From NCBI GenBank assembly GCA_015061695.1, contig SUWA01000003.1:65-64064 (forward strand): DNA of 64,000 nucleotides. The letters are read 5' to 3'. The DNA comes from Lentisphaerota bacterium (GTDB lineage: Bacteria > Verrucomicrobiota > Lentisphaeria > Victivallales > Victivallaceae). This document shows, piece by piece, positions 1-64,000 of this stretch. Under the pieces are notes generated by a model, which saw nothing but the letters and a program-made list of their open reading frames with translations, was not told the origin of the DNA and did no database searches. Each line of letters opens with the position of its first letter. The first letter of the stretch is position 1. Both the position numbers and the translations under genes were made by a program.

Positions 1-182
1 AGGAGGGCAATGCCAATGCCCTCGCAAGATGCGCAAACTCTACAATGCTGAATAAGGCGTACAAGTCTTGAAGCGCATTTATAATGATGCCAACAGCTGC
101 CCCTCAATGCAAATTTATGAGAAAATGCAAAAATATAACGCAGAATAACCGGATATGTTACATATTTGAGCTTAATTACTAC

Positions 183-226
183 AAAAAAAGTGTTGCAAAC
201 TTCTTCGAGTTTTGCAACACTTTTTT
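183..226. terminator. Bidirectional Rho-independent terminator hairpin
   Basis: 10-bp stem GTGTTGCAAA (190-199) / TTTGCAACAC (211-220), flanked by A7 (183-189) and T6 (221-226). Sits 15 nt past the stop of the minus-strand SGNH gene. Confidence 0.7.
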
Positions 227-240
227 CTATCCGCGAAAGT

Positions 241-1263
241 TTACTTTTTGGTCTTGACCGGGGTAAGTTCGGCCGTTATCATCTTGCCGCCGGTAGCAGG
301 CAGCATCCAGCTGCCATCTTTGAAATACGCCCGGTAATTGCAATCAAGTTTACGGCCGTCCGAAAGTTTACATTCCGGTTTCTGCATGTAGGTCAGAGGA
401 GTGGTAACGACCTTGACCGGACCGTCAGCGCGGTAGTTCCAGCCGTTGACCGAAACGTTCTTGAATACAGTATAATTACCTTTGGCGGCAGCCTCTTCGG
501 AAACTATAAACATGTAGCCGCATAAACGGTATGCTCCGGGGCGCTGGATGACAAAATCAAAGTTATTTTTGCTCTGGACTTTATTTTCTTCGATTGCCGC
601 CACCAGCGCTTCGGCCATTATCTGATAGCCGCCGTCATTGGGGTGAGTTCCATCCGGAAAAAAATCCATGCGTTTGCGGAAAGCCATATTGCTGTGCGCC
701 ACCATGGTATTTTCCTGCGCGGCGATCTCCTGAATCGCCGCACACGCCTGATTGCACCATTCATCGTACGCATCGTCATCTTTTTTCATCGGGCTGGGAG
801 TCATGCAAACGATCTTGACGTTGGGCAGAAGTTTTTTGACTTCGCGGACAAAACTGCGGTAACTCCACACATATTCGCCCAGCGAACAAAGCCCGGAATT
901 GTCATTCACACCGTGCTGGATAACCACGATATCCGGCTTGACCGCCGCCACATTTTTCAGCCGGTAAGGATAACCGGAAGACTGATGATACGGCCACGGA
1001 TGTGTGGTCATGGTCGAACCGGATACGGCAACATTAACTTCAACATAAGCCTTTTTCCCGGCCTTTTTGTTCAACATATCCACCGCAACGGTGGTAAAAC
1101 GGTTGGCCGGCTTGGAAGCGCCGACCCCGCAAGAGATGCTGTCGCCGACAAACATGATCTTTTTCGGCGGCTCATCAGCAGCAGCCACCAACAGCGGCAG
1201 ACCGCAGCAGAGCGCGGCGGTATTGAGTTTGTAATAACGGAGGTTTTTCAGCAGATTTTTCAT
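241..1263 (-). CDS. Secreted SGNH/GDSL-family hydrolase (esterase/lipase-like) with C-terminal beta-rich extension
   Basis: 340-aa ORF with a signal-peptide-like N-terminus (AALCCGLPLLVAAA). SGNH blocks present: FVGDSISCG (block I), HGVNDN (block III), DGTHPN (block V). Confidence 0.85.
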   Translation of the reverse strand: MKNLLKNLRYYKLNTAALCCGLPLLVAAADEPPKKIMFVGDSISCGVGASKPANRFTTVAVDMLNKKAGKKAYVEVNVAVSGSTMTTHPWPYHQSSGYPYRLKNVAAVKPDIVVIQHGVNDNSGLCSLGEYVWSYRSFVREVKKLLPNVKIVCMTPSPMKKDDDAYDEWCNQACAAIQEIAAQENTMVAHSNMAFRKRMDFFPDGTHPNDGGYQIMAEALVAAIEENKVQSKNNFDFVIQRPGAYRLCGYMFIVSEEAAAKGNYTVFKNVSVNGWNYRADGPVKVVTTPLTYMQKPECKLSDGRKLDCNYRAYFKDGSWMLPATGGKMITAELTPVKTKK

Positions 1264-1404
1264 AAATTACACTCTTTTGTTTCAGATTAAAAAATGAATA
1301 ACGTATCCAGTTTTAAGGTAGCCTTGTTTTTCCGGCTTTGCAACTTTTTATCTGAATTTTTATCGTTTTTTATTGTCGATGCCGGAAAAAATCAGTTGCG
1401 GCAT

Positions 1405-1433
1405 TTGCATTTTGAAAAAAATGGTTGTATAGT
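1405..1433 (+). promoter_or_regulatory. Putative sigma70-type promoter for the aminotransferase genes
   Basis: TTGCAT (1405-1410), 17-nt spacer, TATAGT (1428-1433), in an AT-rich divergent intergenic region. Implies a ~190-nt leader. Confidence 0.45.
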
Positions 1434-1623
1434 ATTTGCAGAAATAATAAATGACATTTATTATAAATGGCGTTTATAATCAGAGATCATCCACCGTAAA
1501 CTGCAGAATATGTTGCAGTTGCACAAAGTTCTGTCAGTTGCGCCGGATCGATCGGAGTTTGAACAAAAAGCATCCGTTGTATGTGTTAACTGTAAAAAAC
1601 CCAAAAAGAAAGAGAGTGTGAAG

Positions 1624-2886
1624 ATGTCTGACAAATTGGCGATTAATGGTGGTGAAGCATTGAATAAGGAGCCGTTTCCGCTGTGGCCGGTGTATTCCGA
1701 AAAGACCTACCAGATGTTGGCGGAACCTCTGAAGACTGCCAAACTGAACTACTGGAGCGGTCCTTACGGCAAAAAGTTTGAACAGGAACTTGCCGCGTGG
1801 CACAATGCCAAATATTGCGTCAGCACGGTCAACGAATACGGCGCTGTTCACATGGCATTGTCGGCCCTGGGCGTTATTCCCGGCGACGAAGTCATCGTAC
1901 CCTGCTACATTTATTTCCCGCCTGTTTTTGCGATCCTTCAGCTGGGTGCGCTGCCGGTCTTCTCCGACGTGGACTACTCGCACACACTCGACCCCAAACA
2001 CATCGAAGAAAAAATCACTGACCGCACCCGCGCGATCGTGGTTTCGCACATGTACGGTATCGTAACTGACATGGGCCCGATCATGGAAATCGCCAAAAAG
2101 CACGGTCTGCGCGTACTGGAAGACTGCACCGAATGTTTCGGCGGTGTCTACAAAGGCCAAAAGACCGGTACCATTGCGGATGTCGGATGCTACAACCTCT
2201 GCCACACCAAACACCTGACCACCGGCGGCGAAGGCGGCGCGATCATTACCAACGACAAAGATATCTTTGAAACCTGCTTCTCGCTGCGCGACTTCGGTTT
2301 CGACACCAGCAACGGTTTGGATATGCTTACCGAAGAACATCGCCGTCTGTACGTTCATAACCGCATCGGCTGCAACTACCGCATGACGGAAATCCAGTCG
2401 TTGATCGGTTCCTGCGAACTGGAACGGATGGATTCCTGGAACCTGCCGCTGCGCAGAAGAAACGGTGAATACCTGATCAACGCTTTGAAAGATCACCCGC
2501 TGGTCAAGGTTTGCCCGTTCGACAGCGAAGAACGCAAAAACTCCTTCTGGTGGGTACCGTTCTCGCTGGATATGAGCAAGCTGACCGTAACGATCAAGGA
2601 ATTCATCGCGGCGATGGCTGCCGAAGGCGTGCCGGTTTTCAGCGCGTTGTGGCCGGAATTGTACAAGGAAGACACCCTGCAGCAGAAAAACGGTATCGGC
2701 CCGGACAACTACCCCTTCAACACCCCCGCGGCCAAGGCTATGGATTACACCAAAGTCGATTGCCCCGTGGCCAAAGAACTGGCGGAAAGCACCATTTCGT
2801 TCTTTGCGCATCCGAACTATGACATCTGCCACCTGGAAAAATATGTGGCAGCGTTCAACAAGGTTGCCAACGCCTATATGAAATAA
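1624..2886 (+). CDS. DegT/DnrJ/EryC1/StrS-family PLP-dependent (sugar) aminotransferase
   Basis: ORF 1510-2886 trimmed to ATG 1624 (MSDKLAINGGEAL), which has a purine-rich AGAGAG upstream. Family-typical PLP-lysine context CHTKHLTTGGEGGAIITND. Confidence 0.85.
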   Translation: MSDKLAINGGEALNKEPFPLWPVYSEKTYQMLAEPLKTAKLNYWSGPYGKKFEQELAAWHNAKYCVSTVNEYGAVHMALSALGVIPGDEVIVPCYIYFPPVFAILQLGALPVFSDVDYSHTLDPKHIEEKITDRTRAIVVSHMYGIVTDMGPIMEIAKKHGLRVLEDCTECFGGVYKGQKTGTIADVGCYNLCHTKHLTTGGEGGAIITNDKDIFETCFSLRDFGFDTSNGLDMLTEEHRRLYVHNRIGCNYRMTEIQSLIGSCELERMDSWNLPLRRRNGEYLINALKDHPLVKVCPFDSEERKNSFWWVPFSLDMSKLTVTIKEFIAAMAAEGVPVFSALWPELYKEDTLQQKNGIGPDNYPFNTPAAKAMDYTKVDCPVAKELAESTISFFAHPNYDICHLEKYVAAFNKVANAYMK

Positions 2887-2980
2887 GCGTTGTGCCGTCA
2901 GGGCAGAATAAAAACAAGCCCGCAAAGCACTCAAAAATACCGGGTGCTTTGCGAAAACAATATCCAACTTATTTACAAAG

Positions 2981-4354
2981 ATGGTGAATCAAATGAATTT
3001 CACAGATGCAGAAAAAGCCCGTTTGAAGGCCAGTGCCCGCAAACACGTTCTCGGTCACTGGATGGACAATGCCGACCTTGACAAAGGCGTGAAGATCTTT
3101 ACCCGCGGTAAAGGCTGCCGTATCACTGATATCGACGGCAATGAATTTATTGATACATTTTCCAACCTGGTAACTTGCGCGATCGGTCATGGCCGTGAAG
3201 AGATCCGTCTGGCGATCGACGAACAGCTCAAAGATCTGGAATTCTTCCCGAACTACCACGACGGATTCTCCGCTCCGCTGGTCCGTCTGGCGGAAAAACT
3301 TGCTGAACTCGCCCCCGGCGATCTGGAAGTTACCTTCTTTTTGAACTCCGGCAGCGAAGCTAACGAAACCGCCGTCAAGATGGCGCGTCAGTATTTCTGG
3401 CAGACCGGGCAGAAGGGCCGTTACAAGGTCATCAGCCGCCGCTGCAGCTATCACGGCACCACTCTGGCTGCCACCAGCTGGACCGGTTTCAGCGCGCTGC
3501 GCGAACCTGTTGAACCGCTGATGCCCGGCAGCATCTATGCTCCGCAGGTCAAGTGCAGCGAATGCGAAATGGGTCTGAAACTGCCCGGATGTAACATGGC
3601 TTGCTTGCGCGAACTCGAACGCATCGTGGTTTCCGAAGGTCCCGATACCGTTGCCGCGATCCTTATGGACCCGCTCCCGGGCAGCAACAGCGGTTACCCC
3701 GTGCCGCCCGAAGGCTATCTGAAAGGCGTCCGCGAACTGTGCGATAAATACGGCATCCTGCTGATCTTCGACGAAGTTCAGACCGGTTTTGCCAAGACCG
3801 GTAAGTGGTTCGCTTGCGAACACTTCGGCGTTGTGCCGGATATTCTGGACGTCAGTAAGTCCATCACCAGCGGCTATGCTCCGCTGGGCGCCTGTATCAC
3901 CACCCAGAAGATCGCTTCTGCGTTCAGCGCTCCCGGCAATGAATTCCGCAGCGGCAGCACCTACGGCGGCCACGGCATCAGCTGCGCCGCGGCTTTGGCC
4001 AACATCGAAATCATGGAACGCGAACACCTCGTGGAACGCGCTGCTGAACTCGGCAAGAAGATCCGTGAAAAGCTGACCGAACTCATGGAATTCGACGTGG
4101 TCGGCGATATTCAGGGTATGGGTACCTTGTGGGCGATCGAACTTATGGACGACCGCGAAAAGCGCACCAAGCTGGCTGAACCCTATGGTGTATTCATCCG
4201 CGACTGGTGCTATGAACACGGCATGATCCTCCGTAACAACGGCAACATGCTGGTGATCGCTCCGCCGATCGTCATCACCGACGAAGAACTGGATCTGGTC
4301 ATGAACAATCTGCGTCAGGCGATCCAGGCGGCTATGAAGCATTTTAACCGCTGA
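2981..4354 (+). CDS. Class-III (omega/acetylornithine-type) PLP-dependent aminotransferase
   Basis: 457-aa ORF with motifs NSGSEANE, FDEVQTGFAKTGKWF and PLP-lysine context DVSKSITSGYAPLG. Start may be ATG 2993 instead. Confidence 0.88.
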   Translation: MVNQMNFTDAEKARLKASARKHVLGHWMDNADLDKGVKIFTRGKGCRITDIDGNEFIDTFSNLVTCAIGHGREEIRLAIDEQLKDLEFFPNYHDGFSAPLVRLAEKLAELAPGDLEVTFFLNSGSEANETAVKMARQYFWQTGQKGRYKVISRRCSYHGTTLAATSWTGFSALREPVEPLMPGSIYAPQVKCSECEMGLKLPGCNMACLRELERIVVSEGPDTVAAILMDPLPGSNSGYPVPPEGYLKGVRELCDKYGILLIFDEVQTGFAKTGKWFACEHFGVVPDILDVSKSITSGYAPLGACITTQKIASAFSAPGNEFRSGSTYGGHGISCAAALANIEIMEREHLVERAAELGKKIREKLTELMEFDVVGDIQGMGTLWAIELMDDREKRTKLAEPYGVFIRDWCYEHGMILRNNGNMLVIAPPIVITDEELDLVMNNLRQAIQAAMKHFNR

Positions 4355-4405
4355 AAAGGGAAAATACCGATTTTTCAGTAAATAAATTTGCATAATAGCA
4401 TAAAT

Positions 4406-4450
4406 GCGTCCATATTATGACACTCGTTGTAATATGGACGCTTTTTATTT
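4406..4450 (+). terminator. Rho-independent terminator after the aminotransferase pair
   Basis: 12-bp stem GCGTCCATATTA (4406-4417) / TAATATGGACGC (4430-4441), followed by TTTTTATTT. Confidence 0.75.
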
Positions 4451-4469
4451 GGAGTAAGATAAACCGATC

Positions 4470-4940
4470 ATGGCAGTAGCCCCCAAAAAACAGAAGCAAT
4501 GGCTCAAAGAGTGTTTTGCGGCGTGGAAACAGACCGACGTGGCCTATTCGCGCCTTGCGCACAGCCGCAATCTGTCGCTGAACATGGTCTGGGCCTTCGA
4601 GTGTCTTTCCGAACACCCGGAGGGTGTGGAACCGGCTGTGCTGGCCGACGAAGCCAAACTGTTGCGTCAGAGCATGACCGTAGTGCTTAATGATCTGGAA
4701 GATCAGGGGTTGGTAACGCGGGAATTTCACCCGACCGACCGCCGCAGAAAAATGATCAAACTTACCAGCCGCGGCAAAAAGGTCTGCCGCGAGATCCTCG
4801 ATACTATTGCGCAGTGCGAGTTGGAAGCTCTCTCCGGATTGGGCGAAGAAGAACAGCGGTTGTTTTTTGAACTGAACACCCGCTTTTGTCAGGGGTTGGC
4901 CACCAAACTTGCCGCCGCGGCCAACAGCAGCGATAAATAA
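4470..4940 (+). CDS. MarR-family transcriptional regulator
   Basis: 156 aa with a winged-helix pattern: MTVVLNDLEDQGLVTREFHPTDRRRKMIKLTSRGKKV. Confidence 0.8.
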   Translation: MAVAPKKQKQWLKECFAAWKQTDVAYSRLAHSRNLSLNMVWAFECLSEHPEGVEPAVLADEAKLLRQSMTVVLNDLEDQGLVTREFHPTDRRRKMIKLTSRGKKVCREILDTIAQCELEALSGLGEEEQRLFFELNTRFCQGLATKLAAAANSSDK

Positions 4941-5030
4941 CCGGCCTGACGGTATATTCAGCATCCGGCCTGACAGATGTGATTCCACAACTGATCGCGG
5001 CATTTTTTTTGTAAAAAAATAAAATCCCCC

Positions 5031-5059
5031 TTGACAAAGTTGCTTGTTTGATGTATACT
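5031..5059 (+). promoter_or_regulatory. Near-consensus sigma70 promoter of the LacI-family regulator gene
   Basis: TTGACA (5031-5036), 17-nt spacer, TATACT (5054-5059), preceded by ATG (the shared ATGTATACT motif). Confidence 0.7.
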
Positions 5060-5066
5060 ATTTTTG

Positions 5067-5080
5067 TTGCAACGTTGCAA
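5067..5080 (+). promoter_or_regulatory. LacI-type operator palindrome (autoregulatory site)
   Basis: Perfect 14-bp CG-centred palindrome TTGCAACGTTGCAA, 8 nt downstream of the -10 box. An identical copy lies at 6185-6198. Confidence 0.75.
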
Positions 5081-5115
5081 TAAGGTTCAAAATATACGTT
5101 TTTCAAGCACTGAAA

Positions 5116-6141
5116 ATGACTACTCTTAAAGACATTGCCCATGCGTTAAACATAAGCTACTCAACGGTTTCGGCCATTATGCGCGGCCGCGGCCGCGAGC
5201 TGCGTTTCAGCGAAAGCACCTGCGAACTGGTCAAAGCCAAAGCCGCCGAACTGGGCTACCGGCCCAACCTCTCGGCCCAAGCGCTGCGTTCAGGGCGCAG
5301 TTATTTAGTGGGTGTGCTGGTCAGCAATATCAACCAGAATGTGATCATTCCCGGCTTATTACAAGGTTTGGACGATGTTTTGATAAAGTACCACATGGGT
5401 ATGCTGGTGGCGACCTATCAGAGTGTTGCCGAACTCAATGAACGCGTGGAACTGATGCTGGCGCGCAATGTTGACGGGGTGGTGATCCTGCCCGACAACC
5501 GCCCGGAATATGAAGAAGCGCGGCTACGGCTGCTCCACAACCGTCCTGCCGCCGGCGTGGGTATGGACAGCACCCTTTACGGCATACCGTGGGTATTTAC
5601 CGCACCGGATGCGGCAAGTCAAATCACGCTCGAACACCTTTTGCAGTTGGGGCACCGTCATTTTGCCAAGATCATACGGCATGAAAAAATGGATGCGGTC
5701 AGCGAAGATCTGATTCGCCGTGCCGGCGGGACTTTTACTCTCATTGAACCGGAAATGGGCCGGCGCAGCTGGACTTGCCAGAGTCGTTTTCAGGCCGGAG
5801 AACGGGGTTTTGAAATGATCTGCCAACAGCGTTGTCCGATTACAGCGATATTGGCGCATAACGATTTTACGGCGGCCGGAGTAATCGCAGCGGCCGCAGC
5901 CAAAGGGTTCAAAGTTCCGCAGGATCTTTCGGTTACGGGATTCGATGGAGCGGAAATATCGCGCTGCACACTGCCGGCATTGACCACCGCCGCCCAACCG
6001 TTTGAATTACAAGGCAGCGCGGCGGGAGAACTGCTGATGCGCGCTATCAATGGAGAAAAAAATCTGCCCAATGTCAGACTGCTCCCAAAATTACAGATCG
6101 GCGGCAGTTCCGGCCCGGCCGGAGCAAGATTATTTACCTGA
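5116..6141 (+). CDS. LacI-family transcriptional regulator
   Basis: ORF 5044-6141 trimmed to ATG 5116. N-terminal HTH TLKDIAHALNISYSTVSAIMRG, plus a periplasmic-binding-fold core (AHNDFTAAGV, LSVTGFDG). Confidence 0.88.
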   Translation: MTTLKDIAHALNISYSTVSAIMRGRGRELRFSESTCELVKAKAAELGYRPNLSAQALRSGRSYLVGVLVSNINQNVIIPGLLQGLDDVLIKYHMGMLVATYQSVAELNERVELMLARNVDGVVILPDNRPEYEEARLRLLHNRPAAGVGMDSTLYGIPWVFTAPDAASQITLEHLLQLGHRHFAKIIRHEKMDAVSEDLIRRAGGTFTLIEPEMGRRSWTCQSRFQAGERGFEMICQQRCPITAILAHNDFTAAGVIAAAAAKGFKVPQDLSVTGFDGAEISRCTLPALTTAAQPFELQGSAAGELLMRAINGEKNLPNVRLLPKLQIGGSSGPAGARLFT

Positions 6142-6184
6142 TTTCCAGATATACGAGCCAATAATATTTTTTTATATAAGCAAA

Positions 6185-6198
6185 TTGCAACGTTGCAA
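6185..6198 (+). promoter_or_regulatory. LacI-type operator palindrome in front of the 1662-aa secreted protein gene
   Basis: TTGCAACGTTGCAA, identical to 5067-5080. Lies 17 nt upstream of ATG 6215, just 5' of the AAGGAG RBS. Confidence 0.75.
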
Positions 6199-6214
6199 CA
6201 AGAAGGAGTTTTTT

Positions 6215-9200
6215 ATGTATCGCGCATTTTCAATTTTGCAATGCCTGTTGCTGTTCCTGTCGGGAACTGTTCTGGCCGGTTCGTTACCGGCCGCAGATCT
6301 CTTCGATCTTGATTACATGAAAACAGAAATGTGGCAAGGTACCACCGGCGGCAATGCCCCGGTAGAACCGAAGATCTCGCGCATCACCAGTCCGGTCGGA
6401 CCGGCCATTCAGGTCAAAGCTATTACCGACGGAGCGTATCAGGGCATGGATCTGAAACTGCCCGGCGTACTGGATATGAGTAAAGTCGGCTGGATAGAAT
6501 TTGATTTTTATCAGACCGCATATCACAGCAGCGGCGACGCACTGGTAAAAGTTTATTACGATGTGGATGGTCAGAAAGGCACCGGTCTGTTTTTGAACTT
6601 CAAATACACCAAAGGTCAGTGGAGCCACGTCCGGATCCCGGTGGATCCGCGCACCAATGCCGGCTTCCCGCATCAGGGTTCATCCGTATCTTACGGACGA
6701 ACCGACCGCATCCATTTCTGCGTATACGGCACGCTGGACAAAACCGGCGAAATGCTGGCAGTAGCCAATCTTAAATTCATTCCACGCCCCGCGGAAAACG
6801 GCCCGATCTACGTCCAGAATTACCGTTACGAAAATGCGCCGGAATCCGGCGATGTAAACTGCAAGATCCTGACCGACGGCAAATTTTCCCGGAAAGCTCA
6901 AACGATGTATCCGCAATACTCCTCCGATCCGTCGATCGTATTCGATCTGGGCGCACTCTATCTGGTGGATGCGATCACAGTCGATGCGTTTGCCGCCCCC
7001 GGCCAGAATATTGCCGACATAACCGTGGAAACCAGTCAGGACGGCAAAACCTGGCGCACCAGCGGTCATATTGTCAATACCAACACCGACGGCAAGATCC
7101 AAAAATACGCCGTGCGCGGCGAAAACCTCAACGCGCTGGGCCGCTACTTCCGTCTGCGCATGAGCCGCAGCCGCAGCGACTTCTTTATCCAGTTCGGCGA
7201 AATCACTTTTTCCGGCAAGATCCCCAACGATGAAGAATTCCGGCAGGCAGCCGCCAGCAGCTACAATATCGGCCCGGCCATGCCGGAAGTCAACGCGCAA
7301 AACTACTACATGAGCAACAGCAGTTACGGCTCGTTTGCCGTATGCAAAAAAAGCGGTATTGCCGTTGACCTCAAACAGCTGGATTTCAAAGTTGCCGAGC
7401 GCATCTACGGCTTGTATGAACTCTCGGACGGCAAAAAAACGCTCAAAGTCAATGATTACGAAGCGCAAGTCCGCTCCGGAAAAGTGTTGGATGATGGCAC
7501 GGTGGAAGTAGAGTTCACCTTTGACCGATACCCCGACCTCACCTTCACCCGGCAATACGGCTGGCACGACGGGGTCTTTTTTACCCGCTTGAGTTTCCGC
7601 TCGCAGCGTACCGACCGGCAGATCTTGCAGACCTCTACCCAGGTGGTAGTGCCGCAGGAAGTCCGCAAAGGCTCGCGTTACGAAAGCTGGGGCGCCGGCC
7701 ACACGCTGGAACACCGCATGGCCGATGATTTCAACATGGATCTGCCCGCTGACTCCGGGCCGGTGGTGGTCATGGAATCGCCTCAAAGCGGCAAAACATT
7801 TCTGCATACGCGCTATTTCTACAAAGAGCGCTATGTGCAGATCGGCTCCGGCACCGTTACCGTAGCCGGGTTCGGCGACAAACGCACCGTCTTTACCGCC
7901 AACGGCTGGATTTTGGGCGACGGACTGTTTGAAGTCAACTCCGGCTCCACCAGTGGTTCGATCGAAAGCCGCCTGATCATTGCCGACGGCGACTTGCCCA
8001 AGGCGTTTGACTTGTATCTTGAACAGCCCGAAGCCCGGGCGTTCCGCGCCGCGATCACCCGCCCGGAGTGGCTGGATGATGTGCGTTATATCTGCGGCGG
8101 CGGCTGGAGTGCCATGTTCGGCGACAATGCGGCGCTGGCAGTTCATTATTATCAAAGTATCATCCGCGAAGGCATCTTGAATTACACCGCCAACGACGGC
8201 AACTTCAACTGGGGCGATTTTCCGACCGATAATCTGCGCAACCAGTTCGGCGGCGTGATGACCGGCGATGAAGTCCGCGCCAAGATCAGCAAATTGCGCC
8301 AAACCGCCCCCGGAATCAGGATCAGCGAGTACACCTGGCTGTGGAGCGCTACAGACAACAGCGATCTCTATCAAAAACATCCGGATTGGTTCATCAAAGA
8401 AAATGCCCAGGGCAATCTTTTGAACTTCTTCCCCAACTGGGGTACCAACTACTACCGTCTGGTCGGGATCAAAGAATCCGGCGACGAAGCGTTCAATGCC
8501 ATAACCAAGTTTATCCGCGACTTCAATCTGGATATCTGGTATCTGGATGGCGGCGGCTCGCCCTCGGCGATCGACTGGAAAAATCTGCGCATTGACGAAC
8601 CCGATGCTTACGATCAGCTTTATATGCGCATCCGCAACGACATCCGCAGCGACGGCGACCGCGCGATCTTCTTCAATCATCCGGAAAATCCGCTGGGTGA
8701 CTGGGGTTATTTTGAAAATTCCAGCGGAGTTTTCACCAACAACTGGCGCGACGGCGCCACCTGGATGTATAAATTCAAACTCTGGCAGCGCCCCGACCCG
8801 CGTTTCAGCCCGCTTTACATCTACTGGACACCGCAGGTGGACAGCGCGGTCCGGCAGTATGTGGTCGGTACCGGGTTGCGCATGACCACGCCACGCAATG
8901 ACTATATGCAGCCGAATGTATCGCTGCTTTCGGCCAGCCAGCAGACCCGCGCGGCCCAACTGGCAGCAGCGCAATATTCGCCCAACTGGCGGCACGATGG
9001 CGATGAACTTTTTGAACTTATGCCGCTTACGATCGGCGACAGCGGCTGGGTGATGATCCGTTCGCACCACAAAAAGCAAGCGCTCTGCAATATGAGTGTG
9101 GACGTTGCACCGCTGGGTAACTTTGACTCTGCCCAACCGTTCTATGTTTTTGAATACGAACTTATGGATCACGCCAAACACAAAGGTACCGCCACCGAGC

Positions 9201-11203
9201 CGGAAGCGGAAGAAGCCTACCGCACTACCGGTTGGCAGAGCGACTTTATCATCGCGGCTGATTTTGCCGGCAAAGTTGATTACCTTGATACTTTCAAGCG
9301 CCAGGTCGTTATGCAGCCCGGATCAATGAAGCTGATTTATCTGACCCAAACTCCGGCGCTGGTCTACAGCGTGGATAATATGCGTAATCAAATGCTGCTT
9401 TCGGAAACGCTGAAAGTGCGCATCTCCGGTCAGAGCAATGATTCCGATTGCGACCTGCAAGTCGAGTCCAACCGCAAAACTGCTGAAATCATCATATTGC
9501 TGCCCGACGGCAAAATCGCCGACAGAGTCAAACTCAACGGTCAGGCCGTGGAATTCCAGCCTTTTTACCTCAAAAACGGCCGCTTCATCCGGCTGACCGT
9601 ACCGGAAGGCTCCAGTAATATCCAAGTGAAATTTGCCAATGCTCCGGTCGCGGCCGCCGGCAAATACACTTTGTGTATCAGTCCGGGCTCCGCCGGTAAA
9701 ACCATGACGGTCGAACTCAAAGGCAACGCCAATAAATATTTGCAGTTGAATATCTACTCGCCGGAAAATCGCTCGCTGCCGGTTTGGAGTACACCGATAA
9801 CAGCCAATCGGCCGCTGGCCATCCGGCTGCCGGAGGTGCTGACCGGCGGCAAATACACTGCCTGCGTGCTGGATGTAAACGGCAAAGTACTGACCGTTGA
9901 AGAGTTCAACTTGCCCAATGCACCGAGCAAACTGAAGCGGGTGGACTCTTACTACCCGGATTCAAAATGTATCAGCCAAGTCACCAAACTGGATAATGTC
10001 AGGATCAACAAGTTCAATATACCTGTTTTGAGCGTTGCTGTTGCCGACAGTCCCGGCAACGGCAAGATCACCGTGGATGCGGAAAACGGCCGGATCGACT
10101 TTGCGGCGGATCCCAATTTGTATTTCATGCGCGGCGTGAACTCCGGCGCTATGGAGATCAAGTCCAAACGTTATCTCAAGCTCCGGCTTACCGGCAATTT
10201 TGACTGGTTTGCCAAATACGGCCACACGCCCAACAGCCGCAATATCTCGCACCGTTACGGCGATGCGGACACCACGCTGGCGCTGACCTTTGATTTCGGT
10301 ACACCCGATGGCTATACGGTGCGCAGTTTTGCCGGGTTGGGGATCTTGTTTGCCAACCGCCGGAACGGAGATCCGCTGGCTTGGGGGACGAAAAAAGTAC
10401 CGCAAAATATGTTCAGTCTGTCCAGTTTCGGCATGGGCGCCGATGGTAACGAAGCAGTCTATTACCTCGACACTTACGACCTGTGTGCGCCCGAAAACTG
10501 GGATGGCCGCCTCTGGCTGGGGCTGTGCTATCAGAACCCCACACCCGACCGGCAGATGAGCGTGTACCTTGAAGGCACTTTTGACCGCCTGCCCGCCGGA
10601 GTAAAACCCGCCAAACTCTTCCCGATCAAGGGAGGACGCACCGTGGTCGAAAAACAACTTATCAAGCTGCCCCGCACCACCGGCAGGATCACCATTGACG
10701 GCAACGCCGACGAAGCCGACTGGGCCAGTGCGGTAACGTTCAAAGAGTTTTATGCGCTGGGCGATTTATCCAGCAAAGTACCGCCGACCACGATCAAAAT
10801 GCTGCGCGATGATAAATTCATTTATGTTGCCTGCGAATTCAACGAACCCGACCGGTTGATCAACAATGACCCCTCGGCGCAATACGCCTGGTACATTGAC
10901 GGGATCGAAATGTACTTTTTGCAACGCAACGGCAAAAGTTTCCGGCACTATATTCTGGCAGCCAACGGCTTGGATTATGCCTCGATCGTAACGGGTAAAA
11001 AAACGCAAAAACAATCCGCGCCCCGCTGGAAAGGCATTGCAGAAAAGCACCAGTGGCGCATGGAAGCAGCGATCCCGCTCGAAGATTACAAGAGTTTCAA
11101 TATGGGTCGCAACCGCAGCGGCACCGGCCGCAGTATGCACATCTCGCTGGCGCCGGGCAATGAGTACAGAAATTTCAACGTTTTTGAGTTTGATTGGCAG
11201 TAA
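6215..11203 (+). CDS. Large secreted multi-domain carbohydrate-active protein: N-terminal CBM-like domain, discoidin (F5/8 type C)-like domain, TIM-barrel glycosidase-like core, C-terminal CBM9/DOMON-like domain
   Basis: ORF 6050-11203 trimmed to ATG 6215 (AAGGAG RBS); the upstream part overlaps the regulator gene. Signal peptide MYRAFSILQCLLLFLSGTVLAGS. Discoidin-like stretch KILTDGKF..VFDLGALYLVDAITVDA..SQDGKTWRT. Core motifs HPDWF and IWYLDGGG. C-terminus ITIDGNADEADWASAVTF..FIYVACEF. Catalytic family not assignable by eye. Confidence 0.75.
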   Translation: MYRAFSILQCLLLFLSGTVLAGSLPAADLFDLDYMKTEMWQGTTGGNAPVEPKISRITSPVGPAIQVKAITDGAYQGMDLKLPGVLDMSKVGWIEFDFYQTAYHSSGDALVKVYYDVDGQKGTGLFLNFKYTKGQWSHVRIPVDPRTNAGFPHQGSSVSYGRTDRIHFCVYGTLDKTGEMLAVANLKFIPRPAENGPIYVQNYRYENAPESGDVNCKILTDGKFSRKAQTMYPQYSSDPSIVFDLGALYLVDAITVDAFAAPGQNIADITVETSQDGKTWRTSGHIVNTNTDGKIQKYAVRGENLNALGRYFRLRMSRSRSDFFIQFGEITFSGKIPNDEEFRQAAASSYNIGPAMPEVNAQNYYMSNSSYGSFAVCKKSGIAVDLKQLDFKVAERIYGLYELSDGKKTLKVNDYEAQVRSGKVLDDGTVEVEFTFDRYPDLTFTRQYGWHDGVFFTRLSFRSQRTDRQILQTSTQVVVPQEVRKGSRYESWGAGHTLEHRMADDFNMDLPADSGPVVVMESPQSGKTFLHTRYFYKERYVQIGSGTVTVAGFGDKRTVFTANGWILGDGLFEVNSGSTSGSIESRLIIADGDLPKAFDLYLEQPEARAFRAAITRPEWLDDVRYICGGGWSAMFGDNAALAVHYYQSIIREGILNYTANDGNFNWGDFPTDNLRNQFGGVMTGDEVRAKISKLRQTAPGIRISEYTWLWSATDNSDLYQKHPDWFIKENAQGNLLNFFPNWGTNYYRLVGIKESGDEAFNAITKFIRDFNLDIWYLDGGGSPSAIDWKNLRIDEPDAYDQLYMRIRNDIRSDGDRAIFFNHPENPLGDWGYFENSSGVFTNNWRDGATWMYKFKLWQRPDPRFSPLYIYWTPQVDSAVRQYVVGTGLRMTTPRNDYMQPNVSLLSASQQTRAAQLAAAQYSPNWRHDGDELFELMPLTIGDSGWVMIRSHHKKQALCNMSVDVAPLGNFDSAQPFYVFEYELMDHAKHKGTATEPEAEEAYRTTGWQSDFIIAADFAGKVDYLDTFKRQVVMQPGSMKLIYLTQTPALVYSVDNMRNQMLLSETLKVRISGQSNDSDCDLQVESNRKTAEIIILLPDGKIADRVKLNGQAVEFQPFYLKNGRFIRLTVPEGSSNIQVKFANAPVAAAGKYTLCISPGSAGKTMTVELKGNANKYLQLNIYSPENRSLPVWSTPITANRPLAIRLPEVLTGGKYTACVLDVNGKVLTVEEFNLPNAPSKLKRVDSYYPDSKCISQVTKLDNVRINKFNIPVLSVAVADSPGNGKITVDAENGRIDFAADPNLYFMRGVNSGAMEIKSKRYLKLRLTGNFDWFAKYGHTPNSRNISHRYGDADTTLALTFDFGTPDGYTVRSFAGLGILFANRRNGDPLAWGTKKVPQNMFSLSSFGMGADGNEAVYYLDTYDLCAPENWDGRLWLGLCYQNPTPDRQMSVYLEGTFDRLPAGVKPAKLFPIKGGRTVVEKQLIKLPRTTGRITIDGNADEADWASAVTFKEFYALGDLSSKVPPTTIKMLRDDKFIYVACEFNEPDRLINNDPSAQYAWYIDGIEMYFLQRNGKSFRHYILAANGLDYASIVTGKKTQKQSAPRWKGIAEKHQWRMEAAIPLEDYKSFNMGRNRSGTGRSMHISLAPGNEYRNFNVFEFDWQ

Positions 11204-11238
11204 AAATTCAATAAAAAGGAGGTTTTCGAGTTTATTTA

Positions 11239-11266
11239 TTGAGTAATAAACAAGATAATGTATACT
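11239..11266 (+). promoter_or_regulatory. Putative promoter of the first pseudopilin-like gene
   Basis: TTGAGT (11239-11244), 16-nt spacer, TATACT (11261-11266), with the shared ATGTATACT motif. Confidence 0.5.
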
Positions 11267-11322
11267 GTAAGAGTATCAGTTTAAGGTATCAAAACATTTT
11301 TCATGACCAACAGGAGTAAAAT

Positions 11323-12039
11323 ATGAAAAAGCATTTCACACTGATCGAACTTCTGGTAGTGATCGCAATTATCGCCATTCTGGCGGCGATGCTGCTGCCG
11401 GCCCTTTCCGCTGCCCGCGAACGCGCCCGCAGTGCCACTTGCTTGAGCAATCTTAAAAACATGGGCTTGGGTGCAACTATGTACGGCGGAGACAATCAGG
11501 ATTACCGCCCGCCGGTCTGGCAAGCCTTCCAGACCCGTATCGGGACTGAAAACAACCCCTCCGGCTGGGGGCACTTGTATACCGGAGGTTATGTGGTGGA
11601 TGGCAAAGCGATGTTCTGCCCCAGTCTGACCACTATCACCTATGAAAAATATTTCTTCGATTCCGACATAGCTGACCATTCAACCTATAAAGTTGGTTAT
11701 GCTACAGCAGTCTGGTTGTATTTATGTACTGATACCTGGCAGAGCTACAAACTTTCCGGTCCGTTCCCCAAGTGGAACAGCCAGTATGCGGCAACCAAAG
11801 CCCCCAGCGGACCTTCCACCATGCCGTTGGGTTTGGATATCACCCGCGAAGACTCCCATCTGGTTTCCGGCGATGCGGTGGTCTACGGCGGCCACGGCAA
11901 AAACCTCAATATGATTTGGGCGGATGGTCACGCCGATACCTTCAACGACACCAAGGGTGAATTCGTCAATAAAGATGACTGGAAAGTACCTTTCTACGCT
12001 CCCGGCTGGATCCTTGAATACGCTCAAGGCGACCGCTGA
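11323..12039 (+). CDS. Prepilin-type N-terminal cleavage/methylation domain protein with H-X9-DG (DUF1559-type) body (pseudopilin-like)
   Basis: N-terminus MKKH|[33 protein letters not shown]-terminal [12 protein letters not shown] matches H-X9-DG. GGAG RBS. Confidence 0.88.
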
Positions 12040-12080
12040 TATTGAGTGGAAGCATGTTTATATTTTGATTCAAGTTTGAA

Positions 12081-12121
12081 GCTTGCCGGAGCTGAATACG
12101 GCACCGGCAAGCCTTTTTTTG
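12081..12121 (+). terminator. Rho-independent terminator
   Basis: Stem GCTTGCCGG (12081-12089) / CCGGCAAGC (12104-12112), followed by a T7 run. Near-identical copy at 13082-13130. Confidence 0.8.
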
Positions 12122-12217
12122 TTTTTGGTTGCTACAAGAATAAAAAATGCTTTTAAACTGATCTGATAACAAAAACTCAAAAGCGTAAAAAACATGACAA
12201 ATTAAGGTCCCAAATCC

Positions 12218-12246
12218 TTGACAAACAATTCAAATTGATGTATACT
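12218..12246 (+). promoter_or_regulatory. Near-consensus sigma70 promoter of the second pseudopilin-like gene
   Basis: TTGACA (12218-12223), 17-nt spacer, TATACT (12241-12246), with the ATGTATACT motif. Confidence 0.7.
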
Positions 12247-12272
12247 TTTACCAGGAGTTCGATGAGAGTGAA

Positions 12273-13040
12273 TTGTTTTTTCATTTGCTGTTCCTTTTGT
12301 TTATATTGTATTATCAAAACTCAAATTTTCAACGTAATGATGCTTCTGTGGTAATTGCCATCATCGCCATTCTGGCAGCAATGTTGCTGCCCGCACTCTC
12401 TGCCGCGCGTGAACGCGCCCGCAGCGCCACTTGTATCAGCAATCTTAAAAACATGGGCTTGGGTGCCACCATGTATGCCGGCGACAATCAGGACTGGCGG
12501 TTGCCCAACCGTCAGGCGTATCAAACCAACATTGGATCCGAAGTCAATCCTGCCGGTTGGGGATTCCTGTACACCGGTCAGTATGTTGCGGATGGCAAAG
12601 CTATGTTCTGCCCCAGTTTGACCACTATTACTTACGAAAGATATTTCTATACATCTGATGTAGCTAAAAGCGGGAACTTCAAAACCGGTTATGCTACTGC
12701 CGTCTGGGACTTCCCCGGCAGTACTGGAAGCGATACCTGGGTAAGCTTCAAGCTCTCCGGACCGTTCAAGCCCTGGAACAGTCAGTATGCTGCCACCAAA
12801 GCCCCCAGCGGGCCTTCCACCATGCCGTTGGGTACGGATATTCTGCGAGAAGACAACTATCTGGTTTCCGGCGATGCGGTGGTCTACGGCGGCCACGGCA
12901 AAAGCCTCAATATAATCTGGGCAGATGGTCACGCCGATGCCTTCAATGACACCAAGGGCGAATTCGTCAATAAAAACGACTGGAAAGTTCCGTTCAATGC
13001 CCCCGGTTACATTCTTGAATATGTTCAGGGCGACCGCTGA
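12273..13040 (+). CDS. H-X9-DG/DUF1559-type paralog of 11323-12039 with degenerate, apparently frameshifted prepilin N-terminus (possible pseudogene)
   Basis: The body is ~80% identical by eye to the upstream paralog and keeps HGKSLNIIWADG. The RBS-linked ATG at 12262 is in another frame and stops at 12352. Relative to the paralog there is a ~57-nt T-rich insertion after the ATG. FTLIE is replaced by FNVMM. One nt is missing in CTTCTG-TGGTAATTGCC (paralog: CTTCTGGTAGTGATCGCA). Confidence 0.6.
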   Translation: MFFHLLFLLFILYYQNSNFQRNDASVVIAIIAILAAMLLPALSAARERARSATCISNLKNMGLGATMYAGDNQDWRLPNRQAYQTNIGSEVNPAGWGFLYTGQYVADGKAMFCPSLTTITYERYFYTSDVAKSGNFKTGYATAVWDFPGSTGSDTWVSFKLSGPFKPWNSQYAATKAPSGPSTMPLGTDILREDNYLVSGDAVVYGGHGKSLNIIWADGHADAFNDTKGEFVNKNDWKVPFNAPGYILEYVQGDR

Positions 13041-13081
13041 TATTGCTTGTAAGCCTGTTTGTATTTTGATTTAAGTTTGAG

Positions 13082-13130
13082 GCTTGCCGGAAGCTGAATA
13101 CGGCACCGGCAAGCCCTTTTTGTGTTTTTT
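13082..13130 (+). terminator. Rho-independent terminator (duplicate of 12081-12121)
   Basis: Stem GCTTGCCGG (13082-13090) / CCGGCAAGC (13106-13114), followed by a T-rich tract. Confidence 0.8.
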
Positions 13131-13152
13131 TTGCTGATAGAAGGATAAAAAA

Positions 13153-15198
13153 ATGACTGATCTTCATCCCGACCGCTTTTATTTTGGAACTCAATACTAC
13201 CGCGCCCCGACCCCGTTGCCGGATGAGTGGGCCGGTGATATAAAAAATATTGCTGCTATGAATATGGATTGTTTTCAGATCCGTATCCTCTGGCGGCAGA
13301 ACGAACGCGTAAAAGGAGTTTACGAGTTCGATGATGTGGATAAATTGCTTGAACTTGCCCGGCAGCACAAGCTCAAAGTAGTTATTAAATTCTTGCTGGA
13401 AAACGCTCCGGATTATGTTTTTGAAGAATTCAACGGCGCCACTTACCGCCCCGACGGCACCAAAATCGGTTACGACGGCAACGGCGCGTTTTACCTCGGC
13501 GGCCACCGGCCCTGTTTTGACAATCCGCAAGTGATGGCTCACGCAGTAAAGTTTGTCCATAAAACCGTCGAGCGCTACAAGGATAATCCCGACATCATCT
13601 TCTGGAACATCTGGAACGAGCCGCGCATCCACACTGGTGAATGTGCCTGCGAACACTCGCTGAAAGCCTACCGCGATTATTTGCGCAACCGTTTCGGTTC
13701 GATCGAAGCACTCAATAAATTTGCCGGCAAGGCATGGGACAGTTTTGACTCCATTCAGGCGCCGACCTCGTACCGGACTTATTCGGATATGTTTTTGTGG
13801 CGGCAGTGGAGCCACACCACGTTGACCGGCTGGCTGCGGACTTTGCGCGATGCCGTGCGCGATCATGATACCTCCCGCCCGGTCATGGCTCATGTCGGCT
13901 GCTGCAATCTGGTCAATGAACCGATCGAAGACTGTACCGACGACGTGGAAAATGCCAAACTCTTTGACTTCTACGGCACGAGTTTTTCCATCGGCGAAAA
14001 GTTCAATAAAGGTTTTGAACTGGCCATGCCTTTTATGATCGGCGAATGGCTGCGCAACGCTTCTGAATACTTCTGGGTGCATGAGCTTTATCCGGAATGG
14101 GGCGACTGGTCGGGGCGTTTGCCGGTCAAGGATTTCCGCTACAAAGTCATGACGGCGCTTTCCAGCAGCTGCAAAGGGTTGGTTTTGTGGCAATACCGCG
14201 CCGAGCGGCTGGGGCACGAAAATGATCTGGCCGGCGTGGTCAACATCGACGGCTCAAGCAAACCCATCACTTACGAGTGCGAAGATCTGATCAAACTTAT
14301 CGGCCGCCACCGCGATTTTCTTTACCACGCCAAGGCGCAGCCGCACCGGATCGGGATCCTGTTTGACCTTTCCAGCAACATGATCAGCAGTGTGGAAAAC
14401 CGCAACGGCGACGGCAGTTTGAAATACGCCAACGGCGGAGTCTATCCTTACATGGACAACATCCACGGCATTTACACGCTTATGCACGAACTGAAACTTG
14501 CGCCGCAGATCTTTGACAGCCGTCTGCTCAAAGAAAAGATCAATAATATTGATATACTTTATCTGCCCGCATACTTTATGCCGACGGACGAAAATCTGCA
14601 GCTGATCCGCGAGTTTGCCGATCGCGGCGGCCAAGTCATTGCCGAAGAAGGTTTTGCCTTGCGCCAGCAGAATACATGGCTCAATTATCCGTGGCCGGGC
14701 GGCGATATGATCAAAGAGTTCGGAGTAAAGATCGACGAGCGCGTTGCCACCGACAAGGTCGATCCGTGGGGGATCACTGTCAATGGTATCGAGGCACAGG
14801 CCTCCGGCTACGCTTCGGCGCTGGAAATCGTAAGCAGTGATGTACAGGTTCTGGCCAACTGGCACGACGGCCGGCCGGCAGTTACGCGCCGCGGCAACTA
14901 CACGTTTATCGGCACCACGCTGGGCTGTATGATGTACCATAAACATGGCAATGCCGCGCAGGATGCCAACAACGCGGCGGCAGCCCGCGCAATGCTTAAA
15001 GCGCTGCTGCAGGATCACATTGACCTGCCCGATCTGCCGGAAAGCATTGCCGTGCGCAAACTCTGCACCGCCGGTGAAACCGGATATTTTGTGTTCAACC
15101 GCGCCCACGAAAGCGTAAGTTTTATGTTGGACGGCAACGAAATCACCATCGATGCCCGCGATTCGGCGCTGGTGATCAACGGAGTGCTTGACCGGTAA
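13153..15198 (+). CDS. Glycoside hydrolase family 42-like beta-galactosidase (cytoplasmic)
   Basis: 681 aa with no signal peptide. GH42-like N-terminus FYFGTQYYRAPTPLPDEWAGDIKNIAAMNMDCFQIRILW and acid/base context FWNIWNEP. Length and three-domain layout are typical of GH42. Confidence 0.8.
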   Translation: MTDLHPDRFYFGTQYYRAPTPLPDEWAGDIKNIAAMNMDCFQIRILWRQNERVKGVYEFDDVDKLLELARQHKLKVVIKFLLENAPDYVFEEFNGATYRPDGTKIGYDGNGAFYLGGHRPCFDNPQVMAHAVKFVHKTVERYKDNPDIIFWNIWNEPRIHTGECACEHSLKAYRDYLRNRFGSIEALNKFAGKAWDSFDSIQAPTSYRTYSDMFLWRQWSHTTLTGWLRTLRDAVRDHDTSRPVMAHVGCCNLVNEPIEDCTDDVENAKLFDFYGTSFSIGEKFNKGFELAMPFMIGEWLRNASEYFWVHELYPEWGDWSGRLPVKDFRYKVMTALSSSCKGLVLWQYRAERLGHENDLAGVVNIDGSSKPITYECEDLIKLIGRHRDFLYHAKAQPHRIGILFDLSSNMISSVENRNGDGSLKYANGGVYPYMDNIHGIYTLMHELKLAPQIFDSRLLKEKINNIDILYLPAYFMPTDENLQLIREFADRGGQVIAEEGFALRQQNTWLNYPWPGGDMIKEFGVKIDERVATDKVDPWGITVNGIEAQASGYASALEIVSSDVQVLANWHDGRPAVTRRGNYTFIGTTLGCMMYHKHGNAAQDANNAAAARAMLKALLQDHIDLPDLPESIAVRKLCTAGETGYFVFNRAHESVSFMLDGNEITIDARDSALVINGVLDR

Positions 15199-15218
15199 AA
15201 TTGACCGCTGAACATAAG

Positions 15219-15256
15219 GCCGCGGCAAAACAAACCAGTTTTGCCGCGGCTTTTTC
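15219..15256. terminator. Terminator hairpin between convergent GH42 and symporter genes
   Basis: Stem GCCGCGGCAAAA / TTTTGCCGCGGC, followed by TTTTT on the + strand. Confidence 0.75.
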
Positions 15257-15286
15257 TGTTTGCAGTTATGTTGCTGCCCAGTCAGA

Positions 15287-16720
15287 TCAGTTCCAGAAGT
15301 CGGTCGGAGCTTTTACTCCGTTTTCGCGGGCAATGTAGACCGGTTCGATGCCCTGTTTGCGCTGCTGCACATAATTTTTCAGCGCTTTGTAAGCAATGCC
15401 GCCAATGATAACGCAGACCGGTATATTGATGAAAGCCAGAATACACTGGGCGATATCGGCCAGATTCCAGGCGTGCGCCATTTGCATACCAGCACCGGCA
15501 AAAATCAGCAGCGCGCCGATCACGCGGATAACGGTCAAAACCAGCTTGCCGGGGCGATGTCCGAAAATATAGGCAAAGCAGTTTTCCACATAGTAAAAAT
15601 TCCCCAGCAAAGTGGTAAACGCAAACAAACTCATCGCTACAGCAATAAAGACCGGGCCCGCAATACCGAAAGTTGCTTGCAAGCTCTGCTGCACATAGGG
15701 TGCGCCCGCTGCATCCGCGTCAATGCCGATTCCAGACGAAAGACACATCAGCGCCGTGGCAGTACAGATTATGTTGGTATCCAGAAAGACCGAAAGCATC
15801 TGCACCAACCCCTGTTTGGCCGGATGCGACACATCCGCCGCCGCGGCCGCGTTAGGCGCCGAACCGATACCGGCTTCGTTGGAATAAAGCCCGCGTTTCA
15901 GCCCCAGCAGCAGCACCGACCCGGCCATACCGCCGAAAACAGCTTTATAGCTGAAAGCATTGCTGAAGATCGCCACAAACATTTCCGGAATATTTTTAAT
16001 ATTGATCCCCAACGCGATCAAAGCAAAAATTATATAGATCGCCCCCATAAACGGCACCAGCGCGCCGGTAACTTTGACCAAGCCATTGCTGCCGCCCATA
16101 CAGGAAACCAGAAAGAGCAGCGCAATGATCCCGCCGATTATCCAGCAAGTATAAGGCGTAGCTCCATAGAAGTTGAATGCGGCAAAACTGCTTTGCAGAT
16201 TGTACGATGCCAGCATATTGTAGCCCACGCCGTAAGTAAAAATCAAAGCAATGGCAAAAACCACGGCCAGAAACTTGCTTTTGCAGGCGCTTTCGATATA
16301 ACACGAAGGGCCGCCGTAGCTGCTGTTATCCGGGTTGCGCCGCTTGTAGATCTGCGCCAGCGTGGACTCCACAAACGCCGCCGCGCCGCCGATCACAGCA
16401 GTGATCCACATCCAGAAAACCGCTCCGGGACCGCCGGCACAAATCGCCACCGACACCCCGATGATGTTGCCCGTCCCCACGCGCGATGCGGTCGAAACCA
16501 TCAGCGCACCGAACGAAGAAACGCTGCCGGGCGTTTTGGGTTTTTCTATGATGACCCGCCACGCTTCCGGGAACAGCCTGACTTGCACGGCAAAAGTCCG
16601 GATCGTAAAATAGATTCCGCCGGCCAGCAGCACAAACGCCAGCGGCCAGTTGGTCAGATCAAGCAAAAACGCATAAATGCTTGTCCAAATCAAATTGAGT
16701 TCTTCCATAAAATGCTCCAT
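15287..16720 (-). CDS. Alanine/glycine:cation (Na+) symporter, AGCS family
   Basis: 477-aa polytopic membrane protein. AGCS-typical N-terminal region SSFGALMVSTASRVGTGNIIGVSVAICAGGPGAVFWMW. Confidence 0.88.
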   Translation of the reverse strand: MEHFMEELNLIWTSIYAFLLDLTNWPLAFVLLAGGIYFTIRTFAVQVRLFPEAWRVIIEKPKTPGSVSSFGALMVSTASRVGTGNIIGVSVAICAGGPGAVFWMWITAVIGGAAAFVESTLAQIYKRRNPDNSSYGGPSCYIESACKSKFLAVVFAIALIFTYGVGYNMLASYNLQSSFAAFNFYGATPYTCWIIGGIIALLFLVSCMGGSNGLVKVTGALVPFMGAIYIIFALIALGINIKNIPEMFVAIFSNAFSYKAVFGGMAGSVLLLGLKRGLYSNEAGIGSAPNAAAAADVSHPAKQGLVQMLSVFLDTNIICTATALMCLSSGIGIDADAAGAPYVQQSLQATFGIAGPVFIAVAMSLFAFTTLLGNFYYVENCFAYIFGHRPGKLVLTVIRVIGALLIFAGAGMQMAHAWNLADIAQCILAFINIPVCVIIGGIAYKALKNYVQQRKQGIEPVYIARENGVKAPTDFWN

Positions 16721-16802
16721 CCCTTGTTAAAAAAATGATAAACATGTTAATATAGCACTGTTTACACATATTTTCAAACCACAAAGCATTTTATCATCGG
16801 AT

Positions 16803-16850
16803 AAAAAAACTCCACCCGGCTATTTACCCGAATGGAGTTTTGTTTTTTTA
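16803..16850 (-). terminator. Rho-independent terminator of the giant surface-protein gene
   Basis: Imperfect hairpin AACTCCACCCGG / CCGAATGGAGTT, flanked by A7 and T-rich runs, 14 nt past the stop at 16864. Confidence 0.7.
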
Positions 16851-16863
16851 CTCAAGTCGAACT

Positions 16864-25031: not shown

Positions 25032-27224
25032 TCATTCCATTAAAGCGTAGACTTTAAGCGTAGCTTTGCTGTACTTCGGGCGACTTTTGCTGAAAGTCCA
25101 GTCCGGATGGCCGGCCGGCGCGTTGCCGATCCCGGCATCGCCGTCAGGGTTGGTAAAGTTATTATAGGCCATCACGGTCTGTTTTTCGGCAAAGTTATGG
25201 ATCTGCATACTGCCGTAACCCACACCGTACCCGCTGGAGCTATCGCCGAAATCGTAGGTACTGCCACTGGCACCGGCGATCTTGAACTGATTTACCGCAG
25301 TATAATTGCCGCTCCAGAACTCGATATTGCCCTGCGAAAAGAATCCGGTCTTGACGCCCGGCACATTGCTGTACACGGTCAGATTATTGACTTTGCCGCC
25401 ATAAAATATCCGGGCCTTGGCTACCGGCACGCCGATTTTTTTGACATCGCCGGTAAAGGGATCCATCATCGCCACCGCCCACTGGTAAGAACCATCTTTG
25501 CCGGTCAGTTCCATTACATAAGCCAGACGCTTGATATTGCCCTTGCAAGCGTTGGAGTTATCGACTGTGTACTGGATCGAACCATCTTTGCCGGCAACTT
25601 TGAGCATATCAGCTTCGTACACCAGTTGGAAGTTTTCGGCCAGATCGCGGAAAAGCTCCTCTTTGCCGGCCAGCGAGCCGCAGCGGAACGCGCCCAGCGG
25701 CAGACCGGATTCGTTAAAAATATTGCCGGTACGCATCTGGTGCCACATATACTGCAGCTGGCGGGGACTTTTGACTTCATCGCTCCAGACGATGATCCTG
25801 GCGCCATCCAGCTTGACTTGCGCCGGATACCATTTGCCGGCGGCACCAGCAACTTCAAAGTTCTGCGGAGCGCCTTTGCTTTGGAACGCAGTAACATTTT
25901 TGAATTCCAGCACAAACCGGTTGCCGGATTTTTCCCACTTGGTCAGCACTGGCGAGTCGGCCGCAACACTCTTGTTATAGGTGTACTTGAGTGCCAGCAG
26001 GCTCAAACGTTTGCCCACGGTAGCCTTGTCGTGCGGGTGAATATCGCCGTAATCGCCCACATCGTTGATCACCGCCATCGCCACGTTGGAGGGCATGGAT
26101 TCGGCAAAGGCCTGTTGAGCTTCCCAGATCTCCGGCAGGCGGGTCGGATTGCCGCCGTAGTTGTAAGGTGCCAACTGAACAAAGTAAAATGCCAGATCAT
26201 CCTGCTGGAAAAGCTGACGCCAGCCGTTGAGCAAGGCCAGCATCTTGTGTTTATAAAGCATACCTTCGCCCAGATTGCTGCACCCCTGATACCAGATGAT
26301 GCCGCGGAACGCAAACGGCAGCAGCGGCGTGATCATGCTGTTATACATCACAGTCGGCTGGCGTACATCCGCATACGGCCGCAATTCCGCCGGGTAATCC
26401 GGCAGCACCGGCAGCAGTTGCCCTGCGGCGGAAGCCTTTTTGAACTCAAGCAGCCACTTTTCGTAGCGTTCGGCAGTTTGGGCGCTCACTTTTTTGTATT
26501 CATCGGTACCCGGCAGTTTGGCTTTTACCGTATACGCAATATCTGCGAGTTCCGGCACACTGCTGAAACCTTCCGGCGGGATCCACGGGTCGATGCGCGA
26601 ACCGCTCCAGCAGGAAACCACCACCCCCACCGGCACATTCAGCTCTTTATAGATGTTCTGCGCAAAGTAAAATGCCGTGGCCGAAAACTTTTGGCCGACT
26701 TCCGGCGTGAGTTCTTCCCACTGGATCGTGCCGCGGTATTGAGTTTCCGGCAGCTGCGCCCAAACGCGCTGACGCAAGGTGGCCACGCGGATATTTTTGT
26801 TGGCGCCCGCGGCAGCATCTTTATCGCCGTTGGTGGCACGCCAGCGCGGATTATCCGACCACATGCACATATCCATATTGCTCTGGCCGCCGCCCAGCCA
26901 GACTTCGCCGACCAGCACGTTTTGGAGTGTTACAGTGTTGCTTGCGCCCTTGATGACCAGATCGCGCGCGTCAAAGCTGGCGCTCATCGGGGAAAGTCTG
27001 ACCAGCCATTTTCCGGAAGCATCGGCCTTGCCGGAAACACTCTGACCGGCAAAACTCACACTCACGCTTTCGTGAGGATCGGCTTTGCCCCACACCGGAA
27101 CCTGTTTACCCTGCTGCAGAACCATGTTATCGGTAAAAATCTGCGCCGGAACGACTTTTGCTTCGACTGCCAGCGCGGCGGAAAACACCGCAGCAAGGGT
27201 CAGAACATTTTTTAACTTCAGCAT
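25032..27224 (-). CDS. Sialate O-acetylesterase-family (SASA) carbohydrate esterase with ~225-aa C-terminal beta-sandwich-like extension
   Basis: Signal peptide MLKLKNVLTLAAVFSAALAVEA. N-terminal region IFTDNMVLQQGKQVPVWGKA..GEVWLGGGQSNM is typical of 9-O-acetylesterases. C-terminal part contains NIEFWSGNY..YDFGD..YGSMQIHN. Confidence 0.78.
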   Translation of the reverse strand: MLKLKNVLTLAAVFSAALAVEAKVVPAQIFTDNMVLQQGKQVPVWGKADPHESVSVSFAGQSVSGKADASGKWLVRLSPMSASFDARDLVIKGASNTVTLQNVLVGEVWLGGGQSNMDMCMWSDNPRWRATNGDKDAAAGANKNIRVATLRQRVWAQLPETQYRGTIQWEELTPEVGQKFSATAFYFAQNIYKELNVPVGVVVSCWSGSRIDPWIPPEGFSSVPELADIAYTVKAKLPGTDEYKKVSAQTAERYEKWLLEFKKASAAGQLLPVLPDYPAELRPYADVRQPTVMYNSMITPLLPFAFRGIIWYQGCSNLGEGMLYKHKMLALLNGWRQLFQQDDLAFYFVQLAPYNYGGNPTRLPEIWEAQQAFAESMPSNVAMAVINDVGDYGDIHPHDKATVGKRLSLLALKYTYNKSVAADSPVLTKWEKSGNRFVLEFKNVTAFQSKGAPQNFEVAGAAGKWYPAQVKLDGARIIVWSDEVKSPRQLQYMWHQMRTGNIFNESGLPLGAFRCGSLAGKEELFRDLAENFQLVYEADMLKVAGKDGSIQYTVDNSNACKGNIKRLAYVMELTGKDGSYQWAVAMMDPFTGDVKKIGVPVAKARIFYGGKVNNLTVYSNVPGVKTGFFSQGNIEFWSGNYTAVNQFKIAGASGSTYDFGDSSSGYGVGYGSMQIHNFAEKQTVMAYNNFTNPDGDAGIGNAPAGHPDWTFSKSRPKYSKATLKVYALME

Positions 27225-27247
27225 ATTTCAAACCTTTCCTTACCAGT

Positions 27248-28051
27248 TTATTTTTCAACTTGTTCCAGCAAAGTTCCGCGCAAAAATGCGGCCCGGTTGC
27301 TGGTAACAGCATCAATATTGTACTTTACACAATATCCGGCCACGACCGGATCGTCCACCGTCCAGACCGCCAGTTTGTAACCGGCAGCGTGAACTTTCTG
27401 CACATATTCAGCGGTGATAAAATCCAGATTGCAGCCGATATCGGCCCCGTCCGCCCCCAGTTCGGCAAGTTTTTCGATCAACTGATCGGCCGAGGGCGAC
27501 CAACTGCCGTTCTGATCGACTGTAAAGCCCAGCAGATAAAGTGCCTGACGCTCCGGATACAGCTCTTTATAGCGTTTTACGATGTCGGCATGAAAACTTA
27601 TCATAACGATCTGTTCAGCAGAAACATTTGCCTTTTCCAGTTCAGAAGCCAAAGCATGGATGACCCGTTCGTCGTTTTCCTTGATCTCCACATAATATTT
27701 TCTGCCGGGAGTCAGACAGCGCAAAGTATCGGCAAAACGCGGGATGCGCACATTTTTGTAAGCAGCTTTGTTGTAACTTACATCCAGCTTTTGCAGTTCA
27801 TCAAAGGTGGATCGTTCTATAACCATATCCATCTTGCTCACGCGCAGAGTATTGGAGTCGTGGGCAGTAACCAGCACATTGTCGGCGGTCAGATGGATGT
27901 CGCACTCCATGCCGTCGGAGTTGCGCATTTGGGCCAATGCAAACGCTTCGAGTGTGTTTTCCGGAGCATCCATACTTTCGCCCCGGTGCGAAATAAATTC
28001 TGTCATAAAACTTTGATCTTTCCTGCAAACAAAATGGTCTGTTTTCATCAT
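27248..28051 (-). CDS. Glycerophosphodiester phosphodiesterase (GDPD) family protein
   Basis: FISHRGESMDAPENTLEAFALA..GMECDIHLTADNVLVTAHD. Start may be the internal ATG at 28006. Lies 23 nt upstream of the esterase gene, so likely co-transcribed. Confidence 0.82.
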   Translation of the reverse strand: MMKTDHFVCRKDQSFMTEFISHRGESMDAPENTLEAFALAQMRNSDGMECDIHLTADNVLVTAHDSNTLRVSKMDMVIERSTFDELQKLDVSYNKAAYKNVRIPRFADTLRCLTPGRKYYVEIKENDERVIHALASELEKANVSAEQIVMISFHADIVKRYKELYPERQALYLLGFTVDQNGSWSPSADQLIEKLAELGADGADIGCNLDFITAEYVQKVHAAGYKLAVWTVDDPVVAGYCVKYNIDAVTSNRAAFLRGTLLEQVEK

Positions 28052-28200
28052 ACGTTGTGTATATTATAACACAATTGCTGTTTTTTGCCAAGATTTATTG
28101 CCGGATAAAACGCAAAAATAATCCGGAAAATTTGCGCCGGAGCCTGCAACAGGTTATATTACCGGGCAACCGGAAAAAATTATTTCAAGGAACGATTTTT

Positions 28201-28698
28201 ATGCAGAAACCAACCGATATAAATCACGCATGGCTCCGCAAATACCCCGAACAGGTAGTCTTGTGCATTACCAAAAGCAAAACCGGTCAGATCAACGTAA
28301 TGGCCATCGGCTGGGTGGCGATCGTTTCGGACGATCCGGTCATGTACATGATCGGGATCGATGACCCGGCGTACACTCTGGAGCTTATCCGCGAACAAAA
28401 AGAGTTTGTCTTGGCCTTTCCCGCCAAAAGCATGGCCCGCGAAACGTTGTTTTTCGGCACCGTCCACGGCCACGACCGCAACAAAGGTTTGGAATCCGGT
28501 TTGGAATTTGTTCCGGCCAGCCTGGTCAATGCGCCGCTCTTGAGCGATGCGGTAGTCAATTTGGAGTGCAAACTCGTTACTGAATACCGCCCCGGCAACT
28601 GCCCGCTGGTCATTGGCAAAGTAATCGCCGCTCACGAAAACACTGATCCGGCGGTGGAACGGCTGGTCAACGCCGGTGCGGGGTACAAGTTGCAATGA
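28201..28698 (+). CDS. Flavin reductase-like (FMN-binding split-barrel) domain protein
   Basis: ORF 28057-28698 trimmed to ATG 28201. Motifs VVLCITKSKTGQINVMAIGW..FVLAFP..GKV. Overlaps the next gene by 4 nt (ATGA). Confidence 0.65.
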   Translation: MQKPTDINHAWLRKYPEQVVLCITKSKTGQINVMAIGWVAIVSDDPVMYMIGIDDPAYTLELIREQKEFVLAFPAKSMARETLFFGTVHGHDRNKGLESGLEFVPASLVNAPLLSDAVVNLECKLVTEYRPGNCPLVIGKVIAAHENTDPAVERLVNAGAGYKLQ

Positions 28699-29489
28699 AA
28701 ATCACGCTGTTGGTCGATGACCGGATTTCAGAAAATCTGCAGCCGGAATTCGGTTTATCGCTGCTTCTGGAATTTGCCTCGGAGTCATTTCTGTTTGACT
28801 GCGGAGCCGATTCAGCGCTTAAAAACAATCTGCAAGCCCTGCGGATCGCTCCGGGAAAAATCAGCAAAGTGATCCTCTCGCACGGCCACTATGACCACAC
28901 CGGCGGCTTGAAGCATTTGCAAGTTGAACGCATTTATTGTGTAAAAAGCGTTACGCAAGATCATTACAGTTTTCACGCCGCAGATGATGTACACTTTATT
29001 GCCATGCCGCCGGCGGCAAAGAAAGTGTTTGACGATTCAGAAAAATTCTATATCGACTCTTTTACTGAAATCGCGCCGGGCATTTACTCCACCGGACCGA
29101 TTCCGCGTTGGAGTTTTGAAGATTGCGGCGGCAAGTTTTTCCACGATTCCAAGTGTACCGTTCCGGATAAAGTCAACGAAGAACACGCCATTTTAACTGC
29201 CGACGGCGTTTTGATAACCGGCTGCTGCCACGCCGGGGTGATCAACACTGTAAGTTATTGCCGGAAAGTGCATAACCGAATTGCCATCCACACCATCGTC
29301 GGCGGCTTGCATTTGCGCCGCGCTTCGGATGAACGGCTCCGGGAAACGGCAGATTTTCTGCGGATCAATCAAATCAAAAATCTCTATTTGATGCACTGCA
29401 CCGGCAGTGATGCAATTCAAAAGCTCCGCGAACTGTTGCCGGAGTGCAACATTTACACTCCGCTGCCGGGCGAAAGCTGGGAGTGTTAA
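28695..29489 (+). CDS. MBL-fold metallo-hydrolase
   Basis: Metal-binding motif ILSHGHYDHTGGL plus later GCCHAG and DFL..MHCTG. Translationally coupled to the flavin-reductase-like gene. Confidence 0.8.
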   Translation: MKITLLVDDRISENLQPEFGLSLLLEFASESFLFDCGADSALKNNLQALRIAPGKISKVILSHGHYDHTGGLKHLQVERIYCVKSVTQDHYSFHAADDVHFIAMPPAAKKVFDDSEKFYIDSFTEIAPGIYSTGPIPRWSFEDCGGKFFHDSKCTVPDKVNEEHAILTADGVLITGCCHAGVINTVSYCRKVHNRIAIHTIVGGLHLRRASDERLRETADFLRINQIKNLYLMHCTGSDAIQKLRELLPECNIYTPLPGESWEC

Positions 29490-29767
29490 CAGCAGGCGAT
29501 AACCGCGTTAAGCACAAAGTTCGCAGCCAGCAAAAAAATTCCCACTGCGGCAAATATCGAAAAATTCAAAGCGTCAGACATGATTCAATAAACCTTTATA
29601 TAAAAACCTTTTTTTCAACTTATTTTGCTTATCAAGAGGCAAAATTGCAGCTTTTCTGACCCGCATCAACCAAAAAATTGCAAAAAAAATCATACAAACT
29701 CTATTTTGCGGCATTTTACATGCTATATTTAATACTGACAAGATCAAGTGCAATTTGAGAATTCGGA

Positions 29768-30751
29768 ATGAATATCAGCGATCAAAACTGTAAAATATCC
29801 ATAGCGCTGGCCGCATATAAAGGCGCTGAATACATTGCCGGACAGCTCCAAAGTCTGTTTAAGCAGACCCGGCAGCCGGACGAAATCGTTATCTCGGACG
29901 ACTCGCCGGATGATGCAACTTATCAGGCGGTCGAGCCCTATTTGCCCAACAAGACAGTCCGCTATTTTCATAATGCTTCCCCGCTGGGCATAACGCGCAA
30001 TTTTGAACAGGCGATCAAGCTCTGTTCCGGCGATGTGATCTTTTTGTGCGATCAGGATGATGTGTGGCTGCCCGGCAAAGTCCGGCAAATGAGCGAAATA
30101 CTCCTGTCTGATGACAATATTGATGCGGTTTTCTGCAACAGCACGCTGGTCAACAGCCAACTGGAAAATTTGGATCAAACGCTCTGGCAATTGCGTAAAT
30201 TCACGCCTGCCATGCAGAAAAAAGTCCGTTCCGGTCAAGCGCTGGAGGTCTTTCTCAAACGGGTCTGCTGTTCGAGCCACAATCTGGCGTTCAAGCGCCG
30301 GGCATTGGAATATCTGCTGCCCTTCCCCGAGCTGGAACCGTTTTATCCGGATACCTGGATCGGATTGAGCTGTGCCGCGCCGGAAAAAATCAGTTTGATC
30401 GATGAAGTATTGACTCTCTACCGCATCCACGAACACAATCAATCCACTCCGGGCGCGGATTCCATACTGTCGGCGCGCAAAGCACGGAACAGCAATGCCG
30501 CTTTGCGCAACAGTTTACTGACAGGGGAAATCATGCGTCGGCAAAGTGGCACACTGAATGGTTCGCAACAGAAAATGTTGCAGAAATTTGCCGCATTTCA
30601 CGCGCAACGCAGCCAATACTCAAGCAATATATTATTGCGGATGTTCCAGATCCAGCAACAGTTTTTCCGCGCCAGATACTGCCGTTTTGCCAACGGCATA
30701 AAAACAGCGATCGCCGATTGGATATTTTCTACTTCATCCACCACGCATTGA
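29768..30751 (+). CDS. Family 2 glycosyltransferase
   Basis: ISIALAAYKGAEYI..QTRQPDEIVISDDSPDD..FLCDQDDVW (DxD-type motifs). Confidence 0.82.
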   Translation: MNISDQNCKISIALAAYKGAEYIAGQLQSLFKQTRQPDEIVISDDSPDDATYQAVEPYLPNKTVRYFHNASPLGITRNFEQAIKLCSGDVIFLCDQDDVWLPGKVRQMSEILLSDDNIDAVFCNSTLVNSQLENLDQTLWQLRKFTPAMQKKVRSGQALEVFLKRVCCSSHNLAFKRRALEYLLPFPELEPFYPDTWIGLSCAAPEKISLIDEVLTLYRIHEHNQSTPGADSILSARKARNSNAALRNSLLTGEIMRRQSGTLNGSQQKMLQKFAAFHAQRSQYSSNILLRMFQIQQQFFRARYCRFANGIKTAIADWIFSTSSTTH

Positions 30752-30814
30752 TTGCAATATTTCCGACTCAAAGCTGCACCAGCAATAAAATTTTATTATT
30801 TCGCATTTTTGCCC

Positions 30815-30842
30815 TTGACAACGATAAAAAAATGTGTATATT
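30815..30842 (+). promoter_or_regulatory. Near-consensus sigma70 promoter of the GntR/PBP1 regulator gene
   Basis: TTGACA (30815-30820), 16-nt spacer, TATATT (30837-30842), preceded by TGTG. Confidence 0.65.
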
Positions 30843-30851
30843 TTAATTCAA

Positions 30852-30871
30852 GAATTTAGTCGACCAACTTT
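30852..30871 (+). promoter_or_regulatory. GntR-type operator (autoregulatory copy)
   Basis: GAATTTAGTCGACCAACTTT matches 17/20 positions of the perfect palindrome at 31967-31986. Lies between the -10 box and ATG 30886. Confidence 0.65.
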
Positions 30872-30885
30872 TTAAAAGGAATTTT

Positions 30886-31917
30886 ATGGTTCCATATCTG
30901 AAAATTGCTGAAGAAATAGAAAAAGCGATTGCCGGTGGAGTGTATACCTCGCAGCTTCCGCATATAAACGCGTTGTGTACTATCTATAAATCCGGACCAT
31001 CGACCATAAAACGGGCATTGCAAAAACTCAAAGAACAGGATTATATCCGCGGCATCCGGGGCAGCTGCATAGAAGTCAACCCGGCAGCATGTAACAATCC
31101 GTATTTCCGGAAACAGGTTGTGGTTTACGCGGTTATGCGTAAATTTGGTAATATATTCTATTCCAATATGCTGCAGCAGTTGGGCGAAGCATTTGCTTCC
31201 GTCGGATGCAGTCTGAGTATCGTTAACACCCTGCAAAATTTACAGGAAGTTTCCGGCAAGATCCATGCGGTATTGATGCTGGAACCAAATCTGCACGAGT
31301 TGGAATGCGTGGAAAGTGTTTGCGGCAAAGAAAAAATTCTGCTCATCAACAGTGATCTGCACGAAGGCCGCAGTATCCGGAGCGACAACTATGCCGCCGG
31401 ATTTATGGCAATGGAGTATCTGCACGGAAAATGCAAACATCGCAAGATCGCTATATTGGGACGCAGTTGCGATGTGGAATATTCGTTTGACCTGCAGCGT
31501 GTTACCGGTGCTTATGAATATGCCGGCCAGCACGATGATTTGCAGATAACGACCGTTAAGGTCGATTCAGCAGATAGCGTGGAGCAGCAGCTGTTGCAAA
31601 CCTTTGGGTGTGAGCCGGAAGTATCGGCGTTTTTTCTGTTGCGCGATTATTTTGCATTCGGCGTTTACAACTATTGCACCCGATGCAATCTGCCGATACC
31701 GGAAAAAATTGCTGTTCTGGGTTTTGACGATCGCGAGTTCTGCGGCTTGCTGCAGCCGCCGCTTTCATCGTTTCAGGAAGACGGCCAGACCATCGCCAAT
31801 CTGGTATTTGAAAAAACACTGCAGCTTTTACGCCGGGAAAATGAGCAGATAGGTGATTTAAGTGTGCCTCCTGAACTGATGTTGCGTAACAGCACCGGGT
31901 TGTTTGAGAATCAATGA
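30886..31917 (+). CDS. Transcriptional regulator: GntR-type winged-helix N-terminus fused to a LacI/PBP1-type sugar-binding domain
   Basis: N-terminus YLKIAEEIEKAIAGGVY..LPHINALCTIYKSGPSTIKRALQKLKEQDYIRGIRGSCIEV. C-terminal periplasmic-binding-fold pattern (IAVLGFDD). Confidence 0.78.
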   Translation: MVPYLKIAEEIEKAIAGGVYTSQLPHINALCTIYKSGPSTIKRALQKLKEQDYIRGIRGSCIEVNPAACNNPYFRKQVVVYAVMRKFGNIFYSNMLQQLGEAFASVGCSLSIVNTLQNLQEVSGKIHAVLMLEPNLHELECVESVCGKEKILLINSDLHEGRSIRSDNYAAGFMAMEYLHGKCKHRKIAILGRSCDVEYSFDLQRVTGAYEYAGQHDDLQITTVKVDSADSVEQQLLQTFGCEPEVSAFFLLRDYFAFGVYNYCTRCNLPIPEKIAVLGFDDREFCGLLQPPLSSFQEDGQTIANLVFEKTLQLLRRENEQIGDLSVPPELMLRNSTGLFENQ

Positions 31918-31966
31918 TTTCTGCAATGCATACGATAAAACGTGTGCTGGAAATTTTTTTTAGTAA

Positions 31967-31986
31967 AAAGTTAGTCGACTAACTTT
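31967..31986 (+). promoter_or_regulatory. GntR-type operator: perfect 20-bp palindrome in front of the 1342-aa protein gene
   Basis: AAAGTTAGTCGACTAACTTT, with the GT-N2-AC core typical of GntR-family sites. Lies 32 nt upstream of ATG 32018. Confidence 0.7.
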
Positions 31987-32017
31987 GAGAATATGTAAAA
32001 AAAATGGATTTGAACAG

Positions 32018-35000
32018 ATGATTGTTCATAAAAAAGCTGCGTTTTTGCGCATTGACAGTTTCATCCGGAACAAGCGGAAAAATAATCACAGTTCCGGCAG
32101 TTGGTGCCACTATACGATAAAAACAGCAGTGATCTGTTTTTTGTGCATTTTTTCTGCAACAGATTTATCGGCAGAATTACAAACTGAAAGGAATATATAC
32201 AGCAGTATGGTACAGTGTGAGAAATTTAAGGCGGAAGATTTTTCGGGTCATTTTACAATCGACCCGGAACATGGTTTCAAGCATTCCGGAGCGATCCGTG
32301 TCAATGATGACCGTTCTGATGCGGTGATCACTGCCGTCAGCCGCAAGCTGCCGATCGCCGCTGACTGCGGTTATTACTTGCGCGGCTTAGTCAAGACCAA
32401 TAATGCTGTTACATCTCACACGCTTATCCAACTGAACTTCTGCAGCAAAGAAAACCAACTGCTTAAATCTGTAACCACAGCCCCCACGGTCAGCGCAGAG
32501 TGGGTAAAAATGGAGTTGTTGGTATCTCCGCAGGAGATTCCTTCATCTGCAGAATATATGCAAATACATCTGATTCCTGCGGCTGGTGAAGAATCTGCAA
32601 CCGGATGCAGCTGGTTCGATGAGTTGCAATTAGTCAAATATTCGTCAATACCGACCCAAGTCCAACTCCGCAGTGATGAAGATGATATAACTGATTCAAG
32701 TTTTTTTATCGACAGTTCTTCAAGTAAACTTCCGATGCGTGATCTGCCGGTCGAATTGAAAGACGGCAATTGTTTTTCCGCGTGGATGCCGTACCGTGAT
32801 GATCCGGCACCCACGCTGGAAATAAGCTGGGGGCAAAACCGCCAGTGTTCAAGAGTGCTGCTGCTGCCCGGTTCTGACGGTACTTTGCCGGAATATCTGG
32901 ATGTAAGTATTTATGATACCAGCAAGCTGTCGTTTACAGAAAAGAAGCGTCTGCCGGTAATCACAGAACCGACCTCCCCCTGGAGCTATATTGAATTGAA
33001 TGATTTGCCGGATACCCGCAAGATAAAACTTTATCTGCCGGCGGCACAAAAGAATAAATTATGTGAAATGCGCATATGTGTACGCAAAAAACAGTTTGAA
33101 AATTACAGCGGATACTGGATTTGGCACACCCGTGAAGCTGAAGGCCATATCAAACGGGTGCTGCGCAAAAAATTCACCCTGTCTGCGGCAGTCGAAAAAG
33201 CCTATTTACAGGGCCGCGGCGATGATGAAGTGATCTTTTACATCAACGGTCAGCAATGCCATTTCGGAGAAATCACCCGATATCTGCAAAGCGGAGAAAA
33301 TATTCTGGTTGCCGAAGTTACCAACCACCGATATGTAGGTGGTTTATTAGCGGAACTCGAAATATTGTGCAGTGACCGCAGTATATACAGGGTCGTCAGC
33401 GACAAAACCTGGAAGACCGCCTATTGTCCGGATGGACCGCCGGACTACCGGAAATTGGAATTTGACGACAGCAGTTGGGATCACGCACTGGAAATCGTAC
33501 AACCGCCTTACGGTATCTGGGGCGAAGTAGCTTATACCATGCACCTTGGGCGGCTGCCGGTGCGGTTGGATAAAGAGTTTTTCCCTGCCCAAGTCGATGC
33601 CGGCAGTACGCTGGATATTGCTGTGGAAATGACTCCGGAAGTACAGCTTGACTCCCCCATTCCGGTAACGTTGAAAATCTGCCGCAATCAGCAAACTTTT
33701 GCCGTTTATCAGCTCGATGGCGGCAAACTTTTGCATCATGCCGCCGCCGGAAAACCCATCCGGCTTACTTCACAAATAAAACTCAGCTGTTTTTATCCGC
33801 CCGGCGAATACGATGTAGAGCTCAACCTGCCGTTTGTGGAACTTTCCGGACAACCGTCGCGGCAGAAAGTTTTTATTGCCAATCCCCGTACCTCCGCCCT
33901 GCCCGTTGCCGAAATCCGGAAAGATGGCAGGCAAATGCCGCAGCTGTATATCAACGGACAAAAGGTCTGGAACATTTTTTACACCGTACCGTATGCGGCA
34001 GGTCCGGCAATGCAAACAACCATGATCCGGGAGTTTCATAACGCCGGCTGCAAAGTGGCACGTGTTTGGGCGCACATGCAAATACTGGATGACAACAGTT
34101 TTGATTTTACCACCATAGATGCCCAGATAAATCAGGTTCTGTCCGATGATCCTGATACATTCATAATCTTGTGCTTCATGATGGATCGCGGCATACAGAA
34201 TGATTTTTTCCGAAAAAAATATCCGGAGGAAATGGTAGTTTTTGATGATGGTACCATGTTCAAAAAACCGTCGCTGGCTTCAGAAAAATGGCACTCGATC
34301 GCCGGAAACTCCATCCGCACAATGCTGAAACATATTCAACGCGCCCCCTATGCGGGGAGGATCATCGGGTATTTGCCCTGTGGCGGCGAAGAAGGTCAAT
34401 GGCTTCACCATTGGGGCAGCAATGACCCGAAACAACCGGGTACATTGAGCGACTACAGCCTGCCCATGCTGCGTTATTTCAGGAGCTATTTGCAAAAGAA
34501 ATATCAAACTGATGAAAAACTCCAACAGGCGTGGCGCGACGATTCAGTAACCTTGCAAACCGCCGCAATTCCCTCCCGTCAGGCGCGGATCATGCCGGTA
34601 AACGGCGGCATGTTCCGTTCTCCGGAACGCGACCAGTCCGCGATCGACTTTGGTGAGGCGCTTTCGAGCTGTATAAATTATAATATCAAATATTATGCCA
34701 AGATCATCAAAGAGGAAACTCAAGGCAAATCGCTGACCGGATTCTTTTATGGACATATTGCCGATGTTGGTGATGGTTATATTGCCGAACAATCCGGATA
34801 TTTGAATCAACAGGAACTGCTGGAAGCTGACGATATCGACTTTTTCTGCGGTCCGCTTGAATACCGCTGGTTCTTCCGAGACCTCGGAGGAGTTTCGAGT
34901 TTTGATTATCCGACACCGTCAATGTTGCGCAGCTACAACAAGCTATGGATACAGGAAGATGATCTGCGTACCCATTTATTTCCGCGCGAGTACGCCTACA

Positions 35001-36046
35001 GCATCCGGCGGCCAGAAGAAGCCTGTGCAGTTATGGCCCGGGAATTTGCCAAAACGCTGCTGGGCGGTGCCATGATGTATCTGCATGAATTCGGCAGCGA
35101 CCAGCGCAACTGGTTTGATGACGTTATGATTCTTCAGGAGTTGGCAAAATTACAGAAAATCGGTCAGTATGCCATCGAAAATGACTCACTGGCACCGGTC
35201 AGCGAAATAGCAGTTATCGCCAGCGAAAAAGTTTTCCATTACATGCGGCAGGAAAAACGTTATGTATTTACCGACCAGGTCGGTACCCGGGGATTTTTTC
35301 AGCGCGCCGGAGTGGGACGCATCGGAGCACCGTTTGAAGAATATACGGTCGATGCGTTCTGCCATGATAAGGCGATGCCGGACTATAAGTTCTACATCTT
35401 TTTGAACGTATATTATCTGACAGATGAAGAACGCGCCGCCATTGAACAGAAACTGGGTCGCAACAACGCCACCGCGCTCTGGTTTTATGCGCCCGGATAC
35501 CACGACGGGTACAGCGGTAATCTGGAAAATGTACATAAAAATATCGGGATCAACCTCAAAACCATTGATGTAAAAACTGGCTTGCAAATGCAAATGCTGC
35601 CGGATAACAAGCTGCTGCAAAACCATCTTGCTCCATTCGGAATGTACGAAGAAGATGTCCTGACTCCGGTGTTTGCACTTGACGACCCGGCCGCCGAACC
35701 GCTGGCAATACTCTGCAACAGCGATGCGGTAACTCTGGCACGGAAAAAACGCAATAATGTAACTCATTATTACGCAGCGTTCCCGCAGTTGCCGCCGGAA
35801 GTACTGCGGGCCATGGCTCAGCAGGCCGGAGTGCATATTTATTCGGATAAAAATGATGCAGTATATGTATGCGAAGATTATCTGGCAATCCACACTTGCC
35901 GCGATGCAGCAGAACGCACCGTACATCTGCCGCAAACCCGCTACGCAGTAATGGTTTATCCGCAGCATGCCGCGCTGGGATCAGTCAATACCATAGAGTT
36001 GAAGTCTGATGTACCGCAAACTTTTATTTACCGGTTAAAAAAATGA
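32018..36046 (+). CDS. Large secreted/anchored CBM4_9-like domain protein with a jelly-roll segment and a TIM-barrel glycosidase-like (GH42/GH35-like) C-terminal half
   Basis: ORF 31985 (TTG) trimmed to ATG 32018. Hydrophobic N-terminal segment TAVICFLCIFSATDLSA. CBM4_9-like block ..GAIRVND..YYLRGLVK..WVKMEL..SWFDELQLV. Later motifs YWIWH..VIFYINGQ and PQLYINGQKVW..FHNAGCKVARVW. Confidence 0.7.
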   Translation: MIVHKKAAFLRIDSFIRNKRKNNHSSGSWCHYTIKTAVICFLCIFSATDLSAELQTERNIYSSMVQCEKFKAEDFSGHFTIDPEHGFKHSGAIRVNDDRSDAVITAVSRKLPIAADCGYYLRGLVKTNNAVTSHTLIQLNFCSKENQLLKSVTTAPTVSAEWVKMELLVSPQEIPSSAEYMQIHLIPAAGEESATGCSWFDELQLVKYSSIPTQVQLRSDEDDITDSSFFIDSSSSKLPMRDLPVELKDGNCFSAWMPYRDDPAPTLEISWGQNRQCSRVLLLPGSDGTLPEYLDVSIYDTSKLSFTEKKRLPVITEPTSPWSYIELNDLPDTRKIKLYLPAAQKNKLCEMRICVRKKQFENYSGYWIWHTREAEGHIKRVLRKKFTLSAAVEKAYLQGRGDDEVIFYINGQQCHFGEITRYLQSGENILVAEVTNHRYVGGLLAELEILCSDRSIYRVVSDKTWKTAYCPDGPPDYRKLEFDDSSWDHALEIVQPPYGIWGEVAYTMHLGRLPVRLDKEFFPAQVDAGSTLDIAVEMTPEVQLDSPIPVTLKICRNQQTFAVYQLDGGKLLHHAAAGKPIRLTSQIKLSCFYPPGEYDVELNLPFVELSGQPSRQKVFIANPRTSALPVAEIRKDGRQMPQLYINGQKVWNIFYTVPYAAGPAMQTTMIREFHNAGCKVARVWAHMQILDDNSFDFTTIDAQINQVLSDDPDTFIILCFMMDRGIQNDFFRKKYPEEMVVFDDGTMFKKPSLASEKWHSIAGNSIRTMLKHIQRAPYAGRIIGYLPCGGEEGQWLHHWGSNDPKQPGTLSDYSLPMLRYFRSYLQKKYQTDEKLQQAWRDDSVTLQTAAIPSRQARIMPVNGGMFRSPERDQSAIDFGEALSSCINYNIKYYAKIIKEETQGKSLTGFFYGHIADVGDGYIAEQSGYLNQQELLEADDIDFFCGPLEYRWFFRDLGGVSSFDYPTPSMLRSYNKLWIQEDDLRTHLFPREYAYSIRRPEEACAVMAREFAKTLLGGAMMYLHEFGSDQRNWFDDVMILQELAKLQKIGQYAIENDSLAPVSEIAVIASEKVFHYMRQEKRYVFTDQVGTRGFFQRAGVGRIGAPFEEYTVDAFCHDKAMPDYKFYIFLNVYYLTDEERAAIEQKLGRNNATALWFYAPGYHDGYSGNLENVHKNIGINLKTIDVKTGLQMQMLPDNKLLQNHLAPFGMYEEDVLTPVFALDDPAAEPLAILCNSDAVTLARKKRNNVTHYYAAFPQLPPEVLRAMAQQAGVHIYSDKNDAVYVCEDYLAIHTCRDAAERTVHLPQTRYAVMVYPQHAALGSVNTIELKSDVPQTFIYRLKK

Positions 36047-36183
36047 AATAAATACTTTTCGACCCAACAAATAAACCAGTAACAATCCGCACAGGGAAGG
36101 AGTTTCAAAAGCGGAACCATGTTCGAATCATAAAAGCAATTATCAACGTTGAAAATTGATGACAAATCTGTCAGGAGGAAAAG

Positions 36184-36921
36184 ATGATGAAGTTACAGAC
36201 AACTGAAACACGTACAATCCGCAGCAAACGCTCATTTACACTTATTGAACTGCTGGTAGTTATTGCCATTATTGCCATTCTGGCAGCTATGCTGCTGCCG
36301 GCATTATCTGCCGCGCGTGAACGCGCCCGCAGTGCAGCGTGTATCAACAACCTCAAAGGCCTGGGCATGAGCATGCTGTTTTATGCTGACGACAATAAAC
36401 AAATGATTATGGCTCCGAGTTATGCCCGCAATTCCTGGTACAGCCTGCATGTCGGATTCGGCAACAACGAATACCTCAAAGATCTGGTCTATGAAAAGAG
36501 TGAATCCGTTGCCCGCTGCCCCAGCCATCCGCTGATCGACAAAGCCACTCTGGAAATGGAAAACCAGACCTACGGTATGGTCTTTGACACCACCAGTCTG
36601 CCTGCCGCAGCGGTCATCCGCAACGCCGGAGTCAACGGCGAAACGTTTATTCTGGTCGATAAAGCCCAACCTTCGCAGTGCGGGTTGCTTTTTGACTCCT
36701 ACAGTGAGTCCCTGAAGTGTCAGTACCCGGCAATCGTGCGTCATGCCTGGGGCTACAGTTATCACATGCGTCATGGCAAAGTTGCCAACGGTTTCTTCCT
36801 TGACGGCCATGCACAAGGCTGTCAGGACGGTGATCTGGTGGCTCTTACCGAAATCGCCCAGGTTCCGGGCGAAGCAGTGTGCGCATACACCGCCAGCGGT
36901 GAGCAAAAACGTCTGCGCTGA
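36184..36921 (+). CDS. Prepilin-type N-terminal domain / H-X9-DG (DUF1559-type) pseudopilin-like protein
   Basis: AGGAGG RBS. N-terminus ..RSKRS|[44 protein letters not shown] matches H-X9-DG. Confidence 0.88.
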
Positions 36922-36950
36922 TCACCTGATCGGTTGAACAGGGAGTTTTT

Positions 36951-39900
36951 ATGAGTATATCCAATAACATATTGCGTTTGTTCGGCAGTTTTCTGATCAT
37001 GGTATCCGGCAGTTTTATCGTTAAGGGCGAAGAAAGCACATCCGGTCTTGTCGGTATGCAGGAAACTGTTATTGCCAACGGAAAATCCGCCCCCAATGGT
37101 TATTTATTTTACACCAATGATCCGGATAATTACCGGGGGATCGTCAGCTATGCACACAGCAGCGACGGCATCCTCGGTATCCGGGGCAGTAAAGATAACG
37201 ATAACTATGCTTCATGGGAAGTTGTGCCGGAAGTCAAACTGCCGGCCGGTAACACCTACAGGATCAGTGCCGGAATAAAACACTCTCAACTGAGCGACAA
37301 ACAGCATATCGGTATTGAGATATACAGTTTTGATGCCGCCGGTAATCCCAAACGGTTGATACATGTACTGCATAACAACAGCATTATCGACCAATGGCAC
37401 ACTATCGGCGGCGAATTCACCGTACCGGAAGATTCGGCACGGTTGCGCGTCAGGATCGATCTGACCAGTCCCGGAGAGATGTTTTTCCGCGATCTGCGGA
37501 TAACATCTCAACAGGATTCAGCTCAAACTGCCGCACGTCTTTATCAACCGGGCAATTTTGATTTTATACAAGGTTACGTTAGTGATACTAACGGTTTGCC
37601 GGCAGCTGAACTGCCGCAGGAAATGCGTTATTATGACGGTAATACCCTGCATACGATCCCACATTGTTCCGTAGCGGAAGACTCCGGCAAAGCAATATTC
37701 ACCCTCAATGGTGAAACCGGAGTCAACCGCTCAATGCGCTGGATCAAAAAACTTGATTCGGCAGTTGATTTGAGTCAAATGCAGTTTTTCAGCATCCGTT
37801 ACCGCATTACCAATGTACTGCGCGCAATACCGGTAGCCGCAGTGGTTCAACTGCGCGGATATGATGAAAAAAACAACGCAGTCAAGGTGGATATGCTCAC
37901 CAGCAGCATTGCGTTTGATGACGGAGCTTTTCATACCGTAAGCGGAAAGCTGCCGGATAATTTCTGTCTTTCTGAAATCTCCGTACAGCTCAAAACCAAC
38001 TCATCCGGCTCGGTGCTGGAAATCGCCGACATAGCATTTTATAAACAATTGCCGCAAAGCGATTGCTCCGCTGCTGAATATCCAGCTGATTTTGTCAGTG
38101 TGGATTTAAATCGGTTCTTTAATGTCTCTGCAGCGGATGTTTACGCAGAAAATCTTGCCAAATACACCTTTATGGTGGATCGGGTACTGCAATTTACGCC
38201 CGAAAAAAACATTGTCAAACTCGAAAATATACCTTTCAAATTAAGTGATCAACCGCTCAATCTGGTCAAGCCGCCGTTTGACAACAGCAAAAATGCAGAA
38301 ACTTTTCCTTTCCTCGGCGAAACCGGAACTCGCAAAAACATCTCGCCGGTATCGCGCGAAGATGTCATTGAAATACCGGTCAACCGGAGCGGCGCCGCAC
38401 TCTATATGCTTTTGATCAACGGCACCAACCCGGAACAGATACGTTATACGCTGGGGCGCCGTCCGCTGCGGTTGGACGACATGGAAAATCTGACCGTAAC
38501 TTTGCATTACAGCGACAATACTCAAGTCCGGGCCTTCCCCTACTCGCTGGAAAATAAAGCATTTTATATTTCAGGCCGCAGTTCCGGTGTTTATGCCGTA
38601 AAACTCGATCCTGCCAAAACATTGACCAAAGTTACTCTGGGATTCCACTCCTATCATGTACACATGTATCTGGCAGCAGTTTCCATTGGCAGCCGGACTC
38701 CGGAGTTTGCCGCCCTGCTGGATGCACCGCCTGAAATACAGCGTCCGGTCAGCAAACCGCTTGCCGCCCCCGTAAAACTCGCACTCAACGGCAGCCGGTT
38801 GCAGGTAAATGAATTTATATTCGACCTCTCCGATGGTTTTTCCACCGTCAGGATCCCTTGCGGAACTGTTGATACATCTTCCGGTATCGGAGTACGCATG
38901 AACAATAACTTTTATACCGGACGCAACTTCAAAGTAACCGATGTGTCCATCAAAGATCAACAAGCACAAATCGTTCTGCAGGGCAAAGCTGAATACCTGC
39001 CGGGAGTAACGCTTTATCTGACCATCAAACCCAATACTGCAAGCGGTATCATCTGGCAGGTCAGGGTTGCCAACAACACCTCCAAGTCGATGAAACTGCA
39101 AGTTGCCCCCGGCGCATTGAATAAATTGCGTATGGCCGGCGGCGATGCGGTCTGTTTTCCGCGATTCCGCACCGAAGTAAGCAGTGAACCGGCATCTTAC
39201 CGGGCCGCCTACGGTCAGGAATTCATGCATCAGTTTATGGATTTCTTCAATTCTGATGCCAATAGCGGTCTTATGATGTGGGTCGACAACCGCAATAACT
39301 CCAAAATCGAGTTTATTGCTTCGCTCAACTCAAGCGGCATCAATGGTGCGATCGCCTTACAGGAGCGTTATTCGGAAGTTCCCGCCGGAGGCAGTATTGA
39401 TTTATCGCCGGTCAGCTGGCAGCCCCATGCCGGCGATTGGCACAGCGCGTTGGCCATATACAGGGATTTTCTGGATTCATTCTATGACCGCGGCAACGAC
39501 AGTGCCCGCAATTATTTCTTTGAATCAATGGTCAACAATTGTTATCACACTACCCACACGCTTTCGTGGCGCTTCTACAAAGTACCGCCGCTGTTGAGCA
39601 AAGATAAAAAAACCTGGTACATTGACGAAGTACATGAATTTGAAAAGCAGCATCTGGGGCGCAAACTGGATTTTGTTCACCTCTGGTGGAGCTACAACGA
39701 TGCCGAAGACCGTTTTTCGTACGGTCAGTGGGCAAGCGACAAATTCTATGCTCAATCCGGCGGTTTGGAGTCGTTCCGCGAAGCGATCCGGCACTATCAG
39801 GAGGATCTGAAAATACCCGTATCCCTTTACACGATCAGCGACCGGGTCAAAAATGCCGATGTGGAAGGTACCGGATTCGATGCAGAAAAGATGGTCAAAG

Positions 39901-40796
39901 CCTACCCCAATGGCGCTTTGCTGCTGAATGAAAGTGAGAGTTACACTTGTTTGTGTGCCGATGCATGGGTCGATTTTGCGGTTCAGGATCTGGCAAAACT
40001 TATGCGCGACACCGGCGCAAAAATCATCTACAGCGATGTGGTCAGCAGTTTCAATAATTCCGTGTGTTACAGTCCCAAACATGGCCACCCGGTTCCCTCG
40101 AACTCGACCGAAGGCGACCTGAAGTTTATTTACAAACTCCGTCAGGCCCTGCCGGATGATGTGGCGATCTGGACCGAGTACGGTCAGCCGGATACCACCA
40201 GCATGTACAGCGACGGATTTATTTCCTATTATTTTCAGGAATTGCAGGAATTTTTTGCCCCGGTCGGCGACCGCAGCGACCACCGGAATTCAAGATTTTT
40301 TGAAGTGCCGTTTGCCTCGGTACGATATCTTCTGCCGCGCTACAAACTCTTTGTATTGCCGGTAGGGCTGGAGGCCGGCAATAAGCCTTCGCAAGCCGAT
40401 TATGCCTTCTTTAACGGCGAAACTTTCCACGAAGATACCTGGTTCATGCACGACAGCCGCATCCGGCACCGGCTCAACCGGGCATTGGCAATCAAAGATG
40501 AATACAAAGATTGCTTCCTGACCATGACTCCGGAACCGCGGGTACAAACTCTGGCAGGCGGAGTTTACGCCAACCGCTTCCCCGGCAAAAACCGGACTTT
40601 GTGGACGGTTTACAACGCAACCGCCATGACCGTAAACAAGCCGCTGCTGGCCATCGACCACCAGCCCGGGGCCCGCTACATTGATGCGTGGAACGGGCAG
40701 GAACTTGCGCCGCAGATCGTCGATAACAAAGCAATAATTACGCTGGAGATCCATCCCCAGCAGAACGGAGCTGTAGTTCAAGTTCTGAATAAATAA
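36951..40796 (+). CDS. Large (1281-aa) secreted CBM4_9-like domain protein with a glycosidase-like C-terminal region
   Basis: Signal peptide MSISNNILRLFGSFLIMVSGSFIV. CBM4_9-like block ..ASWEVVPEVKLPAGNTYRISAGIKH..WHTIGGEFTVPEDSARLRVRIDL. C-terminal part has WQPHAGDWHSALAIYRDF and TIM-barrel-like motifs. Catalytic family not assignable by eye. Confidence 0.7.
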   Translation: MSISNNILRLFGSFLIMVSGSFIVKGEESTSGLVGMQETVIANGKSAPNGYLFYTNDPDNYRGIVSYAHSSDGILGIRGSKDNDNYASWEVVPEVKLPAGNTYRISAGIKHSQLSDKQHIGIEIYSFDAAGNPKRLIHVLHNNSIIDQWHTIGGEFTVPEDSARLRVRIDLTSPGEMFFRDLRITSQQDSAQTAARLYQPGNFDFIQGYVSDTNGLPAAELPQEMRYYDGNTLHTIPHCSVAEDSGKAIFTLNGETGVNRSMRWIKKLDSAVDLSQMQFFSIRYRITNVLRAIPVAAVVQLRGYDEKNNAVKVDMLTSSIAFDDGAFHTVSGKLPDNFCLSEISVQLKTNSSGSVLEIADIAFYKQLPQSDCSAAEYPADFVSVDLNRFFNVSAADVYAENLAKYTFMVDRVLQFTPEKNIVKLENIPFKLSDQPLNLVKPPFDNSKNAETFPFLGETGTRKNISPVSREDVIEIPVNRSGAALYMLLINGTNPEQIRYTLGRRPLRLDDMENLTVTLHYSDNTQVRAFPYSLENKAFYISGRSSGVYAVKLDPAKTLTKVTLGFHSYHVHMYLAAVSIGSRTPEFAALLDAPPEIQRPVSKPLAAPVKLALNGSRLQVNEFIFDLSDGFSTVRIPCGTVDTSSGIGVRMNNNFYTGRNFKVTDVSIKDQQAQIVLQGKAEYLPGVTLYLTIKPNTASGIIWQVRVANNTSKSMKLQVAPGALNKLRMAGGDAVCFPRFRTEVSSEPASYRAAYGQEFMHQFMDFFNSDANSGLMMWVDNRNNSKIEFIASLNSSGINGAIALQERYSEVPAGGSIDLSPVSWQPHAGDWHSALAIYRDFLDSFYDRGNDSARNYFFESMVNNCYHTTHTLSWRFYKVPPLLSKDKKTWYIDEVHEFEKQHLGRKLDFVHLWWSYNDAEDRFSYGQWASDKFYAQSGGLESFREAIRHYQEDLKIPVSLYTISDRVKNADVEGTGFDAEKMVKAYPNGALLLNESESYTCLCADAWVDFAVQDLAKLMRDTGAKIIYSDVVSSFNNSVCYSPKHGHPVPSNSTEGDLKFIYKLRQALPDDVAIWTEYGQPDTTSMYSDGFISYYFQELQEFFAPVGDRSDHRNSRFFEVPFASVRYLLPRYKLFVLPVGLEAGNKPSQADYAFFNGETFHEDTWFMHDSRIRHRLNRALAIKDEYKDCFLTMTPEPRVQTLAGGVYANRFPGKNRTLWTVYNATAMTVNKPLLAIDHQPGARYIDAWNGQELAPQIVDNKAIITLEIHPQQNGAVVQVLNK

Positions 40797-40859
40797 CCCA
40801 TATTACACCAGCAGAATGTATAACTTCTGAATATATTTTCTTAAATACAAATCAAACAT

Positions 40860-40906
40860 GCAACGGCTGCAGAATCAACGAATCTTGCAGCCGTTGCCTT
40901 TTTTAT
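40860..40906 (+). terminator. Rho-independent terminator
   Basis: 12-bp stem GCAACGGCTGCA / TGCAGCCGTTGC, followed by CTTTTTTATT. Confidence 0.85.
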
Positions 40907-40949
40907 TCTGTAAATTGGCTGCGACATACAAATTTTTATCAACTTTGAC

Positions 40950-40978
40950 TTGACAAACCGTAAAAGGTTATGTATACT
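40950..40978 (+). promoter_or_regulatory. Consensus sigma70 promoter of the tandem pseudopilin-like pair
   Basis: TTGACA (40950-40955), 17-nt spacer, TATACT (40973-40978), with the ATGTATACT motif. Implies a ~120-nt leader. Confidence 0.7.
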
Positions 40979-41103
40979 ATTACCGTAGCAGTTTGCAGGC
41001 GAAACGGTTCAGGCGTTATCCAATGCGGAAAAACGGTTCCGTTATGCTATCAACGTTGGGATAAGTAAGTAAGTGTAAAAATATAAAAAAGGAAAAGCGG
41101 AGC

Positions 41104-41790
<687 letters not shown>

Positions 41791-41830
41791 TAAATCCAAT
41801 ATTCTATCAACATAACGAAAGGTATATTTT

Positions 41831-42529
41831 ATGAAAAAACAATTTACTCTGATCGAACTTCTGGTTGTGATTGCCATCATTGCCATTCTGGCGGCGATGC
41901 TGCTGCCGGCACTCTCGGCTGCGCGCGAACGCGCCCGCGTTGCCAGTTGCGTAAGCAATCTCAAACAGATCGGTACTGCTAATTTGATGTATTGCGACGA
42001 TAACAACGGTTGGCGCGCACAGAACAACCGTGAAAAGCCCAATTTCACCACTATGGGTACCGGCGTTGCCACTACTTCAGCAAGCGCCTTACACCCGCAC
42101 ACTTTCCACACCTACTTTTCAGCCGGCGATGTATCCAGCACTACCGAAGTTGAAGAATATATAAATCGTTATTGGCGCTGTCCCTCCGATACCAACAACG
42201 CCAACAAAGCGGCCAACGGCAGTGTAAAAATCGGTAACAGCAGTTATTTCGGTTATTGGATCGCAGCTGCTGATGTTCCCGGCTACGGTTATACCGAAGC
42301 TGACAAATCAACCAGACAGCGCAACAGCACCCAGTGCGATCCGGGCAATGCCATTTTCACTGACTGCGGCATGCCGTGGCACCTCGGCACCACGGATGTA
42401 TTCAGCAACCATGCAAATTCATTCAATATCCTTGCCATGGGCGGCGATGTAACGAGTATTCCCAAGCCGACCAAAACGACTGCCGGCAGCAGCTGGAAAA
42501 CCGGTATCCAGTTCCTTGACAAGCAGTAA
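41831..42529 (+). CDS. Prepilin-type N-terminal domain / DUF1559-type pseudopilin-like protein (H-X9-GG variant), tandem paralog
   Basis: N-terminus MKKQ|[33 protein letters not shown]-terminal [22 protein letters not shown]. Roughly 60% identical by eye to 41104-41790. Confidence 0.85.
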
Positions 42530-42555
42530 AAAAGCGTAAACAACGCGCATATCCA

Positions 42556-42599
42556 GGGGGCTGTTGCAAAACTGTTTTGCAACACCCCCATTTTATTTT
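42556..42599 (+). terminator. Rho-independent terminator
   Basis: Stem GGGGGCTGTTGCAAAA / TTTTGCAACACCCCC with one bulge, followed by ATTTTATTTT. Confidence 0.8.
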
Positions 42600-42719
42600 C
42601 CGGGAACTCTGCTGAAAATAAAAATTCATCTGCAGCATAAAATATAACCATTCTGCGCCCCGCAATACTGTTATGGTCAAAAATAAGCTGATAAATCCTG
42701 ATAATCCGATTTTTACGAC

Positions 42720-42748
42720 TTGACAAAAACGATTTTTGAATGTAAACT
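42720..42748 (+). promoter_or_regulatory. Near-consensus sigma70 promoter of the three-gene secreted-protein operon
   Basis: TTGACA (42720-42725), 17-nt spacer, TAAACT (42743-42748), preceded by ATG. Implies a ~105-nt leader. Confidence 0.65.
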
Positions 42749-42856
42749 TATTTTGGTAGTTTTTTGCAGGTGATTTGAGCGTAACTCAAAAAACTTTTGC
42801 CGGTTATTAAAAACTGTAAAATTTAACATAACACTCAATCAAACAAAGGATCGTGT

Positions 42857-44725
42857 ATGAAAAAATTCACCCGTTTATCCTGCCTTTTGCTGGCAGGAGC
42901 CTCAACGGCGTTATGCGCCGCTGATTTACCGTTCATTGCACCGGAAAATGTCAAACCGCTGCCGATCAAGGCCGAACTGACTCCCGGCGGTGCAGTGGAA
43001 GTCAAACTCAACAACTTGAGTTACACGGTCAATGCTGATTTTTCGCTTCAGCCGGGCTGGGCCAAGTTTACGGAGAAAAAAGCCGAAGGGTTCAAAACCT
43101 TTACCGTCAAGGGCAATACGCTGGAAGCCACCGGACCGGATTTTGCGCTCAAACGCACCATCGAGGTCAAAGACGAAGCGGTAGTCGTAACCGATAAGAT
43201 CACAAATACCGGCAAAGAAGATCTGCCCTTTATGTACCGCCAGTACCTGACTTACAAGGTCAAACCCAAAGAATACCGGCTGTGCGGCTACCGCATCTAT
43301 TCGCGCCGCGGCAACGGCAACAGCGGCATCAACAGCACGACTATTGTCATGCCTCAATCGGGCGGTTCGGTCGGTTTGCTGGCGCTCAACGACGTATTCA
43401 GAGTACACTTCCGCGCCTTTTCGGCCAAAGGCTTGTACGGCATCGGCGACGATAATCTGATCATTCAGCCCGGCGTTACGCAGGAAATGAGCTTCGCAAT
43501 TTTCCCATCCGAAAAGAGCGATTACTACAGCCAGATCAACGCCATGCGCCGTTTTCTCGGTATAAATTACGAAATCGCCCGCGGCTTTGCGTTCCTTACG
43601 CCCAACCCGCCGGGGGTGATCACATTTACCGATGGAGTTTTCCGTATCGGCAGAGAAAACAGCGTTGAAGAACTGCGCACCTGGATCAACAACAAATCCG
43701 CCACCTATCTGGTGGCCGGTGCCGTGGAGCGTTTCGGCGAAAAATCGCACGGTTCGGCGTGGATGAAAACCGCCAAACCCGAGATCCATAAAGAATTTTA
43801 CAAAAAAGTCCGCGCCGCCAAACCCGATGCTGTAGTAATGCACTACTATCACAGCTATCTGGATGTCAAGGCCTTTATGACCGATACTTACGAAGAAGCC
43901 CGCAACCTCAAACCCAATGGCGAACAATCCGACTACCGCAATCCGGCGCTGCCGCTCTATCTGCCCGTGGAAGGCAACTCCTGGGCCAGGCTGCAGGAAG
44001 ATCGCATCGAACGGCTGATCAATGAATACGGCGTAGACGGTATTTTCTGGGATGAATTCCCCCACAGTGCCAGTAACTACCACTTTGCTGAACCCTGGGA
44101 CGGTGTTTCCGGCGACATCCACCCGCGCACTCACAAGATCACCCAAAAGAAAACCTCGGTAGCGCTGGTAACGCTGCCCTGGCGCAAACGCATGGTCGAA
44201 AAAATGGCCGACAAAGGTATTTTCCTGATCGCCAACGGCGGCGGCTACACCAAAACCATGACCGATTTGTTTATCAAAAACAAATTCATCGCCTTTATGG
44301 AAACCGGCAGCGCCAGCAACCTCAACCACAGCCACCTTTCCACCCCGATCGGGCTGGGCGACCACCTGACCGAACGCAGTGAACTGGATTGCTACCGCAA
44401 CATGGTGCGCTTCCTGGATTACGGCAGCCTCTACTTCTACTACCACCAGCAGGTTGAACCGTTCACCCACCCGACTCTGGCCGAGTACATGTTCCCCATC
44501 ACCCCGGTGGAACTGCACGAAGGCTACATCATCGGCAAAGAACGCATCCTGACCAACCGTTCCGGCTATTACAGCTTCGGCGGTAACGAAAATGCTGAAT
44601 TGCACTTCTATGATGCCAACGGCTTTGAAGTCAAACGGCCGGTGGAAAAACTGGTCAAAGACGGCAAGACCTACTACAAAGTAGTGCTGGCCGAACATGA
44701 ATCCTGCGCTATCGTCAAAAAATAA
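42857..44725 (+). CDS. Secreted hypothetical protein, beta-sandwich N-terminus plus TIM-barrel glycosidase-like C-terminal half
   Basis: Signal peptide MKKFTRLSCLLLAGASTALCA. Later YGVDGIFWDEFPH resembles a glycosidase TIM-barrel strand. No family assignable by eye. Confidence 0.65.
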   Translation: MKKFTRLSCLLLAGASTALCAADLPFIAPENVKPLPIKAELTPGGAVEVKLNNLSYTVNADFSLQPGWAKFTEKKAEGFKTFTVKGNTLEATGPDFALKRTIEVKDEAVVVTDKITNTGKEDLPFMYRQYLTYKVKPKEYRLCGYRIYSRRGNGNSGINSTTIVMPQSGGSVGLLALNDVFRVHFRAFSAKGLYGIGDDNLIIQPGVTQEMSFAIFPSEKSDYYSQINAMRRFLGINYEIARGFAFLTPNPPGVITFTDGVFRIGRENSVEELRTWINNKSATYLVAGAVERFGEKSHGSAWMKTAKPEIHKEFYKKVRAAKPDAVVMHYYHSYLDVKAFMTDTYEEARNLKPNGEQSDYRNPALPLYLPVEGNSWARLQEDRIERLINEYGVDGIFWDEFPHSASNYHFAEPWDGVSGDIHPRTHKITQKKTSVALVTLPWRKRMVEKMADKGIFLIANGGGYTKTMTDLFIKNKFIAFMETGSASNLNHSHLSTPIGLGDHLTERSELDCYRNMVRFLDYGSLYFYYHQQVEPFTHPTLAEYMFPITPVELHEGYIIGKERILTNRSGYYSFGGNENAELHFYDANGFEVKRPVEKLVKDGKTYYKVVLAEHESCAIVKK

Positions 44726-44752
44726 ATTTTAATCACCATAAGGAAAAAAATC

Positions 44753-46024
44753 ATGTTGAAACAACTCTTTACCGCCGGGTTGGCTGCCGCAGCTTTTTCG
44801 GCTATGGCCGCCGCTGAAATCACGGTCAGCAGCACTCCGGCGCTGCCGGCACAAAACCTGCTCAAAAACGCCTCGTTTGAGGATGGAAAACTCGCTCCGT
44901 GGCGTCCTTTCGGCGGCACGGTTGCCATTGACGGCGCTACCCAAACCGATGGGGCAAACAGCTTTAAGATTGTCGGCGACCCGGCCAAAAGCCCCGGGCT
45001 GTCGCAGTATATCCGTCCGGCAGATATTCCGCTCAAGGCCAAAGACCTTTATTACATAAAATTCAAAGCCAAAAACACCGGCTGCGATATTGACAAACGC
45101 CCCGGCGGTGTGGCCTGGCAGGCGGTTTATTCCGATGGCACCAAGCCTTCCTATATGCGCACACCGGAACTGCCCAGAGAAGATTATGACTGGACCGAGT
45201 TCGAAATGGTCAACACCATCCCCCACGACCTTAAAACTGCCACGTTCTACCTTTGCTACTACAAGCAGGAGGGCGAACAGTGGTTTGACGAAGTCGTTTT
45301 TCAGGGCGGATCGACCGAACTGACGCTCAATGTAAAAGGCGACGATGTCAAGCAAGTCGTGGTTCTGCACAGCCAGACCGGCAAGATCCTGGACGAAAAA
45401 GTGGCCGACAATTCGTTCAGCAAAACGATCAAAGTCCCGGCTTTCGGCAGCTACGAAGTTATTGCCATCGACTCCAATGGCGTCAGAACCAGCAAACTTT
45501 ACCCGGAAAACGTGGATGTGAATACTGCGGTAAAGAACAATAACATTCCGCTGACTCTGGTCAAGCGTATGCTCATACCTTTCAGCAAGGCCGAAACGTT
45601 CAATATCGAACTGCCCGCCGACATAGCCGGTAAAAAGGTCTATCTGGACTTTACCGGCCGTATTGACCAGCTCACGACCATGGCCGGCTTCACCGCCGGG
45701 GTAAAAATCAAAGTCAACAGCAAGCAGTGCGGAGCTAAAGAGTTGATCAAACCGGCCAACAAAGCTACGACTTCTTCGGGCAGCGACCTGATTTTTGCCC
45801 GCAGTGCCGGCTATGTACTCTACTACAGCAACGCCAGCTACAACATCAGCGAAGACAATCACTACTGCCCGGTTACGCTGAAGGATCGCAACCCCTTCAA
45901 CTTCCGTCTGGACGTTACCCAGCTGGTCAAGCCGGGCATGAATAAGATCGAATTCATCAACCCCTTTGCTGCCAAATACCCCCGTACCATTGCGATCGAA
46001 AATGCACAGGTGGTGATCGAATGA
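44753..46024 (+). CDS. Secreted CBM4_9-like domain protein
   Basis: Signal peptide MLKQLFTAGLAAAAFSAMAAA. CBM4_9 signature NLLKNASFEDGKLAPWRPFGG..ANSFKIVG..WTEFEMV..WFDEVVFQG. Confidence 0.7.
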   Translation: MLKQLFTAGLAAAAFSAMAAAEITVSSTPALPAQNLLKNASFEDGKLAPWRPFGGTVAIDGATQTDGANSFKIVGDPAKSPGLSQYIRPADIPLKAKDLYYIKFKAKNTGCDIDKRPGGVAWQAVYSDGTKPSYMRTPELPREDYDWTEFEMVNTIPHDLKTATFYLCYYKQEGEQWFDEVVFQGGSTELTLNVKGDDVKQVVVLHSQTGKILDEKVADNSFSKTIKVPAFGSYEVIAIDSNGVRTSKLYPENVDVNTAVKNNNIPLTLVKRMLIPFSKAETFNIELPADIAGKKVYLDFTGRIDQLTTMAGFTAGVKIKVNSKQCGAKELIKPANKATTSSGSDLIFARSAGYVLYYSNASYNISEDNHYCPVTLKDRNPFNFRLDVTQLVKPGMNKIEFINPFAAKYPRTIAIENAQVVIE

Positions 46025-46800
46025 GTCTGAACAAAAAATTGCTCTATGCCGCCTTGCCGGCGTTGTTTCTGACCGGAACCTTTCCGGCAGTTGCCGCTCC
46101 GGCCCAACCGGCCGCCCGGCCGGTGATCGCCTGCCCGCAAAAGCCTGACCCGCCGCCGGTGATCGACGGAGATTGCAGCGAATGGGACAATCTGCCCGGC
46201 GCTATTACGCTGGATAAATCGCACATCACCTGGGGCGGCGCGCAATATCAGGGCGAAGATGACCTCTCCGGCACGGTGCGCATCTGCTACGACAGCAACT
46301 ACTTCTATTTTATGGTCGAAGTTGTGGACGAAGCGATTAAAGTTGCCAGCGATAAAAACATTTTTATCTCTGACCACATTGAGTTGGACTTTGCGCCCAA
46401 TTTCAAAGAAAACGGCAAAGGCCGGCAGCCGGCGGATTGGCGAATCATCGGCTTTACCCCCGGCACGGTGGAAGAATCCGGCGATCCGCTGGTGGATATG
46501 GACCCGGATGCGCTGATGGCGTTTCCGCCCAATCTGGCGTGGGAAGGCATTGATGTGGAAGCATGTGTTACCGAAGACGGCTACATGCTCGAAGCGCGCA
46601 TTCCGTGGAAAGTACTCGGTGTCAAGGGACCGGTCAAACCGGGTATGGTCTTTGGTATGGATATACACATATCTGACTCCGACAAAGACTTTGTGCAGGA
46701 GTGCATGACCAGCTTGAACAACACTACGCCGTGGAAAGGCCGCAAGCAGGAAAATATTCCGAAAATGGTTCTGACCGGTACCGACGGCAAGATCAAGTAA
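46021..46800 (+). CDS. Secreted CBM9/DOMON-like carbohydrate-binding protein
   Basis: Start overlaps the upstream stop by 4 nt (ATGA). Signal peptide ..ALPALFLTGTFPAVAAPA. Motifs PVIDGDCSEWDNLPG..VRICYDSNYFYFMVEVVDE..GYMLEARIPW. Confidence 0.72.
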   Translation: MSLNKKLLYAALPALFLTGTFPAVAAPAQPAARPVIACPQKPDPPPVIDGDCSEWDNLPGAITLDKSHITWGGAQYQGEDDLSGTVRICYDSNYFYFMVEVVDEAIKVASDKNIFISDHIELDFAPNFKENGKGRQPADWRIIGFTPGTVEESGDPLVDMDPDALMAFPPNLAWEGIDVEACVTEDGYMLEARIPWKVLGVKGPVKPGMVFGMDIHISDSDKDFVQECMTSLNNTTPWKGRKQENIPKMVLTGTDGKIK

Positions 46801-46963
46801 TCAACCGTTATCCGGTACTCCGATCGGGCTGTTGCAAGATTGAAAAGTTTTGCCGCAGCCCGCAATTTTTTTAAACCGGTCGAAAGTCTGCCGCCGGTGG
46901 TTTAAGTGTACCGCTGATGCGGCGTTAACCGCAATTTGCAGGCAGTATTGTGTGGTGGCGGCA

Positions 46964-47017
46964 GTCCGACCTGTCCGACCTGTCCGACCTGTCCGACCTG
47001 TCCGACCTGTCCGACCT
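46964..47017. repeat. Intergenic 9-bp tandem repeat, (GTCCGACCT) x6
   Basis: Six perfect head-to-tail copies at 46964-47017. A related GTCGGACTTGTCCGGCC occurs at 48009-48025. Confidence 0.95.
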
Positions 47018-47233
47018 GGCGGACACATTGCCGCCGATTACCATGCGCAGCATTTTACACAAAAAATAGAGATTTTTCACCGTAACTCCTTGAAAAAAAA
47101 CTTACAGCAAAAAATATTGATTTTTTCATACTTTTTGCTGTAAGATAGGCAGTTCCTCTACGTTTAAAATATATGAATGAACGTTAAGGTTCAGTATTAT
47201 TTAAATTCTTAAATTCCCAACAAGGAGAAAACC

Positions 47234-47980
47234 ATGGGTAACAAATTCGACTATTCGTGCGAAAAATGTCAACATGTCATCAATCTGGATTCAGATGCCG
47301 TCGGCAGCACCATGCAGTGCCCCCAGTGCGGCAATGCTTTTGTCGTAACGCCGCCGCAGGCTTCGGCCGGCAAAAAAATAGGTAAACTGGTGCTGATTCT
47401 GGGTCTCGCGCTCGTCGTCATTGCCGGTATCGTAGTTGCGGCTATGTTCATGTTGTCGTCTGCCAGAGAAGACGCCCGCTGGGAAAACTGCAAGAGCAAA
47501 TTCGAAAACATTGGCTCGGCTATGATGATGTATGCCTATGACAATAAAGGCTATGCTCCCGCCGGTCAAGGCAAGGATAATCTGGATCTTTTGATCAAAG
47601 GTGGATATTTTGGTTCTTCTGTTGCCAATGTAACCGATGAAGAACGGAAAAAGTGCCTCCAATGCCCCTCCGATAAAACCCTCCCCTCTTACGCGTATGT
47701 AGGCGAAGGTCTTCGTATGGGCAAGGACAACCCCGGACTGCCGGTGGTAGTGGAATTTCCGGAAAATCACGGCAATTTAGTCTGTGTAATAACAGTCGGA
47801 ACGGAAGAAAAATTTGAGGCTATAAAACCGACCCTTTCCTTTGTGAATATCCCCGAAGATTGCAAAACCATATTGCAGGTGGTGGAATATGTACTCCAAC
47901 AGAATGGTGTAAAGTGTGAATGCAGCGGTTCCTCCAAGTGCGGTCGCTGCAAGGTCTTGGAAAATGCAAAAAAATACTGA
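47234..47980 (+). CDS. Zinc-ribbon / single-TM-anchored protein with a DUF1559 (H-X9-DG-like) periplasmic body
   Basis: AAGGAG RBS. N-terminal CxxC..CxxC zinc ribbon (CEKCQH..CPQCGN), then TM segment LVLILGLALVVIAGIVVAAMFML. SSAREDARWENCKSKFENIGSAMMMYAYDN aligns with pseudopilin [30 protein letters not shown]. Confidence 0.75.
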   Translation: MGNKFDYSCEKCQHVINLDSDAVGSTMQCPQCGNAFVVTPPQASAGKKIGKLVLILGLALVVIAGIVVAAMFMLSSAREDARWENCKSKFENIGSAMMMYAYDNKGYAPAGQGKDNLDLLIKGGYFGSSVANVTDEERKKCLQCPSDKTLPSYAYVGEGLRMGKDNPGLPVVVEFPENHGNLVCVITVGTEEKFEAIKPTLSFVNIPEDCKTILQVVEYVLQQNGVKCECSGSSKCGRCKVLENAKKY

Positions 47981-48054
47981 CAGTTGAAGAGTCTGTTTAA
48001 AACCACCGGTCGGACTTGTCCGGCCGGTGATCGGGCAAGTATTTGCGCCCGATA

Positions 48055-48090
48055 CAAAAAAACCACCGGTTCTGCCGGTGGTTTTTACTT
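48055..48090. terminator. Bidirectional Rho-independent terminator between convergent genes
   Basis: Stem ACCACCGG / CCGGTGGT, flanked by A7 and T5. Two further hairpins lie at 48003-48052. Confidence 0.8.
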
Positions 48091-48092
48091 TT

Positions 48093-48761
48093 TTACAACC
48101 GCGTAATATCTATTACGTTGATCCACTCCACGGTGGGGTCTTCGTGCAGACGCTTCAAGATTGCTTCGTAAGCGGCCCACAGCGCCGGATCGTCCATCAT
48201 TTCGTAGCTGTGCCCCCAAAAGTAGAAAACGCCGCCGGAGCGCGCTTTTTCAAACTTCTGCCAGAATTCCGGATCCTGAAAGTGGCAGTTGCTGCGCAAG
48301 GCCATAAAATCTTTACACGGCAGAACCTGTTCGGCGTATTCGACTGTACGGCCGTAGGCAAAACCGGCTTCGCGCAGCAGATCGCAGCACTCCTGCGTAT
48401 AAAGTCCCGCCGGCCAGGCAAAGCCGCGGCACTCTTTCTGGAATTTATCCTCAATGATGTTGCGGGCGCTCACAGCGTCGGCGGCGATCACTTTGGCATC
48501 TATCCGGTCGGCCGGCAAGTGGCACATGCCGTGCGAGGCGACTTCAAAACCTTCGTAAACACTGGTTACTTCGTCCCAGGCCAGTTTACCGGAGTAGTAT
48601 TTGCCCAGATAGCAATGCCCCTGATCGGTGATCCGTTTTTTCGCCCAATGAAAACCCGGATTCAAATTAAACGTGGCTTTAGCTTCGTATTTACGGCAGA
48701 GTTCGGCTACTTTGATGTCGTTGAGTACGCCGTCATCCCAACATTGAGCTACTTTGATCAT
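48093..48761 (-). CDS. Polysaccharide deacetylase (CE4/NodB-like)
   Basis: ORF trimmed to ATG 48761 to avoid overlap with the HPr gene. NodB-like motifs CWDDG, SHGMCH, FAWPAG, FWGHSYE. Confidence 0.72.
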   Translation of the reverse strand: MIKVAQCWDDGVLNDIKVAELCRKYEAKATFNLNPGFHWAKKRITDQGHCYLGKYYSGKLAWDEVTSVYEGFEVASHGMCHLPADRIDAKVIAADAVSARNIIEDKFQKECRGFAWPAGLYTQECCDLLREAGFAYGRTVEYAEQVLPCKDFMALRSNCHFQDPEFWQKFEKARSGGVFYFWGHSYEMMDDPALWAAYEAILKRLHEDPTVEWINVIDITRL

Positions 48762-48774
48762 GATACTCTTGCTT

Positions 48775-49059
48775 TTATTTTTGAGGTGGAAAATCAAATT
48801 CGGTTGCCAGCAGTTCCGCGATTTTATCGGCGGCCTGTACTTCGTTGGGGCCTTCCACGGTCAGCTCCACGCTCTCGCCGCAAGCCAGACAGAGTGCCAG
48901 CAACCCCATAATGCTGTTGAGTTCACAGCTTTCGCCGCGCTGACTGGTCAGCACAAATTCATGTCCGGAAAATTCCGCGTTCACCGTGTTGAGGATCACG
49001 CTGGACGGCCGGCAATGAATACCGGCCCGGTTGCGGATCGTAACTGTTCTTTTTTCCAT
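48775..49059 (-). CDS. ptsH: HPr-family phosphocarrier protein
   Basis: 94 aa. His-15 context NRAGIHCRPS and Ser-46 context ELNSIMGLLAL. Confidence 0.85.
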   Translation of the reverse strand: MEKRTVTIRNRAGIHCRPSSVILNTVNAEFSGHEFVLTSQRGESCELNSIMGLLALCLACGESVELTVEGPNEVQAADKIAELLATEFDFPPQK

Positions 49060-49093
49060 AAAAGAGATCCCGTCCTTTCAATATTTTTTATCT

Positions 49094-50038
49094 TCATTCA
49101 GTATAGGCGTGAATGATCTTTTCCAGCAGGGCGTGGCGCACCACATCGCGGGTGGTAAATTCAATGATCCCGATCTCCGGGATCTTATTCAGCGTTTTCA
49201 GCGCATGGATCAAACCGGAGCGCTCGTTACGGCTCAAATCGCTCTGACTGGGGTCGCCGGTAACTACACAGCGCGAGTTGTACCCCAAACGGGTCAGAAA
49301 CATGAGCATCTGCTCTTCGGTAGTGTTCTGCGCTTCGTCCAGAATAATGAACGCGTTATTCAATGTCCGGCCGCGCATGAATGCCAGCGGCGCAACTTCA
49401 ATAACATTGCGCTCGATCAAACCGGAGGCTTCGTTGAAGTCCAGCATGTCGTAGAGTGCATCATAAAGCGGCCGCAGATAGGGCATGATCTTTTCTTCCA
49501 GACTGCCCGGCAGAAAACCCAGCGTTTCGCCGGCTTCCCGCGCCGGACGGGTCAGCACGATCCGGCTGCAATTACCCGCCAGCAGTTCCGAAACCGCCAT
49601 CGCCATCGCCAGATACGTCTTGCCCGTTCCCGCCGGTCCGACGCCGAACACCACATCCTTTTCGCGCAAGGCTTTCAGATACTCCAGCTGGTTGCGGCTG
49701 CGCGGCAGAACTTCGCGCTTGCTGCGCCCCACTTTGACCCGCCCGGAAAAAAGCGCTTTGAGGTCGCTCTCTTCGTTCCGGCTGTAGGCCTTGATCAGCT
49801 GTTCAACATCCTGACGGTCAAGTTCGCGCTGGCGCAGCAGATGCAACCGCCCCAGTTCACCGAAAAACTCCATTGCCCGACGGCAGGATTCCTCGCTGCC
49901 GTCGATTGCCACCTGACGGTCGCGCGGCACCAGTCTGACGCCCAGAACTTCTTCCAGCAAATGCCAATTCAACGCCGGACGACCGGCTATACGCCAATCC
50001 GGAGTCAAACCGTTTTCAAAATAAAATACCGTTTCCAT
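49094..50038 (-). CDS. phoH: PhoH-family ATPase
   Basis: Walker A GPAGTGKTYLAMA, Walker B FIILDEAQN, PhoH-typical GDPSQSDL. Confidence 0.9.
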   Translation of the reverse strand: METVFYFENGLTPDWRIAGRPALNWHLLEEVLGVRLVPRDRQVAIDGSEESCRRAMEFFGELGRLHLLRQRELDRQDVEQLIKAYSRNEESDLKALFSGRVKVGRSKREVLPRSRNQLEYLKALREKDVVFGVGPAGTGKTYLAMAMAVSELLAGNCSRIVLTRPAREAGETLGFLPGSLEEKIMPYLRPLYDALYDMLDFNEASGLIERNVIEVAPLAFMRGRTLNNAFIILDEAQNTTEEQMLMFLTRLGYNSRCVVTGDPSQSDLSRNERSGLIHALKTLNKIPEIGIIEFTTRDVVRHALLEKIIHAYTE

Positions 50039-50065
50039 CAGAATAAAATTGCGCTTTCAACTGGC

Positions 50066-50112
50066 TAAAAACAAAAAAGTGCGAACTACCGGCAAGGTAT
50101 GTCCGCACTTTT
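50066..50112 (-). terminator. Possible terminator after the LysM gene
   Basis: Stem AAAAGTGCG / CGCACTTTT with a 20-nt loop and a T-rich tract on the minus strand. The loop is large, so this is tentative. Confidence 0.4.
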
Positions 50113-50134
50113 GATTCAATGATTCACCGGCACA

Positions 50135-50710
50135 TCACCGGGGGATCTGCAGTTTCATACCCGGCACAACAATATCTTTGTTTTTGCCGCGCAGAACTTG
50201 CATATTGGCCTGCTGGATCTTCTTCCACTGGCTGGCCCGTCCGTAGTATTTGAGTGCAATGCCGCCGAGGGTATCGCCCTTGACTACGGTGTAAACTTCG
50301 TCTGCAGCCGGAGTTGCCGGAGCAACCGGGGCAGCCGGAGCAACTTCAGCCGCCGGAGCGGCCGGAACATCCACCGTTTCGACCTTGACTTCTTCGACCT
50401 TGACTTCTTCAACATTCACAGGAGTTTCGGTGCCCGGCACAGCTGCGGGCTGATCCACTGCCGGCGGAACGAGTTCGCTGCTCACCTGCTGGCTGGTAAC
50501 CTGGCCGGTGGCCGTTTCGTGGGCCAAATCATCGCGGCGCACCGAACGCGGAACTGATTCCGGCGGCTGCCATGCGCTGTAATTTTCTTTAAAATTCGCC
50601 GCCCACGCCTGTTCTTCCGGACTCAACTGCGTCTGATCCAGTTCCGGAGAACAGCCGCTGAACAACACCGTCAGCGCACAAGCGCCCGAGAGCATCCACA
50701 CACTCTTCAT
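50135..50710 (-). CDS. LysM-domain lipoprotein
   Basis: Lipobox LFSGC. Pro/Ala/Val-rich linker. C-terminal LysM YTVVKGDTLGGIALKYYG..WKKIQQAN. Confidence 0.8.
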   Translation of the reverse strand: MKSVWMLSGACALTVLFSGCSPELDQTQLSPEEQAWAANFKENYSAWQPPESVPRSVRRDDLAHETATGQVTSQQVSSELVPPAVDQPAAVPGTETPVNVEEVKVEEVKVETVDVPAAPAAEVAPAAPVAPATPAADEVYTVVKGDTLGGIALKYYGRASQWKKIQQANMQVLRGKNKDIVVPGMKLQIPR

Positions 50711-50740
50711 TATTGCACAACTCCTGTATAAAACTGTTAA

Positions 50741-51997
50741 TTATTTATAGCGCTTGAACGCCACCACACCATTGTGACCGCCGAAACCGAGGTTGATGTT
50801 CAACGCCACGTCGATTTCCCGTTCGCGGGCCACGTTGGGCGTAATATCCAGATCGCAGTTCGGATCGGGGTTTTCGTAGTTGATCGTCGGCGGAACGGTC
50901 TGATTGACGATCGCCTGCACGCAGATGATCGATTCCAAACCGCCGGCTGCCCCCAGCGCGTGGCCGGTGCAGCCCTTGGTGCTGCTGACCGACACCTTGG
51001 AAGCGTGTTCTTTCAGCGCCGCCTTGATCGCCAGAGTTTCGTATTTATCATTGAGTTCGGTACTCGTACCATGGGCGTTGATATAGTCCACATCTTCCGG
51101 ATTCAAACCGGCATGACGCAGCGCCGTGGTGATCGCCGAGGCAGCGCCCTTGCCTTCCGGATGGGGCGAAGTAATGTGGTAAGCATCACCGGTGGCACCG
51201 TAACCGACCACTTCGGCGTAGATCGTAGCACCGCGTTTGAGCGCATGTTCCAATTCTTCGAGGATCAGCACACCGGCGCCTTCGCTCATAACAAAACCGT
51301 CGCGTTCGGCATCAAAGGGGCGGCTGGCGTGTTTGGGATCGTCGTTGCGGGCGCTCATCGCCTTCATACTGCAGAAACCGGCAAAACCCAGCGGAACCAC
51401 CGCAGCTTCAGCACCGCCGGTGATCATAATATCCGCATCATCGCGCTTGATCATCCAGAACGCTTCGCCGATACTGTGGCAACCGGACGCACAAGCAGAT
51501 ACCAGACCGAAGTTCGGCCCGCGCACGTTGTAACGCATGGAAATATTGCCCGAAGCCAGGTCGCCGATCATCATCGGGATCATCAGCGGCGAAACACGGC
51601 TCGGTCCTTTGTTCATAAAGATCACATCCTGTTCGCACATGGATGCCAAACCGCCGATACCGCTGGAAACCAGCACCCCTACCCGATCACGATCCACCGG
51701 GCAGTCTTCGGCCGTAAAATCAAGTCCGGCCTGGGCCGTCGCTTCGTCCGAAGCCGCAATCGCAAACTGGCAGAAGAGATCCAGACGCTTGGCCTCTTTG
51801 GCCGACATATATTTGGTCACATCAAAGTTTTTGACTTCACCGGCGATTTCCGTACGGAAACCCGTGGGGTCAAAACGCGTGACTCTATCCAAACCGCAAC
51901 GGCCTTCTTTGACCGCAGCCCACAACTCCGGAACACTGTTCCCAACGCAGGAAACTGCCCCGCAACCGGTAACAACTACTCGTCTTTCTTTATTCAT
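50741..51997 (-). CDS. fabF: 3-oxoacyl-ACP synthase II
   Basis: Active-site Cys context VSACASGCHSIG. His motifs YINAHGTST and GHALGAAG. 418 aa. Confidence 0.93.
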   Translation of the reverse strand: MNKERRVVVTGCGAVSCVGNSVPELWAAVKEGRCGLDRVTRFDPTGFRTEIAGEVKNFDVTKYMSAKEAKRLDLFCQFAIAASDEATAQAGLDFTAEDCPVDRDRVGVLVSSGIGGLASMCEQDVIFMNKGPSRVSPLMIPMMIGDLASGNISMRYNVRGPNFGLVSACASGCHSIGEAFWMIKRDDADIMITGGAEAAVVPLGFAGFCSMKAMSARNDDPKHASRPFDAERDGFVMSEGAGVLILEELEHALKRGATIYAEVVGYGATGDAYHITSPHPEGKGAASAITTALRHAGLNPEDVDYINAHGTSTELNDKYETLAIKAALKEHASKVSVSSTKGCTGHALGAAGGLESIICVQAIVNQTVPPTINYENPDPNCDLDITPNVAREREIDVALNINLGFGGHNGVVAFKRYK

Positions 51998-52129
51998 ACA
52001 AGAACTACCTTAAATTTCGGGTACTTTTATACATTGCAAACTTGTTTTCTTTATAAGATACCACATCAATGGATCTTTTGCAACTTATACCCTGATTTTT
52101 TCCTGTTTTACTTATTATAGCCGGGTCTT

Positions 52130-52819
52130 TTATTTACCCATTACCGGCATGGCCGGATTAGATGACACCGATCCGGCTTTTTTGCTCTGTTGGGCGTTGG
52201 CGGCTTTATAACGTTTTACGCTATTGGCCGGAACGCTTTTGCAGCGCAACATTTCTTCGTTACGTCTGCGGAACGAGATATCGCCGTTTTCAAGGATCAC
52301 AAAGTTATCAAAATCATTGAGCTGGGCCATGAAAAGCATTTCGTAATCCAGACGCATGACTTTTTCGGCATCAGCATCTCTGACGACCGGCACCGTGGTC
52401 AGTGCGCCCAAACGCAAATTGTTGGGAGCAGTTACCGCAAATGCCCCGGTAAAGATATTCATACCGGAAAAACCGTTGACTTTACCGTTGCGGTCAAACT
52501 CAATGTACGCCTGCGTATCGCCGGAAAGTTCAATGACCCGTTTGGTAACTTCTTTGCCGTTTTCCACGACCACACTGTCCTGACCTTTGATAAAAACCGG
52601 AACCCAGGTCTTGCCGCAGAGTTTATCCAGCTCGGCAGCACCGTTGCTCTTGGCTTTATGCTGGTCGATGATCGACTGGATGTTGGTCTGGGTCGGTTGT
52701 TCCAAAGTCATTTCATCCACGCTTTTGCAGCCCAGATTACAGAGGTATTCGCACTGAGCGCAGCCGCCCAGCACGACCGCGCAAACTGCACTGCCAAGCA
52801 TTGTCAAAAACTTATTCAT
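52130..52819 (-). CDS. Lipoprotein with META (HslJ-like) domain
   Basis: Lipobox VLGGCAQ. META-like CGKTWVPVFIKG..AYIEFDRNGKVNGFSGMNIFTGAFAV. Confidence 0.55.
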   Translation of the reverse strand: MNKFLTMLGSAVCAVVLGGCAQCEYLCNLGCKSVDEMTLEQPTQTNIQSIIDQHKAKSNGAAELDKLCGKTWVPVFIKGQDSVVVENGKEVTKRVIELSGDTQAYIEFDRNGKVNGFSGMNIFTGAFAVTAPNNLRLGALTTVPVVRDADAEKVMRLDYEMLFMAQLNDFDNFVILENGDISFRRRNEEMLRCKSVPANSVKRYKAANAQQSKKAGSVSSNPAMPVMGK

Positions 52820-52841
52820 AGCTTACAAGCTCCTGACTGTA

Positions 52842-54884
52842 TCAATGGCAACCGCATTCGCAGCTGCCGCATTCGCAGCCGCAGCTGTCGCCGGCAAAGT
52901 GTTCGACGATCTTCTGCGCCACTTTTTCGGCGGTAAAGCCGAATTCTTCAGCCAGCACTTTGTAAGGAGCCGACGCGCCGAAGGTATCCAGACCGATGGT
53001 CAGACCTTCGCTGCCGACAAACTTGTGCCAGCCGAAGGTGCTGGCAGCTTCGATGGATACACGCAGATCGCATTCCGGCGGCAGCACTTCGTTCTGATAA
53101 GCCTTGCTCTGGGCCAGGAAGAGTTCCTGCGAAGGCATGGAAACAACGCGCACACCGATTTCCTGGGCGCGGAACATTTCCGCAACCTTCAGTGCCAAAC
53201 CGACTTCAGAACCGGTAGCGATCAGCAGCAGCGAGAAGTTTTCGTCATCGCTGACAACATAAGCACCTTTGCTGACATCCACCTTCTTGGCCATTTCTTC
53301 CTCAAACGCATCCAGATTCTGACGGGTCAGCAGCAGCGCCACCGGGCCATCGGCCTGCAATGCGGCGGCCCAGGCTCCGGCGACTTCGTGCGATTCAGCC
53401 GGACGGATCACGGTAACACCGGGGATGCTGCGCAGCATGGCAATCTGTTCGATCGGTTCGTGGGTCGGGCCATCTTCGCCGACATAGAAGCTGTCGTGAG
53501 TGAAAATGTAGATCTGATGCAATTTCTGCAGTGCCGCCAGACGGATGGCCGGCTTCATGTAATCGCTGAAGACAAAGAAGGTCGAGCTGTAGGGGATCGC
53601 CGCACCAAAGAGAGCAATACCGTTGGCCGCCATCCCCATACCCAGTTCGCGCACACCAAAGTGCAAGTTGCGGCCGGCGCGGTCAGCCGGACCGAAATCG
53701 CCGCCGACTTTAACGTTGGATTTGGTCGAGGGCGCCAGGTCAGCCGCACCACCCCACAACGCAGGCACCAGTTCGGCAGCCTTCTGCAGCACGGTACCGC
53801 TGGAGGCACGGCTGGCGGTGGGCTTATCCACCGGAGCGACCTTGAGCAATTCTTCCAGCAGGTTTTCCGGAACGCTCTTGTTCAGATATTTGGCAATGAG
53901 TTCGGCTTTATCGGCATTGGCGCGGATAAATTCAGCATATTTTGCTTCCCACGCGGCGGCGGCAGCCTTGACTTCGGCCACGCGTTCATCGCAGAAAGCG
54001 CGCACATCGTCAGCCACAAAGAAGGTTTCGGCGGGCAGCCCCAGATTGGCTTTCATCGCCGCAACTTCGTCGTCACCGAGCGGTTCGCCGTGAACGCCGG
54101 AAGTACCCTGCTTATTGGGTGCGCCATAACCGATAGTGGTTTTGCCGATAATCAGAGTCGGGCGGCCGTCGGATTTCTGCGCTTCGGCCAGCACGGCATC
54201 GCACTTGGCAACATCGTTGGCATTGTCGCAGTAAAGCACGCGCCAGTTGTAGGCTTCAAAACGCTTGCCGACATCTTCGGTAAAGGCCAGAGAAGTGTTG
54301 CCTTCGATGGTGATGTTGTTATCGTCGTAGAAGCAGATGATGTTGTCGAGTTTCTGATGGCCGGCCAGCGAAGCGGCTTCGCTGGTGGCGCCTTCCATCA
54401 TACAGCCGTCGCCGCAGATGATATAGATCTTGCTGTCCAGCAGGCCGGCTTCGTCCAGACCGGTGGTGGCAGCCAGATATTTAGCCGCCATGGCCATACC
54501 TACAGCACTGGCCAGACCGCTGCCCAGCGGACCGGTGGTGATATCCACACCGGCGGTGTGACCGAATTCCGGATGGCCGGGGGTCTTGCTGCCCCACTGA
54601 CGGAAGTTCTTGAGTTCTTCCATATCCAGACCGTAACCGAACAAATGCAGCAAGCTGTATTCAAGCATCGAACCGTGACCGGCGGAAAGCACAAAACGGT
54701 CGCGGGCAAACCAGGCCGGATTGGCCGGATTGAAGCGCAGGTATTTACTGAAAAGCGTTACAGCAAAGTCGGCGTTGCCCATGGGCATACCCGGGTGGCC
54801 GGACTTGGCTTTCTGAATGGCATCTGCGCTCAAAGCGCGGATGGTGTTGGCGGTACGAGCGGCAATTTCTGCATTCCAACTCAT
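52842..54884 (-). CDS. tkt: Transketolase, with an unusual Cys-rich C-terminal tail
   Basis: ORF trimmed to ATG 54884 (MSWNAEIAARTANTIR). Motifs SGHPGMPMG, GDGCMMEG and HDSFYVGEDGPTHEP. Ends ..EHFAGDSCGCECGSCECGCH. Confidence 0.93.
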   Translation of the reverse strand: MSWNAEIAARTANTIRALSADAIQKAKSGHPGMPMGNADFAVTLFSKYLRFNPANPAWFARDRFVLSAGHGSMLEYSLLHLFGYGLDMEELKNFRQWGSKTPGHPEFGHTAGVDITTGPLGSGLASAVGMAMAAKYLAATTGLDEAGLLDSKIYIICGDGCMMEGATSEAASLAGHQKLDNIICFYDDNNITIEGNTSLAFTEDVGKRFEAYNWRVLYCDNANDVAKCDAVLAEAQKSDGRPTLIIGKTTIGYGAPNKQGTSGVHGEPLGDDEVAAMKANLGLPAETFFVADDVRAFCDERVAEVKAAAAAWEAKYAEFIRANADKAELIAKYLNKSVPENLLEELLKVAPVDKPTASRASSGTVLQKAAELVPALWGGAADLAPSTKSNVKVGGDFGPADRAGRNLHFGVRELGMGMAANGIALFGAAIPYSSTFFVFSDYMKPAIRLAALQKLHQIYIFTHDSFYVGEDGPTHEPIEQIAMLRSIPGVTVIRPAESHEVAGAWAAALQADGPVALLLTRQNLDAFEEEMAKKVDVSKGAYVVSDDENFSLLLIATGSEVGLALKVAEMFRAQEIGVRVVSMPSQELFLAQSKAYQNEVLPPECDLRVSIEAASTFGWHKFVGSEGLTIGLDTFGASAPYKVLAEEFGFTAEKVAQKIVEHFAGDSCGCECGSCECGCH

Positions 54885-55027
54885 AGCATGAACCTTTCTT
54901 TGATTTTTTTTCAGTTTTATACTGGAAATTTTTATAAAAACAGCTAAATTGTAATTAACGCGTTTTAATTTACCATTTAAAGCGCTAAAAAGCAATTTTT
55001 TAATGACATTTTTGTACAATTTTAGAT

Positions 55028-56059
55028 ATGAGCGAGCGATTTATCACTTCTACATTGAACCGTAAAGACGGCAGCAGCGACAATCTGCTGCGTCCGTCGC
55101 GTTTTGCCGACTTCCCCGGACAGGACGATGCCAAGGATCTGTTGGAGCTTATGGTGCGGGCTGCGGCCGGCCGCAATGAGCCGTTGGAGCATATCCTGCT
55201 TTCCGGCCCGCCCGGTCTGGGCAAAACCAGTCTGGCCTACATTATTGCCAACGAAAAAGAGTGTACGCTCAAAAGTTCCAGCGGCCCGGCCATCGAAAAA
55301 CCCGGCGATCTGGCCGGATTGCTCACCAGTTTGAGCGAAGGCGATATACTTTTTATCGACGAGATCCACCGTCTCAACCCGGTGGTGGAAGAGTATCTCT
55401 ACAGCGCGATGGAAGATTTTTTTATCGACATTGTGCTGGAACAGGGTCCCGGGGCGCGGTCGGTGCGTTTGAACATACCGCATTTTACGCTGCTGGGTGC
55501 AACCACGCGGCAGGGAATGCTTTCGGCCCCGTTGCGTTCGCGTTTTGCGGTCAATGTCAGATTGGATTACTATGACGATACCAGTCTGGTGGAGATCATC
55601 AAACGCAGTGCCCGGATTCTGGAAACCGATATTGACGAAGATGGAGCCTTGGAGCTGGCCCGCCGCTGCCGCGGCACACCGCGTATTGCCAACAATCTTC
55701 TGCGCATGGCCCGCAACTATGCGCAGGTCAAAGCCGATTCGCAGATCACCGCCCAGGTGGCCGCCAAAGCTGTCAATATGTTGAAAATCGACCCCGACGG
55801 TCTGGATGATATAGACAACCGCATTCTTGAAGCGATCATCTGCAACTTCAACGGCGGCCCGGTGGGGGTCAAAAATATCTCGGTAACTGTCGGCGAAGAA
55901 GAAGGCACGCTCGAAGAAGTTTACGAGCCGTTCCTGATCCAGAAAGGTTATCTGGTCCGGACACCGCGCGGAAGAATTGCCACGCCCAAAGCCTATCAGA
56001 AACTGGGCATTGCCGGACGCAAAAGCAAAGACTCAAACGATCAAATGAATTTATTTTGA
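55028..56059 (+). CDS. ruvB: Holliday junction branch-migration helicase RuvB
   Basis: GPPGLGKTSLA (Walker A), FIDEIHRL, GATTRQG, RGTPRIANNLL. Confidence 0.95.
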   Translation: MSERFITSTLNRKDGSSDNLLRPSRFADFPGQDDAKDLLELMVRAAAGRNEPLEHILLSGPPGLGKTSLAYIIANEKECTLKSSSGPAIEKPGDLAGLLTSLSEGDILFIDEIHRLNPVVEEYLYSAMEDFFIDIVLEQGPGARSVRLNIPHFTLLGATTRQGMLSAPLRSRFAVNVRLDYYDDTSLVEIIKRSARILETDIDEDGALELARRCRGTPRIANNLLRMARNYAQVKADSQITAQVAAKAVNMLKIDPDGLDDIDNRILEAIICNFNGGPVGVKNISVTVGEEEGTLEEVYEPFLIQKGYLVRTPRGRIATPKAYQKLGIAGRKSKDSNDQMNLF

Positions 56060-56073
56060 AAGGCGATTGATTT

Positions 56074-56781
56074 ATGGCTGCAAGCTGGGTGGAAAAGTTG
56101 TTGAACTTGCAAAATCTGGATATGGAAATCAGAAATCTGAAACTGCGTCTGACCATGATCCCCAAAGAAGGCGAAAAACTCCAGCAGGAAATTGCCAAAA
56201 TCGAAAATAAAGTCAAACTCGCCAGAGCAAAAAAAGCCGAACACGAACTGGCTTATAAAAAGAACGAAGACGAAATCGCCGAACTCAACAGCAAGATCGA
56301 AAAACTCCAGCAGCAATCCGAACTGGTCAAAAAAAACACTGAATATCAGGCCATGCTCGGTTCGATCGCCATGCTGAAAAAATCGATCAGCGATCTGGAA
56401 ACCAGCCAGCTTGAGCTTATGGAAATGCTGGAAAAGGATAAAACAGCCATCCGCACCGCGTTGGAAAATGTCAAACCGTTGACTGCTCCTTTGCGCGAAG
56501 AATTGGCCGAACTCGCTGAACTTGCCGGTGAGGTCAAACGCCGCGGCCGCGAACTGCTGGCCAAGCGCCCGGAATTGCGCAATATGGTCGATGGCGAAAT
56601 TCTGCCCCGCTATGAACAAATATTGCAGAAAAACTCCGGGCAGCCGCTGGTCGCCGCCGAGGGCGACAAATGCGGCAACTGCCATTTGCGCCTTACTCCG
56701 CAAACCTTGAATCAGGCCCGCAGCGGCGCGATTTGTTTTTGCGATAACTGTATGCACATTATCTACATAGCGCAGGAATAA
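56074..56781 (+). CDS. Coiled-coil protein with C-terminal C4 zinc ribbon (COG1579-like)
   Basis: Long heptad-rich region, then CGNCHLRL..CFCDNC. Confidence 0.7.
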   Translation: MAASWVEKLLNLQNLDMEIRNLKLRLTMIPKEGEKLQQEIAKIENKVKLARAKKAEHELAYKKNEDEIAELNSKIEKLQQQSELVKKNTEYQAMLGSIAMLKKSISDLETSQLELMEMLEKDKTAIRTALENVKPLTAPLREELAELAELAGEVKRRGRELLAKRPELRNMVDGEILPRYEQILQKNSGQPLVAAEGDKCGNCHLRLTPQTLNQARSGAICFCDNCMHIIYIAQE

Positions 56782-56905
56782 ACTGCTCTTACAACGTTGT
56801 ATCCGGAAAAATTTTCTGTTTTTTTTACTTTTTTGCGGAAACAAAAGGAGATTTTTTGCGTCTGAATACATATTGACCAGAAATCACCATTTACCGGAGC
56901 AACTT

Positions 56906-57220
56906 ATGGAAAACCAGACCGGACTTTGTTATTGCGAACTGCCGGAAAATCAACTGGCAGAACTGTGCAAAGCCGGACACGAAGCCGCCTTTCAAGAGAT
57001 ATCCGACCGTTATTACCCGCGTTTGCTGGAAACCGCCGTTGCCATGCTGTTTTCGCACCAAAAAGCAGCCGAAGCAGTAGAAAAATCCCTGCAAAGCGCC
57101 CGAGATTCATTGCAGGAGTATCACAATGAATCACTATTTTTCACCTGGATATGCCGCCATTTGATCAAGTATATACTCAATAACTACGACCTCCCGGAAA
57201 AATCCGCACCGCATCAATAA
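56906..57220 (+). CDS. Small sigma-70 region-2-like protein lacking region 4
   Basis: ORF 56873 (TTG) trimmed to ATG 56906. AGHEAAFQEISDRYYPRLLETAVAMLFSHQKAAEAVEKSL..ESLFFTWICRHLIKYILN resembles ECF sigma region 2. The ORF ends after ~104 aa. Confidence 0.5.
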   Translation: MENQTGLCYCELPENQLAELCKAGHEAAFQEISDRYYPRLLETAVAMLFSHQKAAEAVEKSLQSARDSLQEYHNESLFFTWICRHLIKYILNNYDLPEKSAPHQ

Positions 57221-57278
57221 AAAAAATCTGCCCTCACCTTTCAGCAAGGACAGATCCGGCAAAAGCCAAAAAGCTTTT

Positions 57279-57686
57279 TCAGCGCATGGGGATGCCGCGG
57301 CCGTCGATATTGACCGTGCAAATTTCGATCAGCGCCCAAATTCCGGTAATTACGCCGCCGTAACCGCATGTAACAAGCGTAATGATCAGCTGGGCAACCC
57401 CGGCGCCGGTACGTCCGGCATAAAAGTTATGGATACCCAAGCCACCCAAAAACAGACCCAACAGAATATAAGCTACGCGGCTTTTGGGCGGAAAATTCTG
57501 GTAGGCCGGATACCCCGGCTGTTGAAATCCCGGCTGGGGAAATCCCTGCTGCGGAAAACCCTGTTGCGGAAAACCCTGCTGCATGGGCTGCTGCTGCATA
57601 GGCTGCGGAGCCGGAGCGGGAGCGCCGCAACTGGGACAAGTCGCTGCGCCTTGCGGAATCGGATTATTGCAATACTGACAATTCAT
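57279..57686 (-). CDS. Zinc-ribbon / Q-P-G-rich linker / TM2-domain membrane protein
   Basis: N-terminal CQYC..CPSC. Linker of (QQGFP) repeats. TM2 signature LGGLGIHNFYAGRTG. Confidence 0.8.
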   Translation of the reverse strand: MNCQYCNNPIPQGAATCPSCGAPAPAPQPMQQQPMQQGFPQQGFPQQGFPQPGFQQPGYPAYQNFPPKSRVAYILLGLFLGGLGIHNFYAGRTGAGVAQLIITLVTCGYGGVITGIWALIEICTVNIDGRGIPMR

Positions 57687-57762
57687 TTTTTACCCCTTTT
57701 TTTGTAATTTTTACCAAGAAATATACCGGAACGATTTTGATCATTCCGGTAAAACTGCTTTT

Positions 57763-58443
57763 TTAACGTAAACTTGTAACCATCTTACGCCGGAAGTCCA
57801 ACAAATTTCCGGCTTCTTCAACGCAAGCCAGAGCGGCATCCGGTGTTTCTGCGGCGTTGAGCTTGGCCAACGCACTCATGATATTGCCGTCAACTTCTTC
57901 CATTCCCGGCAGAGTATCAGCAGCATAACGGGCTTTTTCCTGCAAATCATTAACTTTTTTGGCCAATGCCCGGTCAGTTGTCAACCATTCTTTTTTCAGC
58001 TGCGCAAACTTGGCAACTTCAAGCGTAAACTGCTTGCGGTTGTTCAAAGCAGCTGCCTGCTGACCTTCAAAGTCTGCAACCGTACCGCGAGCCATGGTCG
58101 CAACAATATGCAGCACCACCGCCGCCAGCAAACCCAGCAAGTGCCAGATGCGCAACGAAAGTTCCGAAGCATCCAGTGCAAATGGCAGCAGCATGATAAA
58201 TGCAAATATCATATACCCCGTGCTTATAACCGAGTGGGTCAGTGTCAACGGAAACAGACGGCCTTCAGTTTTGCTCAACCCCATGCAGCTGCCGCCCAGC
58301 ATCAATTCGCCCAGCAGCAAAGCACCGACCGTGTAAACAAACGCTTCATCACGCACATAGTTTACCCACAGCATGACCGCCAGAGTAACCGCCATGCAAA
58401 GCAGCGTAATGATCCCGACCCAAATCCTATTTTTGGAAAACAT
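57763..58443 (-). CDS. Hypothetical 4-TM membrane protein with cytoplasmic coiled-coil tail
   Basis: 226 aa with four hydrophobic segments, then a helical charged C-terminal ~100 aa. Lies 18 nt downstream of the SPFH gene. Confidence 0.6.
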   Translation of the reverse strand: MFSKNRIWVGIITLLCMAVTLAVMLWVNYVRDEAFVYTVGALLLGELMLGGSCMGLSKTEGRLFPLTLTHSVISTGYMIFAFIMLLPFALDASELSLRIWHLLGLLAAVVLHIVATMARGTVADFEGQQAAALNNRKQFTLEVAKFAQLKKEWLTTDRALAKKVNDLQEKARYAADTLPGMEEVDGNIMSALAKLNAAETPDAALACVEEAGNLLDFRRKMVTSLR

Positions 58444-58461
58444 AACTTATCCCCTTTTTAT

Positions 58462-59751
58462 TCAGTTGATTCTGGTTCCGCACTGCGGACAAAATTTCTG
58501 ACCATTCTGCAGTTCAGCATTGCATCCCGGACAGGTTTGCACCATCTTGTGGCCGCAACTGCCGCAGAACTTCATATTTGCGGCAACATCTGCACCGCAG
58601 CCGGGGCATTTTACCGGGAACGGATGACCGCAACGGCAGCAGGTAACACTGCCTTCCGGATTATCCGCACCGCACTGCGGACAACTGTTGACCCGATCCC
58701 CGCAATGCGGGCAGAAATTCTGACCGGCAGGAATCATTTTACCGCATTTGTCGCAAGCGGTTCCGGCGGGTGCCTTCATGGAATGGCCGCAACCGGGGCA
58801 GAACGCAGCATCAGCGTCAACTTCGTGGTTGCAAGCCGGACACTTCACAGTCGGCGGCGGAGGAGGCGCTTGAGTATTCATCATATTATTCATCATATTG
58901 CCCATCATTCCCCCCATGGGCATACCCATACCGACACCCATGCCCATACCGACACCGGCATTGAGCATACTGCCATTGCCGGTATTGCCGGCGGCAGTTT
59001 CCAGTGTATCAAACGAGCGCTTCTGCTGATAATTGTAACCTACGATGTCCATTTCCGCCTTGGTCGCCAGCGCCTGACGGATCTTTTTGACCGCCATATC
59101 TTCTTCATCAGTCGAAATGGAATTGACCGTAAAGTTGACGATCCTCATACCGTATTCGGCCAATTCAATCGAAATCTGTTCTTCCAGCGCGTCAGAAATA
59201 TCGTTGAGATATGCCGACATCTGAAGCACCGAAATACCCTTCTGAACCAGATATTTGGCGATCAAATCCTTGCTGCGGGTAACAATAATACCTTTGAAGT
59301 AGCTCGAAAGAGTCTTTTCGGTAAAAGCCGGGATCATCCCCACCATTTTGATCAGGAAACGGCTGGTATCTTCCACCACCAGGCCATACTGACCGAATGC
59401 ACGCACCGGCAGCATGATGTTGTATTTGGGGTCTTCCACCTGAATACTGCCGGCAGTCCCCCACTTGATATCCAGCTTGAACGCTTTGGAAATAAACCAA
59501 ACTTCGGCCCGGAACATGGATGCTCCGCCGGTAGCCATCTTGATGATCGATTTCAACACCGGGTAATTACCGGTATTCAATACATGACGCCCCGGCCCGA
59601 AAGGACCTACAGCCTGACCGGAACTGAACAGAATCGCTTCCTGACCTTCGGATACGATCAGCTGGCTTTTATTGTTCAATTCGCTGTTCGGAAACTTCCA
59701 AGCAAACACCCCCGGTGCCGGCTCCCAGAATGCAACATCTATGATTGCCAT
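58462..59751 (-). CDS. SPFH/band-7-like (COG4260, YdjI-like) protein with a Met/Gly-rich linker and five C-terminal zinc-ribbon (CxxC..CxxC) units
   Basis: N-terminal ~270 aa is SPFH-like (IVSEGQEAILFSSGQ..RAEVWFISK..). Linker GVGMGMGVGMGMPMGGMMGNMMNNMMN. Then five CxxC-N(8-13)-CxxC units. Confidence 0.75.
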   Translation of the reverse strand: MAIIDVAFWEPAPGVFAWKFPNSELNNKSQLIVSEGQEAILFSSGQAVGPFGPGRHVLNTGNYPVLKSIIKMATGGASMFRAEVWFISKAFKLDIKWGTAGSIQVEDPKYNIMLPVRAFGQYGLVVEDTSRFLIKMVGMIPAFTEKTLSSYFKGIIVTRSKDLIAKYLVQKGISVLQMSAYLNDISDALEEQISIELAEYGMRIVNFTVNSISTDEEDMAVKKIRQALATKAEMDIVGYNYQQKRSFDTLETAAGNTGNGSMLNAGVGMGMGVGMGMPMGGMMGNMMNNMMNTQAPPPPPTVKCPACNHEVDADAAFCPGCGHSMKAPAGTACDKCGKMIPAGQNFCPHCGDRVNSCPQCGADNPEGSVTCCRCGHPFPVKCPGCGADVAANMKFCGSCGHKMVQTCPGCNAELQNGQKFCPQCGTRIN

Positions 59752-59895
59752 TTTCTCACCCTTTTGATATGTAAGTGAAACCCAATAAGAACTTTCTTAC
59801 CATCCCCGCACAATTTTGCACGGCCCTTTCATTTACCGGCAGGATACTCTTTTTCAGGTATCTTTTTCTACCGGATCATATTACAGCAATTCTGT

Positions 59896-59923
59896 AATAT
59901 AACACATCTTAACTCTTTTGCAA
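59896..59923 (-). promoter_or_regulatory. Putative promoter of the SPFH operon, overlapped by a palindrome
   Basis: On the minus strand: TTGCAA, 16-nt spacer, TATATT. Inverted repeat ATTACAG-N5-CTGTAAT (about 59878-59900) overlaps the -10/+1 region. Confidence 0.5.
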
Positions 59924-60112
59924 GTCTTTTTTTTCAATAAATTACAGACTTATGTCCCCTCCTTATATTACGGATTCAACCAGCTCTTTTATTATCCTGA
60001 CTACTTGTTTTTTTAATTTCAAGCTCCTTTTGCGGTATGCTTTACCATTATAGACGATAAATAATATAGAATCTTACACAATATTTGAAAAAATTTTCCG
60101 TTTTTTTATATC

Positions 60113-60163
60113 CGCATAAAAAAAACAGGCTGCTGTCAGGTTTTTATACCCGGCAGCAACCTG
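60113..60163 (-). terminator. Rho-independent terminator after pheT
   Basis: Minus strand: CAGGTTGCTGCCGGG / CCTGACAGCAGCCTG imperfect hairpin followed by T8. Confidence 0.7.
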
Positions 60164-60195
60164 CAGAATAATGATAAACTTACGCGTCTTTACGG

Positions 60196-62598
60196 TCAGC
60201 GCAGTTCCACCTTCAGATCGGCGGCCAGACGGTCGCGCAGTTTGGTGTAGGCTTTATTGACTTCGTCATCGGTCAGAGTCCGGTCAGTTGCGCGGAAAGT
60301 AAAACGGTAGGCCGCACTTTCCTTGCCGGCCCCCAGAGTCTGTTCGTTGGCGAACAGGTCAAAGAGTTCGATCTTTTCCAGATTTTTCAACCGGATGGAT
60401 TTGACAAATTTGACGATTTCAGCGTGAGTCAGGCTGGCCGGCTTGATGAACGCTACGTCGCGGGTGGTGGCCGGGAACGTGGAAACCGGGATCAGAAATT
60501 CCGGCAGCACCCGGGCCGACATCAGATTGGCCACTTCGATTTCAGCATAGAACACAGCATTGGATGTGCGCCATTTGCCGGTGTAACTCTTGGCCAGCTC
60601 GCCCAGCGCACCGGCACACTTGCCGTCGATGTAGAGCGCCAGACCTTTTTTGCCGGCAAAGCGGGCATCTTCCACGGGTTCAAAGTGCCAGTCAGCAATA
60701 CGGCGCATTTCGCACAAACTTTCCACCAGACCTTTGAGATCGTAAAAGTCATAGCATACAGCGGCTTCTTCCGAGTAGCGTTCCGGATGACGCGCACCGG
60801 TCAGCACCAGCGCCACGCTCTGACGTTCTTCGGGGAAAAGCGCACTGTTTTTGCAGAAACTGCGGCCGATTTCAAACAATCGCAACGAAAGATTGCGGCG
60901 CGAGATATTGCGTTCCACGCTTTCGAGCATTTCGCCCATCAGCGACGGGCGCAGCACCGCCAGATCCAAACTCATCGGGTTGCCGATCTTCATCAGATCA
61001 TCCGACGTAAAACGCGGGTCGCTCAAAGCCGAACTTTCTTTGACCATGCTGTAGTGCATACATTCAAAAAGCCCCAAACGCAGCAGTTCGTTGCGCAGCA
61101 GCTGGATGCGGTAATAGGTATCGTTGCGGATAGTATCGACCACCGTGGAGCGCACCCGAACTTCAGGAATATTGTCCAGACCGTTGATACGGGCCACTTC
61201 TTCGGCCAGGTCGGCTTCGCGGGTCAGATCCAACCGGAACAACGGCGCCGTAACCTTGCAGTCAGCTTCGGTTATATCATCGACTTTCAGCTCCAAGCGG
61301 CGCAGAATATCCACGATTTCATCGTTGCTCAAAGTTACCCCTACCAGCGAACGGATGCGGTCAAAACGGCAGTTGATGACCGGTTCTTCCGGACGCATGG
61401 AACTGACTTTGATAAGTTCAGTGGCAATGCTGCCGCCGGCAGTTTCCAATATCAACTGGGCGCAGCGGTCGGCAGCCCGGTCGCAACCGTCAAAATCCAC
61501 TCCGCGTTCATAGCGGTAACTGGCATCGGTGGAAAGACCGATCCGGCGGCTGGTGGCGCGGATATTCGAGGCGTCAAAAATGGCGCTTTCGATCAAAAGA
61601 TCGGTGGTATTTTCGCTGACCCCGGAATCTTCGCCGCCCATCACCCCGGCGATCGCCATGGGTTTGACCGCATCGCAGATGACCAGTGCGCGCTCATCAA
61701 GTTTGCGATCCACACCGTCAAGCGTTTTAATTATTTCGCCATTGACGGCACGGCGCACCACGATACGTTTGCCTTCGAGCTTATCCAGGTCAAACGCATG
61801 CAGCGGCTGACCGAGTTCCAGCATCACATAGTTGGTAACGTCCACCACGTTGTTGATGGGGCGCAAACCGGCACTGATCAGGCGTTCCTGCATCCAGTCG
61901 GGGCTGGGCTGGATCTTGACATTACGGATGATACGCGCACCGTAGCATTTGCACAGATCGGGCGCTTCGACTGTAACGAGGTTGTCGATCTTTTCCGGAT
62001 TTTCCACCGCCGGCAGTTTGATTTCCGGCATGATCAGCGAACTTTTTACCAGACAGGCCACGTCGCGGGCGATCCCGGTGTGCGAAAGCCAGTCCGGACG
62101 GTTGGGGGTCAGTTCCAACTCCAGCGTGGCATCACCGGGGAACAGATCGGCCACCGGCTTGCCCAATTCCAGATTTTCGTCCAATTCCAGCAAACCATCA
62201 TGCCCGCCGGGGACTCCGATTTCGTCCGCCGCGCACATCATACCGCAGGACTCTACCCCGCGCAGCTTGGAGCGCTTGATCTTGAACGAGCCTTCGGGCG
62301 TGTTGAAAACAGTGCCGATCTTCGCCAGCGGAACCACCTTGCCGGCATCGCAGTTGGGAGCGCCGCAAACCACCTGAATGGTATCAGTACCGTCAAAAAC
62401 CTGGCAGACCGACATGTGGTCGCTGTCCGGATGCGGTTTGCGTTCCATGATTTTGGCCACGACCACGCCGTCGGGAACTCCGGCAGCGGATTCAATACCT
62501 TCCACTTCGATCCCGGCCATGGTCAGTTTTTCGCACAACTCGGCCAGATCACAATCAATATTTACATAGCTTTTCAGCCAATTATAACCGATTTTCAT
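60196..62598 (-). CDS. pheT: Phenylalanine--tRNA ligase beta subunit
   Basis: 800 aa. N-terminal tRNA-binding domain (VVAKIMERKPHPDSDHMSVCQVFDG), B3/4, B5 and FDX-ACB regions in canonical order. Confidence 0.95.
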   Translation of the reverse strand: MKIGYNWLKSYVNIDCDLAELCEKLTMAGIEVEGIESAAGVPDGVVVAKIMERKPHPDSDHMSVCQVFDGTDTIQVVCGAPNCDAGKVVPLAKIGTVFNTPEGSFKIKRSKLRGVESCGMMCAADEIGVPGGHDGLLELDENLELGKPVADLFPGDATLELELTPNRPDWLSHTGIARDVACLVKSSLIMPEIKLPAVENPEKIDNLVTVEAPDLCKCYGARIIRNVKIQPSPDWMQERLISAGLRPINNVVDVTNYVMLELGQPLHAFDLDKLEGKRIVVRRAVNGEIIKTLDGVDRKLDERALVICDAVKPMAIAGVMGGEDSGVSENTTDLLIESAIFDASNIRATSRRIGLSTDASYRYERGVDFDGCDRAADRCAQLILETAGGSIATELIKVSSMRPEEPVINCRFDRIRSLVGVTLSNDEIVDILRRLELKVDDITEADCKVTAPLFRLDLTREADLAEEVARINGLDNIPEVRVRSTVVDTIRNDTYYRIQLLRNELLRLGLFECMHYSMVKESSALSDPRFTSDDLMKIGNPMSLDLAVLRPSLMGEMLESVERNISRRNLSLRLFEIGRSFCKNSALFPEERQSVALVLTGARHPERYSEEAAVCYDFYDLKGLVESLCEMRRIADWHFEPVEDARFAGKKGLALYIDGKCAGALGELAKSYTGKWRTSNAVFYAEIEVANLMSARVLPEFLIPVSTFPATTRDVAFIKPASLTHAEIVKFVKSIRLKNLEKIELFDLFANEQTLGAGKESAAYRFTFRATDRTLTDDEVNKAYTKLRDRLAADLKVELR

Positions 62599-62624
62599 AT
62601 TCTTACCTCTTTACACGATACAGA

Positions 62625-63647
62625 TTAGAACTGGGCGAGGAAACGCACGTCGTTTTCATACAGCCAGCGGATATCCGCAATGCGGTAACGCATCATCGCC
62701 AGACGTTCGATACCGAAACCGAAAGCAAAGCCGCTCCAGATCTCCGGATCGTAGCCGACATTTTTCAACACGTTAGGATCGACCATCCCGGCACCGGCGA
62801 TTTCCAGCCAGCCGGACTGCTTGCAAACGTTGCAGCCCTTGCCCCCGCACATAATGCAGGAAAAATCGTACTCCACGCTCGGTTCGGTAAAGGGGAAGAA
62901 GTGCGGACGGGTACGGATACGCACTTCCGGACCGAACATTTCGGTAGCAAAGTTGCGCAGCACCGCTTTCAAATCTGCCAGCGAAACATTTTTGTCAATA
63001 TACAAACCTTCGATCTGATGGAAGTTCATGCTGTGGGTCGCATCCGGCGTATCGCGGCGGAAGCAGCGGCCCGGAGCAACAATGCGTACCGGCGGTTCAT
63101 GCGACTCCATAACGCGGATCTGTACCGGCGAAGTCTGGGTACGCAGCAAACGGCCATCGGAGAAGTAAAAAGTATCGCCCGGGTCGCGGCTGGGGTGATC
63201 CTGCGGAGTGTTGAGTGCGTCAAAGTTGAAGTAAACCTGTTCGATTTCCGGACCTTCGGCCACCATAAAACCCATCCGTCGGAAGATTTCAGCACATTCG
63301 TCAATGACCTTGACTACGGGGTGCTTATGGCCGACATCGACCCGGCGGCCGGGCAGCGTAAGGTCAATACCGGCGGCATCAGCATCGGCCGCACTGTTCA
63401 AACGCTCCAGCGCTGCGTCCAACATCTGCTGCAGCTGTTCGCGGGCAGTGTTGAACGCCTTGCCGGTAACGCCGCGTTCTTCCGGCGGGATCGAACCCAT
63501 TTGTTTACTCAATGCCGGCAGCAGACCTTTACGTCCGATAAGGTCAATACGAACCGCTTCCACGGCATCAGGCGCAGTGGCGGCTGCAAGTCTGACTTGA
63601 GCATCGGCCAAGGCCTTTTCAATAGCTTCTACAATCTGATTAGCCAT
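62625..63647 (-). CDS. pheS: Phenylalanine--tRNA ligase alpha subunit
   Basis: 340 aa. Class II motifs ..HPVVKV.., FRRDTPDATHSMNFHQIEG, GFAFGFGIERLAM. Confidence 0.95.
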   Translation of the reverse strand: MANQIVEAIEKALADAQVRLAAATAPDAVEAVRIDLIGRKGLLPALSKQMGSIPPEERGVTGKAFNTAREQLQQMLDAALERLNSAADADAAGIDLTLPGRRVDVGHKHPVVKVIDECAEIFRRMGFMVAEGPEIEQVYFNFDALNTPQDHPSRDPGDTFYFSDGRLLRTQTSPVQIRVMESHEPPVRIVAPGRCFRRDTPDATHSMNFHQIEGLYIDKNVSLADLKAVLRNFATEMFGPEVRIRTRPHFFPFTEPSVEYDFSCIMCGGKGCNVCKQSGWLEIAGAGMVDPNVLKNVGYDPEIWSGFAFGFGIERLAMMRYRIADIRWLYENDVRFLAQF

Positions 63648-64000
63648 CTTTTTTCACCTGTTGTGTTGGTTGATATTGTAAATTTTGTTTATAAGGCTCA
63701 TAGGAGTTACGAAAACAACTGCGGGTTTTCATAAGTCCTATGGGTCTTATGCACTCTACGGATACCATAGAGTAATGCCAAACCTTGCTGCACATTGCTG
63801 CAAGCTGTTTTTTTTGCGGCGCTGCCGCAAAACGATCCGATACGCACACCTGATTATTGCCAGTCAGACGATCCTCCAGCGGTGCTGCCGCTTAAAGATT
63901 GCGAGGCAATCCGGCGATGGAGCGCAACGCGGATGGGGCGGTAGACTGACGGTGCTACTCGTAGAGTAACACCAGAAGTCGCTCCGACCGAGCCGCAAAG

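Follow-up and report, generated by a model that had tools for sequence, protein, structure and literature searches.

Type IV pilin-like genes accompany giant, apparently carbohydrate-active proteins in glycan operons of a Lentisphaerae bacterium

Why should genes for small type IV pilin-like proteins lie among genes for giant exported proteins? The question was raised by a Lentisphaerae MAG, of which a 64-kb stretch (the window) was analysed. Three transcription units were delineated between 30815 and 46872 (Table 1): TU1 (30.8–40.8 kb) runs from a GntR/PBP regulator through G1353 and pil36 to G1281, TU2 consists of the pilin-like genes pil41a and pil41b, and TU3 encodes three exported proteins, p622, p423 and p259, two of them with CBM domains. 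The region is best explained as a portion of a glycan-degradation island from a herbivore-gut-type Lentisphaerae bacterium. When the gene map of the initial annotation was checked against the sequence, every ORF was found at the position given, and the claimed terminators and promoters between units could be seen as hairpins with T-runs and as TTGACA-N16/17-TATAxT promoter-like sites. Because the consensus scan found no more promoter-like sites in the region than expected by chance, what backs the site at 30815 is its intergenic position and match quality. Among scanned window ORFs of at least 150 aa, there was no match to SusC/D, a TonB receptor, an ABC or MFS sugar importer or T2SS/T4P machinery, as had been claimed, and the sole transporter was a Na:Ala symporter. 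The repeat of the pattern reported at 11.3–13.0 kb is real and belongs to a second module of similar kind.

Table 1. Features of the 64-kb window
Feature	Position	Strand	Description	Evidence
Second module	5044-15198	+	TU1-like kind	Pfam, ORF scan
LacI regulator	5044-6141	+	second module	Pfam
1717-aa protein	6050-11203	+	F5/8C+CBM9; second module	Pfam
pil11	11323-12039	+	pilin-like; second module	Pfam, motif check
pil12	12273/12348-13040	+	5'-truncated duplicate; second module	Pfam, motif check
GH42	13153-15198	+	cytoplasmic; second module	Pfam
Promoter-like site	30815-30844	+	TTGACA-16-TATATT, 11/12; 5' of regulator gene	consensus scan
Candidate operator	30854-30869	.	ATTTAGTCGACCAACT, 2 mismatches vs perfect palindrome	motif scan of window
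Regulator	30886-31917	+	GntR-HTH + periplasmic-binding-protein fold, sugar-sensing	Pfam GntR 27.2 bits, Peripla_BP_3 70 bits
Candidate operator	31969-31984	.	AGTTAGTCGACTAACT, perfect 16-bp palindrome directly 5' of first structural gene	motif scan
G1353	32018-36046	+	1342 aa, giant exported; CBM67-like rhamnose-binding module, GH42-like TIM-barrel region	profile search
pil36	36184-36921	+	type IV pilin-like DUF1559/H-X9-DG protein	Pfam N_methyl + DUF1559, NCBIfam, motif, model
G1281	36951-40796	+	1281 aa, giant exported; N-terminal CBM22/CBM4_9-like modules, DUF6259 region	Pfam, profile, fold search
TU1 terminator	40861-40905	+	hairpin + T-run	sequence reading; missed by strict consensus scan
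TU2 promoter-like site	40950-40978	+	TTGACA-17-TATACT, 11/12	consensus scan
pil41a	41104-41790	+	pilin-like DUF1559-type, H-X9-GG variant	Pfam N_methyl/DUF1559
pil41b	41831-42529	+	tandem paralogue of pil41a	Pfam N_methyl/DUF1559
TU2 terminator	42556-42599	+	hairpin + T-run	sequence reading
TU3 promoter-like site	42720-42748	+	TTGACA-17-TAAACT, 10/12	consensus scan
p622	42857-44725	+	exported, no Pfam domain; opens conserved p622-p423-p259 triad	Pfam; signal peptide by eye
p423	44753-46024	+	exported CBM4_9 protein	Pfam CBM_4_9
p259	46021-46800	+	exported CBM9_1-like protein	Pfam CBM9_1
TU3 terminator	46826-46872	+	hairpin + T-run	sequence reading
pil47	47234-47980	+	Zn-ribbon + TM helix + DUF1559-like head, no FTLIEL/E5	Pfam, motif check

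Judged by their sequences, the large proteins look carbohydrate-active, as had been proposed. G1353, whose start codon is uncertain (an alternative TTG at 31985 abuts the operator), had been called CBM4_9-like; no Pfam CBM4_9 match was obtained, and its family profile instead matched CBM67/rhamnose lectins (E 1e-16, residues ~339–481) and GH42 3tts (E 3e-4, residues ~622–719). Orthologues with 38–55% identity were found in the related contigs L001, L002, L003 and L006. For G1281, Pfam placed CBM_4_9 at residues 74–171 along with DUF6259, and the profile search gave a CBM22 match. The DUF6259 region, a beta-sandwich, a (beta/alpha)8-like part and a further beta-sandwich with GH36 fold matches, is probably a GH36/GH13-like glycosidase; full-length G1281 formed 7 clusters in 5.8e9 proteins searched. 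Within orthologous loci, GH78 and GH28 genes occur as neighbours. We infer that TU1 is a conserved module for a rhamnose-containing plant glycan of rhamnogalacturonan or arabinogalactan type. Signal peptides, claimed for all large proteins, were judged by eye, and the N-terminus of G1353 is atypically long.

TU1 is probably controlled by its sugar-sensing GntR/PBP regulator through a 16-bp palindromic operator. The operator consensus, TTAGTCGAC[CT]AA, precedes both the regulator and the first structural gene, giving 2 matches in the window against 0.09 expected. Regulator orthologues (29–32% identity) occur in L002, L003 and L005. The operator is conserved across orthologous loci: in L005 and L007, too, it stands ahead of the regulator orthologue and again ahead of the first structural gene, which there is the pilin gene. 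The motif scan of the 64-kb window did not find it at TU2 or TU3, so the GntR control originally assigned to the entire locus is limited to TU1.

The pilin-like proteins are best explained as subunits of the type IV filament (PulG/GspG-like) superfamily. Homology of helix alpha1 is established by the family profile, in which position 10 corresponds to mature residue 1 and which hits alpha1 in pilins and pseudopilins of solved structure (Thermus PilA, E 1e-16; PulG 5wda, 2e-6). The best NCBIfam match is the N-terminal half of GspG, at 32–36 bits and thus far below the 88.85-bit equivalog cut-off; with Pfam N_methyl/DUF1559, pil41a and pil41b scored 22.0–22.3 bits, slightly below the 23.3 cut-off. 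In pil36, a leader ending in Ser precedes F1 and E5, the AF2 model (pLDDT 88) has a 51-residue alpha1 helix followed by a beta-sheet head, and a 13-residue stretch lies close to the C-terminus. The H-X9-DG motif, ascribed to all of these genes, is exact in pil36, pil11 and pil12, whereas pil41a and pil41b have H-X9-GG. The list of pilin-like genes was incomplete; pil47 is plainly a membrane-anchored relative. F1, E5 and the entire alpha1-N are invariant across 109 relatives, and four window paralogues agree at each of the first 32 positions of the mature protein. At conserved residues their third codon positions are only 51–70% identical, and their heads 20–27% (55% in the tandem pair pil41a/pil41b), a pattern that points to purifying selection on an interface common to the paralogues and not to gene conversion.

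With T2SS pseudopilins (GspG major; GspH–K minor) and type IVa pilins, these proteins share the homologous alpha1 with F1 and E5, a short basic leader and the alpha1 plus beta-sheet layout. They differ in lacking Gly at −1, in their GspG score, and in a larger head of ~180 residues, hypervariable and operon-specific, with the H-X9-DG(H) motif and a conserved Cys pair; no solved pilin resembling this head was found by Foldseek (best E 2.7). Moreover, their genes do not form a gsp/pil cluster but are dispersed among catabolic operons.

Our best reading, held tentatively and at less than even confidence, is that these are operon-specific type IV filament subunits, with identical alpha1 and variable head, for export, display or capture. 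Each glycan operon would co-produce its own subunit and giant Sec-exported enzymes. The subunit would insert into the inner membrane, where a T2SS/T4P-type machine encoded elsewhere would recruit it via the common alpha1 helix, and its head would fit the (pseudo)pilus to the cargo or substrate of its operon. The likeliest role of the head would be to help the co-encoded enzymes cross the outer membrane or stay at the cell surface.

A comparable arrangement was described in 2026 in Verruconatronum alginivorum (Verrucomicrobiota), where the alginate-induced operon pgaptmp_000046-60 contains the gene of a PulG-like pseudopilin that has 67 paralogues, a second pseudopilin is also alginate-induced, and T2SS export was proposed by the authors (PMC13274419). 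This organism is likewise of the PVC group, has pseudopilin paralogues by the dozen, one of which shares a substrate-induced operon with Sec-exported enzymes for polysaccharide breakdown, and has no canonical SusC/D PUL; it differs in phylum, in its alginate lyases and in the SSF transporter in the cluster. The principle had therefore been put too strongly as undescribed, although one-to-one pilin/giant-enzyme pairs, the operator and conserved orthologous pairing are not in that paper. Also in keeping with our best reading, a T2SS is present in Kiritimatiella, whereas TonB-dependent uptake is absent (PMC5148204). Bacteroidota PULs (SusC/SusD, enzymes and regulator) are similar as substrate-specific regulated clusters for exported enzymes with a recurring small non-catalytic accessory gene; in the present window SusC/D and TonB-dependent transporters are absent, and the recurring gene is pilin-like. 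Caldicellulosiruptor bescii reportedly has one conventional pilus operon, with machinery, beside a CAZyme locus, whereas here many stand-alone subunit genes are singly embedded in catabolic operons. In bioRxiv 10.1101/614800, type IV pili of C. bescii are tied to polysaccharide degradation and its pilin genes are polysaccharide-regulated.

Somewhat unlikely, in our estimate, is that the variable heads, displayed at the membrane or on a fibre resembling a pilus, bind glycan or oligosaccharides released by the neighbouring enzymes and supply an importer encoded elsewhere, as functional analogues of SusD or solute-binding proteins. Hypervariable, operon-specific heads would suit such capture, as would the lack of any transporter or binding protein encoded by the locus (scanned ORFs of at least 150 aa), the SSF or MFS transporter adjoining the pilin gene in some related operons (also PMC13274419) and the Pfam name of the family, SBP_bac_10. 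There is a precedent in the Sulfolobus bindosome, whose sugar-binding proteins bear signal peptides of the class III pilin type and require the T4P-like Bas system for assembly (PMC3047682). Both systems would combine pilin-type N-termini with carbohydrate acquisition and T4P-like assembly, the last two being presumed here; the archaeal heads, however, are genuine solute-binding proteins of ABC systems, with the ABC transporter genes next to them, whereas here the heads show no SBP fold and there is no ABC transporter. Against capture, the head has no detectable similarity to solute-binding or CBM folds, and the enzymes already carry several CBMs.

Processing bears on a third reading. At position −1, just before the prepilin cleavage site, the window proteins carry S, K, Q or H; G/A occurs there in only 5/54 Lentisphaerae copies and 11/109 close relatives, but in all 54 from sampled Verrucomicrobiota and Planctomycetota loci, and this loss makes canonical prepilin peptidase cleavage doubtful. 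In Lentisphaerae the pilin-type N-terminus may thus be a signal-anchor only, leaving an uncleaved bitopic inner-membrane protein that forms no filament and whose periplasmic head serves the giant enzyme of its operon as chaperone, tether or sensor. We regard this as unlikely. It would accord with pil47 (Zn-ribbon and ordinary TM) and pil12 (no F1-L7/E5), which retain the head on a plain anchor, and with the absence of filament assembly machinery from the 64-kb window; the invariant F1, the E5 charged inside a hydrophobic helix and the 32 identical residues are hard to explain in this way, and alpha1 shares ancestry with the corresponding helix of filament-forming pilins.

Whatever the role of the head, the association with glycan genes is not due to chance. 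GH/CBM genes occupy 7 of the 8 flanks of the four pilin blocks in the window (permutation p 2e-5; 1e-3 with gene order kept), and the same arrangement is seen again in Lentisphaerae loci unrelated to this one. In a sample of 29 independent Lentisphaerae loci with pilin-like genes, downstream neighbours reached at least 600 aa in 13/26 cases against 21/106 controls (p 0.005) and at least 1000 aa in 5/26 against 1/106 (p 0.001), and had export-like N-termini in 14/26 against 19/102 (p 7e-4). All 10 of the largest neighbours had Pfam domains of glycan-active proteins, one of them weakly (beta-helix). This pairing with large enzymes was not seen in the sampled Verrucomicrobiota or Planctomycetota loci; in the former, the gene downstream of the pilin is usually small.

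Across related contigs, a pilin-like gene lies immediately 5' of the DUF6259 giant in six of seven (the window, L001, L002, L003, L005 and L007), and in five it is a pil36 orthologue. The exception, L001, has a non-orthologous pilin there (head identity 25–29%), and L006 has no pilin gene between its adjoining G1353 and G1281 orthologues. L002 and L003 possess a separate copy for each giant. The pil36 orthologues beside G1281/G1353 orthologues are 42–46% identical over their full length in L002, L003 and L005 and 69% in L007, with heads 35–64% identical as against 20–27% for other paralogues. In L011, a relative of the pil41 type (~40% identity) is found ahead of a distant homologue of G1353. 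For TU3, which had been included in the pilin-associated locus, the link is not supported: orthologues of its triad occur in other places where the 7.8 kb ahead of them hold no pilin gene. That there is no specific functional link, and that DUF1559 genes fall beside CAZyme genes by accident or through hitch-hiking within plastic genomic islands, is highly improbable. In favour of this view are the size of the family (more than 6700 matches below 1e-10 among 8000 scored candidates), the independence of TU2 with its own promoter and terminator, the TU3 orthologues that lack the pilin gene and the non-orthologous copy in L001. Against it, orthologous pilin-giant pairs hold down to 44% identity of the giant, a common operator puts the pilin gene first in regulated operons, and large exported CAZyme-like neighbours are significantly enriched.

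These comparisons support the pilin-like genes as conserved, co-regulated parts of glycan operons with giants. The small pilin-like genes are inherited together with the giant-enzyme operons that contain them, and their presence in sugar-regulated operons of this kind provides a testable clue to the role of a hugely expanded family.

The open reading frames of the initial annotation were found at the coordinates it had proposed, and most of its labels were borne out by Pfam. Three hairpin and T-run terminators, together with near-consensus promoters, split the region into three transcription units. TU1 comprises a regulator gene, the 1342-aa protein G1353, the pilin-like protein pil36, and the 1281-aa protein G1281; TU2 comprises the tandem pilin-like genes pil41a and pil41b; and TU3 comprises p622, p423, and p259. 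The pattern does recur near 11.3-13.0 kb, as had been proposed, within a second module of the same kind at 5-15 kb that contains LacI, a 1717-aa F5/8C and CBM9 protein, the pilin-like genes pil11 and pil12, and a GH42 beta-galactosidase. This last enzyme has no signal peptide and is presumably cytoplasmic, implying an oligosaccharide importer encoded outside the window. Between the two glycan modules lies a gene for a giant surface/adhesin-like protein of 2643 aa with five CARDB and nine AIDA-stalk repeats. Housekeeping genes (FabF, transketolase, RuvB, and PheST) fill the remainder of the window, and an Rfam search returned no matches. A hypothetical protein from a Lentisphaerae MAG is identical in sequence to G1281, and several of the related Lentisphaeria MAGs were recovered from the rumen or hindgut type of sample.

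Features of the glycan modules and their surroundings, with window coordinates
Feature	Position	Strand	Assignment
GH42 beta-galactosidase	13153-15198		follows pil11/pil12
2643-aa protein	16864-24795	-	surface/adhesin-like
Promoter (TU1)	30815		near-consensus
Operator before regulator	30854..30869		palindrome with 2 mismatches
Regulator	30886-31917	+	GntR-HTH, Peripla_BP_3 (Pfam)
Operator before G1353	31969..31984		perfect palindrome
G1353	32018-36046		
pil36	36184-36921	+	N_methyl, start of DUF1559/PF07596 (Pfam)
G1281	36951-40796	+	CBM_4_9, DUF6259 (Pfam)
Terminator	about 40861-40905		hairpin and T-run
Promoter (TU2)	40950		near-consensus
GTAG-N3-TTTGCAGGYGA	40985-41002		past -10 box of TU2
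pil41a	41104-41790	+	N_methyl, start of DUF1559/PF07596 (Pfam)
pil41b	41831-42529	+	N_methyl, start of DUF1559/PF07596 (Pfam)
Terminator	about 42556-42599		hairpin and T-run
Promoter (TU3)	42720		near-consensus
GTAG-N3-TTTGCAGGYGA	42756-42773		past -10 box of TU3
p622	42857-44725		
p423	44753-46024	+	CBM_4_9 (Pfam)
p259	46021-46800	+	CBM9_1 (Pfam)
Terminator	about 46826-46872		hairpin and T-run
Tandem repeat	46964-47018		p259-pil47 intergenic
pil47	47234-47980		DUF1559-like

The reported lack of the usual partners of a polysaccharide-utilization locus (PUL) also stood. Among the scanned window ORFs, no Pfam match was obtained to SusC/D, a TonB-dependent receptor, or an ABC or MFS sugar importer, and the locus is thus not a PUL of the Bacteroidota type, for which an adjacent SusC-like TonB-dependent transporter and SusD-like lipoprotein are diagnostic. 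Likewise, no gene for T2SS/T4P machinery (prepilin peptidase, assembly ATPase, platform protein, or secretin) was present among the ORFs scanned in the 64-kb window.

For the pilin-like proteins, a profile of 109 relatives matched alpha1 of solved type IV pilins and of PulG (E = 1e-16 to 2e-6), whereby the family Phe aligned with mature residue 1 of the solved pilins. F1, E5, most of alpha1-N, a Cys pair, and H197/D207 are invariant across these relatives; G208 and H209 are near-invariant and, with H197/D207, form the H-X9-DG(H) motif. The proteins thus have a pilin-like hydrophobic alpha1 that carries Phe at +1 and Glu at +5, and they also match TIGR02532 and N_methyl. The best NCBIfam match was to the N-terminal half of GspG (TIGR01710, model positions 1-64 of 134), at 32-36 bits against a curated cut-off of 88.85, which leaves them outside the GspG equivalog. 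The gathering score of PF07596 (23.3 bits) was exceeded by pil36, pil11, and pil12 (25.0, 26.7, and 29.3 bits, respectively) and narrowly missed by pil41a, pil41b, and pil47 (22.0-22.4 bits), with most matches spanning just the first 30-50 of 268 model positions. The H-X9-DG motif that had been ascribed to these genes is exact in pil36, pil11, and pil12 and occurs in 95 of the 109 relatives, whereas pil41a and pil41b read H-X9-GG. TIGR04294 gave no match in the NCBIfam scan of the pilin-like proteins; the JGI label of a 99%-identical protein is prepilin-associated H-X9-DG (TIGR04294). A confident AF2 model of pil36 (pLDDT 88) predicts a 51-residue helix (residues 20-70) followed by a beta-sheet head of at least eight strands. 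Foldseek against the PDB gave this model no match above noise (best E = 2.7).

Four paralogues of the window share the same first 32 mature residues, although their third-codon positions at conserved residues are just 51-70% identical. Unrelated heads share 20-27% identity, and those of the tandem pair pil41a/pil41b share 55%. Gene conversion as the source of the identical N-termini is ruled out by the third-position divergence, and the sequences instead suggest that selection on a shared interface has preserved the N-terminus as the heads diverged. Exceptions to the standard N-terminus were also seen. pil12 duplicates pil11 in tandem (81% aa and 78% nt identity), near-identical 3' terminator included (window 12040-13152), but its 5' end has been replaced or truncated such that F1-L7, including E5, are absent. 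It has a promoter-like site of its own (TTGACA-N17-TATACT at about 12219) and could represent a pseudogene or a variant that keeps just the anchor. Upstream of pil47, the intergenic region after p259 holds a perfect 9-bp tandem repeat, GTCCGACCT, in 6.1 copies.

The large proteins were then compared by profile and by fold. G1353 gave no Pfam match, but a profile of five orthologues matched rhamnose-binding lectins (E = 1e-16) and CBM67 of the Streptomyces GH78 rhamnosidase SaRha78A (3w5m, E = 3e-11) over residues ~339-481, and the GH42 beta-galactosidase 3tts over residues ~622-719 (E = 3.4e-4, ~100 residues only). For G1281, the family profile of the N-terminal part matched CBM22 of Xyn10B, and at the sequence level no GH family was matched by the DUF6259 region. 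The C-terminal 720 residues gave a poor AF2 model (pLDDT 57, with only 7 sequences behind it), in which the secondary structure runs from beta-sandwich through alternating beta/alpha to beta-sandwich. With this weak model, the best 19 Foldseek matches were all GH36 alpha-galactosidases/galactosaminidases (E = 9e-14 to 2e-10), with GH13 and GH31 ranking after them, a consistent hint of fold and no more. An exhaustive profile search with a 722-aa C-terminal fragment recovered 607 representative relatives, mostly of 1000-1500 aa; a repeated word-indexed search with the G1281 profile returned nothing past the original 7 clusters. DUF6259 was matched by 38 of 40 relatives scanned, which carry Laminin_G_3, CBM6, CBM4_9, F5/8C, or GH115 modules, and the barrel region of these 40 distant sequences has a single invariant Asp and a single invariant Glu. 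In orthologous loci the next genes encode a GH78 alpha-L-rhamnosidase, to which one locus (L005) adds GH28. The target of TU1 is thus probably a plant glycan that contains rhamnose, for example rhamnogalacturonan I or an arabinogalactan. The possibility that the large proteins are not carbohydrate-active, which the initial annotation had named as damaging to its interpretation, is countered by the CBM67, GH42, and CBM22 profile matches, the GH36 fold hint, and the GH78/GH28 neighbors.

Relatives of G1281 at 44-54% identity or better were located on seven contigs (L001-L007). A pilin-like gene lies directly 5' of the G1281 orthologue in L001, L002, L003/L004, L005, and L007; in L002 and L003 the G1353 orthologue also has its own pilin copy, and in L006 the genes of the two giants adjoin directly, unseparated by a pilin gene. 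The adjoining pilins are full-length orthologues of pil36, with heads 35-64% identical; the heads of other paralogues reach just 20-27%. L001 departs from this, as the pilin-like gene that separates its G1353 and G1281 orthologues (8339-9307) is not a pil36 orthologue (head identity 25-29%); here the position has been conserved and the gene replaced by another paralogue. In L011, a pil41-type pilin (~40% identical to pil41a/pil41b) is followed by a 168-aa ORF and a giant protein (15825-20792), the latter a distant homologue of G1353 (23% identity over ~990 aa, E = 5e-43); elsewhere in L011, genes for a phage scaffold and an SU10-type major capsid protein (2514-4239) lie a few kb upstream of a cluster of pilin-like genes.

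A 16-bp palindrome, AGTTAGTCGACTAACT, occurs at two sites in the window (0.09 expected), before the regulator gene and before G1353, and is a putative operator of the GntR-type protein. The motif is conserved in L007 and L005, where it stands upstream of the regulator and of the pilin gene, making the pilin the first gene of the putatively regulated operon. In L005, a ~120-bp tandem duplication in the regulator-pilin intergenic region (1124-1371) places the operator CTTAGTCGACCAAG twice ahead of the pilin gene. The description of the locus as GntR-controlled therefore fits TU1 and not TU2 or TU3, from which the operator is absent; with just two copies in the window, both in TU1, a single GntR regulon spanning the whole locus was rejected. 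Coupling of TU2 to TU3 found no support either. Orthologues of p622 keep the p622-p423-p259 triad (L094, L096), and in L093, the sole informative triad locus, the genes preceding the triad encode MazG, an ABC exporter, and an oxidoreductase, with no pilin motif among them. TU2 and TU3 share GTAG-N3-TTTGCAGGYGA 7-8 bp past the -10 box of their promoters, which is a weak hint: the window holds just two copies, the pattern was derived from them and its significance is not independent, and other loci lack it in the sequence ahead of their p622 orthologues.

Enrichment of glycan-active genes beside pilin-like genes was upheld within the window, where GH/CBM genes occupy 7 of the 8 flanks of four pilin blocks (p = 1e-3); the permutation kept gene order, and only the pilin blocks were re-inserted at random. 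Pilin-like genes picked solely for moderate similarity to pil36 showed the same layout, for example AraC, pilin, and BNR_2; AraC, pilin, a 695-aa protein, an MFS-like protein, a GFO oxidoreductase, and a DUF6259 protein; or pilin and then a 1296-aa Laminin_G_3 and GH123 protein. A census of 29 independent Lentisphaerae loci was made with ORFs more than 3 kb away as controls. Downstream neighbors were more often at least 600 aa (13/26 versus 21/106, p = 0.005) or at least 1000 aa long (5/26 versus 1/106, p = 0.001), and more often had an export-like N-terminus by a crude heuristic (14/26 versus 19/102, p = 7e-4). All ten of the largest neighbors carry Pfam domains of glycan-active proteins, one weakly (beta-helix), including GH78, GH123_N, heparinase II/III, DUF4838, rhamnogalacturonase-like, and CBM domains; among the top 25 Pfam families, the controls were mostly housekeeping. 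Loci from Verrucomicrobiota and Planctomycetota usually have a small ORF downstream, and of the PVC loci sampled it is thus those of Lentisphaerae that show the pairing of pilin with giant enzyme.

The first interpretation is partly supported: the giants look carbohydrate-active and their pairing with pilin-like genes is conserved, whereas GntR control is confined to TU1 and a link between TU2 and TU3 found no support. Gene content, alpha1 homology, synteny, operator conservation, and neighbor enrichment are shown by the data; regulation by the GntR protein, entry into a filament, the part played by the head, and the nature of the substrate are inferred. We tentatively favor, at somewhat below even confidence, a role for the pilin-like proteins as operon-specific type IV filament subunits for export or surface display of their cognate giant enzymes. 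The pilin-like proteins would be co-induced with the giant Sec-exported enzymes, the invariant alpha1 helix would allow entry into a T2SS/T4P-type machine encoded elsewhere, and the variable H-X9-DG heads would assist in exporting the enzymes or displaying them at the surface. The closest prior report concerns Verruconatronum alginivorum (2026), in which a pulG-like pseudopilin with 67 paralogues is encoded among exported lyases in an operon induced by alginate, a second pseudopilin is likewise over-expressed on this substrate, and T2SS export was suggested by the authors (PMC13274419). Kiritimatiella glycovorans has a T2SS and lacks TonB-dependent uptake (PMC5148204). Bindosome-like capture of glycans or oligosaccharides is an unlikely alternative to such export, with a precedent in the Sulfolobus bindosome, where proteins with pilin signals take part in sugar capture (PMC3047682).

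The residue ahead of Phe1 came as a surprise. The leaders of the window pilin-like proteins are short and basic, yet residue -1 is S, K, Q, or H, and not the Gly (rarely Ala) of a class III signal peptide. Gly or Ala occupies -1 in 54/54 DUF1559 copies of the Verrucomicrobiota and Planctomycetota loci sampled, but in just 5/54 copies from Lentisphaerae and in 11/109 of the close relatives, in which R, H, S, Q, and K dominate (loci L009-L091 and the window). Canonical prepilin peptidases need Gly at -1 and accept Ala less well. On these alignments, the canonical determinant is lost in a lineage-specific manner in Lentisphaerae, where processing would be either non-canonical or absent, a matter that bears on the maturation of type IV filament subunits. 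Absent processing would suit an uncleaved, membrane-anchored periplasmic partner or sensor, and pil47 looks like a plainly membrane-anchored relative of the family: its pilin N-terminus, FTLIEL/E5 included, is replaced by a CxxC...CxxC zinc ribbon and an ordinary TM helix ahead of the DUF1559-like head (H-X9-GT). Set against the pilin alpha1 homology and the identical N-termini of the paralogues, this explanation is unlikely, slightly more so than glycan capture. That pilin-like and enzyme genes have no specific link is very improbable given the conserved pairs and the census.

Published accounts treat DUF1559 simply as an extensive family of paralogues to which no function is assigned (PMC10632474, PMC2754498). 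It is the largest such family in Planctopirus limnophila, with 68 H-X9-DG copies of which two are essential (PMC10632474), and other PVC bacteria have dozens, with 74 in Rhodopirellula baltica (PMC2754498). Literature searches returned nothing relevant on DUF6259, H-X9-DG, or a pseudopilin in Kiritimatiella, and no paper turned up that describes conserved one-to-one pairing of pilin and enzyme, the operator, or Gly loss at -1. The claim of an undescribed principle is therefore narrowed: pseudopilin-like paralogues in PVC glycan operons were known, and the conserved giant-enzyme pairing and the non-canonical cleavage site appear to be new.

The findings touch on two processes in PVC bacteria, the secretion of giant enzymes and the capture of glycans in the absence of SusC/D. 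The locus and its orthologues provide concrete, conserved, putatively co-regulated pilin/enzyme pairs, such as pil36 and the DUF6259 giant, which together with the predicted operator make the question of role directly testable. A possible, if doubtful, wider reading is that Lentisphaerae possess a new PUL-like unit, composed of a sugar-sensing regulator, an operon-specific type IV-pilin-like adaptor, and at least one giant enzyme destined for export. The identical alpha1 helix of the adaptors would plug into one common machine, their differing H-X9-DG heads would recognize the cognate enzyme or glycan, and the missing canonical Gly at -1 would imply a non-canonical maturation route. If true, this would give a function to hundreds of DUF1559 paralogues in PVC genomes.
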